Assembly (NCBI GenBank): GCA_026770705.1
Contig: JANJGN010000724.1
Span: 62,001-126,000, forward strand
Length of the DNA stretch: 64,000 nt
From: Isurus oxyrinchus
Lineage: Eukaryota
Reading direction: 5' to 3'
Part shown: positions 1 to 64,000 of the stretch, piece after piece
Numbering within the stretch: the first letter of the stretch is position 1
Layout: every line of letters begins with the position of its first letter
Made by a program: the position numbers and the translations under genes
The notes under the pieces: model-generated
What the model saw: the letters and a program-made list of their open reading frames with translations, nothing else
What the model was told of the DNA's origin: nothing
Databases searched by the model: none

Positions 1-17
1 TTCTGTGTGTTCTCTAG

Positions 18-157
18 ACAGTGGAGGAGAGATTCTGCACGTGATCCTGATCCTGGGAATACGAGCTGTGATATTCCTTGTGGCTGTGGTTATCACTATC
101 GCTGGAGTCTGTGTCTGGGAGAGACAAACAGTGAAAGGAAGTCGACAGCCTGTTTGA
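18..157 (+). CDS. Gene 0 terminal transmembrane exon of an activating-type Siglec-like receptor: xSGGEILHVILILGIRAVIFLVAVVITIAGVCVWERQTVKGSRQPV*
   Basis: Acceptor ttctctAG at 16-17. The phase-1 reading (not in the ORF track) gives a hydrophobic helix with Arg (CGA 62-64), a 12-aa tail and TGA at 155-157. Phase matches the phase-1 Ig exons. Near-identical copy at 32252-32391. Confidence 0.8.
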
Positions 158-279
158 AGCTTTGTACAGCAACAATCTGGTCAGTCAGTGCAGACAAATA
201 ACGTGTGATGTTGGGTTAAGTTGTAATGAAACTGGTCAGTGTCCTGGTTAGAATCACCTTCGTATCAGAGAGGCATTCC

Positions 280-870
280 AGCACAGTGGGAGCCCATTCA
301 GCCCATTGAGTCCATGCTGTCTCTCTGTAGAGTAATCCAGTCAGTCCCATTCCCCCGCTCTATCCCCGTATCCCTGTGAGTTTATTTCCCCTCAAGTGTC
401 CATCCAATTTCTTTTCGAAATCGTTCATCGTCTCCACTTCCACCATCCTCGTAGGCAGCGAGTTCCAGCTCATAACCACTCGCTGTGTAAAAAAGTTCCT
501 CCTCACATCCCCCCTCTGCCCAAAACCTTCAATCTGTGTCCCCCAGTCCTTGTACCATCAGCTAATGGCAACAGCTTCTCTTTGTCTACCTGATCTAAAC
601 CCATCATCATCTTGTACACCTCGATCAGGTACCCCCTCAATCTCCTTTGCTCCAAGGAGAACAACCCCAGCTTCTCCAACCCAACCTTGTAGCTAAAATC
701 CCTCATCCCTGGACCCATTCTGCTCAATCTCCTCCCCACCCTCTCAAGGACCCTCACTTCCTTCCCAAAGTGAGGAGACCAGAACTGGACACAATACTCT
801 AGTTGTGACCTAACCAGAGCTTTATAAATGTTCAGCATAACCTCCCTGTGTTTGTTCTCAATCCCTCGAT
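280..870 (-). mobile_element. CR1-type LINE 3' fragment
   Basis: ORF 503..928(-) contains YKALVRSQLEYCVQFWSPH...LEKLGLFSLEQRRLRG.LIEVYK, typical of the CR1 ORF2 C-terminus. Confidence 0.85.
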
Positions 871-1234
871 TTATGAAAAGCTTATTCTTTCCATCAGCAC
901 AAACAGCAATTTCCAAGCGGACTCCCATCAGCAGACAGAGTGCAATGAAACATCGGCATGCCTGCTTCTTAATGTACGGAGAGAAACCTGGAACGAGAGA
1001 TTCTCCTTCTTCTCCTCAGCAAGCTGAAACTTTTCCTTATACCTGGTGCTCCCCAGTCCTGCTGTGTGGACACATCATAACCACGGCATTGTCTGGCTGT
1101 GTGCAGCCAACATGGTCGAATAGGAATGAACAGAAATGTGACATTGCTAAACTCTGTTCTCTGACTGGAATGTGCTTTCTGAATGCTGCACCTTTTTCAT
1201 GCTGCGATAGATTGTAAGAAGCATTTGGGTTATG

Positions 1235-1240
1235 AATAAA
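1235..1240 (+). terminator. Candidate polyadenylation signal of gene 0
   Basis: AATAAA inside the conserved 3'UTR block; also present in the duplicate at 33468-33473. Confidence 0.4.
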
Positions 1241-1596
1241 ATTACATTGATTAACACAAGTGATTAAAATGCTCAGCCTGTTCTGTAAATATTTATAGAT
1301 TAAAATTCTTATTTTGCTGCCAAATTCTTGCCTCAAAGAAAAGCTTCTTGTTGTCACATTTTCTCTATTATATAAATTCCTGTGCCCATCCTTATTATAG
1401 GAACTTCCAATGTAAACATGTCACATTGTAGTTGCACACTGCTGCCAGTGGTGGTGCCATTCCAAAGCTGTCTTGCTGCACAGACACAGTGAGAAATATT
1501 CTCGATGTGTACATGATGTTGTTGTTACACGGACATCAGGCGGAACCTTGGGCAGTGCCTAGAATGCACTTAGGACAGTGCAGACCACACTCAGAA

Positions 1597-3050
1597 CTGA
1601 CAGTGCAGCGTTTCCTCAGTGCTGACCCTCCGTCAGTTCAGCGCTCCCTCATTACTGTCTCTCTGACAGTGCTGCACTACCTCATTATTGACCCTTTTCA
1701 AGTGCTTCACCCCGTCATCATTGACCTTCTGACCATGCAGGATTCCCTCATGGCTGACAATCTGACAGTGCAACACTCCCTGAATACTGACCCTCTGATA
1801 CTGTACCCCTCCATCACTAATGACTTTCCGACAGTTCAGCACTCCCTAGGTACAGACACTCTGACAGGGCAGCATTCCCTCAGTATTCAAACTCCCACTA
1901 TGCAGCTGTCCCTCAGGATTCTCCCCCCCACAGTGCAGCACTCCCTCAGTACTCACCCTCCCACAGTGCAGCACTCCCTCAGTACTCACCCTCCCACAGT
2001 GCAGCACTCCCTCAGTACTCACCCTCCCACAGTGCAGCACATCCTCAGTACTCACCCTCCCACAGTGCTGTGCGAGTTGTTTAAATCAAGACTGATGCCC
2101 AAAGAGGGAGGTTTCAATGCTAAATCATTGAAATCGGAGAACATTATTTTTAGGCTGAGGGGAACTAGACTTAGTTCCTCATATCCTTTCTTTTGCAATA
2201 ACACACAGTACTAGAATCTCTGTTTAAATAAATTCCAGTTAAACTTTGCCATGAAAGGATATCTTCTCACACTCCTCTCTACCTCAGTACTAACCCTCCC
2301 ACAGTCTGGCACCCCCTCAATACTGACCCTCCGACCGTGCAAATCTCACTCAGTACAGACCCGCTGACAGTTCAGCACACCCTCATTACTGATCCTCTGA
2401 CAGTGCATCACTCCCTCATTAAGGACCCTCTTCCAGTGCAACACTCCCACATTACTGTCCCTCTGACAGTGCAGCACTCCCACATTACTGACCCTCTGAC
2501 AGTGCAGCACTCCTACATTACTGTCCCTCTGACAGTGCAGCACTCCCTCAGTACTGACCCTCCGACATTGCAGCATTCCTTCACTACTGGCCCTCTGACA
2601 GTGCAGCACTCCCACATTACTGACCCTCTGATAGTGCAGCAGACCCTCAGTACTGACCCCACTAACAGTGCAGCACTCGCTCAGTACTGACCCTCCCACA
2701 GTGCAGCACTCCCTCAGTACTATACTCCTGACAGTGAAGCACTCCCTTATTAATGACCCTCTTCCAGTGCAGAACTCCCACATTACTGACCCTCTGACAA
2801 TGGAGCACTCCCACATTACTGACACACTGACAGTGCAGCACTCCCACATTACTGTCCCTCTGACAGTGCAGCACTCCCTCAGTACTGACCCTCCGACATT
2901 GCAGCAATACTTCACTACTGGCCCTCTGACAGTGCAGCAATCCCACATTACTGACCTTCTGATAGTGCAGCACTCACTCAGTACTGACCCTCACACAGTG
3001 CAGCACTCCCTCAGTACTATACCCCTGACAGTGCAGCACTCCTTCAGTAA
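1597..3050 (+). repeat. 33-bp minisatellite (TGACAGTGCAGCACTCCCTCAGTACTGACCCTC)n, interrupted at ~2070-2280
   Basis: Direct tandem repeats; source of the spurious TVQHSLSTDPL ORFs. Confidence 0.95.
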
Positions 3051-3270
3051 TGATATCAGGGATTGTCAACATGTATCATACGGCCAGAGACCTGTATTGG
3101 GAACTCTATCGCCTGCGCTTCAGCCTCTGAGATGAGGGGGAGGGGTCTAATCCCATGGAGCCAATGGAGAAGCTTGATGACTACAGCTGCCCAAATATGA
3201 GCTGACAGATCACACATGGTAAACGTTTTGCTGAGAGCACAAAACATCCTCGAACTTCTCACTGATTACC

Positions 3271-3417
3271 CACTTCCTCATTTTGTCTCACAGAGACACA
3301 TCCACCCTTTCTAATTAAACACACAGAGGGAGCAGCACAGGAAGAGGTCATTCAGCCCAAGCAGAGCGTGTGGGCAGTTCCTCCCCAGGCGAGCAGTCGG
3401 ACAGGTCCTGGGTAAGT
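3271..3417 (+). promoter_or_regulatory. Putative promoter and non-coding exon 1 of gene A (PU.1/ETS box, donor G|GTAAGT at 3411/3412)
   Basis: CACTTCCTCATTT at 3271, ACAGGAAG, AT-rich box and a consensus donor; the module recurs four times, twice directly upstream of leader exons. Confidence 0.6.
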
Positions 3418-3861
3418 AACGGAACGATTGGAATTCACTTCCACCACCAACACCGTCCTTTGTTGATGTTGTGACTTTATAAAGACAGATTCCAATGATT
3501 GATGCCTTTGAAAGATTTCTACTGATTATTGAGATCTGGGTGTGAGGCTCAAGTCTGTTGTACAGAACATCTTTCTAGCTCAAGGGATGAGGGAAGTGCA
3601 GAGACATGAGCTTTGGGACATCCTGAGGTGGTGAAAGGTGCTATGGAAATGCAAGTCCTTCATTGTTTTTCCTTCTTAAAGCCTTGTAACTATCTGCAGA
3701 GCACCTATCATCCCACAGAGAATCAAACTATTCTGTGAAGACATTGTCTAAAAGCAGATCTGATCTCTCGAGAGCTGTTGGACAAAAGGTGAAGTCTCAT
3801 TAACTCCTTTCTCTTTCAGAACTTCAGAGTTAGAAGCTGATGAAATATCTGGGAGTGGACA

Positions 3862-3901
3862 ATGATCGGGAAATCTTACTTCCTCCTGTCACTTCTCCAA
3901 G
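3862..3901 (+). CDS. Gene A signal-peptide exon MIGKSYFLLSLLQ
   Basis: Acceptor tttcAG 3818-3819, acaATG at 3862, donor CAAG|GTAAT; phase 1 joins in frame to the V exon. Confidence 0.8.
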
Positions 3902-6900
3902 GTAATATCATTGTCAGCTCAGACAGATTTATGGTGAATAGTCTTTGTAAAAGATCATTCTTATTGAGCTGTGATTGGGAACCGATTCAACAGTGAGCCA
4001 GTGCACAAACTCACACCAAGTCCCATTCACCCATCACCCCTAAACTATCTGACTCCTGGTCCTACAACATCTCAAACTTAAAATTCACATCTCTTTGTTC
4101 AAATGCATCCATTGCCTCACACTGCGTCCTTATCTCTGTAACCTCCTGCAACTCTCCCAACCAACGTCCCAGATCTCTGTGTTACTCCAATTCCGGCCTC
4201 TTGACCATCCCCCGATTCCCATCACTCCAATACTGGCGGCCGGGCCTTCAGCTGCCTGGGGCCTGAGCTCTGGAATTCACTCCCTAAACCTCGGGGATGG
4301 AGGAGATCAGAGGGTTTCATTTTACTGAAAACCACCACGACTACATCACAGCTGCAGTCAGAATAGACAGAGAGTCCAGCCCTCGCACTTCCTGCACAGT
4401 TTCACCATAGCAACCACAATAAGGAAGTAAAATAACTGAAAGTTAAACCGAAGCCAAAGCAGTCAGTTTAGAGAGATGAGATATTTACACAGTTTCCCTG
4501 TGTATCTTGTAGACACTGTGTTGGGTGGAAGACTGGCTTCACTAAACAGGGTCCTGAGGACCATGAGCCAATGTAGAATGAAGGTGTCCACTCCTGTGTC
4601 CAGGATTCTCTTCCATCCATTATGAAACCTTGGGGAGTTCCATGTGTGTCCTGTAGATGGTCCTCACTGCAGCCACTGTGCCCCAGTGATGGAGGGAGTG
4701 GATATCGAGTCTAGTGGATCTACAAACCATCCAGAGTTAAATATTTGATATTTCTCTCCCCAGTTGGACTGTCACAAGAGTGGAAAGGTGACACTCCACG
4801 AGAGGTGACAGCGCAGGAAGGTTCGTGTGTACAGATTCCATGTCATTACAGTTATCCAGCACATTTGGAAAACCAACCGCGAGGTGGACTCTGGTTTAAT
4901 AATGAGAAACAGATTCCCTGGGCTCCCATTGCCTTTCACTCCAAGGATCACAGTCACGAGTTACCACGGTTCCGCCATCGGACCCGGCTGTCTGGAGACC
5001 TGAAAGATGGCGACTGTTCCCTGATTATAAACAACATCAGACGGGAAGATGCAGGACCTTATTTTTTCAGAATAGAATTTGACAATGGTCCGAGCCATAA
5101 CTATTACCCTGTAACCCAGCTTCACGTTTCTGGTAAGTGCTGTGTTATAATTACTCAACAATTCACATTCAACATTCAATGGGAAATAACACAAACTGTG
5201 ACGTTTACATATTAACACAAAACACAGTTTATTTTAACACATTGTCTGATTCTCAATAACCTGGTGATGGCTTCCAGTTCAGTCCTAAAGCAACATCTAA
5301 TACTCACTTTAATATCAATGATTAAAAGCATTAACAGTATTATCAGTTTATCCACTCCCATCAATCTCTCCTGTCCTGTTTAAAAGTCTGACGTATCGAT
5401 AAAAGAAAGATGTGCATTTCTGCAGCGCAATTTACCACCTCAGGAGGATCCAAATCCCTTCACAGCCAATGAAATTATTCCTGAATTGTAGTCACAGATG
5501 TTAAACACAGCAGGCAGTTTGTGCACAGCAAGATCCAACAAACCACAATGTAATAAATCACCCAGATCACTGAGGAAATGAGAAGCCAGTGAACTCAAAC
5601 CTCTGGTCTGATGAAGAGTCATACGGACTCGAAACGTTAACCCTGTCTTCCTCTCCACTGATCCTGTCAGACCTGCTGAGTCTTTCCAGCAATTTTTGTT
5701 TTGGTTTCAGATTTCCAGCATCCACAGTATTCTGCATTTAACTCCAATCTCTGGTCTGAGCCTCTTCTCTCATCCAGTGTTCTCAATTCACATGTCTCGG
5801 AGTGAACGTGTATTAAGCTGAGAGACAGAAACACTACTGCCAAAGAGCAAGAAAATCTTTCCTGATCATTGTAACCTCTCAGTTCTGATATCATCCTTGT
5901 AAAAGTGCTTTCTCTTGTGGGACTGTGATTTCTATTTGAACTGATGCTTCACGTTATATTTCTCTAAAAGGATCCATTCTCTGTCTGTTAGATTTCACAG
6001 ATAAACCCACGATATTCCCTGCTGAAATTATTGCAGGAAAGCGTGTGGATGTAAGCTGCACCTTCAACACAACGTGCAATGGAACAGCAGCACCTGTCTT
6101 AACCTGGGACACTCCCACTGACGTACCTGGATCAGTCTCAAACACTGTAACTCAGCATGGTGTCACTCTGACCTATACTTCTGTTCTGACCCTGATTCCA
6201 TCACTCAAACACCACGGACACACTCTCAGCTGCAGAGTGAGATATCCATCTGTTTCATCGGACCGGACCCTCGTACTAACTGTACAAGGTAAGTACTGAC
6301 ACCCTTGATTCTATATTAGCTGTAATAGGATACAATGTGCAGAGCAAGATCCCACAAACATCACTGGGTTGAAGACAAAACAGGTCCTTTTTTATTAGTG
6401 ATATTGACCAGGGAGAGCTCTTCCTGTATTGAGCCTTGGGATTGTTTATGCCTACCTGATAGGGCAGAGGGGGCCAAGGTTGAACTTAAAAGACAATATA
6501 GGATAATATAAATATTGTCTTCATTGATGTCAAAGATTTTGGGGGAGATGTAGTATAAAATTTTAATATTAACAATGTAAATAGATAGTATTTATCATCA
6601 GTTACTCAAGGTCACCTGAGAATAGAACACGGAGAGAGATAGTTCTATAGATACCTAGGTACATAGAAACTAGGAGCAGGATTAGGACATTCAGCCCTTC
6701 AAGCCTTCTCCGCCATTCAATATGATCAAGGCTGACCCTCTATCTCAAAGCCTTATTCCCGCTTTCTCTCCGTACCCTTTGATGCCCCTAATATCAAAAT
6801 ATTTATCAGTTTCTTTCTTGAATACACTCAGTGACCCGGCCTCCACAGCCTCTGTGATGGAGAATTCCACAGATTGACCACCCTCTGAGTGAAGAAATGT

Positions 6901-9900
6901 TTCCCTATCTCAGTCCAAAATGGCCTGCCCTGTATCCTGAGATTGTCGCCCTTGGTTTTAGACTCCCCAACCAGGGGATTCATCCTCCCTCCATCCAGTC
7001 TGTCTATCTCTGTTAGAATTTCTTACGTTTATTCAGGTCTCCTCTCATTCTTCTAAACTCTAGTGAATATAGACCCAGTCGTACCAATTCTCCTCATACG
7101 ACAGTCCTGCCGCCCCTGGTATCAGCCTAGAGAACCTTCTCTGCGCTCTCTCGACGGCAAGTCTATCCTTTTTTAGGGAGGGAGACCAAAACGGCACGTA
7201 GTACCCCATGTGCAGTCTCACCAAGACCTTGTATAACTGCAGTGAGACATCCCTACTCCTGAACACAAATCCGCTTGCAATGAATGCCAACATACCATTT
7301 GCCTTCCGAATTACTTGCTGCACCTGCCTGTTTACTTTCATTGGCTAGTGCACAAGGACACCCAGATCCCTTTGTACATCCACATTTCACAATATATCAC
7401 CATTTAAATAATACTCTGCCTTTCTGTTTTGCACACCAAAGCCTACAATGTCACATTCATCCACATCATCTGCCATGTGTTTGCCCACACACACAACTTG
7501 TCTAAATCGCCTTGAAGCCTCTTTGCATCCTTCTCACAGCTCACAGCCTTACCCAGCGTTGTGTCATCAGAAAACCTGGAAATATTGCACTTGGCTCCCT
7601 CACCCAAGTCATTTATATATATCGTGAATAGTTAGGTCCCAAGCACGTGAATAGTTAGGTCCCTGTGGTATACCACTAGTCACCGCCTGCCACTCAGATA
7701 AAGACTAATTTATTCTGACCCTCTGTTTCCTGTCTATCGACCAATTCTCAATCCATGCCAGTAAATTACCCGCAATCCCATGGGCTTTAATGTTGCGCAC
7801 TAGCCTCATGTAGGACCTTATCAAAAGCCTTCTTGAAATCTAAATACACCACATCCACTGGTTATCCCTTATCTATTCTACTCGTTACATCTTCAAAATC
7901 TCCAATAGATTAGTTAACCATAATTTTCCTTTCATTAACCCATGCTGATTTTGTCGAATCCCATTAAAGCTTTCCAAGCGTTCCATTAGCACACCTTATA
8001 TAATAGGCTCTAGCGTTTTCCCCATGTTAGACTAACTGATCTGTAATTCCCAGTTTTTTTCTCTCCCTTCTATTTTAAATAGTGGAGTTACAATTGCCAC
8101 CCTCCAATCTATAGGAACTGCTCCAGAGCCTATAGAATTTTGGAGGATGACCACCAGTGCTTCCAATATTTCCAGGGTCACTTCCGTTAGTCTCTGGGAT
8201 GTAGATTTTCAGGCCCTGGGGACTGTTCAACCTTTAACCCATTAATCTCTCCAGATTCATTTTTTAAAACTAATCCTGATTATCTTCAATTCCTCCCTCT
8301 CACTAGACACTTGGTTCCCTAACATTCCTGGGAAATTATTTGTGTCCTCTTTTGTGAAGACAGAACCAAAATATATGTTCAGTTCTTCTGCCATTTCTTT
8401 GTTTCTCATTAGAATTTCCCCCATTTCTGACTGCAAGGAACCTACATCAGTCACTGCTAATCTTTCTCTCTTCACATATTTATAGAAGCTTTTACAGTCG
8501 GTTTTTACGTTCCCTGCAAGTTTACTCCCATGTTCCATTTTCCCCTTCTTGATCAATCTTTTTGTCCACTTTTGCTGAATTCTAAACTGCTCCCAATCCT
8601 CAGCATTGCTGCTTCCCCTGGCAATTTTCTGTCTCCTCTCTGGATCTAATACTATCCCTAATTTCTTTTGTAAGCCCTGGTTGAGCACCATTTCCTGACT
8701 TATTTTTACGCCAGACAGAAATGGATAATTGTTGTAGCAAATGCTTCAGCCTTATCTTTTGCCCTGATGTGCTGGGCTCCCCCTTCATTGAGGATGGGGA
8801 TATTTGTGGATTCCCCTCCTCCAGTGAGCTAATTGTCCGTTACCATTGGATACGAGCATTAGTGGACTGTATTAGACCATTATCGAAAATGAAAGCCGGA
8901 CTCCAGTATGGCCTCACTATGATGGATATGACAACTCGATTTCCAGAGACCATCCCTTTAGGAACAATTACAGCTAAAGTAGTAATAGGGAAGTTAACCC
9001 AATTTTTTACCCATTATGGATTACCGCTGGAGATCCAGTCAGATCAAGGTTCCATCTCTATGTCTTAAAATTTTCCGAACATAATGAGTAATTTGGGTAT
9101 AAAACAGTTAAAGTCCACAGCATATCATCCATAGACACAGGGATCTTTAGAGAGGGACCAACAAACACTCAGAACAATGATTGAAGCTATTGTCATGAAC
9201 TCCCCATGACTGGGACAAAGGACTGGATTTTCTTGTATTTCCCACACGAGATTCACCAACTGAATCGGCAGGTTTTAGTCTTTTTGGAATAACTTATGGA
9301 CACGAGATAAGAGGCTGTCTGAAATACATCAAAGAAAGATATTCCGGACAGAGGGATGAATCCTCTATTTCAGATGATGTGTCCATGTTTCAGGAACGGC
9401 TCATGGGAGCCTCCAAAGTGGCACAAGAACATCTTATAGTTTCTCAAACAGAGATGAAGGAATGGGGCAGACAGGCAAGCTGTGACCCGAACATCACAAC
9501 CAGGGGGATGACGTGTTAGTATCATTGCCTTGGCAGGGGGAGCCTCTGAAAGCGCGGTTCAGTGGTCCCTACAAGGTAATTAGGAGGGTTGGTCAAGTAA
9601 ATTATTTGATAGACACCCCAGATTGTAGAATAAAGAATCGGCTGTGACACATCAATATGTTAAAACGATACCATCGTAGGGAGGGAGGTAAAAAGGAGCA
9701 GGTATTTCATTTCTAACCAGATTCTGCATAGATTACAGAAAGGTTAATGCAGCAATAAAACCAGATTCCTACCCAATCCCCCGTTTAGAAGATGGTATTG
9801 ACGAGGTTGGCAGTGCCATGTTCCTTACTGAGATAAATTTGTTGGTAGTGGGGGGTGTTCGTGACCATCAGTGTGGAAGGGTTAGGTTTACAGGTTACAC

Positions 9901-12900
9901 AGACCAGACACACACCAACAGACACACACACACATGTAAGCACGCACATTCACACGCACACGCGCACACACACAACACACACACGCACACACGCACACGC
10001 ACACACACACACACGTAAGCACGCACNNNNNNNNNNNNNNNNNNNNNNNNNNNNNNNNNNNNNNNNNNNNNNNNNNNNNNNNNNNNNNNNNNNNNNNNNN
10101 NNNNNNNNNNNNNNNNNNNNNNNNNNNNNNNNNNNNNNNNNNNNNNNNNNNNNNNNNNNNNNGTGCAGAAACACAAACACACACACACACACACACATAC
10201 ACACACACAAGCACACTCACTTGTGCAGAAACACAAACACACACACACACATACACACATGTAAGCTCCCTCTCCTCACTCAGTGCTGCACTGGAGTCTC
10301 GGTGTCAGCTCCGATTCTTTGTTGAAGGAAGGTAAACTCCAGATCAACAAGACCCTGAATTGGATGAGCAACCTCCTGAACAGAGAATTGTAGATTTACC
10401 CCTCAGTGCTCCATCGATTAAATACAATTCATTGCCTGTCAAGCCCTTGGGGACATTCTGAGGATGTGAAAGGCAGTTTCTTTAAATCTGGATGGGCAGG
10501 GTCTCTGGTGGGAGAATGCTCCTGCAGTGTGACAGTTTACATAGGCAGTGCCCATTGTAAATGTGACATAGGAACTTATCTTGAGAGAAGGTGCCTAGAA
10601 ATGCACACAGGCATCAGTTACAGTGAGATGATACGGGAAGTTTTGCTGTGCACTGTGTTTGCTCACATTAAAATCTTTATATATATTTTTAGATGGACCA
10701 CAGAATCTCTCAATTACTTCTCTTGATGTGATTAACGCTTCATCGGTCAATATAATTGAGGGGAATTCTGCAGTGATAATCTGCTCTGTCGAGAGCTTCC
10801 CAGCTTCTAACCTGACGTGGCGACATCTTAATGTCCCAATGAACAGAACAAGTTCCAACAATGAGCTGTGGTTGGTGATTCCTCACGTTACATCCAGGGA
10901 CACTGGAGACTATCAGTGTGTGGCAGAGAATGAACATGGAGCAGTGGAGGGGTTCATAACCATCACTGTGGAACGTGAGTTAAAGCAAACTTCAACATCA
11001 CTCTCACATATTCACACACACACACATACACATACACACATGCATACAAACAAGCATTCATGTGCAATCCCACATGTGCACAGGTGTGCACGCCTGTATG
11101 CTTACACACAGAAGCATACATACAGAATCACACGTGTGCTTGCTCACACACACACCGACATGTGTGTGTTGTCTGTTCTCCCTGTGCTGCACTGGAGCGT
11201 TGCTCCAGATTCTGCTCTGAAACACTGACGACATCAGCTGAACAAGACCCTGTATTGGACGAGCAGCCCCCTGCACAGAGAATTGTAGGTTTATCACTCA
11301 ATACCCCATTATTCTAAAGCAATTCCTCCACTGTCAAATCCCTGTGAACATCCTGAAGATGTGAAAGACATTTTCTTTTCTTCTAGCCCGACAGTGTCTC
11401 CTTTGGTGGAAGGCTGTAATTACAGCGTGACAGTTTACATATCCACATGCAGCAAGAGCTGAGCAACTTTCAGCTTGGGCTGAGAAATGACAAGTAATGT
11501 TCATGCCACACAAGTACCAGGCAGTGAACATCTCCAACAAGAGGCAATCTAACCATCTCCCCTTGATATTCAATCACTTTACCATTGCTGAATCCCCTAC
11601 CATCAACATCCTGGAGGATGTTAACAAAACAACTAACTGGACCGGCCATAATAACTGTGGCTTTAGGAGCAGGTCAGAAGCTGGGAAATCTGTTGGGGTG
11701 AAAAACTCACCACCAGCTTCTCAAGGACAATTAGGGATGGGTAATACATGTTGGCCTAACCAGTGACACCCACTTCCCATGAATGTCCCTAAAGAAACAC
11801 ACCAGCCGTGACCATTATAGATGTTGACATAGTAACTTATAATGGGTAAGATACCTTGAAATGAAAGCAGATACCAGATAGAGAGAAATGAAGCGTGGAG
11901 CCTTGTTCACAATGAAATCTTTATATGTTTTCAGATGCACCACGGAATCTCTCAATTACTTCTCTTGATATGATTAACGCTTCATCGATCAATATAATTG
12001 AGGGGAATTCTGCAGTGATAATCTGCTCTGTCGAGAGCTTCCCAGCTTCTAACCTGACGTGGCGACATCTTAATGTCCCAATGAACAGAACAAGTTCCAG
12101 CAATGAGCTGTGGTTGGTGATTCCTCACGTTACATCCAGGGACACTGGAGACTATCAGTGTGTGGCAGGGAATGAACATGGAGCAGTGGAGGGGTTCATA
12201 ACCATCACTGTGGAACGTGAGTTACTGCAANNNNNNNNNNNNNNNNNNNNNNNNNNNNNNNNNNNNNNNNNNNNNNNNNNNNNNNNNNNNNNNNNNNNNN
12301 NNNNNNNNNNNNNNNNNNNNNNNNNNNNNNNNNNNNNNNNNNNNNNNNNNNNNNNNNNNNNNNNNNNNNNNNNNNNNNNNNNNNNNNNNNNNNNNNNNNN
12401 NGCACACAAACAAGCATTCATGTGCAATCCCACATGTGCACAGGTGTGTACACCTGCATGCACACACACAGAAGGAAACATACACAGAATCACACGTGTG
12501 CTTGCTCACACACACACAGACATGTGTGAGTTGTCTGTTCTCCCTGTGCTGCACTGGAGTGTTGCTCCAGATTCTGCTCTGAAACACTGACGACATCAGC
12601 TGAACAAGACCCTGTATTGGATGAGCAGCCCCCTGCACAGAGAATTGTAGGTTTATCACTCAATACCCCATTATTCTAAAGCAATTCCTCCACTGTCAAA
12701 TCCCTGTGAACATCCTGATGATGAGAAAGACACTTTCTTTTCTCCTAGCCTGACAGTGTCTCCTCTGGTGGAAGGCTGTAATTACAGCGTGACAGTTTAC
12801 ATATCCACACGCAGCAAGAGCTGAATAACACTCAGCTTGGGCTGAGAAATGACAAGTAATGTTCACACCACACAAGCACCAGGCAGTGATCATCTCCAAC

Positions 12901-15900
12901 AAGAGAGAATCTAACCATCTCCCCTTGATATTCAATCACTTTCCCATCGCTGAATCCCCCACAATCAACTTCCTGGGGGATGTTACCCAAACATCGAACT
13001 GGACCGGCCATAAATACTGTGGCTACAGGAGCCGGTCAGAGGCTGGGAATTCTGTAGGGGTGAAAAACTCACCACCAACTCCTCAAGGGCAATTAGGGAT
13101 GGGTAATAAATGCTGGTCTAGATAGATACAGCCACTTCCCATGAATGTACAAAAAGAAAAACACCGGCAGTGACCATTATAAAAGTTGACATAGAAACTT
13201 AAAACAGGAAAGAAACCTTGACATGCACATAGACACCAAATAGAGAGAGATGTATCATGGAGTCTTGCTGTGCACTGTGTTTGCTCACAATGAAACCTTT
13301 ATTTGTATTTAGATGGACCACAGAATCTCTCAATTACTTCTCTTGATATGATTAATGCTTCATCGATCAATATAATTGAGGGGAATTCTGCAGTGATAAT
13401 CTGCTCTGTCGAGAGCTTCCCAGCTTCTAACCTGACGTGGCGACATCTTAATGTCCCAATGAACAGAACAAGTTCCAACAATGAGCTGTGGTTGGTGATT
13501 CCTCACGTTACATCCAGGGACACTGGAGACTATCAGTGTGTGGCAGAGAATGAACATGGAGCAGTGGAGGGATTTATAACCATCACTGTGGAACGTGAGT
13601 TACACAGAATTGAACATTCTGTTTTTATTAGCTCATGGGATATGGGCATTGTTGACAAGGCCAGAAATTATTGCCCATCTGTTACTGCCCCTTGAGAAGG
13701 TGGTGGTGAGCTGCCTTCTTTAACTACTGCAGTCCATCTGGTGTAGGCACACCCACAGTGCTGTTAGGGAGGGAGTTCCATGATTTTGTCCCAGCGACGG
13801 TGAAGGTACGGCCGATATATTTCCAAATCTCATGGAAGACCAACACCACAAGTTCGCCTCCAAGTCACACACCACACTGACTTGGAACTGTCTTGGTGGA
13901 AGAGGTTAAGGGTTTGGAAGGTGCTGTCGAAGGAGCCACGGTGAGTTGCTGCAGTGCGTCTTGTAGATGGTGCACACTGCTGCCATTGTGTGCCAGTGGT
14001 GGAGGGTATGAATGTTTATGCTGGTGGATGGGCTGTCGATCAAACAAGCTGCTCCTGGATGGTGTTGAGCTTCTTGAGTGTTGTTGGAGCTGCACTTATT
14101 CAGGCAATTGGAGATTATTCCATCACAATCCTGACTTGTGCCTTGTCCGATGGTGGACAGGCTTTGGGGGGTCAGGAGTTGAATTACTCACCACAGAGTT
14201 CCCAGCCTCTGACCCGCTCTTGTAGCCACATTATTTCCTGTTGCTGGGTTGTTCCAGGGCCAATAGCCTTTGCTGTATCCAGTATCATCAGCTGATTCCT
14301 GATGTCACGTGGAGTCAATCGAATTGTCTGAAAGCTGACATCTGTGATGCTGGGACCCTCTGGAGGAGGCCGAGATGGAGCATCCACTCAGCACTTCTGG
14401 CTGAACATGGTTGCCAATGCTTCAGCCTTGTCATTTGCACTGATGTGCTGAGCTCCCCCATCATTAAGGATGGGGATATTTGTGGAACATCCTCCTCCTG
14501 TTAGATCTTTAATTGTCCATCACCCTTCATGACTGGATGTGGCAGGACTGCAGAGCTTAGATCTGACCCGTTGCTTGTGGGATCGCTTTGCTCTGTCTAT
14601 AGCATGTTGTTTCCGCTGTTTGGTGTGTATGTAGTCCTGTGTGTCACCTCAGCAGCTTGGCACCTCTGTTATATGTGAATCCTCCTTATAGAAACCTGCA
14701 TGTACATGGATATTATCAATAAATATTACATAGATAAATGTTATTTGTACAGAGCTTTCATGCATAGACAATATCACTTCACAAGTTCAGAATTACTACA
14801 TGTACATAGGGAACCATTCTCAAACTGTACCGGAGTCATTCATTGGCTGATTTTACAGGGCGAGATTCCAATGAATGGAAAGCAGGATTGCTTGGAGCTG
14901 GAATCTGTTTGAGTGTTGGACTGAGTGGATTCTTCATCTTCAAGTGTGTGAGAAAGTAAGTGTGAAGCTTTAATTGGTTGTTTTCGAAAATGTTTTCTTC
15001 AACCTTCTCTCCTTATAGAAAGAACTTGCATTTCAATAGCACCTTTTACAATCCAAAACCCTTCACAGCCCCTGAAGAGTTTTGATGTTCACCTACTGTT
15101 TAACATCTCATCCAACACTCACTGTTTCACAACTCAGTCCTGTAACTGGCAGTGTTGACCCGGACCATAAGATACCTTGTGACCTCCTGAGGATGTGAAA
15201 GGTGCTATATAAATGAATGCAATCTCACTTTTGTTAGTGAATGCAATCTCTTTCCATTTTCCATGATTCATTCACTGTCTCTTATCTCCACTAATGCACG
15301 CCTTCTCATTCTTTCTCTCATTCACTCTCTCTCTAATCTCCACTAATTCTCTCCTTCTCATTCTCTCTCTCATTCACTCTCTCTCCAATCTCCACTAATG
15401 CTCTCCTTCTCATTCTCTCTCTCGTCCTCTTACACGTTGTTCAGTCTCTCACATTTTTAAGGAGCGCTGAGCAACATCCGCTCCTTCAGAAGATCCACCT
15501 CAACACCTGGAGTGAGCAGTGAATTGAAACTCGCTCAACGACAGCTCAGCTTTACACAGGAATCACGTCACAGAGTCAGGACACAAAGGGTTAACAGTTT
15601 GCTTACAACACAACACTAAGGCCCTACATTTCAGTGAAACGGTTTTCACAATTGTTCCCCAATTCCTGATTTGACTCACAGAGACACATCCACCCTTTCT
15701 CATTAAATACACAGAGGGAGCAGCACAGGAAGAGGTCATTCAGCCCAAGCAGAGCGTGTGGGCAGTTCCTCCCCAGGCGAGCAGTCGGACAGGTACTGGG
15801 TAAGTAACGGAACGATTGGAATTCACTTCCACCACCAACACCGTCCTTTGTTGATGTTGTGACTTTATAAAGACAGATTCCAATGATTGATGCCTTTGAA

Positions 15901-18900
15901 AGATTTCTACTGATTATTGAGATCTGGGTGTGAGGCTCAGGTTTGTTGTACAGAACATCTTTCTGGTTAAATTATGCAGACAGGTTACACACAGTCTACG
16001 ATTATATTCCCTCGGGTCTAGAAGATTAAGGAGTGATCTAATTGAGGGTTTCAAACTGATTAAACACTCGATAGGGTCAATAGAGGGAAGCTATTCCCTC
16101 GGGTGGGGGTGGGTGGTGGGGGTCGGGTGGAGTCCAGAACAAGGGGGCTGGAACTTCAGATTGGAGCCAGGCCATTCAGGGGTGATGTCAGGAAGCACTT
16201 CTTCACACAAAGGGGAGTGGAAATCTGGAACTCTCTCCCCAATAATCAAACCCAACACCGAATACACATCATGTTGATTGTCACTCTGTCCATTTCCATC
16301 TCTATTACAGAAGAGAGGCGAGGGGAAAGCAGGAATCAAATCGAACCACCGTGTTGATGAATATCGAGGTCCTGTTTATGAAAACTGTGAACATGGTTGG
16401 GCTTTGAGGAATCAGGTGAGTCACACACCACAGGATCCCCAGCCTCTCAGCTGCTCCAGTAGCCTGGTTATTGATATGGCTGCTCCAGTCCTGTATCTGC
16501 AATGTTTTATACAGTCACTCCCAAACCCAACCAAACTCACACCCAACACCGTTCAGAATCAATAATCAAACCCCGTTCAGTATCAATAATCAAACCCCGT
16601 TCAGAATCAATAATCAAACCCCGTTCAGAATCAATAATCACACCCCGTTCAGTATCAATAATCAAACCCCGTTCAGTATCAATAATCAAACCCCGTTCAG
16701 TATCAATAATCAAACCCCGTTCAGAATCAATAATCAAACACCGTTCAGTATCAATAATCAAACCCCGTTCAGTATCAATAATCAAACCCCGTTCAGAATC
16801 AATAATCACAACCCGTTCAGTATCAATAATCAAACCCCGTTCAGAATCAATAATCAAACCCTGTTCAGTACCAATAATCAAACCCCGTTCAGTATCAATA
16901 ATCAAACCCCATTCAGAATCAATAATCAAACCCCGTTCAGAATCAATAATCAAACCCCGTTCAGTATCAATAATCAAACCCCGTTCAGTATCAATAATCA
17001 AACCCCATTCAGAATCAATAATCAAACATCATTCAGTATCAATAATCAAACCCCGTTCAGAATTAATAATCAAACCCCGTTCAGTATCAAAAATCAACCC
17101 CCTTTCAGAATCAATAATCAAACACTGTTCAGAATCAATAATCAAACTCCGTTCAGGTTCAACAATCAAACATCGTTTAGTATCAATAATCAAACCCCGT
17201 TCAGTATCAATAATCAAAACCCGTTCAGAATCAATAATCAAACCCCGTTCAGAATTAATAATCAAATCCCGTTCAGTATCAATAATCAAACCCCATTCAG
17301 AATCAATAATCAAACACCATTCAGTATCAATAATCAAACCCCGTTCAGAAAGAATAATCAAACCCCGTTCAGAATCAATAATCAAACCCCGTTCAGTATC
17401 AATAATCAACCCCCTTTCAGAATCAATAATCAAACCCTGTTCAGAATCCATAATCAAACTCTGTTCAGGTTCAATAATCAAACACCGTTTAGAATCAATA
17501 ATCAAACCCCGTTCAGTATCAATAATCAAACCCCATTCAGAATCAATAATCAAACACCATTCAGTATCAATAATCAAACCCCGTTCAGAATGAATAATCA
17601 AACCCCGTTCAGAATCAATAATCAAACCCCGTTCAGTATCAATAATCAACCCCCTTTCAGAATCAATAATCAAACCCTGTTCAGTATCAATAATCAAACT
17701 CCGTTCAGGTTCAATAATCAAACACCGTTTAGAATCAATAATCAAACCCCGTTCAGTATCAATAATCAAACCCCGTTCAGTATCAATAATCAAACCCCAT
17801 TCAGAATCAATAATCATACATCATTCAGTATCAATAATCAAACCCCATTCAGAATTAATAATCAAACCCCGTTCAGTATCAAAAATCAACCCCCTTTCAG
17901 AATCAATAATCAAACACTGTTCAGAATCAATAATCAAACTCTGTTCAGGTTCAACAATCAAACATCGTTTAGAATCAATAATCAAACCCCGTTCAGTATC
18001 AATAATCAAAACCCGTTCAGAATCAATAATCAAACCACGTTCAGAATTAATAATCAAACCCTGTTCAGTATCAATAATCAAACCCCATTCAGAATCAATA
18101 ATCAAGCACCATTCAGTATCAATAATCAAACCCCGTTCAGAATGAATAATCAAATCCCGTTCAGAATCAATAATCAAACACCGTTCAGTATCAATAATCA
18201 ACCCCCTTTCAGAATCAATAATCAAACCCCGTTCAGAATCAATAATCAAACACCATTCAGTATCAATAATCAAACCCCGTTCAGAATTAATAATCAAACC
18301 CCGTTCGGAATCAATAATCAAACCCCGTTCAGTATCAATAATCAACCCCATTTCAGAATCAGTAATCAAACACTGTTCAGAATCAATAATCAAACACCGT
18401 TCAGTATCAATAATCAAACTCCATTCAGATCCAATAATCAAACACCGTTTAGAATCTATAACCAAACCCCGTTCAGTATCAATAATCAACCCCAGTTCAG
18501 AATCAACAATCAAACTCCATTCAGGTTCAATAATCAAACAACGTTTAGAATCAATAATCAAACATCGTTTAGAATCAATAATCAAACCCCGTTCAGTATC
18601 AATAATCAAACCCCTTTCAGAATCAATAATCAAACCCCGTTCAGTATCAATAATCAAACGCCGTTCAGAATCAATAATCAAACACCGTTCAGTATGAATA
18701 ATCAAACCCCTTTCAGAATCAATAATCAAACCCCGTTCAGAATCAATAATCAAACCCCATTCAGAATCCATAATCAAACCCCTTTCAGAATCCATAATCA
18801 AACCCCTTTCAGGATCATTATTCAAACCCTGTTCAGGATCAATAATCAAACCCCGTTCAGAATCCATAATCAAACCCCTTTCAGAATCAATAATCAAACC

Positions 18901-21900
18901 CCTTTCAGAATCAATAAACAAAACCACTTCAGTATCAATAATCACACCCCGTTCAGTATCAATAATCAAACGCCGTTCAGAATCAATAATCAAACACTGT
19001 TCAGGATCAATAATCAAACCCCGTTCAGAATCAATAATCAAAGCCCATTCAGAATTAATAATCAAACCCCGTTCAGTATCAAAAATCAACCCACTTTCAG
19101 AATCAATAATCAAACACTGTTCAGAATCAATAATCAAACTCCGTTCAGGTTCAACAATCAAACATCGTTTAGTATCAATAATCAAACCCCGTTCAGTATC
19201 AATAATCAAAACCCGTTCAGAATCAATAATCAAACCCCGTTCAGAATTAATAATCAAATCCCGTTCAGTATCAATAATCAAACCCCATTCAGAATCAATA
19301 ATCAAACACCGTTCAGTATCAATAATCAAACCCCGTTCAGAAAGAATAATCAAACCCCGTTCAGAATCAATAATCAAACCCCGTTCAGTATCAATAATCA
19401 ACCCCCTTTCAGAATCAATAATCAAACCCTGTTCAGAATCCATAATCAAACTCTGTTCAGGTTCAATAATCAAACACCGTTTAGAATCAATAATCAAACC
19501 CCGTTCAGTATCAATAATCAAACCCCATTCAGAATCAATAATCAAACACCATTCAGTATCAATAATCAAACCCCGTTCAGAATGAATAATCAAACCCCGT
19601 TCAGAATCAATAATCAAACCCCGTTCAGTATCAATAATCAACCCCCTTTCAGAATCAATAATCAAACCCTGTTCAGTATCAATAATCAAACTCCGTTCAG
19701 GTTCAATAATCAAACACCGTTTAGAATCAATAATCAAACCCCGTTCAGTATCAATAATCAAACCCCGTTCAGTATCAATAATCAAACCCCATTCAGAATC
19801 AATAATCATACATCATTCAGTATCAATAATCAAACCCCATTCAGAATTAATAATCAAACCCCGTTCAGTATCAAAAATCAACCCCCTTTCAGAATCAATA
19901 ATCAAACACTGTTCAGAATCAATAATCAAACTCTGTTCAGGTTCAACAATCAAACATCGTTTAGAATCAATAATCAAACCCCGTTCAGTATCAATAATCA
20001 AAACCCGTTCAGAATCAATAATCAAACCACGTTCAGAATTAATAATCAAACCCTGTTCAGTATCAATAATCAAACCCCATTCAGAATCAATAATCAAGCA
20101 CCATTCAGTATCAATAATCAAACCCCGTTCAGAATGAATAATCAAATCCCGTTCAGAATCAATAATCAAACACCGTTCAGTATCAATAATCAACCCCCTT
20201 TCAGAATCAATAATCAAACCCCGTTCAGAATCAATAATCAAACACCATTCAGTATCAATAATCAAACCCCGTTCAGAATTAATAATCAAACCCCGTTCGG
20301 AATCAATAATCAAACCCCGTTCAGTATCAATAATCAACCCCATTTCAGAATCAGTAATCAAACACTGTTCAGAATCAATAATCAAACACCGTTCAGTATC
20401 AATAATCAAACTCCATTCAGATCCAATAATCAAACACCGTTTAGAATCTATAACCAAACCCCGTTCAGTATCAATAATCAACCCCAGTTCAGAATCAACA
20501 ATCAAACTCCATTCAGGTTCAATAATCAAACAACGTTTAGAATCAATAATCAAACATCGTTTAGAATCAATAATCAAACCCCGTTCAGTATCAATAATCA
20601 AACCCCTTTCAGAATCAATAATCAAACCCCGTTCAGTATCAATAATCAAACGCCGTTCAGAATCAATAATCAAACACCGTTCAGTATGAATAATCAAACC
20701 CCTTTCAGAATCAATAATCAAACCCCGTTCAGAATCAATAATCAAACCCCATTCAGAATCCATAATCAAACCCCTTTCAGAATCCATAATCAAACCCCTT
20801 TCAGGATCATTATTCAAACCCTGTTCAGGATCAATAATCAAACCCCGTTCAGAATCCATAATCAAACCCCTTTCAGAATCAATAATCAAACCCCTTTCAG
20901 AATCAATAAACAAAACCACTTCAGTATCAATAATCACACCCCGTTCAGTATCAATAATCAAACGCCGTTCAGAATCAATAATCAAACACTGTTCAGGATC
21001 AATAATCAAACCCCGTTCAGAATCAATAATCAAAGCCCATTCAGAATCCATAATCAAACCCCCTTCAGTATCAATAATCAAACCCCATTCAGAATCAATA
21101 ATCAAACCCTGTTCAGAATCAATAATCAAACCCCGTTCAGTATCAATAATGAAACTCCGTTCAGGTTCAATAATCAAACACCGTTTAGAATCAATAATCA
21201 AACCCCGTTCAGTATCAATAATCAAACCTCGTTCAGAATCAATAATCAAACACCATTCAGTATCAATAATCAAACCCCGTTCAGAATTAATAATCAAAAC
21301 CCGTTCGGAATCAATAATCAAACCCCGTTCAGTATCAATAATCAACCCCCTTTCAGAATCAGTAATCAAACACTGTTCAGAATCAATAATCAAACACCAT
21401 TCAGTATCAATAATCAAACTCCATTCAGATTCAATAATCAAACACCGTTTAGAATCTATAATCAAACCCCGTTCAGTATCAATAATCAACCCCAGTTCAG
21501 AATCAATAATCAAACTCCATTCAGGTTCAATGATCAAACAACGTTTAGAATCAATAATCAAACACCGTTTAGAATCAATAATCAAACCCCGTTCAATGTC
21601 AATAATCAAACCCCGTTCAGTATCAATAATCAAACCCCGTTCGGAATCAATAATCAAACCCCGTTCAGTATCAATAATCAACCCCCTTTCAGAATCAGTA
21701 ATCAAACACTGTTCAGAATCAATAAACAAACACCGTTCAGTATCAATAATCAAACTCCATTCAGATTCAATAATCAAACACCGTTTAGAATCTATAATCA
21801 AACCCCGTTCAGTATCAATAATCAACCCCAGTTCAGAATCAACAATCAAACTCCATTCAGGTTCAATAATCAAACAACGTTTAGAATCAATAATCAAACA

Positions 21901-24206
21901 TCGTTTAGAATCAATAATCAAACCCCGTTCAATGTCAATAATCAAACCCCGTTCAGTATCAATAATCAAACGCCGTTCAGAATCAATAATCAAACGCCGT
22001 TCAGAATCAATAATCAAACCCTGTTCAGTATCAATAATCAAACCCCTTTCAGAATCAATAATCAAACCCCGTTCAGAATCAATAATCAAACCCCGTTCAG
22101 AATCCATAATCAAACCCCTTTCAGAATCCATAATCAAACCCCTTTCAGGATCATTATTCAAACCCTGTTCAGGATCAATAATCAAACCCCGTTCAGAATC
22201 CATAATCAAAACCCTTTCAGAATCAATAATCAAACCCCGTTCAGTATCAATAATAATCAAACCCCGTTCAGTATCAATAATCAACCCCCTTTCAGAATCA
22301 ATAATCAAACCCCGTTCAGTATCAATAATAATCAAACCCCGTTCAGTATCAATAATCAACCCCCTTTCAGAATCAATAATCAAACCCTGTTCAGTATCAA
22401 TAATCAAACTCCGTTCAGGTTCAATAATCAAACACCGTTTAGAATCAATAATCAAACCCCGTTCAGTATCAATAATCAAACCCCGTTCAGTATCAATAAT
22501 CAAACCCCATTCAGAATCAATAATCATACATCATTCAGTATCAATAATCAAACCCCATTCAGAATTAATAATCAAACCCCGTTCAGTATCAAAAATCAAC
22601 TCCCTTTCAGAATCAATAATCAAACAGTGTTTAGAATCAATAATCAAACTCTGTTCAGGTTCAACAATCAAACCCCGTTCAGAATCAATAATCAAAACCC
22701 TTTCAGAATCAATAATCAAACCCCGTTCAGTATCAATAATAATCAAACCCCGTTCAGTATCAATAATCACACCCCGTTCAGTATCAATAATCAAACGCCG
22801 TTCAGAATCAATAATCAAACCCTGTTCAGGATCAACAATCAAACCCCGTTCAGAATCAATAATCAAACCCCATTCAGAATCCATAATCAAACCCCGTTCA
22901 GTATCAATAATCAAACCCCATTCAGAATCAATAATCAAACCCTGTTCAGAATCAATAATCAAACCCCGTTCAGTATCAATAATCAAACTCCGTTCAGGTT
23001 CAATAATCAAACACCGTTTAGAATCAATAATCAAACCCCGTTCAGTATCAATAATCAAACCCCGTTCAGAATCAATAATCAACCACCATTCACTATCAAT
23101 AATCAAACCCCGTTCAGAATTAATAATCAAACCCCGTTCGGAATCAATAATCAAACCCCGTTCAGTATCAATAATCAACCCCCTTTCAGAATCAGTAATC
23201 AAACACTGTTCAGAATCAATAATCAAACACCATTCAGTATCAATAATCAGACTCCATTCAGATTCAATAATCAAACACCGTTTAGAATCTATAATCAAAC
23301 CCCGTTCAGTATCAATAATCAACCCCAGTTCAGAATCAATAATCAAACTCCATTCAGGTTCAATAATCAAACAACGTTTAGAATCAATAATCAAACACCG
23401 TTTAGAATCAATAATCAAACCCCGTTCAATGTCAATAATCAAACCCCGTTCAGTATCAATAATCAAACACCGTTCAGAATCAATAATCAAACCCCGTTCA
23501 GTATCAATAATCAAACCCCTTTCAGAATCAATAATCAAACCCCGTTCAGAATCAATAATCAAACCCCATTCAGAATCCAAAATCAAACCCCTTTCAGAAT
23601 CCATAATCAAACCCCTTTCAGGATCAATATTCAAACCCTGTTCAGGATCAATAATCAAACCCCGTTCAGAATCCATAATCAAACCCCTTTCAGAATCAAT
23701 AATCAAACCCCTTTCAGAATCAATAATCAAACCCCGTTCAGTATCAATAATCAAACCCCGTTCAGTATCAATAATCAAACCCCTTTCAGAATCCATAATC
23801 AAACCCCTTTCAGGATCAATATTCAAACCCTGTTCAGGATCAATAATGAAACCCCGTTCAGAATCAATAATCAAACCCCTTTCAGAATCAATAAACAAAC
23901 CCCGTTCAGTATCAATAATCAAACACTGTTCAGAATCAATAATCAAACCCCGTTCAGGATCAATAATCAAACCCTGTTCAGTATCAATAATTAATGTATC
24001 TATTGTGGGTGGAATTTTCGATTTGGATCAATAATACTAAACACTGATCACTCTGATTGTCACTCTGATCATTTCTGTTTCTATTACAGAAGAAAGATGA
24101 GAAGTATCTGGAAATGAAATCTAACCGCGGAGTCAATCCTGATACAGATGATGATCTTTACGCAAACTGTGAATTTGCTGAGGATTCTGTTTATGGGAAT
24201 TTATAA
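3862..24206 (+). CDS. Gene A: Siglec-like receptor, V + 4 C2/I-set Ig domains + TM + Tyr-motif tail. Exons 3862-3901, 4764-5132, 5992-6288, 10693-10974, 11935-12216, 13313-13594, 14859-14955, [unresolved linker], 16311-16415, 24090-24206
   Basis: All exons from leader to TM are GT-AG bounded, phase-compatible and stop-free. The join from TM (ends phase 2) to 16311 (phase 0) is unresolved. Confidence 0.8.
4764..5132 (+). CDS. Gene A Siglec V-set domain exon
   Basis: GSCVQIPC, W, RTRLSGDLKDGDCSLII and EDAGPYFFRIE: Siglec-specific Cys pattern and essential F-strand Arg; 369 nt, phase 1-1. Confidence 0.93.
5992..6288 (+). CDS. Gene A Ig domain 2 (Siglec C2-set) exon
   Basis: DFTDKPTIFP...VSCTFNTTCNGTAAPVLTW...SVLTLIPSLKHHGHTLSCRV: C-x5-C including the inter-domain Cys; 297 nt, phase 1-1. 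Confidence 0.92.
6657..8720 (-). mobile_element. Degenerate CR1-type LINE in a gene A intron
   Basis: ORF fragments 7060..7341 (LQLYKVLVRLHMGYYVPFWSP) and 8257..8691 (VKTDCKSFYKYVK...MAEELNIYFGSVFTKED). Confidence 0.85.
8850..9845 (+). mobile_element. Degenerate Gypsy LTR retrotransposon pol fragment with integrase upstream of RT (Gmr1-like order)
   Basis: Integrase core LVDC..PL...MD.TTRFPETIPL...YGLPLEIQSDQGS; GPY/F module ARFSGPYKVIRR at ~9550; then RT N-terminus FCIDYRKVNAAIKPDSYPIPRLED at ~9720-9843. Confidence 0.8.
10693..10974 (+). CDS. Gene A Ig domain 3 exon (282 nt)
   Basis: GPQNLS...CSVESFPASNLTW...DTGDYQCVAENEHG; AG/GT bounded, phase 1-1. Confidence 0.92.
11935..12216 (+). CDS. 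Gene A Ig domain 4 exon (282 nt, tandem duplicate)
   Basis: Near-identical to 10693-10974; intact splice sites. Confidence 0.9.
13313..13594 (+). CDS. Gene A Ig domain 5 exon (282 nt, tandem duplicate)
   Basis: Near-identical to 10693-10974; intact splice sites. Confidence 0.9.
13620..14660 (-). mobile_element. Rearranged LINE fragments (same family as 35596-37565 and 61310-63360)
   Basis: Shares long nucleotide matches with the RT-bearing copies; ORF 14184..14387 has PSITDVSFQTIRLTPRDI...LDTAKAIGP. Confidence 0.75.
14859..14955 (+). CDS. Gene A transmembrane exon (R)RDSNEWKAGLLGAGICLSVGLSGFFIFKCVR(K)
   Basis: ttttacAG acceptor and AA|GTAAGT donor; 97 nt, the same length as and homologous to the gene D TM exon 58810-58906. 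Confidence 0.88.
15580..15965 (+). promoter_or_regulatory. Extra copy of the promoter/exon-1/intron-1 module downstream of the gene A TM exon
   Basis: Near-identical to 3285-3575 and 28140-28510; ends abruptly at a CR1 fragment (~15965-16240). Confidence 0.7.
16311..16415 (+). CDS. Cytoplasmic exon KRGEGKAGIKSNHRVDEYRGPVYENCEHGWALRNQ
   Basis: ctattacAG acceptor, CAG|GTGAGT donor, 105 nt phase 0-0, VYEN motif; homologous to the exon at 24090. Confidence 0.72.
16544..23991 (+). repeat. 24-bp minisatellite (AATAATCAAACCCCGTTCAG[A/T]ATC)n, ~310 copies, intronic
   Basis: Direct tandem repeat with higher-order periodicity (1992 bp = 83 units). Confidence 0.97.
24090..24206 (+). CDS. Terminal cytoplasmic exon KKDEKYLEMKSNRGVNPDTDDDLYANCEFAEDSVYGNL*
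   Basis: ctattacAG acceptor, phase 0 in frame with 16311-16415; three Tyr motifs preceded by acidic residues; TAA 24204-24206. Frame absent from the ORF track. Confidence 0.78.
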   Translation, partial: KKDEKYLEMKSNRGVNPDTDDDLYANCEFAEDSVYGNL

Positions 24207-25239
24207 ACTGAGCAAGAATGAGACACACACAGTGTGGGGAGAATACAGAACGGGTGAATCATTCAAAACTCTAATTTACCTTCCTAATATCCACAGGAAC
24301 TCACTCCCAGGAAATAGATTTAAACCTCTTGTTACAATCTGATGGAATTTCTTCGGAATGATCTATCCAGGATGATTGTCTGTGGGTTTCAATTCGAACA
24401 TCCTCCTTCAGAATTGTCCCTCACTGTTGGAAACATCCTTCTCTCCATTCTGATTGTAAATGTCTTTAGATATCGTTCGATGATGTACCAGGACAGAACG
24501 GACAAATTCAATCCCGTGTCCGTGATTATGAGTTAATTTTCATTCTGTTATTCACCTTGCTGTCTGTCAGTGTTTAGAATATTCATCAGCCAGTGTAGAC
24601 TTCAGGAAATGCAGTATCGGTGGATAATTGGAACAGAGGAGATTGGTAAAATTTACACCATTTTGTAGTCAAATGTATTTTCAGAAATATATTTGGATTT
24701 TACACTTCATTGTTAAACAGCGAAACGAACAACAATCTGGGATACAATTTGATTGGAGATTTGAGAAATTCTCTGCAGCTTAGAGGATAACATGTGCCAC
24801 CAATGATGGGAGTTCATCAGTACAACGTGACATGTTTACATTGATATAGCCAATGAACATAGGAAATTATGATGTGAAAAATTGGTTGCAGGTTTATCTT
24901 CTTCAACATGTCATGGATGGATGAGACAGCTTTGATAACAGAATGAGATAGAGCTGCAATAAACCATCATTTTAGTCTTTCACGCTTGGAGAGTACAATT
25001 AGCATCCATCCTGATGGCTGAGTGGATGGGTGGACTGTGCGATGTGTTACAGATTACAGAGACCAACATCCTTGATCCTGGTTCCGCTCTGTGTTTGATG
25101 AGATGCTTGGATAAAAGATTGGGAAAATAAATAATCCTCCTGCATTGATCTGTATCTGGTCTCTCCCTCTATCAATGTCCTGAGGACAGAATTGGGTTCC
25201 ATGTCCAAAATCAGACACATGCTTTGACTGCCCATTGAA

Positions 25240-27450
25240 TCGGAACAGGAGGAGGCCATTCAGCCCCCTCGAGCCTGCTACACAGGAACAAGAGAGCACC
25301 TGAAACAAAAACAGAAATGCTGGAGACTGAGTAGTTCTGGCAGCATCTGTGCAGAGATAAACAGAATTAACATTTCGAGTCCGTATGACCCTTCTTCAGA
25401 GTCTCAAAGCAAAAACTCTGTTTCTCTCTCCACAGCTGCTGCCAGACCTGCTGAGTTAATGCAGCATTTTCTGATTTTATTTAGATTTACAGCATCTGCA
25501 GTATTTATTTTTAATGAGAGGAGGACATTCAGCAGCTCAAGCCTGTTACACAGGAACAGGAGGAGGCCCATTCAGCCACTCAATCCTGTTACATGAGGAC
25601 AGGAGAAGGCCCATCAGCCTCATGAGCCTATTACACAGGAACAGGAAGAGGACATTCAGTCCCTCAACACCCTTCCACAGGAACAGGAGAGACTCTCAGC
25701 CCCTCGAGCCTGTTACACAGGAAAAGGAGGAGTCCTATTCAGCCCCATAGAGCCTGTAACACAGGAACAGGAGGAGGCCATTCAGTCACCTGAGCCTGTT
25801 ACCCAGGAACAGGAAGAGCACATTCAGTCTCTCAACCCTCTTACACAAGAATAGGAAACCTATGCAGTCCCTCGTGCCTGTTTTACAGGATCAAGAGGAG
25901 GCCCATTCAGCCCCCTCGAGCCTGTTACACAGGAAGAGGAGGAGGCCCATTCTGTCCCCTTGAGCCTGTTACACAGGTACAGGAGGCCCATTCAGCCTCC
26001 ACAAGCTTGTTACACAGGAACATTAGGGGCTCCATTCAGCCACTCAAGCCTGTTCCACATGAACGGGAACAAACACAAAAATAGCTGGAAAAACTCAGCA
26101 GGTCTGACAGGATCTGCGGAGAGGAACACACTTGACGTTTTGGGTCTGTATGACTCTTCATCAGAACTAAGGAAATCGAGAAATGAGGTGACGTTTTAGC
26201 TGGTAGAGGGGGTGGGACAGGCAGAGCTGGATTGTGGGCCAGTGATAGGTGGAGGTAAAGAAGAGGTTGCCAAAGATGTGATAGACAAAAGGACAAAGGG
26301 GTGTTGACGGTGGTGATATTATCTGAGGCATGTGCTAATGGGGACATTAAGGGTAGAAAGCAGGACGAGCAAGAGACAGATAGTCCTAGTGGGGGTGGGG
26401 TGGGGGAAAGGATTGAAATAGGCTAAAAGGTAGAGATACAACAACAGATGTAAAACATTTAAAAATAATGGAAATAGGTGGGAAAAGAAAAATATATCAA
26501 TAAAATAAATATTAAAAATGATAAATTAATGGAAAAGGGAGATTGGAAAGGGGGTGGGGATGGAGGAGAGAGTTCATGATCTGAAATTGTTGAACTCAAT
26601 ATTCAGTCCGGAAGGCTGTAAAGTGCCTGGTCGGAAGATGAGGTGCTGTTCCTCCAGTTTGTGTTGGGCTTCACTGGAACAATGCAGCAGGCCAAGGACG
26701 GACATGTGGGCATGAGAGCAGGGTGGGGTGTTAAAATGGCAAGCGACAGGGAGGTCTGGGTCATGCTTGTGGACAGACCGAAGGTGTTCATCAGAGCGAT
26801 CACCCAGTCTGTGTTTGGTCTGTCCCATGTAGAGGAGACCACATTGGGAGCAGTGAATGCAGTAGATTAAATTGAGGGAAGTGCAAGTGAAATGCTGCTC
26901 CCAATGATGCTCCTAATGTACTCGAGCCTGGTACACAGGAACTGGGGAAGGCCAATTCAGCCCCTTTAGCCTTTTACACAGGAACAGGAGGAGGCCCACT
27001 CAGCCCCATGAGCCTGGTACACAGTGAGAGAAGGAGGCCATTCAGCCCCCATGAGCCTGTTACACAGGAACAGGAGGAGGCCCATTCAGCCCCTCGAGCC
27101 TTTTACACAGGAACAGGAGGAGGCCCATTCAGCCCCTCGAGCCTGTTACACAGGAGCAGGAGGAGGCCCATTCAGCCCCTCAAGCTTGTTACACAGAAAC
27201 AGGAGGAGACCCATTGTGCCCCATGAGCCTGTTACACAGAAACAGGAGGAGGCCCATTCAGCCCCCTCGAGCCTGTTACACAGGAACAGGAGGAGGCCCA
27301 TTCTGTCCCCTTGATCCTGTTACACAGGAACAGGAGGAGGCCTATTCACCCTCCTCGTGCCTGTTACACAGGAACAGGAGTAGGCCCATTCACCCTCCTC
27401 GAGCCTGTTACACAGGAACAGGAGGAGGCCCAGTCAACCCCTCGAGCTTG
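25240..27450 (+). repeat. ~43-bp minisatellite (ACAGGAACAGGAGGAGGCCCATTCAGCCCCTCGAGCCTGTTAC)n interrupted by Penelope-derived sequence
   Basis: Degenerate tandem repeats; an inverted array of the same unit lies at ~45780-46190. Confidence 0.9.
26068..26900 (-). mobile_element. Penelope-like element 3' part (GIY-YIG endonuclease C-terminus)
   Basis: ORF 26574..26828: GQTKHRLGDR.DEHLRSV...PVACHFN...HKLEEQHLIFR.GTLQPSGLN. Confidence 0.85.
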
Positions 27451-27557
27451 TTGCATGTGAACAGTCAATGGCCCTTCAAAAACATTCTTGGCAAGCAAAG
27501 GGTTAACAGTTTTCTAACAGTGCGAGGCAAAGAGCATCTTTCTCACTTGGTACCAAG

Positions 27558-27705
27558 CACTTCCTCATTTTGACTCACAGTGACACATCCAAACTTTTTA
27601 ATTAAACACAAATAGGGAGCAGCACAGGAAGAGGTCATTCAGCCCAAGCAGAGCGTGTGGGCAGTTCCTCCCCAGGCGAGCAGTCGGACAGGTCGGGGGT
27701 AAGTA
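27558..27705 (+). promoter_or_regulatory. Upstream duplicate of the promoter/exon-1 module (gene B, distal)
   Basis: CACTTCCTCATTTTGACTCA ... ACAGGAAG ... GTAAGT at 27699. Confidence 0.55.
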
Positions 27706-28205
27706 ACGGAATGATTGGAAATCACGGGGGGAGTTCTGAGGGCTCCTAATCCATTGTCCTGTCTTGTAAATCAGCACCTTAATACTGACCCTTCAACAGT
27801 GCGGCACTCCCTCAGTACTGATCCTCCAACATTGCAGCACTCCCTGATTAATGTCCCTCTGACAGTGCAGCACTCCCTCAGTACTCACCCTCAAATAGTG
27901 GAGATCTCCATCAGTACTGATCTTACAATAGTGCAGTAATGACCATCCGACAGTGCAGCACTCCCTCAGTACTGACACTGGGCAGTTTCAGTCTACTCTG
28001 TGGGGCAGACGTCCCCTGAATGGGGTCTTGAATCCCACAACATTCTGACCCCCTGAATTTGGCTGTGAAACCCACTGACCCACAGGAGAAACTCCTGGTC
28101 AATGACTGTCCACCTGTGAGCAGAAATATCAACACAGGGTCAGGACACAAAGGGTTAACAGTTCACCAACATCTCAAAACATGAGCTGCTCTGTCACTTT
28201 GATCC

Positions 28206-28352
28206 AACTTCCTCATTTTGACTCACAGAGACACATCAACCCTTTCTCATTAAATACACAGAGGGAGCAGCACAGGAAGAGGTCATTCAGCCCAAGCAGA
28301 GTGTGTGGGCAGTTCCACCCCAGGTGAGCAGTCGGACAGGTCCTGGGTAAGT
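28206..28352 (+). promoter_or_regulatory. Promoter/exon-1 module of gene B (proximal)
   Basis: ACTTCCTCATTTTGACTCA ... donor GTAAGT at 28347; colinear with 3271-3417. Confidence 0.6.
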
Positions 28353-29538
28353 AACGGAACGATTGGAATTCACTTCCACCACCAACACCGTCCTTTGTTG
28401 ATGTTGTGACTTTATAAAGACAGATTCCAATGATTGATGCCTTTGAAAGATTTCTACTGATTATTGAGATCTGGGTGTGAGGCTCAAGTCTGTTGTACAG
28501 AACATCTTTCTAGCTCAGGGGATGAGGGAAGTGCAGAGACATGAGCTTTGGGATGCCCTGAGGTGGTGAAAGGTGCTATAGAAATGCAAATCCTTCATTG
28601 TTTGTCTTTCTTAAAGCCTTGTAACTCTCTGCAGAGCACCTATCATCCCACAGAGAATCAAATTAGTCTGTGAAGACATTGTCTAAAAGCAGTTCTGATC
28701 TCTCGAAAGGTGCTGGACAAGAGGTGAGGTCTCATTAACTCCTTTCTCTTTCACAGCTTGAGAGTGAGAAGTGGATGGAATATCTGGGAGTGGACAATAA
28801 TCGGGAAATCTACTTCCTCTTGTCACTTCTCCAAGGTAATATCATCGTCAGCTTGGACAGATTTATAGTTAACAGTCTTTGTAAAAGATCATTCTTATCT
28901 CTTTATCTCTGTAACCTCCTGCAACGCAACCAATCAACTTCCCAGGTCTCTGTGTTACTCCAATTCTGGCCTCTTGACCATCCCCCAATTCCCATCACTC
29001 CAATACTGGCGGCCGTGCCTACAGCTGCCTGGGGCCTGAGCTCTGGAATTCACTCCCTAAACCTCGGCGATGGAGGAGATCAGAGGGTTTCATTTTACTG
29101 AGAATCACCACGACCACATCACAGCTGCAGTGAGAATAGACAGAGAGTCCAGCCCTCGCACTTCCTGCACAGTTTCACCATAGCAACCACAATATGGTAA
29201 TTTAAAAATACTGAAAGTTAAACTGAAGCTCAGCCCATTCAGTGTTGAGAGATGAGATATTTACACAGTTTCCCTGTCTATCTTGTAGACACTGTGTTGG
29301 GTGGAAGACTGGCTTCACTAAAGAGAGTCCTGAGGACCATGAGGCAATGTAGAATGAACTTGTCCACTCCTGAGTCCAGGATTCTCTTCTATCTGTTGTG
29401 AAACCTTGGGGAGTTCCTTGTGTGTCCTGTAGATGGTCCACACTGCAGCCACTGTGCCCCAGTGATGGAAGGGGTGGATATCGAGTCTAGTGGATCTACA
29501 AACCATCCAGAGTCAAATATTGATATTTCTCTCCCCAG

Positions 29539-29912
29539 TTGGACTGTCACAAGAGTGGAAAGGTGACACTCCACGAGAGGTGACAGCGCAGGAAGGTTCG
29601 TATGTACAGATTCCATGTCATTACAGTTACTCATCAAATTTCGTAGGGAGATCACGTGCGGAATCAGGTTGAAAGGAATAGATGGGAACCCACAGCCTAA
29701 ATGGTCTATAGCCTTTCATTCCGAGGGTCACAATCACAGGGATCAAAGATTCCGCCATCGTACCCGGCTGTCTGGAGACCTGAAAGATGGCGACTGTTCC
29801 CTGATTATAAACAACATCAGACGGGAAGATGCAGGACCTTATTTTTTCAGAATAGAGTTTGACAGCAGGAATAGTTACAGCTACTATCCTGTAACCCGGC
29901 TTCACGTTTCTG
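29539..29912 (+). pseudogene. Gene B V-set exon, frameshifted
   Basis: Split across ORFs 29490..29672 and 29615..29992; retains GDLKDGDCSL and YFFRIE. Confidence 0.9.
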
Positions 29913-30435
29913 GTAAGTGCTGTGTTATAATTACTCAACAATTCACATCCAACACTCAGTGGGAAATAACACAAACTGTGACGTTTACATAATAACACAA
30001 AACACAGCTTATTATAACACACTGTCTGATTCTCAATAACCTGGTGATAACTTCCAGTTCAGTCCTAAAGCAACCTCTAAAAATCACTTTAATATCAATG
30101 ATGAAAAGCATTAACTGTACCGACACCCTTCATTCTACATCAGCACTCCCTCAGCGCTGACCCTCTGACAGTGCAGCCCGTTCTCAGTGTCCACATTCTC
30201 ATGCCTCTCAAAGTGCTTCACAGTCGATAGAAGTTAATTGATCTTTATTTGATTATTGCTGAATGAAGAGACAAGCTGTTTAAACTTTACATCTCGCACA
30301 CACCATTCTCCACGGCAACACCTCCACCTATCAGAGACCACTTGCCAACCAATCAGCACTGTCTTCCCATTAAGTATAAATTGCTGTTCACTTCCTGTTG
30401 GTAATCATGCGAACGTGCTTCTTGATTCCTGCCCT

Positions 30436-30588
30436 GACATCTTAATGTCCCAATGAACAGAAGAAGTTCCAACAATGAGCTGTGGTTGGTGATTCCTCAC
30501 GTTACATCCAGGGACACTGGAGACTATCAGTGTGTGGCAGAGAATGAACATGGAGCAGTGGAGGGGTTCATAACCATTACTGTGGAAT
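30436..30588 (+). pseudogene. 3' half of a 282-nt Ig exon (5'-truncated)
   Basis: HLNVPMNRRSSNNELWL...ITVE then GTGAGT; homology starts abruptly at GACATCTT. Confidence 0.88.
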
Positions 30589-32251
30589 GTGAGTGTACAC
30601 AGACTTCAACATCTCTCTCAGATTCGAATACTACACAAACACCCTCAAACGTACAGACCTAAATAGACACGTGCAGACACACATATATGACCACACACAA
30701 AGACACACTCACAAACAAACACACTAGCACAAGACTCCCTCATGGGTTACCTGACCTCCCTCAGTACTGCACTGGAGCGTGGGCTGAATTCTGGGATCTG
30801 TGTTCCCATTCATATTTATGGAAGAATATGGAAATTACTCGTACAAACACTCAGATGCATAGAGGCACTCATAGATACTCTCTGCTTCTCCAACTCTCTC
30901 TCTCCCTTTAAGGAGCTACCTGAAACCTAACCCTTTGACGAATAACTAGTCCCAACTCCTCTTTATCTGATTATGTGATTTTTTTGTGAATCTGAGAGTA
31001 AGAGAGAGTTGGAGAGGTTTAGTAAGAGAATTCCTGCTGATGAAAAGCTTACATCCTGTTCTCACTATTTCCGTGCCCATTATGTCCAAAGCCCCTGTTT
31101 ATAGTGATGACTGCCTATGTAAACGTCACACTGTAGTTACAGCCTCCCACCAGTGGTGGCATTGTAGCACTTAATCCTTGTGTTTCCCAGCTTTTCAAGC
31201 AAATCTACTTCCCAGTTTGCTACACAAGCTGTGAGTTCATCGGAATTCAATTATTTCTCAAACGGTAGATTTGATAATTCATTTTATTGAAAACTTCCTC
31301 AGCGCCTCCCTGAAGTGTTTACACTCTCCGGGAAGCAGGAATAGGCTGGATGTTGGGGACTTCATCTTTTCCCAGAGAGTAGTGATCCTCGGGAATGTGC
31401 TGTCAGTGGGTGTGGTGGTTGCTGTCTCTCTGTCACCTTCAAGAGGGATCTGGAGTGGTTACTGACTGGGGGAGAGATCATGGAAGCGGAGAATGATACA
31501 GCACAGGAGGAGGCCATTCAGCCCATTGTGCCTGTGCCAGGTCTTTCAATGTTCTATCCAATCAGATCCACTAACCACCACTCCACTTTGCCCCCATCTT
31601 CCTCCTTCAAGTGTTTATCCAATTTCCCTTTTGAAAGTTCCTATTGAATCTGCTTCCACCGCCCTTTCAGGCAGAACCTTCCAGATCACAACAACTCGCT
31701 CTGTCAAAACAAATTCTCCTCATCTCCCCCTCCGGTTCGTCAATCTGTGTCCCTCTGGTTACCGACCCTCCTGCCCCTTAAATACATCGATACTGTTCAC
31801 CTCAACCACTCCCTGTGGGATCGAGTTCCACATTCTCCCCTCTCTCTGGGTAAAGATTAGAACTGTTTATTAAGCGGGGGGTGTAAGTCCGTGGGGGAGT
31901 CCATCTCGATCCTCCCTGATTCGCACACACGTCCGAGATGGATTTCAACTCTGCACTAAACGTTTCCAGAATTTTCTACAGCACAATCCTGTACACAGTG
32001 ATGGAGAGAAACATTGGACAGGGAGTCCAACAGCACAATGATCCATTCTCACCAATGTTCCACGCTAAGGGGAAAGTTCCGATTGTCCACTCTTAGAGTG
32101 TTTACAATGAAAACATTCATTCCACATTGAATCCCAGTGGATGGGTCAATAATACAGCAAATGTTGCAGTGATATGAAGCTTGATTGTTCAGCCAGAGTG
32201 AGAGATTGAAAGCGGAGAGTCAGTGATGATTTCGTTCTGTGTGTTCTCTAG

Positions 32252-32391
32252 ACAGTGGAGGAGAGATTCTGCACGTGATCCTGATCCTGGGAATACGAGC
32301 TGTGATATTCCTTGTGGCTGTGGTTATCACTATCGCTGGAGTCTGTGTCTGGGAGAGACAAACAGTGAAAGGAAGTCGACAGACTGTTTGA
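32252..32391 (+). CDS. Gene B terminal Arg-TM exon (copy of 18-157)
   Basis: Same acceptor and frame; CGA at 32296-32298; only the P->T change seen. Confidence 0.75.
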
Positions 32392-32509
32392 AGCTTTGTA
32401 CAGCAACAATCTGGTCAGTCAGTGCGGACAAATAACGTGTGATGTTGGGTTAAGTGTAATGAAACTGGTCAGTGTCCTGGTTAGAATCACCTTCGTATCA
32501 GAGAGGCAT

Positions 32510-33100
32510 TCCAGGACAGTGGGAGACCATTCAGCCCATTGAGTCCATGTTGTCTCTCTGTAGAGCAATCCACTCAGTCCCATTCCCCCGCTCTATCCCC
32601 GTATCCCTGCAAGTTTATTTCCCCTCAAGTGTCCATCCAATTTCCTTTTGAAATTGTTCATCGTCTCCGCTTCCACCATCCTCGTAGGCAGCGAGTTCCA
32701 GCTCATTACCACTCGCTGTGTAAAAAAGTTCCTCCTCACATCCCCCCTCTGCCCAAAACCTTCAATCTGTGTCCCCCAGTCCTTGTCCCATCAGCTAATG
32801 GCAACAGCTTCTCTTTGTCTACCTGATCTAAACCCATCATCATCTTGTACACCTCGATCAGATCCCCCCTCAATCTCCTTTGCTCCAAGGAGAACAACCC
32901 CAGCTTCTCCAACCCAACCTTGTAGCTAAAATCCCTCATCCCTGGACCCATTCTGCTCAATCTCCTCCCCACCCTCTCAAGGACCCTCACTTCCTTCCCA
33001 AAGTGAGGAGACCAGAACTGGACACAATGCTCTAGCTGTGACCTAACCAGAGCTTTATAAATGTTCAGCATAACCTCCCTGTGTTTGTACTCAATCCCTC
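32510..33100 (-). mobile_element. CR1 fragment, co-duplicated with 280-870
   Basis: ORF 32736..33161 is nearly identical to 503..928. Confidence 0.85.
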
Positions 33101-33816
33101 GATTTATGAAAAGCTTATTCTTTCCATCAGCACAAACAGCAATTTCCAAGCGGACTCCCATCAGCAGACAGAGTGCAATGAAACATCGGCATGCCTGCTT
33201 CTTAATGTACGGAGAGAATCCTGGAACGAGAGATTCTCCTTCTTCTCCTCAGCAAGCTGAAACTTTTCCTTATACCTGGTGCTCCCCAGTCCTGCTGTGT
33301 GGACACATCATAACCACGGCATTGTCTGTCTGTGTGCAGCCAACATGGTCGAATAGGAATGAACAGAAATGTGACGTTGCTAAACTCTGTTCTCTGATTG
33401 GAATGTGCTTTCTGAATGCTGCACCTTTTTCATGCTGCGATAGATTGTAAGAAGCATTTGGGTTATGAATAAAATTACATTGATTAACTCAAGTGATTAA
33501 AATGTTCAGGCTGTTCTGTAGATATTTAAAGATTAAAATTCTTGTTTTGCTGCAAAATACTTGGCTCAAAGACATTACTTCATGTTGTCACGTTTTCCAA
33601 TCAGATGAATTCCTCTGTCCATCTTTATAATAGAAATTTCCAATGTAAACATGTCACATTGTAGCTGCACAAACTTGCCAGTGGCTGGTGTGATATCAAA
33701 GCTGTCTTGCTGTCGAGAAACAGCGAGAAATATTCCTGTTGTGTGCATGAACTTCATGTTAGCATGAGACACAGGCATCAGATGCAATTTTGTGCAATTT
33801 GTACAATGTTCTTTAG

Positions 33817-34100
33817 ACAGCGCAGCACTCCCTCAGTACTGACCCTCCAACAGCGCAGCACTCCCTCAGTTCAGACCCTCCTACAGTGCAGCACTCCTTC
33901 AGATCAGACCCTCCGACAATGCAGCACTCCCTCAGTTCAAACCATCCGACAGTGCAGCACTCCCTCAGTTCAGACCCTCCGACTGTGCAGCACTCCCTCA
34001 GTTCAAACCCTCAGACAGTGCAGCACTCCCTCAGTTCAGACCCTCCGACAGTGCAGCACTCCCTCAGTACTGAACCTCCGACAGTGCCGCACTCCCTCAG
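33817..34100 (+). repeat. 33-bp family minisatellite
   Basis: CAGTGCAGCACTCCCTCAGT.CAGACCCTCCGA repeats. Confidence 0.9.
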
Positions 34101-35595
34101 TTCTTCTCCGCCGATGCTGCCAGACCTGCTGAGTTTTCCCAGGTATTTCTGTTTCTGTTTCTGTTTTGAATTTCCAGCATCTGCAGTTGTTTTGATTTTA
34201 GTGCTGGGCAGTTCCTCAGCAAGGATTCGGGCCACAAAACATTGCGAGTGCTGTGGGTCTGCGCCACGATTTAGAGAGCTGTGCTTGGCACGCCTATTCT
34301 AGTCCCAGTCCAGTGTGGTGGGGACAGCCTGGCAGTCCTGGGTTGGTGGTGCCCAGCATGGTGTGCAGGACGTGGTCAGTCGCTCACACACGTCGGTCCT
34401 GGGGGTGGGTGGCTTGATACTAGGCCGCAGGTGGCACAATCCCAGTCAGGGGAGGCATCTGCAGCCTGTCAGTGGGGAGCAGGTAATATAGAGGGTAGGG
34501 GTGGGGGTGGGAATCGAGGGGGGCCGGTGGTCTCTGTAAGTCACAGTACAATGGGCCTCTAGTTGGAGAGAGGTCAGGTCTACATGGGGCATTGGGATGT
34601 CAACATCAGACAGTCTAGGGAGGAGGACTGGGATGTCAACCCCGAACACAATAAGATCAAGGATTAGAGAGGAAGGGAGGAGACTGATTGGAAGGAGGGG
34701 AATGTGCACATTATGCTCCTCCAGCACGATGGGAGGGACTGTGATGGTTACGGGGGTGGGGGGGGTGAAGTGGGAGGGGATAGACGCTTACCTGGTGGTA
34801 TTGCCTCAGCCTCACCCTTTTTCAAGCTGATCCAATGTCGCAGTTGAAGAATAAGCTACAAAACAAATTGGCAGGGGAGGTCTCCCAGGGCCTGTGGGAG
34901 ACATCACCCACTGCATCTTTGGCCTGTTTGAAGGGGCACCCGAACAATTCCGGCTTTTCCAAATGATGAGGAAGACACAGCTGCACCCCGAGTCCCCTAC
35001 TGGGGATCCAGAAGGTTGCAATAGCGCTGCGAGGGACTCATGGGCTCCACAGTGACTCCCTAATTAGCGACTGGAAGGTTTATGTTCATTTATCTTTATT
35101 ATCCGTTCATATTGAGCAATGGAGCTCCTGATCTGACACCTTTCTGTACCTCGTCCAATGCTTCTGTTATCAGGACTTCCACATCGATGTGAAAGAGCCA
35201 TGATGATAGCAGACAGTCGCACAATGGGAATGGCACTAGGCCAGTGATCCAGAGGCCCAGGTGAATGCTTTGGAGGTACGGGTTCAAATCCCACCACGGC
35301 AGCTGGAGGAATTTCAATTCGATTAATCAATAAATTTAATTGATTGATACATTTTTTTCTTATTCATTTCAGGGATGTTGGTGTCGCTGACTAGGCCAGT
35401 ATTTGTTGCCCATCCCCATTTGCCTTTGAGAACATATGGATATCTGAGTTAGGATCAGGAGAAGGTCACTCAGTCCCTCGAACCTGCTCCGCCATTCAGT
35501 AAGATCATGGCTGATCTGATTGTCACCTCAACCTCACATTCCTGCCTACCCCCAATGACCTTTCACCCCATTGTTAATCAAGAATCTATCTAGCT

Positions 35596-37565
35596 CTGTG
35601 GAAGGGGAGCCAATCAATCGGGCTGCTTTGTCCTGGATGGTGTCAAGCTTCTTGAGTGTTGTTGGAGCTGCACTCATCCAGGCATGTGGAGAGTATTCCA
35701 TCACACTCCTGACTTGTGCGTTGTAGATGGTGGACAGGATTTGGGGAGTCAGGAGGTGAGTTACTGTCTGCAGGGTTCCCAGCCTCTGACCTGCTCTTGC
35801 AGCCACAGTGTTTATATGGCTGGTCCAGTTCAGTTTCTGCTCAATGGTAACTCCCAGGATGTTGATATTGGGGGATTCAGTGATGGTAATGCCATTGAAT
35901 GCCAAGGGGCAATGGTTATGAATGGTCTGTGGGATATTCTGGTACAAAATGTCAACACTCGGACTCCAGATGCAATATTCAAGTGGTTCCTTTATTAGGC
36001 ATGTGGGGAGCAAACGCTGAGCAGTCCAGGCGCTTCTCCACCGAAGTTCAAATGAGCACAGTTTATATATTTTTTACTCTCAGTTACAAGGTAATGGTAT
36101 TAGTTAGACAAAGGCCACAGCACAATGACCCTCCGGTGGGCTGATAATTGTGTTCTTGTACAGTAATTACAGGGCAGAGACTGGCTATTGTCCTTTTGAG
36201 ACAGCAAAGAATCTATGTTTGTTCGATACAAAAGGTTTCCGGAGGCTGACTGGATGTGGTTCAAGGCCATCGGACGGTGTGAAATAACCTTCCCCAATTC
36301 TTGATTGAGTCACCCTGTGTCCTTGTGTGTGTGTCTCCCATTTCCTCATTGCAAATTTCCAGCTGAGCCCTTTGTACAGGTTTTTAGCTTTCACGTAAGG
36401 ATGTGATTGTCTGTGTACGCTTTGTCACCCTAGCTGCTGGTCCTGGCTGGCTCTTTAAAATAAATTCAAATTTTCTGTGCCTTCAGTTAGATTCTCTCTT
36501 GTTGGAGCTGGTCATTGCCTGGCACTTGTGTGGCATGAATGTTACTTGTCACCTGTCAGCCCAAGCCTGGATGTTGTCCAGGTCTTGCTGCATTTGGACA
36601 TAACTTGCTTCAGTATCTGAGGAGCCATGAATGATGCTGAACATTGTGCAAACATCAGCAAACATCCCCACTTCTGACCTTATGATGGAAGGAAGGTCAT
36701 TGATGAAGCAGTTGAAGATGTTTGAGCCTAGGACACTACCCTGAGTAACTCCTGCAGTGATGTCCTGGAACTGAGATGATTGACCCCCAACAATCACAAC
36801 CATCGTCCTTTGTGCTGGGTATGACTCCAAGCAGCGGAGAGTTTTCCCCCGATTCCCATTGACTCCAGTTTTGCTCGGGCTCCTTGTTTTGCCACACTCA
36901 GTCAAATGCTGCCTTGATGTCAAGGGCAGTCCCTCTCACCTCACCTCTGGAGTTCAGCTCATTTGTGCATGTTTGAACCAAGGCTGTAATGAGGCCAGGA
37001 GCTGAATGATCCTGGTGGAACACAAACTGAGCGTCAGTGAGCAGGTTCTTGGTAAGCAGGTGCTGCTTGCAAGCGCTGTTGATGACCCCTTCCATCACTT
37101 TAGTAATGATCAAGAATAGACTGCTGGGGAATTGGCTGGGTTGGATTTGTCCTGCTTTTTGTGTACAGGACGTACCCCATAGCCGGGTAGTTGCCAGTGT
37201 TGCAGCTGTACTAGAAAATTCCAGAAAAGTTTGGCTAGGGGCGCAGCAAGTTCTGGAGCACAAGTCTTCAGTACTATTGCCAGAATATTGTCAGGGCCTG
37301 GAGCCTTTGCAATATCCAGTGCCTTCAGCCCTTTCTTGATGTCACGTGGAATTAATCGAATTGGCTAAAGATTGGCATCTCTGATGCTGGGGACCTCCGG
37401 AGGAGGCCGAGATGGATCACCCACTCAGCACTTCTGGCTGAAGATTGTTGCGCATGCTTCAGTCTTGTCTTTTGCACCGATGTGCTGGGCTCCTCCATCA
37501 TTGAGGATGGGGATATTTGTGGAGCCTCCTCCTCCAGTGAGTTGTTTAATTGTCCACGACTGGAT
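35596..37565 (-). mobile_element. Degenerate non-LTR retrotransposon (CR1/L2/jockey-group RT), interrupted at ~35925-36485
   Basis: ITAGVTQGSVLG..IFNCFINDLPSIIRSEVGMFAD, ALDIKAAFD and AQVRSVMEYS motifs in ORFs 35546..37688. Confidence 0.88.
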
Positions 37566-37574
37566 GTGACATCT

Positions 37575-37900
37575 GGAATGCGAAGCTAGTCTCAGTAATG
37601 GTGACCATGAAACTAAGGCCAATTGTTGTAAAAACCCATCTGGGTCACTAATGCCCTTTGGGGAAGGAAACCTGCCGTCCTTACCCATTCTGGCCTACGT
37701 GTGACTCCTGACCCACAGCAATGTGGTTGACTCTTAACTTGCCCCTGAAATGGCCGAGCAAGCCACTGAGTTATATCAAAACCCGCCACAGACCAGTCAA
37801 ACCAGGTGAACTGCAGCACTTCGAAAAGGCAGCTCAGCACCCCCTTCTCAAGGGGTCAGTCAGGAACAGGTAACAAACGCTGTCCACATCCCGTGAAAGA
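37575..37900 (+). mobile_element. Shark-type SINE body sharing its 3' tail with the LINE family
   Basis: GGTGACCATGAAACT...AAAACCCATCTGG.TCACTAATGCCCTT...ACCCACAGCAATGTGGTTGACTCTT; an inverted copy with a tRNA-like head lies at ~44780-45110. Confidence 0.6.
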
Positions 37901-39563
37901 ATTTTGGTAAAAAGGTAGCCGTGTATCACCACCCACGGCCAGCGCCAACCCCCCCACCCCTACCTGATTGCACCAGTTTCAGATTACACCAGGTCAATGA
38001 ACGGATAGAAACTCAAACCAATGAGATGAGCACAGAGAAGGATCAAGCCAGAGAGAGTTGGTGGGAAGAATTGGGAAAGCAACAAAAAAGGCAGAGCGGA
38101 CACTAACACTATAACAAAGTAAAGACCAGAGGAGGAAGGAAGCAAGTGTGAAGAGGAATTGAGAGTAGAGCTGGTAGGCTGCTTGTCAAAGCCAAGGAAC
38201 CTCCATAGGGCACACCCACAGTGCTGTTGGGGAGGGTGATACATGATTTTGACCCAGGATCATCAAGTGTTGCACTGGCAGAGCCTTTAAAGTAAAGGGA
38301 CCTTTACTACCCATGCACCCCCCCGCCCTACAAAGCTGTTGACCTGCTGAGTCCACCTGTACAGGCAACCTCCAGACAGTTGGCTACAGAGGCCATTGCA
38401 GCTGCTGAATATGACTTCCAGTTTCAAACCCTTCATGAATGCAAGGATGGAGAATTCAGCAGGAATATTCCTGCACACCCTGTGGCAGATCCTGTAAATA
38501 AAAGGGACCTTCACTCACTCCCCAAAGCTGCTGACCTGCTGATTCACATCTACAGGCAACCTCCAAATAGTCAACTAGAGAAGACAACGCAGCTGCTAAA
38601 TGTGACTCCTAGTTTTAAACCCTTCACTCTGGAAAGAAGGAATCCAGAGCAATGGCCTCAGTATAATACTTGACAGAAACTGATTTTAACTCTCATCTCT
38701 AAGTATTATTTTTCCTTTGCTTACATTTTAATCCCTGCACCTGATGGCTTTATCGCTTCAACTTAAATATCTTTCAGCAGGAGCCAGGTTCAAATTGAAT
38801 GGACAAGCTGGCTTGGGAGGCCAAAAGGCCTACTCCTGCTTCTGTTTATTTATGTTGGTGTTGTTATGTAGTGGAACTAGAGAGGTTATAGCAGTTATGA
38901 GAACATTAAGCAAACAGCAGCAAGAATTGAACACCTACGTCGTGGTTTATGAAAAGGTTTTCAACCTGGTCAACTGGTAAAATCTGTTGAAAGTGGGCTA
39001 TCATGGCGTGTGCCCTTTGTGAGATATTTGTAACAACGTTCTCGATGTCGGAACAGCTTGCATTGAACAAAGCTGATCTTTACCCCGAACTTCAGAGGAA
39101 GGGGGGACAATTGTTCCCTGGTGTGGGGGGCATGGTGGGGGGGAGGGTGACGGGGAGACAAGTAGCCTGAAATACCAAGCCAGACACTTTGTGAAGACAA
39201 AAGTTGTTTATTCATTTTTTTTTACAAAGCACAATATTTACAATTAAAGTCCCGACAAGATAATGGTGAATCATGAACACATTGTCGGGGTGAATCTGTG
39301 CCCGGGAGCATAAAGCAGCAAAATCAGGAGCCCGCTTTACATCTCTCTGAATTTTAACTATCATTAACCCCAGTAACATCCATTCAAATGACTTAGTCAT
39401 AAGATTCCTCACACATTCACTTGCACACTCACGCACCCACACCCACACAGACACACTGACACACTCACTCATTCACATTGACACACACTGACACAGTCAC
39501 ACACACCCACACAGACACACTGACACACTCACTCATTCACATTGACACACACATATTGACAGT

Positions 39564-39595
<32 letters not shown>

Positions 39596-40504
39596 CATAA
39601 AGACAGACACAAACACAGTCACGTGAGGTGAATAGTGTCGATGTATTTAAGGGGAAGCTGGATAAACACACGAGGGAGAAATGAATAGAAGGATATGGTG
39701 ATGGGGTGAGATGGAGAAGGGGTGGGCGGAGACTCGTGTGGAGCAGAAACACCAGCATGGAGCAGATGGGCCGAATGGCTTCTTTCCCTGCTGTAAAACG
39801 CAGGTAAAGTTTCAGTTGGAATTAATGAACAGGGCCTGTGTGAAATAGATTGCTAAGCAGTAGATAAGGAGGGGAGAGGCTGTGGCATGGTGCAGGATGA
39901 CCTTGCGTGAATGAGGCCAGGGTCTAATATCTACAGCAGAGACCACAAGTCTCATTTGGTTCTCTCCAATTACAGCAGTTACAGCAGAATCTGCAGAGCT
40001 GCTGTCTGCTCATTCTCTTCTGGCGCTGCAGCAAGGAGCCCTGGAAAAGCAGGAGCACAATAGGTGAGAACATTCCGGAAAGAAAGAAGGCATCATTTCA
40101 ATCAGGCGCGTCATTGGAAGGAGGATGGCGCATTTCTCTAGCACCTTTCCCCTCCTCAGGATGGCCCAAAGTGTTCCACAGCTGATGGAAGGACTTTTTC
40201 TGAAGTGAGCTCACCGCTGTAATGTAGGAAATGCAGCAGGCAATTCACGCACAGCAAGATCCCACAAACAGAAATGTGATAATGGCCCCATTTTCAGTTT
40301 TTTACCAATGTCAGTTGAGGGATAAATGTTTGCCCCAGGAAAGTGGACATAACTCCACCCCATCCAGCCCCCACCACCCCCTCCACACATACCCCCCAAC
40401 TCCTGACGCACTTCATCTAAATTGTGGCCATGGAATCCTCTATGTCCACCTGAGAGGGCAGATTGGTTGCCCCAGTTTAATGTCTCATCTGAAAGACAGC
40501 GCCT

Positions 40505-40870
40505 TCAACAGTGCAGCACCCCCTCAGTACTGACTCTGACAATGCAGCACATCGTCAGTACTGACCCTCCAACAGTGCAGCACTCCCTCAAGACTGACCC
40601 TCTGACAATGCAACACTCCCTCAGTACTGACCCTCCGACTGTGCAACACTCCCTCAAAACTGACCCTCTGACAATGCAGCACTCCCTCAGTACTGACCCT
40701 CCGACTGTGCATTCCCCCGCCGGTACTGACCCTTCGACAGTGCAACACTCCCTCAAGACTGACCCTCTGACAATACAGCACTCCCTCAGTACTGACCCTC
40801 TGACAATGCAGCACTCCCTCAGTACTGACCCTCTGACAATGCAGCACACCCTCAATACTGACCCTCCGAT
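40505..40870 (+). repeat. 33-bp family minisatellite
   Basis: Tandem repeats. Confidence 0.92.
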
Positions 40871-41264
40871 AGCTCGGTAATTCCTAAATTACGCCTCGTG
40901 GTCCTTTTAACTCAGAGCTGAGAGTCGCAGAGAATCGAGCAGACACCCTGAACTGACTCTTGCAGTGCAATTACTGGGACCGCGCTGGTCATTATCATGC
41001 TGCTGTCTGTGGGATCTTACTGTGCGCCAATGGCTGATTCTTTTCCCACAGTACATCAGTGACCTCACATGAAAGAAAAAAAGCACTTGATTGTCTGCGA
41101 AACACTTTGGGACGTCCTGATGTGTTGGAAGGCGCTAGAGAAATGCAAGTCCTCTTTGTCTTTCACTCGATCCTCTAAGGTGTCTGTTGATTAACCAGCC
41201 TCTCGGTGTATGATGTAGGCCTGGTTATAAACAGTTAGAAGGATCAAATATCAAAAGTGCTTTG

Positions 41265-42620
41265 GCTGGAGGAGGTTACAGAGATAGGGAGGGCTGTAGA
41301 GGCTGTAGGAGGTTACAGAGAAAGGGAGGGTTGTAAGGGCTGTAGGAAGTTACAGAGATAGGGAGTGTTGTAGAGGCTGTAGGAGGTTACAGAGATAGGG
41401 AAAGTTGTAGGGGCTGGAGGAGGTTACAGAGATAGGGAGGGTTGTAGGGGCTGGAGGAGGTTACAGAAATAGGGAGGGTTGTAGGGGCTGGAGGAGGTTA
41501 CAGAGATAGGGAGGGTTGTAGGGGCTGGAGGAGGTTACAGAAATAGGGAGGGCTGTAGAGGCTGTAGGAGGTTACAGAGATAGGGAGGGTTGTAAGGGCT
41601 GTAGGAAGTTACAGAGATAGGGAGGGTTGTAGAGGCTGTAGGAGGTTACAGAGATGGGGGAGTTGTGGGGGCTGGAGGAGGTTACAGAGGTAGGGAGGTG
41701 TGTAGGGGCTGTAGGAGGTTACAGAGATGGGGTGGTTGTGGGGGCTGGAGGAGGTTACAGATGTAGGGAGGGTTGTAGAGGCTGGAGGAGGTTACCAAAA
41801 TAGACACTGCTGTAGGGGCCACAGTAGGTTACAGAGATAGGGAGAGTTATAGTGTGGAGAGGAGGTTATAGAGTTCAGGAGGATTGAAGGGGCTGGAGGA
41901 GGTTACAGTGATTGTGAGGGTTGTGGGGCCTGGAGGATTTTACAGAGATAGGGAGGGTTGTAGGGTCTGGAGCAGGTTACAGAGATAGGGAGGGTTGTAG
42001 GGTCTGGAGCAGGTTACAGAGATAGGGAGGGTTGTAGGGTCTGGAGCAGGTTACAGAGATAGGGAGGGTTGTAGGGTCTGGAGGAGGTTACAGTGATCGT
42101 GAGGGTTGTGGGGCCTGGGGGAGGTTACAGAGATAGGGAGTGTTGTGGGGACTGTAGGAGGTTACATAGATAGGGAGGGTTGTCGGGTCTGGAGGAGGTT
42201 ACAGAGATAGGGAGGGTTATAGGGACTGGAGGAGGTTACAGAGATAGGGAGGGTTGTAGAGACTGTAGGATGTTACAGAGATAGGGATTGTTGTAGGGGC
42301 TGGAGGATGTTACAGAGATAGGGAGGGTTGTAGGGGCTGGAGGAGGTTACAGAGATAGGGAGGGTTGTAGGGGCTGGAGGAGGTTACAGAGATAGGGAGG
42401 GTTGTACGGGCTGGAGGAGGTTACAGAGATAGGGAGTGTTGTAGGGGCTGGAGGAAGTTACAGAGATAGGGAGGGTAGTAGGGTCTGGAGGAGGTTACAG
42501 AGATAGGGAGGGTTGTAGGGGCTGGAGGAAGTTACAGAGATAGGGAGGGTTGTAGGGGCTGGAGGAGGTTACAGAGATAGGGAGGGTTGTAAGGCCTGGA
42601 GGAGGTTACAGAGATAGGGA
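41265..42620 (+). repeat. 37-bp purine-rich minisatellite (GGAGGAGGTTACAGAGATAGGGAGGGTTGTAGGGGCT)n
   Basis: About 36 tandem copies; short inverted array at ~45280-45530. Confidence 0.95.
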
Positions 42621-43589
42621 GTGGCTGAGGAGGGATTGAAAACAAGAATGAGAATTTCAGGGGAAATGACAGAAGGAAATGATGTTAAATTCATAGAGGG
42701 CGACAATATTAAAGGCACGAACATAATAATATCAAACTGCGGAAGAGACCAGTCTATCTGGGTGGTAGACGTAGAGTCATGTGCAAGAAACACCTCACCC
42801 AGAGGGACATCTCTTAGCTTAACCTCGACAAGGAGAAGAAGTGACTCAGCTGCAGGGAGAGCAGCAAAGTCAGAGTGAACAAGACAAGTCGCCATTTCAT
42901 CTGGGAGCTTCCCATCTCTGCCTGTCTCTTCTGATCTTCTGGCTCTGCTTTGATGCTTTGGTTTGTAACTAGAGGAGCTTCCTGCTCTTATACCTGAAAC
43001 ACTTGAAGGGGACAGCCGGGGGCGGGTTGCTGTGTGGTATCACACCCATTTCTGGATATTGCAGTGTCGATGTTCCCTGTCCCACTGGCCTGGGACCAGC
43101 AGTAAGGTCACTGGGACATTGACTGTCTGGCGCCGAGAACTATCAGTCCCTCCGCAACGCCCTTCACCTTGTGCAAATATGTGTTCATATTGATGCAACA
43201 CAACATAGCAAAAACATAGGGGCTGGTTCTTATGTCGGCAAATCAGGTGAAGCGCACGCCCCCTAACCCCTTACTCCTCTCATTGCTCCTCCTTCCTGCC
43301 AGACACTTACTATTTTACAAATTGTGTGCGTTGCTTTTATTTCGGACAAGGGGCCTCGAGGGGGAACTGATTTACGCTGAGGTTTAGTGGTTAACAGCCA
43401 TGTCATGTGTTGATCGGTCAGTGTTTACCATGTGGAGACTGTCTGTCACCAGCTTTGTTAATGGTTTATCCAGGAACATTGAAGGGCATGAACGTTCTTG
43501 CTTTGTATGGAACAAGTTACCAACTGGGTTCAGTCATCGACTCAGACTCACATCAACATAAACTGGCTTCTGACAGGTAAGTTTCTATT

Positions 43590-44190
43590 ACATAAGGGTA
43601 GGAGGAGGCCATTTGGCCCCTCGAGCCTGCTCCACCATTCAAAGAGTTCATGGCTGATCTGCAAACTAGCCCCATATGCCTTTGTCCCATCTCCTTTAAT
43701 ACCTTTGGATAACAAAAATCTATCAGTCTCACAGGTTTAAAATGAACAACTTGATCGTGCATCAGTTCCTGTTTGGGGAAGAGAGTTCCAAATTTCTCCC
43801 ACCCTTTGTACTTCCTAATTTAATTCCTTTTTAGGCTCTGACCCCGAGTCCCAGACTCCCCCCAACCAGGGGAAATGGTTTCTCTTTATCGCCCCCGATC
43901 TGTTCCCCTTAATATCATGCGAACATTCATCAAATCTCCTGCTTAACATTCTAACTTCCAGGGAATACAAGCCGAGTTTGTGTTTAATCTCTCCTTGTGA
44001 TTTAACCCTTGGAGTCCCGGTCTCATTCTGGTAAACTGACACTGCTCTCCCTCCGAGGTCAATATATCCTTCCTAAGGTGTGGGGCCCAGAATGTCTCAC
44101 AGTGACTCCAGGTGTGGTCTAGCCAGGGCTTTATGTAGACTGAAGCATGACCTCTGCCCCCTTATATTCTAATCCGTGAGATAGAAAGGG
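43590..44190 (-). mobile_element. CR1-type LINE 3' fragment
   Basis: HGLEYKGAEVMLQ and KLGLYSLEVR.L motifs in ORFs 44131..44370 and 43815..44042. Confidence 0.75.
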
Positions 44191-46199
44191 CAGAGTTCCA
44201 GAATTGTTGTGTTTATTCGACAACAGAATAACAGAGGAAGGTTTCCTCTCTGCCCTCTTCAGCCCCACTGGGAAGGTCAGGATGAGAAGGTTGGGCTGGG
44301 TCCCCTGTACTGGACACTCGCTGAATCTTCCAATGATAGTTCTGGGCTGGATTTCAAAACACATAGACAAGGATTCAGTGTTCCATCACATTCTGCCTTT
44401 GTCTCTTTTCCTCTCGTTCTCTTTCTCTACCATCCTCTCTCTCTATCTATCTATCTTTCTCCTCATTCTCTCCTGCTTCATCTCTATCACTTTCTTTCTA
44501 CTTCTTTGTGTGTCTCTGTCTGTTTCTCTCTCTCACTCTTTCTTTCCTTGTCCTTATCTCTTTCAGTGTCTCCCTCTTTCTCTCTCTCTCTCTCTCTCTA
44601 AATGTGCCCCTCTCTAACAGTTTGGCCCAGTACTCTTATTTCCCTGTTTTACTGGTGTTCCATTTGAAGGTATACAAGACCAGATCAGACCAGAATGTTT
44701 ATTTTCCAGTGTTTACTGTGTTTTTTTCATTCTGGGTGTCTCTCGACTCTGTCTGTCCCTCTCTGTCCTTTTATTTCATTCTTTCATGTGATGTGGACAT
44801 CACTGCCCAGGCCAGCATTTATTGCCCAACCCTAATTGCCCTTGTTCAGAGGCCACTTTTTAAAAGTCAACCACATTGCTGTGGGTCTAGAGTCACATGT
44901 AGGCCAGACCAGGTAAGGACAGCAGATTTCCCTCCCTAAAGGGCATTTGTGACCCAAATACAAGAATCGGCAATGGTTTCCTGGTCATCATCGGACTTTT
45001 AATTCCAGGTTTTTATTGAGTTCAAATTCCACCAACTGCTGTGGTGGGATTCTAACCAGGGTCCCAGGACCATTACACTGGGTCTCTGGATTACTGGTCC
45101 AGTGAAAATACCATCAGGCCAACACCTCCCCACTCTTCCCTTCCACCATCTTTCACACTTGTTCTGTCTCTCTCTCACTCTCCTTCTCTCTTCTCCCTCT
45201 CTCAGTCTCTCTCTGTCTCTCAATCTCTCTATCGCTCTCTATCTCCTGGAGGCTCTCTCTCTGACTGTCTCCCTCCCTATATCTGTAACCTCCTCTCTCT
45301 CTCCCTTTCCTCCAGCCCCTACAACCCTCCCTAAGGCAGCCTCCACCTGCCTCTACAATCCTCCCCATCTCTGTAACCACCTTCAACCCCTACACCCCTC
45401 CCTATATCTGTAACCACCTCCAACCCCCACAACCCTCCCCATCTCTGTAACCACCTTCAACCCCTACACCCCTCCCTATATCTGTAACCTCCTCCAGCCC
45501 CTGTAACCCTGTAACCCTCCCTATCTCTTGAAGGGTTCTCAAAATTCCCACATTTTCCATATCATCAAGAAGGATATCACTTTTGCACCTTTAAACTGCT
45601 GAGTTAAGTGGAAAACCCTGCAGACAGGAGGCTGGGGCCATGAAGGCCCAAAACCAGTTGTCTGCTGCACTTTGTGACAAGCCCCGAATAAGTCCAAGGT
45701 CTAGAACCCAGGGAGTGGGAGCGATTCAGACGGCTCAGAAGTCGCAGGTGAAGCTGACACACACCACCACACCCTACAAGGGGCAGAATGGCCTCCTCCT
45801 GTTCCTGTGTAATGGGCATCAGTGGCTGAATGGGCCTCGTCCTTTTTCTGTGTAACAGGCTCAATAGGGCTGAATGGGCCTCCTCCTGTTCTTGTGAAAC
45901 AGGCTCGAGGGGGCTGAATGGGCCTCCTCCAGTTCCTGTGTAACAGGCTTGAGGAGCTAAATGGGCCTCCTCCAGTTCCTGTGTAACAGACATCAGTGGC
46001 TGAATGGGCTTGCTCCTGTTCCTGTGTAACAGTCTTGAGGGGGCTGAATGGCCTCTTCCTGTATCTGTGTAATAGGCTCAATGGGCTGAATGGCCCCCTT
46101 CTGTTCCTGTGTAACAGTCTCGAGGGGGCTGAATGGCCCCCTCCTGTTCCTGTGTAACAGGCTCGACGGGCTGAATGGCCTCCTTCTGCACTGTAAACT

Positions 46200-47557
46200 T
46201 GTTGTGATACTGTAACTGCCTCTTTGGTTTCATTCAGCTGAATCTTCAGCTCTTCAGTCTCTTCCTTGTATCTCTTGCCTTCCTCCTGGAACATTGGACA
46301 TGGTTGGGTCTTCCCTGCCAACTGTTTCTTCAGTTTGCTCAGAGCGGCACAGAATTCGCTTTCTTTCTCTTCAGGATTTTCCAGTGGAACCAACTCTGAC
46401 CTGAGGGACACTTGCAGCCTGTGAGGATGCTTCAATTCTTCAAACTCATTCCGAGATACACTCTCATATTCCCCCAGCAACTCAGCAACTCCTCCAGTGA
46501 AACATTTCAGAGCAGCTGAGCTTGGTTTTCTGGAACCAGTCTCGGCCCAGAAGACTAGGGCCCTCACCTGTCGCTATGATCACTGGAAGCTGGGCTGTCT
46601 GCTGCCTGTAGGACACAGGTACTGGGATGAGGTCCTTTCCCTGTATGGATTCTCCAGTGTGTGTCTTCAGCTGATCCATTGTTTGCTCTAAATTCAGCGT
46701 CTGGGTTCCTTCATTTAGCTGTTTAAATGTGGGCTCTTCCACCACTGTGTCTGAGGCTCCCGTATCTGCCCCATTACTAGTGGCTGCCCATTCACTTGGG
46801 TTGTGATGGTTATAGGTTCAGTTTTTACCACTGTGACATTGGACAGGGAATAGACATCGGTATCAGCAGCTTCAGGCTCTGTGATATTATTCACTTCCAT
46901 CATGTTGGTGCACTGCCTGATGGGCTGTCTCGATTTCACCCTGCATTGCTTTATTACCCGCCCCTTTCTTGTGGCAGTGATGGCATTCTGCCCCCTTGAA
47001 CCTGCAGGTGTCCAGTACGTGCTCAATGCCCCCCACATCGAGAACAGGCCAACTTCGGAGTTGCTGCTGAAATACTCCCACGAAGCCTTTTAGTTTCTGG
47101 AGCGGCAGAGACTGTCTCTCGCTTGGCGGCTGTCTCTCTCTCTCTCTCTCTCTCTCCAGTTTGAGCCTCACGCCCGGTGGTTGGTTCCTGTCCCAGCTGA
47201 GGACTGGTGCCATGTTGTACATCCTGTAAATCCCGCCAGTCTCTCCCAGCACTTTCCATGCCTGGCGCTATTTCCATGGTGCGCTTCAAATCGATGTCGG
47301 CTTCTGCGAGTAAACGGCTCTGAATGGCGTTGGGGTGAACGACACAAACCAATCGGCCCCGCAACATGTCATTGAGTGTGTCTCCGAGGTCCCAGTGCTC
47401 AGTCACCTGCTTCCACTTCACTGTATAGGTTGCGATGGACTCTCCCGGGGCCCTTACTCTGGAGTTAAACTTAAACCTTTTCATTATTACCCACGGCTTC
47501 AGCTGAAAATACATCTTCATGAGGTCGACTAATTGGTGAAAAGATTTAGAATTGGGT
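46200..47557 (-). mobile_element. Degenerate Gypsy (K02A2.6-like) gag-protease fragment
   Basis: Gag RFKFNSRVRAPGESIATY...LNDMLRGRLVC, Zn knuckles CSRCGGH/CHHCHKKG, protease ADTGAS (~46750-46768) and GPSLLGRDW; frameshifted. Confidence 0.88.
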
Positions 47558-48713
47558 GTAATACACGTCACTGTCTTCAGCTCTGAGACTGTCAATCCTC
47601 ACCAAACAATTCTTCCCTTCCAAGTCGCCGATTATTTCAGCACGTCCCACGAATGTGGCCACCCCATAATTGGGATCTTTGGTGTATGTGATGGTATATT
47701 TCCATCTATACCAATATTTATACCAAGCTCCGTGCAGTGCTGTGTAAGAGTGGGAAGGCAAGTCAAAGCTACACGGAATAACCACACAAGAGCTGCTGAT
47801 AGCCCTCCGAGGTAGCGCCTTCATAGACCATCCCTCTGACGTCACTCCTGAAAGGCAACAAGGGAGGGGACTGAACATCAAAAAGCAGAATATTACTTCA
47901 ATGGAGAGAGTCTACAGAATGCGGTACAGAGGGATCTGGGTGTCCTTGTACATGAATCACAGAAAGTCAGCATTCAGGAACACCACGGAATGAGGAAGGC
48001 AAGTGGAATGTTGGCCTTTATTGCAAAGGGATGGAGTATAAAAGGAGGGGAGTCTTGCTACAACTGTACAGGGCGTTGGTGAGATTGTATCAGGAGCAGT
48101 GTGTACAGTTCTGGTCTCCTTACTTAGGGAGGGATAGACTCTGCATTGGAGGCAGTTCAGAGGAGGATCACTGGGCTGATTCCTGGGATGAAGGGGGTTT
48201 GTCTTATGAGGAAATGTTGAGCAGGTTGGGCCCTGTATCCATTGGAGTTTAGAAGAATGAGAGGTGATCTTATTGAAACATATAAGATTCTGAGGTGGTG
48301 GGGGGTTTGACAGGGTGGATGCTGAGGGGATGTTACCCCTTGTGGGGGAATCCTGTGAAGCAATAAGGATGTTTTACTGCATTAAAGGTGCTATATAAAT
48401 GCACTGTCATTCCTATTGAAACAAGCTCTCTGATGCACAAACAGAAAATGCTGGAAAAACTCAGCAGGTCTGACAGCATCTGTGGAGAGAGAAACAGAGT
48501 TGGTGTTTCGAGTCCGTATGAGGCTTTTTCTTTTGCTATAATCTCTGACTCGCTATTCACTCAATCTCTGTGTGATCACTAACCCTGTTCTCTAAAATTA
48601 AATGTTCACTTCCTCACTCCAGGAAAGAATCCAATTCCCTGAGTTCCGATCAGTAATGAATTTGTACCTTGCAGCAAGCTGATGAAGATCAATATCAGAC
48701 CGACCTCTCCCAT
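47558..48713 (-). pseudogene. Gene C: divergent MAG/Siglec-like gene remnant (leader 48713-48668 MGEVGLILIFISLLQ; V exon 47847-~47558, truncated)
   Basis: Leader CAAG|GTAC phase 1 joins tttcAG|GA VTSEGW...SCVVIPCSFDLP...HGAWY...FVGRAEIIGDLEGKNC...EDSDVYY, which then runs into Gypsy gag. Confidence 0.85.
47880..48350 (+). mobile_element. CR1-type LINE fragment in the gene C intron
   Basis: MEYKRRGVLLQLYRALVR...CVQFWSPY. Confidence 0.85.
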
Positions 48714-48977
48714 CTTCAGTTCCTCATCTAAATGGAAATGATAAAGACAGAGACTTTTTCAGAAATTGTCCCCAGTGTTTCTTCCTCAAACAACAACTTG
48801 TGTTTAAATGGCACCTTTCAGGGAATTAAACAGCCCCAGGGAATTATCTAATGTCAAGACAAGGAAGGAGAGATTGAGAAGGGACATCGCAAACCGATTC
48901 ACCAAACACAGCAAAAATTCATTGTTCCCTCACTCCCTGTGCTGGGTGTCCAGCTTTTTCTCTTAGTGAGTTAAGCC

Positions 48978-51440
48978 CTCACAATCTCTATCACACTCTT
49001 CTGCTCTATCTCTCTCTCTCACACACACACATTCTCTCTCTAACACTCACAATCTCTCTCTATCACACTCTTCTGCTCTATCTCTCTCTCTCACACACAG
49101 ACACGTTCTCTCTCTAACACTCACAATCTCTCTCTATCACACTCTTCTGCTCTATCTCTCTCTCTCTCTCTCACACAAACATTCTCGCTCTTATACTCAC
49201 AAAATTTTTCTCTATCACACTCTTCTGCTCTATCTCTCTCTCTCTCTCACACACACATTCTCTCTCTAACACTCACAATCTCTCTCTATCACACTCTTCT
49301 GCTCTATCTCTCTCACACACACACACAATCTCTCTCTAACACTCACAATCTCTCTCTCTATCACACTCTTCTGCTCTATCTCTCTCACACACACACACAT
49401 TCTCTCTCTAACACTCACAATCTCTCTCTCTATCACACTCTTCTGCTCTATCTCTCTCTCACACACACACATTCTCTCTCTAACACTCACAATCTCTCTC
49501 TATCGCACTCTTCTGCTCTATCTCTCTCTCTATCACACACACACCTTCTCTCTCTAACACTCACAATCTCTCTCTATCACACTCTTTGCTCTATCTCTCT
49601 CTCTCACACACACACACATTCTCTCTCTAACACTCACAATCTCTCTCTATCACACTCTTCTGCTCTATCTCTCTCTCTCACACACAGACACGTTCTCTCT
49701 CTAACACTCACAATCTCTCTCTATCACACTCTTCTGCTCTATCTCTCTCTCTCTCTCACACACACATTCTCGCTCTTATACTCACAAAATTTTTCTCTAT
49801 CACACTCTTCTGCTCTATCTCTCTCTCTCTCTCACACACACATTCTCTCTCTAACACTCACAATCTCTCTCTATCGCACTCTTCTGCTCTATCTCTCTCT
49901 CTCTCTCTCACACACACATTCTCTCTCTAACAATCACAATCTCTCTCTATCACACTCTTCTGCTCTATCTCTCTCACACACACACACATTCTCTCTCTAA
50001 CACTCACAATCTCTCTCTCTATCACACTCTTCTGCTCTATCTCTCTCACACACACACACATTCTCTCTCTAACACTCACAATCTCTCTCTCTATCACACT
50101 CTTCTGCTCTATCTCTCTCTCACACACACACATTCTCTCTCTAACACTCACAATCTCTCTCTATCGCACTCTTCTGCTCTATCTCTCTCACACACACACA
50201 CACATTCTCTCTCTCACACTCACAATCTCTCTCTCTATCACACTCTTCTGCTCTATCTCTCTCTCACACACACACACATTCTCTCTCTAACACTCACAAT
50301 CTCTCTCTATCGCACTCTTCTGCTCTATCTCTCTCTCTATCACACACACACCTTCTCTCTCTAACACTCACAATCTCTCTCTATCACACTCTTCTGCTCT
50401 ATCTCTCTCTCTCACACACACACACATTCTCTCTCTAACACTCACAATCTCTCTCTATCACACTCTTCTGCTCTATCTCTCTCTCTCTCTCACACACACA
50501 TTCTCTCTCTAACACTCACAATCTCTCTCTATCACACTCTTCTGCTCTATCTCTCTCTCACACACACACACATTCTCTCTCTAACACTCACAATCTCTAT
50601 CTCACTCTTCTGCTCTATCTCTCTCTCTCTCACACACACACATTCTCTCTCTAACACTCACAATCTCTCTCTATCACACTCTTCTGCTCTATCTCTCTCT
50701 CACACACACACATTCTCTCTCTAACACTCACAATCTCTCTCTATCACACTCTTCTGCTCTATCTCTCTCTCACACACACACATTCTCTCTCTAACACTCA
50801 CAATCTCTCTCTATCACACTCTTCTGCTCTATCTCTCTCTCACACACACACACATTCTCTCTCTAACACTCACAATCTCTATCTCACTCTTCTGCTCTAT
50901 CTCTCTCTCTCTCACACACACACATTCTCTCTCTAACACTCACAATCTCTCTCTATCACACTCTTCTGCTCTATCTCTCTCTCACACACACACATTCTCT
51001 CTCTAACACTCACAATCTCTCTCTATCACACTCTTCTGCTCTATCTCTCTCTCACACACACACATTCTCTCTCTAACACTCACAATCTCTCTCTATCACA
51101 CTCTTCTGCTCTATCTCTCTCTCACACACACACATTCTCTCTCTAACACTCACAATCTCTCTCTATCACACTCCTGTGCTCTATCTCTCTCTCTATCACA
51201 CACACATTCTCTCTCTAACACTCACAATCTCTCTCTATCACACTCTTCTGCTCTATCTCTCTCTCACACACACACATTCTCTCTCTAACACTCACAATCT
51301 CTCTCTATCACACTCTTCTGCTCTATCTCTCTCTCTCACACACACACACATTCTCTCTCTAACACTCACAATCTCTCTCTATCACACTCTTCTGCTCTAT
51401 CTCTCTCTCTCACACACACACACATTCTCTCTCTCTCAAA
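48978..51440 (+). repeat. Compound ~62-70-bp CT/CA-rich minisatellite
   Basis: CTCACAAT(CT)nATCACACTCTTCTGCTCTAT(CT)n(CA)nTTCTCTCTCTAACA units; followed by CA/CT microsatellites and N gaps to ~52430. Confidence 0.95.
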
Positions 51441-52499
51441 CATTTACCATCTCTCTCTATCTTTCTCTTCTGCTGTCTCCCTCTTTCTCACTCTCATGCA
51501 CTCTCTCCCTCACACACACAGAATCTCCCTCACACACACACCCTCCCTCACACACACACGCACTCTCNNNNNNNNNNNNNNNNNNNNNNNNNNNNNNNNN
51601 NNNNNNNNNNNNNNNNNNNNNNNNNNNNNNNNNNNNNNNNNNNNNNNNNNNNNNNNNNNNNNNNNNNNNNNNNNNNNNNNNNNNNNNNNNNNNNNNNNNN
51701 NNNNCTCCCTCACACACACATACTCTCCCTCACACACACACACTCTCTCCCTCACACACAGAATCTCTCTCACACACACACACTCTCCCTCACACACACA
51801 TCCTCCCTCACACACACACACACTCTCTCTGATACGCACAATCTCTCCCTCACACACACAGAATCTCTCTCACACACGCACACTCTCCCTCANNNNNNNN
51901 NNNNNNNNNNNNNNNNNNNNNNNNNNNNNNNNNNNNNNNNNNNNNNNNNNNNNNNNNNNNNNNNNNNNNNNNNNNNNNNNNNNNNNNNNNNNNNNNNNNN
52001 NNNNNNNNNNNNNNNNNNNNNNNNNNNNNNNNNNNNNNNNNNNNNNNNNNNNNNNNNNNNNNNNNNNNNNNNNNNNNNNNNNNNNNNNNNNNNNNNNNNN
52101 NNNNNNNNNNNNNNNNNNNNNNNNNNNNNNNNNNNNNNNNNNNNNNNNNNNNNNNNNNNNNNNNNNNNNNNNNNNNNNNNNNNNNNNNNNNNNNNNNNNN
52201 NNNNNACACACTCTCTCCCNNNNNNNNNNNNNNNNNNNNNNNNNNNNNNNNNNNNNNNNNNNNNNNNNNNNNNNNNNNNNNNNNNNNNNNNNNNNNNNNN
52301 NNNNNNNNNNNNNNNNNNNNNNNNNNNNNNNNNNNNNNNNNNNNNNNNNGTACACACTCTTTCTAATTCTTTTTCTCTCTCACAGACTCTCTCTGTCTCT
52401 CTCGCTCTCTCTCTCTCTCAGACACACTCTCTCTAATACGGAAGGTTGTGGTTTTAAGACGTGCTCATGATTTCTGCTCAAAACCCAGGCAGATTCTCC

Positions 52500-52868
52500 C
52501 CAGTGAGGGAGTACTGAGGGTGTGCTGCACTGTCAGAGGGTCAGTACTGAGGGAGTGCTGCACTGTCAGAGGGTCAGTACTGAGGTAGTGCTGCGCTGTC
52601 AGAGGGTCAGTAGTGAGGGAGTGCTGCACTGTCAGAGGGTCAGTACTGAGGGAGTGCTGCACTGTCAGAGGGTCAGTACTGAGGGAGTGCTGCACTGTCA
52701 GAGGGTCAGTACTGAGGTAGTGCTGCACTGTCAGAGGGTCAGTACTGAGGGAGTGCTGCACTGTCAGAGGGTCAGTAGTGAGGGAGTGCTGCACTGTCAG
52801 AGGGTCAGTACTGAGGGAGTGCTGCACTGTCAGAGGGTCAGTACTGAGGGAGTGCTGCACTGTCAGAA
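52500..52868 (-). repeat. 33-bp family minisatellite (inverted); others at 54265-54630 and 60077-60415
   Basis: GAGGGTCAGTACTGAGGGAGTGCTGCACTGTCA repeats. Confidence 0.93.
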
Positions 52869-54838
52869 CTGTCGTAATTCAGATGATGTTTGAAATTAGC
52901 AACATGCCTCATGTAAAATTCTATATCATCAGCTCAATATAAATAGATTAGTCCTGTACGTTTCACTTCACTGCAAATTGTTCATGGTTTCATTTCCTTG
53001 TTAACCAGGCTCGTGTGATGACTATTTTTAAATAATGTTTGTTATTTGGAACAAGGGGCCATGCCTGAACAGATAACTGTCGGATCAAGCAGCTGGGTTT
53101 TTTCTTGAACCTGGCTTCATTCAGATGTTTGCTGCTGGACATGAGATCATTAATGTGTGAATGTAGAATCGGAGTCACCTCAGTGAACAGCAGCATTGGT
53201 TGAACAGCCTGATCTGCAATAAGAACTGCTGAACACAATGTCCGTTCAGAACAGCTCGGTCCCCGATCAGAGAAACAGCCTCAGACAGAACCAACTGACG
53301 CTGGAATCCATACAATTCATCAACGTGTTGGGAGTTAGTTTGATGTCGGAGATGGAGTGTTACTGGGAAGGAGGGAACCCGTCAGGATGAACAGCTCGAT
53401 GTACGACAAGGAAAGGATGAGCTAAGAGGGGTTGGTCACGGACAGACGGAGCGTGTGAAGACTCAACAAGCTAATGGCAGGTGAAGAGCTGGAAAGGTGT
53501 CTTTTCAACACAAGGTTTAGACACAGAACTCGATGTTTGATCAGGTATTTCAAACCAGAGAAACTCTTTACAGGGTGAATGGACCTTGTCAATAATCCAT
53601 CTAGCCAACCTCGCCTAGAGATTAGTCCAATATTAGACACTAAACCGAGTCCCCCGTCTGCCCTCTCGGGCGGATGTGAAAGATCCCACAACCACTATTT
53701 GGAGGAAGAGCAGGGGGGAGATCTCACACGCAGACACACACACACACACACACACATTTTCTCTTGTTCATTCTTTTAAACACACACACTCCCTCTCAAA
53801 TACACACACCCTCTCTCGCACACTCCTTCTCTCAAACACATACACCCTCTCTCTCAAACATACACACACACACGGTCTCACGCACACGCTCTCTCACATA
53901 CACACTCTCTCTTTCACACACACACTATCTAACACCCACAGATTCTCTCTCTTTCTTTCTCTCTCACACATAAGCTCTCTCTCTAACACAGACATTCCCT
54001 TTCTCTCACACACACTCTCTCTCTCACACAATTCAGCTACCTCACTCTCTCATGCGCACACACTCTACCTCTCTTTTGCTCTCTCACACATTTTCTCTTT
54101 CTCTCTATCCTTCTCTCTCGCACACATACGCACTGTCACTCTCTCACACACACATTGTCTCTCTTTCTCACACACGCACTCACTCTCTCTCTCTCTCCAA
54201 GACAGCAGGTTGGGGTTTTCAAACCGTCTCAAGGTTTCAGCTCAAAACCCAGATGGACTCTCCCCAGTGAGGGAGTGCTGAGGGAGTGCTGCACTGTTGG
54301 AGGGTCAATATTGAGGGAGTGCTGCACTGTCAGAGGGTCAGTACTGAGGGAGTGCTGCACTGTCAGGAGGTCAGTACTGAGGGAAACCCTGCTCTATCAA
54401 AGGGTCAGTACTGAGGCAGTGCTGAACTGTCAGAGGGTCAGTACTTAGGGAGTGCTGCACTGTCAGAGTGTCAGTACTGAGGGAGTGCTGCACTGTTGGA
54501 GGGTTAGCACTGAGGGAGTGCTGCACTTCCAGAGGGTCAATACTGAAGGAGTGCTGCACTCTCAAAGCGTCAATGCTGAGGGAGTGCTGCACTGTCAGAG
54601 GGTGGACACTGAGGGAATGCTGCTCTGTCAGACCTGCCATATTTCAGATGATGTTTGAAATTAGCAACATGCCTCATGTATAATTATATATCATCAACTC
54701 AAATTAAATAGATTATTCCTGTACATTTCACTTTACTGTAAATTGTTTGCAGTTTCATCTCCTTAGAAGCCAGGTTTGTGTGATCACTATTTTTAAATAA
54801 CGTTAATAATAAAGATGCGACAATCCACATGCACACAT

Positions 54839-54874
<36 letters not shown>

Positions 54875-55577
54875 ATGTGTAGGCACATACATGCACATTT
54901 ACACACAGTCATACACATGCAAAAACCTACACAGAAACATACACACACTCAACTCACACACACACACTCACACGTGCACACACATACACATACACATGTA
55001 CACACATTCACTTATGCACAGAAATATACACAAAGACACACGCACATTTGCGCAAACACATACACACATGCACACACAGACACATGCATGCATACTCACA
55101 CAAACATACTCACATATGTAGAAACACAAACACATACACATAAACACGCGTGAGGTCCCTCTTCTCTCTCAGGGCTGCACTGGAGTCTCGGTGTCAGCTC
55201 CCATTCTGTGTTGAAGGAAGGTAAACTCCAGATCAGCAAGACCCTGAATTGGATGAGCAACCTCCTGAACAGAGAATTGTAGATTTACCCCTCAGTGCTC
55301 CATCAATCAAATACAATTCATTCCCGTAAATCCCTTGGCAAAATCCTGAGGATGTGAAAGTTTCTTTCATTCTAGGTGAACAGCACATCTACTGGTGGGA
55401 GAATGTAACTCCAGTTTGACTGTTTACATAGGCAGTGCCCATTATAAATTTGACAGTGGAAGTTATATGGAGGGAAGGTATCTGGAAATGTATACAGACA
55501 TCAGATACAGAGAGATGATGCATGGAGTCTTGCTGTGCACGCTGCTTGCTCACATTAAACACTTAATTTGTTTTTAG

Positions 55578-55859
55578 ATGCTCCACAGAATCTCACATTT
55601 ACTTCTCTTGAAATGATTAATGCTTCATCGATCAATATAATTGAGGGGAATTCTGCAGTGATAATCTGCTCTGTCGAGAGCTTCCCAGCTTCTAACCTGA
55701 CGTGGCAACATCTTAATGTCCCAATGAACAGAACAAGTTGCAACAATGAGCTGTGGTTGGTGATTCCTCACGTTACATCCAGGGACACTGGAGACTATCA
55801 GTGTGTGGCAGAGAATGAACATGGAGCAGTGGAGGGATTCATAACCATCACTGTGGAAT
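55578..55859 (+). CDS. Gene D Ig exon (282 nt, extra Cys in NRTSC)
   Basis: Same family as the gene A domain 3-5 exons; splice sites intact. Confidence 0.85.
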
Positions 55860-56930
55860 GTGAGTGTACACAGACTTCAACATCTCTCACACACACACTC
55901 ACACATGCAAAAACACTCATGTGTAGACACAAACATGCACGCTTACACACAAACATACGTTCAAACACATACACAGAAACACACACAAACTCAACTCACA
56001 CATANNNNNNNNNNNNNNNNNNNNNNNNNNNNNNNNNNNNNNNNNNNNNNNNNNNNNNNNNNNNNNNNNNNNNNNNNNNNNNNNNNNNNNNNNNNNNNNN
56101 NNNNNNNNNNNNNNNNNNNNNNNNNNNNNNNNNNNNNACAGACACGCGCATACACACAAATACAAACTCACGTGCAGAAGTACACACACAAGTGTGAGCT
56201 CCCTCTCCTCTCTCAGTTCTGCACTGGAGTCATGGTATCAGCTCCCATTCTGTGTTGAAGGAAGGTAAACTCCAGATCAGCAAGACCCTGAATTGGATGA
56301 GCAACCTCCTGAACAGAGAAATGTAGATTTAGCCCTCAGTGCTCCATCGATCAAATACAATTCATTGCCTATCAAGCCCTTGGGGACATCTTGAGAGTGT
56401 TAAAGGATGTTTCTTTCATTCTAGAGGGTTAGCAACTCTACTGGTGGGAGGAAGCAACTGCAGTGTGACAGTTTACATAGGAAGTGTCCATTATAAATAT
56501 GACAGTAATTTTTCATGAGGGAAGGTACCTGGAAAAGCATTCCAACATCAGATACAGAGAGATGATGCATGGAGTCTTGCTGTGCACTATGCTTGCTCAC
56601 ATTAAAATCTTTATTTCTTTTAGACGCACCCAGAATCTCTCAATTAATTCTCTTGATATGATTAACGCTTCATCGATCAATATAATTGAGGGGAATTCTG
56701 CAGTGATAATCTGATCTGTCGAGAGCTTCCCAGCTTCTAACCTGACGTGGCGACATCTTAATGTCCCAATGAACAGAACAAGTTCCAACAATGAGCTGTG
56801 GTTGGTGATTCCTCACGTTACATCCAGGGACACTGGAGACTATCAGTGTGTGGCAGAGAATGAACATGGAGCAGTGGAGGGGTTCATAACCATCACTGTG
56901 GAACGTGAGTTACTGCAAACTCCAACATCA

Positions 56931-56975
<45 letters not shown>

Positions 56976-59900
56976 ACACACACACACACACGCACACACA
57001 CACAGACACACACACACACAGACAGAAACCTGTAGGCACACACATGCATAATTATCCACACACAGTCATACACATACAAGCACATACACAGGAAAATACA
57101 CACCCATCTCAAACACACACACACATTCATGCCCACACATAGACACACACATACACATACTCTCACTCATGGACAGACCTAGACACACAGACACATGCGC
57201 ATGCGCACACACAGACACATGTGTGCATACACACACAAACACACTCACTGGTGCAGAAACACAAACACAAACACATACACACACGTGAGTTCCCTCTCCT
57301 CTCTCAGTGCCGCACTGGAGTCTTGGTATCAGCTCCGATTCTGTGTTGAAGGAAGGTAAACTCCAGATCAACAAGACCCTGAATTGGATGAGCAACCTCC
57401 TGAACAGAGAATTGTAGATTTACCCCTCAGTGCTCCATCAATCAAATACAATTCATTGCCTGTCCAGCCCTTTGCGAAATCCTGAGGATGTGAAAGCAAG
57501 CTTCTTTCATTCTAGATGGACAACACCTCTACTGGTGGGAGAATGCAACTGCAGTGTGACAGTTTACATAGGCAGTGTCCATTAAAAATGTGGCATAAGA
57601 CGTTATCCTGAGGGAAGTTACCTGGAAATGCATTCAGACATCAGATACAGAGAGATGATGCATGGAGTCTTGCTGTGCAATAGGTTTGCTCACATTAAAC
57701 ACTTGATTTGTTTTTAGATGCACCACAGGATCTCTCATTTACTTTGCTTAATATGATTTACGCTTCATCAATCAATATAATTGAGGGGAATTCTGCAGTG
57801 ATAATCTGCTCTGTCGAGAGCTTCCCAGCTTCTAACCTGATGTGGCGACATCTTAATGTCCCAATGAACAGAACAAGTTCCAACAATGAGCTGTGGTTGG
57901 TGATTCCTCACGTTACATCCAGGGACACTGGAGACTATCAGTGTGTGGCAGAGAATGAACATGGAGCAGTGGAGGCGTTCATAACCATCACTGTGGAACG
58001 TGAGTGTGGAGATACATTTGTTTGTTTGTTGTCTCCGTGGTCTCCGTGGAGCCATTGGGATCGTGTTGTTTTTAATCCAGTTTTCTTCAATCCTCGCTCA
58101 GTCCACGTTATCCACACACCCAATTTTTCCTCTCCCTTTCTGTTTTTGCTCTCAGTTTCTCCTTCAATGGTTGTGAGGACAAGGCTGTCAGGTCTTCGTT
58201 TCCAATCTCCGTACTTGAAGACCTTTCTCTCTCTAACTGTCCTGAACAACCCTTTTAATTGCTGAACATCTCATTCTTTAATTGATAAATATTATATATA
58301 AATGTTACATGTTGAAATGCAACTATTGTATTCATAAATTGCTTAGAAATTACTAAACATTCAACAGCCAATGCAGCATTATCGAAGTGAGCTCACTGTT
58401 GTAATGTAGGAAACACAGGTACTGATTTGTGCACAGCAAGATCCCGCAAACCACCGTGTGATAATGACCTGATAGTCGATTATTTCAGTGAGGTTGGTTG
58501 TTACATGTGTAGAGACTACATACCCTTGAGGGAGGGAAGCATGTCTCGATGTGGATGTGACTCCAGTCTCAGACACCAACATGGTTAACTCACACCTGCC
58601 CTCTGAACTGGTCTCCCAGTTTGGGACAAACCAGTGGTTCAGGAGGAAGACCGCCCACCACCTTCTCAAGGGGAAACTAGGGATGGACAATAAATGTCAG
58701 CATTGCCCGAGAATGAGTATTTAAACACTGAGTGAGTGTATCGCTTCTCGAGATACATCGAAGCATCACTGTAAATCTGTAGTGCAGTAATTAATGGCTG
58801 TTTTTACAGGTAGAGACTCCAGTAAATGGACAGTAGGATTGTTCACGGCTGGGATCATGTTGAGTGTTTTTCTGGCTGGAATTTTCATCTTCATCTGTGT
58901 GAGAAAGTAAGTCTGAAGATTTAACTTGATTTTAATATAAACATTTGCTTCAATGTTCTTTCCTTAAGTCGGTGATTGTTTCCCTTGGGATCAGCACCAG
59001 GTCCCTCTCTGTAAGTGATCCCTGTGTCCACTATGATCCGGAGAGAACCTTTCATTGTCCTGTATCCAGTAAACAATCACGAGACCCAGAGATTCCTCAC
59101 TCTGCACGATTACTCCTGGATAAATATTTGCTTCAATGTTCTTTCCTGAAGTCGGTGATTGTTTCCCTTGTGTTAAGCGCCAGATGCCTCTCCGTAACTG
59201 GTCTCTTTTGTCCCTTACGATCCAGACAGTGTTTTTCATTGCCCGTTATCCAGATGAATAATAATCAGTTGCTGTGATCTGGAAGGTGCTGCCTGAAAGG
59301 GCGCTGGAAGCAGATTTAATAGGATCTTTCAAAAGGGGAATTGGATAAATACTTGAAGGTGGAACATTTGAAGGGCTACGGGGGGAAGAGCAGGGGTGGA
59401 GGGGGGGTCAAAGATATGGCGTGTCATTATAATGATATTATACCTTAGGCTTATTTATTGTACAAGAAACAAAGCACCAATCGCTCACAGGGATTGGGTG
59501 AGAATGTTAATGATTTGTTTATCAAGACTCGGCACGAGAACAGTTATACATATGGAGAAAGATTGAAGGCATCAGAGCTGTGAGTGTGTGTTCTGCTCAA
59601 AGCAAAAGTCAAACTAAGATTGGATCACATGACACACTTCCATTATAGTGATGTCACGCTGATATCCCTTATTGGAACTAGAGACAGTCCAGTCGTTGGT
59701 GTAAGGTTACACTGGGCTCTGTGTCTGTGCTGCACTGACTCTCTGCTATATGATAACCACAGTGTGATATTGTGTTATTGCAGGAGAAAGACAGTGATGG
59801 AGGAGAGAGTTTCAGGGACCAGTGACATTGTATTGACCCCCAGTCCACTCTCTGTGAAGCACCAGGTACAGGAGCTGTTTACACTCACTCCAAAGCTTCA

Positions 59901-61117
59901 ATCTCAGTGTGTAGACAACACATGTCCCAGATTCCCAGCCCAGTTACCGACAGATATCTACCTGTGGAGTCAGATATGGCTCAGTAGGTAGCATTGTCTC
60001 TCGCTCCCTCCCCCTCTTCCCTCCATCACTCGCTCTTTGACCAGAAACCTGAACGCAATAATGACAAGGCACCTGATGTCAGTAGTGAGGGAGTGCTGCA
60101 CTGTCCTAGGGTCTGTGCTGAGGGAGTGCTGGAGTGTCAGAAGGTCAGTACTGAGGGAGTGTTGCACTGTCAGAGGGTCTGTACTGAGGGAGAGCTAGAC
60201 TGTCAGAGGGTCAGTACTGAGGGAGTGCTGCGCTGTCATAGGGTCAGTACTGAGGGAGTGCTGGACTGTCAGAGGGTCAGTACTGAGGGAGTGCTGCACT
60301 GTCGGATGGTCAGTACTGAGGACAGTACTGAGTGAGTGCTGCATTGTCAAAGAGTCCATTTTCAAGGGGTGCTGCCCTCTTGAAGGGGCAGTTCCGAGGG
60401 AGTGCTGCACTGTCAGCAGAGAGCACTGAGAGAACATTGCAATGTTCGAGGTGCCTCTTTCAGAATAGTTGTATAATGCTGACCATGTTTACCATCTTAT
60501 CTGGTCCCATGGCCACATTTCCAACACTGTAGCAGTGTCGCCCTTCAATAAAATTCCTTCATTGGCGTGAGGTTCTTTGTGTGTCTGTGTTTGTGAATAA
60601 TGGGGCACAAATCTCATGATTGGGATGGTAACATAGGACTTCAAGACTCAGGTCTGCGATAGCGGGAGAGATTACATGATAAATAGAGAGAGAAAGCAAG
60701 AGAGAGAGAGAGAAAGAGAGACAGAGAAAGAGATTGAAAAAAAGGAGACAGAGAAAGAGAGTGAAAAAGAGGGTTAAACCCATTGAGACATGAGTGACAG
60801 TAATGAGGCTGCAGAATAACTTAACCCTATCAGTGCCAGTAAATGATGTGAGGATGTCTTCTGTTTCTATTTCTCTGTAGGGTAAACAGAACGTGCTGAT
60901 TACTGAGCCCCGGAACACAACTAGTGAGGGGGAGACCCCAGCTCCCCGGGGTCTCTCTGAAGGTCCAGTGGGAGGCGATGTTGGACATGGGAACCCCGAC
61001 AAACCCGACGAGCTTTTCTATGCCAACATCAACTTTTCAAAGCTGCCCGGCGGTGACAGGACTGTGCACAGGAGCGAGGACACGGAATACGCACAGATCA
61101 GGTTCCAGAAAAACTGA
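55578..61117 (+). CDS. Gene D: inhibitory Siglec-like receptor, 3' part (exons 55578-55859, [dead 56624-56904], 57718-57999, 58810-58906, 59784-59865, 60881-61117)
   Basis: Phase-compatible GT-AG exons from Ig through TM to an ITIM+ITSM tail; leader, V and domain-2 exons not found directly upstream. Confidence 0.78.
56624..56904 (+). pseudogene. Dead Ig exon in gene D (281 nt; 1-nt deletion and TGC->TGA at 56712-56714)
   Basis: GCACC-CAG deletion near the 5' end; structural Cys codon converted to stop. Confidence 0.9.
57718..57999 (+). CDS. Gene D membrane-proximal Ig exon (282 nt)
   Basis: Intact frame and splice sites. Confidence 0.87.
58810..58906 (+). CDS. Gene D transmembrane exon (R)RDSSKWTVGLFTAGIMLSVFLAGIFIFICVR(K)
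   Basis: tttttacAG / AA|GTAAGT; uncharged TM; 97 nt. Confidence 0.9.
59784..59865 (+). CDS. Gene D cytoplasmic exon 1 (K)RKTVMEERVSGTSDIVLTPSPLSVKHQ
   Basis: ttgcAG acceptor, CAG|GTACAG donor; 82 nt bridges phase 2 to phase 0 exactly. Confidence 0.82.
60881..61117 (+). CDS. Gene D terminal exon with ITIM (LFYANI, 61013-61030) and ITSM (TEYAQI, 61082-61099)
   Basis: ttctctgtAG acceptor, phase 0; ELxYAxIxF...TEYxxI matches the CD33-related Siglec tail layout. Confidence 0.9.
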   Translation, partial: GKQNVLITEPRNTTSEGETPAPRGLSEGPVGGDVGHGNPDKPDELFYANINFSKLPGGDRTVHRSEDTEYAQIRFQKN

Positions 61118-61309
61118 GTGTGAAACAGGGAGCGGGGCTGTGGGGTGTGTGCAGCCAACATGGCCAAATAGTAATGAACACAAATATGATGTTGCTCAAC
61201 TTTTTTTTATTGGTTTTAACTGAGCTTTCTGAATGCTGCACCTTTTTCCATGCTGTAAAAGATTGTGAGAAGCTTATGAATTATGTATAATTTAACATTT
61301 GTTAATACA

Positions 61310-63360
61310 AGGTGAGGTGAGAGTGACTGCCTTTGACATCAAGTCTGCATTTGACCGAGTGTGGCATCTAGGATCCCGAGTAAAACTGGAGTCAATGGGA
61401 ATCAGGGGTGGTACGAAAGTATAATAATTTGCTTAATATTTTCCTGGTTTGTTGTAAACTAGGTTTCTGGGTGTGAGTGTAGATGGGTCTGTCTGTGTGG
61501 TTTAATTACATCTGGAGACAGGTACACTGCAAGTTTGAGATTATCAAAAGAAGCTAGATGTAGAAATGTACTTGAAATGCTAATGAGAACACATGGAGGC
61601 TGTGTTAGCATGTAAGGTGTGAAGGGGCTGTTTAGATTTCAAAGGGATGTTGGTCTGTTTAGGACAAGCCCAATAAGCAAAGCTAAGGAGTTTTTTTTTA
61701 ATTTTACCCAAACTTCATTGACAATATTGGCAACATGAAAGTTTATATTATGGGAAAGGTACAGCTCCAAAGAATTTACACATCAAAGAGAGAGAAACAT
61801 GTATAAAGGAGAATGAAAGGCTATGTTGGGGGCCATGTAAGATCTAACAGGAGTGTGTGAAACAGGCTTGAAGAAGCCTCCAAGCATTTGTGCATAAGTC
61901 TGTTATGTTCAGTAAATAAAGTTGGAGAAACCCATTTAGAATTCCAGTGTCAAGTGTGTGCTGTGTTAACTCGCTGGGTTTGTTTTTAATCTAAAATCTT
62001 ATTTTGGACTGTTGCCTTAAACAGGCTCTGTAACTGGGAGTCAGGTTAATTAGGAATTTGAGAATATATTTTAGCTGTAACTAACCGTGGTATTATGTCT
62101 GTACTTGAAATCTTTTATTTTGTTAATAAATATCTTAATTGAATTTTTAAAATGTCTAAAGGTTGTGGTCAACTCATTACTCCTGAATTCAGTGCACGCT
62201 TCTTGTAATAAATACAAATTGCAAAACTATTGTGATAGCGTGACCAATTTTCCCTTGTGGATTTGGAGCACCAAGCACACATCATCTGCCATGTCATGTC
62301 ACAGGGAAAACTCTCCACTCGTTGGATTCATACCAAGTACAAAGGAAGGTGGTTGTGGTTGTTGGAGGTCAGTCATCTCAGTTCCAGGACATCACTGCAG
62401 GAGTTGCTCAGCGTAGTGTCCTAGGCCCAACCATCTTCAGCTGCTTCATCAATGACATTCATTCTATCAGATGGTCAGAATTATGGAAGGTCGCTGATGA
62501 TTGCACAACATTCAACATCATTCATGACTCATCAGATGCTGAAGCAGTCCATGTCCAAATGCAGCAAGACCTGGACAATATCCAGGCTTGGCCTGACAAG
62601 TGGCAAGTAACATTCATGCCACACAAGTGCCAGGCAATGACCATTTCCAACCAGAGAGAATATATCCATCTCCCCTTAATGTCCAATAGCATCACCATTG
62701 CTGAATCCCACACTATCAACACTCTGGGGGTTACCAATGACTAGAAACTGAACTGTACTAGCCATATAAACACTGTGACTATAAGAGCAGGCCAGAGCCT
62801 GGGAATCCTGTGGTGAGTAACTCACCTCCTGACTCCCCAAAGCCTGTCCACCAACCTCAAGGCACAGGTCACAAGTGATGGAATACTCTCCACTTTCCTA
62901 GATGAGTGCAGCTCCAACAACACTCAAGAAGCTCGACACCGTCCAGGACAAAGCAGCCCCGCTTGATTTGCGCCCCGTCCACAAACATTCTCTCCCTCTA
63001 CAACTGACGCACAGTGTGTGTACCATCTACAAGATGCAATGCAGGGCGTCACCAAGCCTCCTTAGACAGCACCTTCCAAACACATGATCACTACCATCTC
63101 GAAGGACAAGGGCAGCAGACACATGGGAACACCACCACCTGGAAGTTCCCCTCCAAGTCACTCACCATCCTGACTTGGAAATATATCACCGTTCCTTCAC
63201 TGTCGCTGGGTCAGAATCCTGCAACACCCTCCCAAACAGTTCTGTGGGTGTACATACACCACAGGGACTGCAGCAGCTCAGGAAGGCAGATCACCACCAT
63301 ATTCTCAAGGACAATTAGGGATGGGCAATAAATTCTGGCCTAGCCAGTGTCAGTGAATGA
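61310..63360 (+). mobile_element. LINE RT fragment inserted in the gene D 3'UTR, with a nested insertion at 61409-62303
   Basis: ORF 62322..62744 ITAGVAQRSVLGPTIFSCFINDI...ADDC; LINE sequence continues across the nested insert (GGAATCAGGGG ... GGGAAAACTCTCC). Confidence 0.85.
61409..62303 (+). mobile_element. Putative solo LTR
   Basis: TG...CA termini, flanked by GGGG/GGGA, internal TATAAA (~61802) and AATAAA (61915, 62125); interrupts a LINE. Confidence 0.5.
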
Positions 63361-63769
63361 ATACAAAAAAGAAGCAATTAAAATGCCCTGACATTTCTGT
63401 ACATATTTATCAAATTAAATACGTACTCTAGTGAATAATTCCATTCTTCAAGGCACCACTTCCTGTTGTCACATGCCCTTCTGATTATTTAAATTCCTGT
63501 GTCATTGGTAATGGAACATTCCCATGTAAACATGTCACACTGTAATTACAGCCTCCTACCAGTGGTGGTGCTTTAGTGTCCTAGTTTTGCTTCTCAGAGA
63601 CTGGAGGAGCTGTATACATTGTGTTTACAATATTAGTAACACTCAGGGGTGACCAGGGGGATTCTTTTGGCCAAGTTTACGATGTTGCTAAGATACAATG
63701 GCCCCGTGGGATATTTCCTACTGCGTTTACAAGGTTGAATTGAAGAGATTTTTGAAGTGTCTGGCACAG

Positions 63770-64000
63770 TTTTATTAAGGTCCCCTCACATCCAATCTGG
63801 AGTCACTGGGTTCAGTTCTGAGTCCAGCAGCTTAGGAAGGATATATTGTCCTTGGAGGGGGTACTGTGCAGAGTCACCAGGATGATCCCGGGTCTGAAAG
63901 GGTTAAATCCCGAGGACAGGTTGCACAGACCAGGCTTGTGGTCCCTCGAGTCTCGAAGATTAAGGGGTGATCTAATCGAGGGGTTTAAGATGATTAAAGG
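63770..64000 (+). mobile_element. CR1-type LINE fragment
   Basis: Nucleotide similarity to the other CR1 3' segments (CAGTTCTG.GTCC, GAAGATTAAGGGGTGATCTAATCGAGG). Confidence 0.7.

Follow-up and report, generated by a model that had tools for sequence, protein, structure and literature searches.

The window, that is, the whole 64,000-nt stretch of shark DNA analysed here, is part of a multigene cluster of Siglec-type (sialic-acid-lectin-like) immune receptors, in which Ig exons are combined with three membrane/tail modules: an inhibitory one, an adaptor-dependent activating one and a tyrosine-rich third type. Within the window, gene A is the only demonstrably complete gene. We consider it probable that the locus is best explained as a tandemly duplicated, fast-reshuffled cluster of CD33-like Siglec genes made of exon modules. 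Direct support exists for the exons and their phases (Table 1), for the homology to annotated shark genes and for two splices, exon 1 to V exon and Arg-TM exon to terminal exon. Nor is the family unannotated: RefSeq already lists it for other sharks under automatic Siglec names.

Membership of the Siglec family is supported by the V exon, whose best solved relatives are Siglec-type. PDB matches comprise Siglec-5, -7, -8, CD33, MAG and sialoadhesin (E 2e-15 to 8e-13; next family 1e-8) with the YFFR arginine aligned, identifying a bona fide Siglec V-set, and Pfam assigns V-set and Ig_CD22 to this exon and C2-set_2 to domain 2. The library contained 294 proteins matching at E ≤ 1e-10, of which the top ones are shark RefSeq “Siglec-8/11/12/13/14, CD33-like” models. 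The initial annotation had suspected a cartilaginous fish; the host is indeed a shark, and the nearest proteins are RefSeq “Siglec/CD33-like” entries of Carcharodon, Cetorhinus, Scyliorhinus and others. XP_072326180.1 (S. torazame “Siglec-12”), XP_072409577.1 (C. punctatum “Siglec-13”) and XP_041037177.1 (C. carcharias “CD33-like”) belong to the same family. The RefSeq shark models, which are automatic predictions with mammalian names given by best match (one, P0163, reads through intron-like sequence), have V domains 68–91% identical to those of the window and the same Arg-TM, ITIM/ITSM and third tails. Conservation in other sharks thus extends to each of the three tail types: the ITIM/ITSM tail in P0002, P0153 and P0018, the Arg-TM joined to stalk in P0006 and P0022 and to C2 in P0092, and the third tail in P0014 and P0007. 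Our literature search found no paper describing these models.

The putative module order is leader, sialic-acid-type V-set, one C2-set, a variable number of 282-nt stalk Ig exons and one of three 3′ ends; an exon phase check found the junction codons of all modules mutually consistent. Type (a) would run from a neutral TM through a short exon to a terminal exon with ITIM and ITSM, predicted to recruit SHP-1/2. In type (b) a single exon would supply a buried-Arg TM, a tail of 12 residues and the stop codon, and would then be spliced to a non-coding terminal exon left over from the last exon and 3′UTR of an ITIM-type gene; the expected partner is an Asp-bearing ITAM adaptor. Type (c) would join a homologous neutral TM to two or three short exons carrying YxN, YxxM and, at the C-terminus, (S/A)xYGN(L/I), candidate docking sites for Grb2/PI3K plus an ITIM-like site. 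Adaptors, signalling and ligand are those that we infer for the receptors of the cluster, sialic-acid binding of the V domains being a prediction from sequence.

Table 1. Exons and exon relics of the Siglec-type cluster in the window.
Feature	Position	Strand	Remark
Arg-TM exon copy 1, phase-1 acceptor	18..179	+	Stop 155-157; GT donor after 179; 98% aa identical to copy at 32252
Terminal non-coding exon, Arg-TM copy-1 gene	898..1260	+	AATAAA at 1235; homology to spliced copy at 33131
c1-type copy preceding gene A, probably 5′ non-coding	3327..3411	+	Equivalent copy 28262-28346 spliced to exon 1 in RNA-like contigs
Gene A exon 1, signal peptide MIGKSYFLLSLLQ, phase-1 donor	3820..3901	+	ATG at 3862; same leader in shark RefSeq models
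Gene A V-set exon, 369 nt, phase 1-1	4764..5132	+	Siglec-type: YFFRIE arginine and Siglec cysteine pattern
Gene A C2-set domain-2 exon, 297 nt	5992..6288	+	92% identical to Carcharodon CD33-like
Stalk Ig exon A1, 282 nt, phase 1-1	10693..10974	+	
Stalk Ig exon A2	11935..12216	+	Ends 15 nt before assembly gap at 12231
Stalk Ig exon A3	13313..13594	+	
Gene A neutral TM exon (…AGLLGAGICLSVGLSGFFIFKCVRK), phase-2 donor	14859..14955	+	
Gene A cytoplasmic exon c1 (GSSTGRGHSAQAERVGSSSPGEQSDRYW)	15715..15799	+	Found in Carcharodon and Chiloscyllium models
Gene A cytoplasmic exon c2 (…EYRGPVYENCEH…)	16311..16415	+	Carries YEN; homologous exon in P0007, not in P0014
Gene A terminal coding exon c3 (KKDEKYLEMKSN…LYANCEFAEDSVYGNL, then stop)	24090..24206	+	YLEM, YAN, SVYGNL
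c1-type exon copy upstream of locus B	28262..28346	+	Donor joined to exon 1 in RNA-like contigs
Locus B exon 1	28757..28835	+	Gene A's ATG is ATA here; splice 28835 to 29539 (exon 1 to V) in X16, X18
Locus B V-set exon	29539..29912	+	374 nt in assembly, thus frameshifted
3′ half of stalk exon, D1-like	30436..30588	+	96-98% identical; no acceptor, in-frame inclusion impossible
Arg-TM exon copy 2	32252..32413	+	Stop 32389-32391; donor after 32413 used in RNA-like contigs
Terminal non-coding exon of locus B	33131..33490	+	AATAAA at 33468; acceptor at 33131 used
Relic of a different Siglec-like V exon	47549..47830	−	Retroelement cuts off after …DSDVYY
Gene D stalk exon D1	55578..55859	+	Intact
Gene D stalk pseudoexon D2, 281 nt	56624..56904	+	1-nt deletion; splice sites intact
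Gene D stalk exon D3	57718..57999	+	Intact
Gene D neutral TM exon	58810..58906	+	
Gene D cytoplasmic exon (RKTVMEERVSGTSDIVLTPSPLSVKHQ)	59784..59865	+	Missing from the initial annotation
Gene D terminal coding exon	60881..61117	+	ITIM LFYANI, ITSM TEYAQI

All sequence elements named in the initial annotation are present in the window. They do not make up an intact triad: of the three, gene A alone is complete, whereas gene D lacks its 5′ part and locus B represents a degenerate recombinant. Gene A would represent a complete type (c) gene, and its multi-tyrosine YxN/YxxM tail was read as proposed, behind a TM 66% identical to that of gene D. The tail exons are reached in frame via an extra exon, c1, which had been overlooked, and exon c2 may be optional. 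The neutral TM, ITIM and ITSM ascribed to gene D were likewise found, with both motifs in the terminal exon and a 3′UTR running on to about 61320; gene D would correspond to the 3′ two-thirds of a type (a) gene. None of the six assembly gaps interrupts a recognised exon; all lie in introns or in low-complexity DNA between genes. As two of them (12231–12401 and 56005–56137) sit within the tandem stalk-exon arrays, the stalk copy number is a lower bound.

The Arg-TM exon reads SGGEILHVILILGIRAVIFLVAVVITIAGVCVW, followed by a Tyr-free tail of 12 aa and a stop. The initial annotation was right about its presence in two copies (18–157 and 32252–32391) and about the tail; the true length of the exon is 162 nt, not 140, as RNA-like contigs place the GT donor after 179 and 32413, respectively. 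Copy 1 is a 3′ coding exon that would form the type (b) 3′ end of a gene whose Ig exons lie beyond the upstream edge of the window. In X16 the copy-2 exon is joined to the terminal exon by a GT..AG splice from 32413 to 33131. In X18 the exon-limited contig 32250–32413 has a depth of 230, vs. 7 for the intron-spanning contig. Neither this joint nor the one from exon 1 to V was seen in the DNA run X1. The designation of X6, X16 and X18 as RNA is an assigned guess, hence “RNA-like”; intronic sequence is also present in them, and contigs with 92% likeness are not assignable to a single paralogue. None of the 15 joints listed out of 481 leads, in this genome, from an Ig exon into the Arg-TM acceptor. 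The 3′ part of exon 898–1260 is homologous to the 3′UTR of the ITIM gene, and 33331–33493 is 79% identical to the gene D 3′UTR (61146–61311, E 8.5e-35). Because the Arg-TM gene keeps the terminal exon and 3′UTR of the ITIM gene, an inhibitory-type gene appears to have been the source of the activating form. Whether its adaptor would be DAP12 or another is pure conjecture on our part; a 2014 survey reported the FcR gamma chain absent from cartilaginous fish (PMC4016189).

The proposed homogenisation of the stalk exon was borne out. The six full copies of the 282-nt type (A1–A3, D1–D3) are 94–98% identical, with pS 0–0.07 and pN 0.01–0.05, whereas the upstream introns are 43–85% identical and the downstream introns unalignable. 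Such likeness beside diverged introns fits gene conversion; stalk exons and V frameworks are probably kept alike by this process or by unequal crossing-over, with two hypervariable patches in the V exon. The stalk copies do lie in tandem with a period of 1.1–1.4 kb, and the introns upstream of A1, D1, D2 and D3, which form one class, retain 78–85% identity, as would be expected if very recent duplication and purifying selection had sufficed without conversion. We judge this unlikely. Synonymous sites differ by 0–7%, vs. 15–25% for adjoining introns that align at all, and pN is about equal to pS, so that purifying selection does not explain the exon/intron contrast. Moreover, pseudoexon D2 remains 95–97% identical to the other copies, and A2 and A3 have another upstream intron class yet the identical exon type.

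Along the V exon, identity between genes A and B alternates (98%, 63%, 99%, 55% and 95%), the framework being alike and the ligand-contact loops the most divergent part. The initial annotation implied pairing in the Siglec-5/14 sense, i.e., a common ligand-binding domain with opposite signals. Homogenisation here covers the stalk and V framework instead and spares the ligand-contact loops, and pairing is therefore not supported as stated.

Locus B is a recombinant or degenerate copy. It may combine an A-like 5′ end with a type (b) 3′ end and, from an in-frame allele, would at best encode a V-only activating receptor. The complete 282-nt Ig exon claimed upstream of the Arg-TM at 32252 proved to be a 3′ fragment of 153 nt without acceptor. 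Together with the lost ATG, the 374-nt V exon, its first Cys changed to Tyr and strand-C Trp to Arg (YFFRIE is retained) and the absence of a C2 exon, this would suit a locus in which gene A alone works and unequal recombination within a fast-turnover cluster has left B and D behind as dead by-products. The local triad would then be a juxtaposition of fragments, though intact members of each type exist elsewhere in the family. Gene D, for which the assembled 34–55 kb shows neither leader nor V nor C2 exon and whose D2 carries a stop (first-Cys codon TGC to TGA) besides its deletion, points the same way, as does the heavy retroelement and satellite load between the genes. We regard this reading as a serious possibility, though less likely than not. 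Against it, the V exon of locus B is 375 nt long and in frame in contigs of X16 and X1 with an extra T behind 29658, an upstream ATG comes into frame through a 1-nt deletion in exon 1, replacement of Cys by Tyr suits the absence of a C2 partner cysteine, and by the phase check splicing from the V exon to the Arg-TM would stay in frame. The Arg-TM and ITIM exons are intact, the former being spliced in RNA-like contigs, and the gaps at 51568–52349 could hide the 5′ exons of gene D.

The lack of such exons in the assembled sequence would also be accounted for if B and D formed a single long gene with a choice of 3′ ends. Splicing would take the leader and V exon of B either to the Arg-TM exon close by, with polyadenylation near 33.5 kb, yielding an activating isoform, or over ~22 kb to D1/D3, TM and ITIM exon of gene D, yielding an inhibitory one; alternative splicing and polyadenylation would then make the “pair”. 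B precedes D on the same strand, as such a gene would require, and as the junctions are all phase 1, the V exon of B to D1 would be in frame. We nevertheless find one long gene very improbable, since no B-to-D joint occurs among the 15 joints listed out of 481, from contigs placed outside the gene D region, the interval contains a V relic on the opposite strand together with retroelements and kilobases of satellite, the homologues of other sharks are annotated as separate genes, and the gaps could harbour gene D's own 5′ exons.

In the V tree the three tail types are intermixed in one shark clade, apart from a well-supported tetrapod Siglec clade (Tupaia CD33, turtle and frog models), and monophyly of the V domains of Arg-TM proteins is rejected (p-AU 0.0007). 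As the Arg-TM forms are nested in the shark clade, the tree supports that they arose or were reshuffled there, independently of mammalian Siglec-14/16. Of the ancestral or independently evolved paired lectin family that had been proposed, an independent origin is supported for the Arg-TM receptors; pairing is not supported as stated. With mammalian CD33-related Siglecs (CD33, Siglec-5, -7, -8, -10) the shark genes share the V-set with YFFR arginine and Siglec cysteine pattern, the C2-set domain 2, the coding of each Ig domain by a single phase-1 exon, and a terminal exon whose membrane-proximal ITIM (LxYAxI/L) is followed ~20 residues on by a distal TEYxxI. The shark genes form their own clade, with a branching order in the tree that does not establish orthology, and the shark stalk differs in being an array of one repeated exon.

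Lineage-specific IgSF expansions with mixed ITIM, charged-TM short and other tails are known from skate MDIR and teleost NITR/LITR. Xenopus FcR-like (PMC2413239) and CEACAM (PMC5112662) are also lineage-specific expansions, with ITIM, charged-TM short and other tails on close ectodomains. All of these have non-Siglec ectodomains, whereas that of the sharks is a Siglec-type lectin domain. In Siglec-5/14 and Siglec-11/16, linked ITIM-tailed and basic-TM short-tailed members are homogenised by gene conversion, and the converted tract comprises the ligand-binding V and first C2 (PMC4042635; PMC13358205). The shark cluster resembles them in its linked ITIM-tail and Arg-TM short-tail members, its apparent homogenisation by gene conversion, the apparent descent of its activating form from a gene of inhibitory type and possibly a polymorphic null allele of the activating copy. 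The differences are that homogenisation affects the stalk exon and V framework, with the ligand-contact patches of A and B diverging, that the Arg-TM has an exon of its own and no sequence relationship to the neutral TM, and that a third tail type is present.

Four receptor-gene units, every one on the + strand, are defined in the window by self-BLAST, stop-to-stop ORF listings and tblastn queries made of its exon peptides. Gene A, the gene with the third type of tail, is complete and is the sole whole gene in the window; its Ig exons are of phase 1-1 throughout. Gene D, the ITIM/ITSM gene, is present in the assembly as the 3′ part of a gene. No leader, V or C2 exon of gene D was found on the + strand at 34-55 kb by tblastn with the window's exon peptides, and the gaps at 51568-52349 could hide its 5′ exons. 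The ITIM LFYANI and the ITSM TEYAQI that had been reported for gene D are both there, within one terminal exon, which thus carries an ITIM and a distal ITSM as the tails of CD33-related Siglecs do. Its second stalk exon, D2, is 281 nt long and has TGA where the first Cys codon should be, with splice sites that are still good.

Exons of genes A and D and the two copies of the exon encoding an Arg-containing transmembrane segment (Arg-TM exon)
Unit	Feature	Position	Strand	Remarks
Gene A	exon 1	3820-3901	+	ATG 3862, MIGKSYFLLSLLQ
Gene A	V-set exon (V_A)	4764-5132	+	
Gene A	C2-set exon	5992-6288	+	
Gene A	stalk A1, A2, A3	10693-10974, 11935-12216, 13313-13594	+	282 nt each, tandem
Gene A	neutral TM exon (TM_A)	14859-14955	+	
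Gene A	c1, c2, c3	15715-15799, 16311-16415, 24090-24206	+	cytoplasmic; stop in c3
Gene D	stalk D1	55578-55859	+	intact
Gene D	stalk D2	56624-56904	+	pseudoexon
Gene D	stalk D3	57718-57999	+	intact
Gene D	TM exon	58810-58906	+	66% identical to TM_A
Gene D	cytoplasmic exon	59784-59865	+	missed in the initial annotation
Gene D	terminal exon	60881-61117	+	LFYANI, TEYAQI
Copy 1	Arg-TM exon	18-179	+	
Locus B (copy 2)	Arg-TM exon	32252-32413	+	

Homology searches were run with the exons queried singly, and they bear out the assignment to the Siglec family, as the closest relatives of V_A are Siglec V domains. Pfam matched V_A to V-set (3e-12) and Ig_CD22 (1e-9), the next exon to C2-set_2 and the stalk to generic I-set/Ig_3. 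The top 17 distinct PDB sequences matched by V_A are all Siglecs (Siglec-5, -7, -8, CD33, MAG, Siglec-10 and sialoadhesin; E 2e-15 to 8e-13), and the next family, pIgR, follows at 1e-8. The nearest solved relatives of domain 2 are nectin-4, MAG and CD33 domain 2, and those of the stalk are sidekick, contactin and MAG domain 4. In Siglecs, an arginine in strand F contacts the sialic-acid carboxylate. This arginine is present in its YFFR context, with GPYFFRIE of V_A aligning on GSYFFRVE of Siglec-5, and the motif is kept in both V_A and V_B, the V-set exon of locus B. Siglecs are further characterized by an intrasheet disulfide in the V domain and an extra Cys paired with domain 2. By inspection V_A has this pattern (GSC…IPC…GDCSL), with three Cys encoded by the C2 exon; V_B has Tyr in place of the extra Cys, and locus B has no C2 exon. 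A HMMER scan of 1.84 billion representatives yielded 294 proteins at E<=1e-10. The best matches are RefSeq models from Scyliorhinus canicula, S. torazame, Cetorhinus, Mustelus, Chiloscyllium, Carcharodon, Hemiscyllium, Stegostoma, Pristis and Hypanus, named Siglec-8, -10, -11, -12, -13, -14, -15, CD33-like or MAG-like. V_A is 91% identical to the Carcharodon ‘CD33-like’ X1 model, which marks the DNA as that of a shark, probably a lamniform.

The third type of tail, as initially described for gene A, does contain the tyrosine motifs (YEN in c2; YLEM, YAN and the C-terminal SVYGNL in c3), but the exon list was incomplete, c1 having been missed. SVYGNL itself matches the ITIM consensus. The TM exon of gene A ends in phase 2 at a consensus AAA/GTAAGT donor; phase 0 is regained with c1 and kept in c2 and c3. 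Without c1, the Tyr-rich frame would appear to need a weak phase-0 donor in TM_A. This donor was dropped as a candidate, as the strong phase-2 donor leads via c1 to the Tyr-rich frame, which is also the arrangement in the shark RefSeq models P0014 and P0007. Exons of the c1 type (GSSTGRGHSAQAERVGSSSPGEQSDR.W) occur in four copies (3327-3411, 15715-15799, 27594-27713 and 28262-28346), of which only the one at 15715 stands behind a TM exon. At 3840-3901 an upstream ATG opens another frame in gene A (MKYLGVDNDREILLPPVTSP…), an alternative start shared by P0013, the model of Carcharodon isoform X2.

The activating type of 3′ end is carried by the two Arg-TM exons, which lie within a 1.5-kb duplication that is 95% identical by self-BLAST. 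The exon encodes (x)SGGEILHVILILGIRAVIFLVAVVITIAGVCVWERQTVKGSRQ(P/T)V, followed by the stop codon. The Arg in the TM, which is buried, and the 12-residue Tyr-free tail that had been proposed can thus be read in the exon itself, giving the basic TM residue and short motif-free tail of an activating paired-receptor member. The exon extends 22 nt past the stop to a GT donor at 179 and 32413, respectively, which puts the stop codon of the Arg-TM gene 22 nt 5′ of the last junction. Behind it lies a non-coding terminal exon with an acceptor at 33131 (898 in copy 1) and AATAAA at 33468 (1235). The 3′ 165 nt of this terminal exon match the sequence right after the stop of the gene D ITIM exon at 79% (E 8.5e-35). 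With the coding part of the ITIM exon, a MAFFT alignment was ~45% identical and not significant, limiting the homology to the 3′UTR part. No similarity of the Arg-TM exon or its region to the neutral TM exons was detected. Because of its position and the 3′UTR homology, we infer that the activating 3′ end would be a TM-plus-stop exon placed before the last exon of an ITIM-type gene.

The ~260 nt immediately 5′ of the Arg-TM exon (31995-32250) match residues 618-698 of the Scyliorhinus torazame model P0163 (tblastn, 53% identity, E 2e-22), an automatic model that reads through intron-like sequence. The conserved stretch contains stops in this genome. Its conservation suggests that the duplicated or conserved unit exceeds the exon, or that it represents a lost exon or a regulatory element. 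When the Arg-TM part of P0006 served as the query for homologues, just two proteins within the length range came up, which is little informative.

The three modules had been proposed to combine with the same Ig stalk, and such combinations are seen in models, all automatic, of three shark orders. P0002 and P0153 read TM, RKTV…VKHQ, GKQNVLITEPR…LLYxN…TEYAQIRF, exactly the exon order of gene D. P0014 (Carcharodon) and P0007 (Chiloscyllium) follow the order of gene A, with TM, c1, (c2) and c3, ending in …VYVNV and …AVYGNI. An Arg-TM follows directly after stalk domains, two in P0006 (S. torazame) and four in P0022 (C. punctatum), while P0092 joins C2 to Arg-TM. In a V-domain tree of 150 hits, each represented by its best V domain, the chondrichthyan sequences form one clade (SH-aLRT 94). 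Separate from it is a tetrapod CD33-like clade (Tupaia CD33, turtle, frogs) with a support of 100; the teleost groups lie apart, and the chondrichthyan and tetrapod clades meet in a polytomy.

Within a shark clade of 19 rows (98), proteins with the Arg-TM, the ITIM/ITSM tail and the third tail are intermixed and group by taxon. Constraining the V domains of the three Arg-TM proteins, a group named after the first tree was seen, to be monophyletic lowers the log-likelihood by 30.9 units (p-AU 0.0007). This mixing, together with the rejected monophyly, argues that the activating forms are shark-internal and independent of Siglec-14/16. Tails of tetrapod clade members can be aligned weakly with the ITIM/ITSM terminal exon of gene D, and this type of exon is probably ancestral.

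The six full stalk exons are 94–98% identical. Among the 300-nt introns upstream of them two classes can be told apart, with identities of 74–85% within and about 45–53% between, and their downstream introns are unalignable. Purifying selection on the exons is one possible source of such a contrast, but Nei-Gojobori counts for the stalk exons (pS 0–0.07, pN 0.01–0.05) argue that it is not the cause. Exon-limited gene conversion is instead supported by the dead exon D2, which is as alike as the live copies. Homogenization by conversion, part of the initial annotation, thus stands as far as stalk exon and V framework are concerned, with low pS and diverged introns, but does not extend to the presumed ligand-contact patches. 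Three framework blocks are 98–99% identical between V_A and V_B; two patches with indels, one over strands B-C to D and one in the F-G region, share 63% and 55%, respectively, and we take them to be where mammalian Siglecs have ligand-contact loops. The stricter idea of a pair reading one ligand with opposite signals is not borne out by the window, since the homogenized parts exclude the patches that would determine specificity and gene D is without a V exon in the window. Near-identical ligand-binding domains on both members, as in pairs of the Siglec-5/14 type, were therefore not found in the window. The Arg-TM donor is spliced in RNA-like contigs; in the assembly neither locus B nor gene D is complete. 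Local evidence that an activating and an inhibitory member form a functional pair is thus incomplete.

At 28.2-33.5 kb lies locus B, a recombinant. Positions 28204-30119 copy 3266-5339 of gene A at 90–94% (self-BLAST) and take in the c1-like exon, exon 1 and the V exon together with 200 nt of intron. Past this intron come ~300 nt of unrelated or satellite DNA and then the 3′ 153 nt only of a stalk exon (30436-30588), closest to D1, with likeness reaching the first intron bases. This half exon is without an acceptor; a cryptic one at 30468/30469 would be out of phase. It lies 1.66 kb upstream of the Arg-TM exon and is all that the window offers for the claim that the same 282-nt Ig exon precedes Arg-TM. 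Exon 1 of locus B has ATA where gene A has ATG, and a 1-nt deletion within 28774-28835 brings the upstream ATG in frame, fusing it with the signal-peptide frame. V_B is 374 nt long in the assembly, which is a frameshift, and has Tyr for the first Cys and Arg for the strand-C Trp.

Read evidence was taken from Logan contigs of the locus B region, where the ‘RNA?’ labels of three runs (X6, X16, X18) are an automatic guess. These runs contain GT..AG joints that are absent from the DNA run X1, namely exon 1 to V (28835 to 29539; X16, X18), the c1-like exon to exon 1 (28346 to about 28757; X6, X18) and the Arg-TM exon to the downstream exon (32413 to 33131; X16). Judging from the second of these joints, the c1 copies ~450 nt 5′ of exon 1 in A and B seem to be used as 5′ exons. 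X18 comes from a related species; there, a contig limited to 32250-32413 has a depth of 230 and an intron-into-exon contig a depth of 7. No joint entering 32252 was seen among the joints listed (15 of 481). An extra T behind 29658, present in two X16 contigs and one X1 contig, makes V_B 375 nt long and fully open. The V_B frameshift would thus be an allele, a very close paralogue or an assembly error, and null and functional alleles of an activating-type copy may exist at this site. The T insertion accounts for 356/1128 of the depth in X1 and 15.7/20.4 in the RNA-like X16. Splicing V_B onto the Arg-TM exon would keep the frame, with GAC as the codon at the junction, and a V-only product would fit the loss of the Cys normally bonded to domain 2.

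We conclude that a modular shark Siglec family is real, with three signalling ends and a conversion-homogenized stalk, and expressed according to the RNA-like contigs. As a tentative proposal, which could well turn out to be wrong, three-way Siglec signalling in sharks would be built from exchangeable exon cassettes, independently of mammals. An Arg-TM-plus-stop cassette would have dropped before the last exon of an ITIM-type gene, whose last exon would survive as a spliced 3′UTR exon and so record an inhibitory-to-activating conversion by exon capture. Stalk length would be governed by the tandem exon array, kept alike by conversion, while the ligand-contact patches of the V domain would diversify. 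Locus B would encode a V-only activating receptor with functional (+T) and null alleles segregating, resembling human SIGLEC14 and SIGLEC16.

The family is present in RefSeq under automatic names, apparently without a published description; literature searches found no description of shark, elasmobranch or cartilaginous-fish Siglec clusters or of paired shark Siglecs. CD33rSiglec clusters have reportedly been described in teleosts (by Cao et al. in 2009). Siglec-1, CD22, MAG and Siglec-15 are stated to be the only Siglecs regularly present in fish, inhibitory CD33-related ones being absent (Bornhöfft et al., 2020; PMC7226832). A review (PMC13358205) covers the concept of paired receptors as well as gene conversion in Siglec-5/14 and -11/16. 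The FcR gamma chain, a candidate adaptor for a charged TM as is DAP12, was not found in cartilaginous fish (Akula et al., 2014; PMC4016189). A large shark cluster with a CD33-type ITIM/ITSM exon and activating and third-type partners would shift the origin of this tail to the base of the jawed vertebrates and would be a second, independent case of activating/inhibitory co-evolution in Siglecs. The spliced remnant of an ITIM-gene last exon behind the Arg-TM exon would be a rare direct footprint of an activating receptor made from an inhibitory one. In practical terms the value is limited, as the genes are already in RefSeq and the window copies are mostly incomplete.

The window has a G+C content of 44.8% and six N gaps over its 64 kb and contains no flanking framework genes. 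About one third of it is satellite or microsatellite, including 33-, 37-, 43- and 74-bp arrays. In gene A, a 24-bp unit (AACCCCGTTCAGAATCAATAATCA) in 310 copies (16545-23991, 7.4 kb) occupies the intron that separates c2 from c3, two duplicated tail exons. The gaps at 10027-10162, 12231-12401 and 56005-56137 lie within (CA)n-rich introns of the tandem stalk-exon arrays, which have a period of 1.1–1.4 kb. As extra stalk exons may have collapsed there, the stalk length is a lower bound. Retroelement fragments, among them an integrase core and reverse transcriptase on either strand, are found in introns and intergenic DNA (8685-10015; 35549-37290, minus; 62244-63330). A distinct Siglec-like V exon on the minus strand (47549-47911), 29% identical to V_A, is a relic of a dead gene. 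It stops after …DSDVYY where a retroelement starts (45700-47600), which has a protease-like ORF at 46485-46817.
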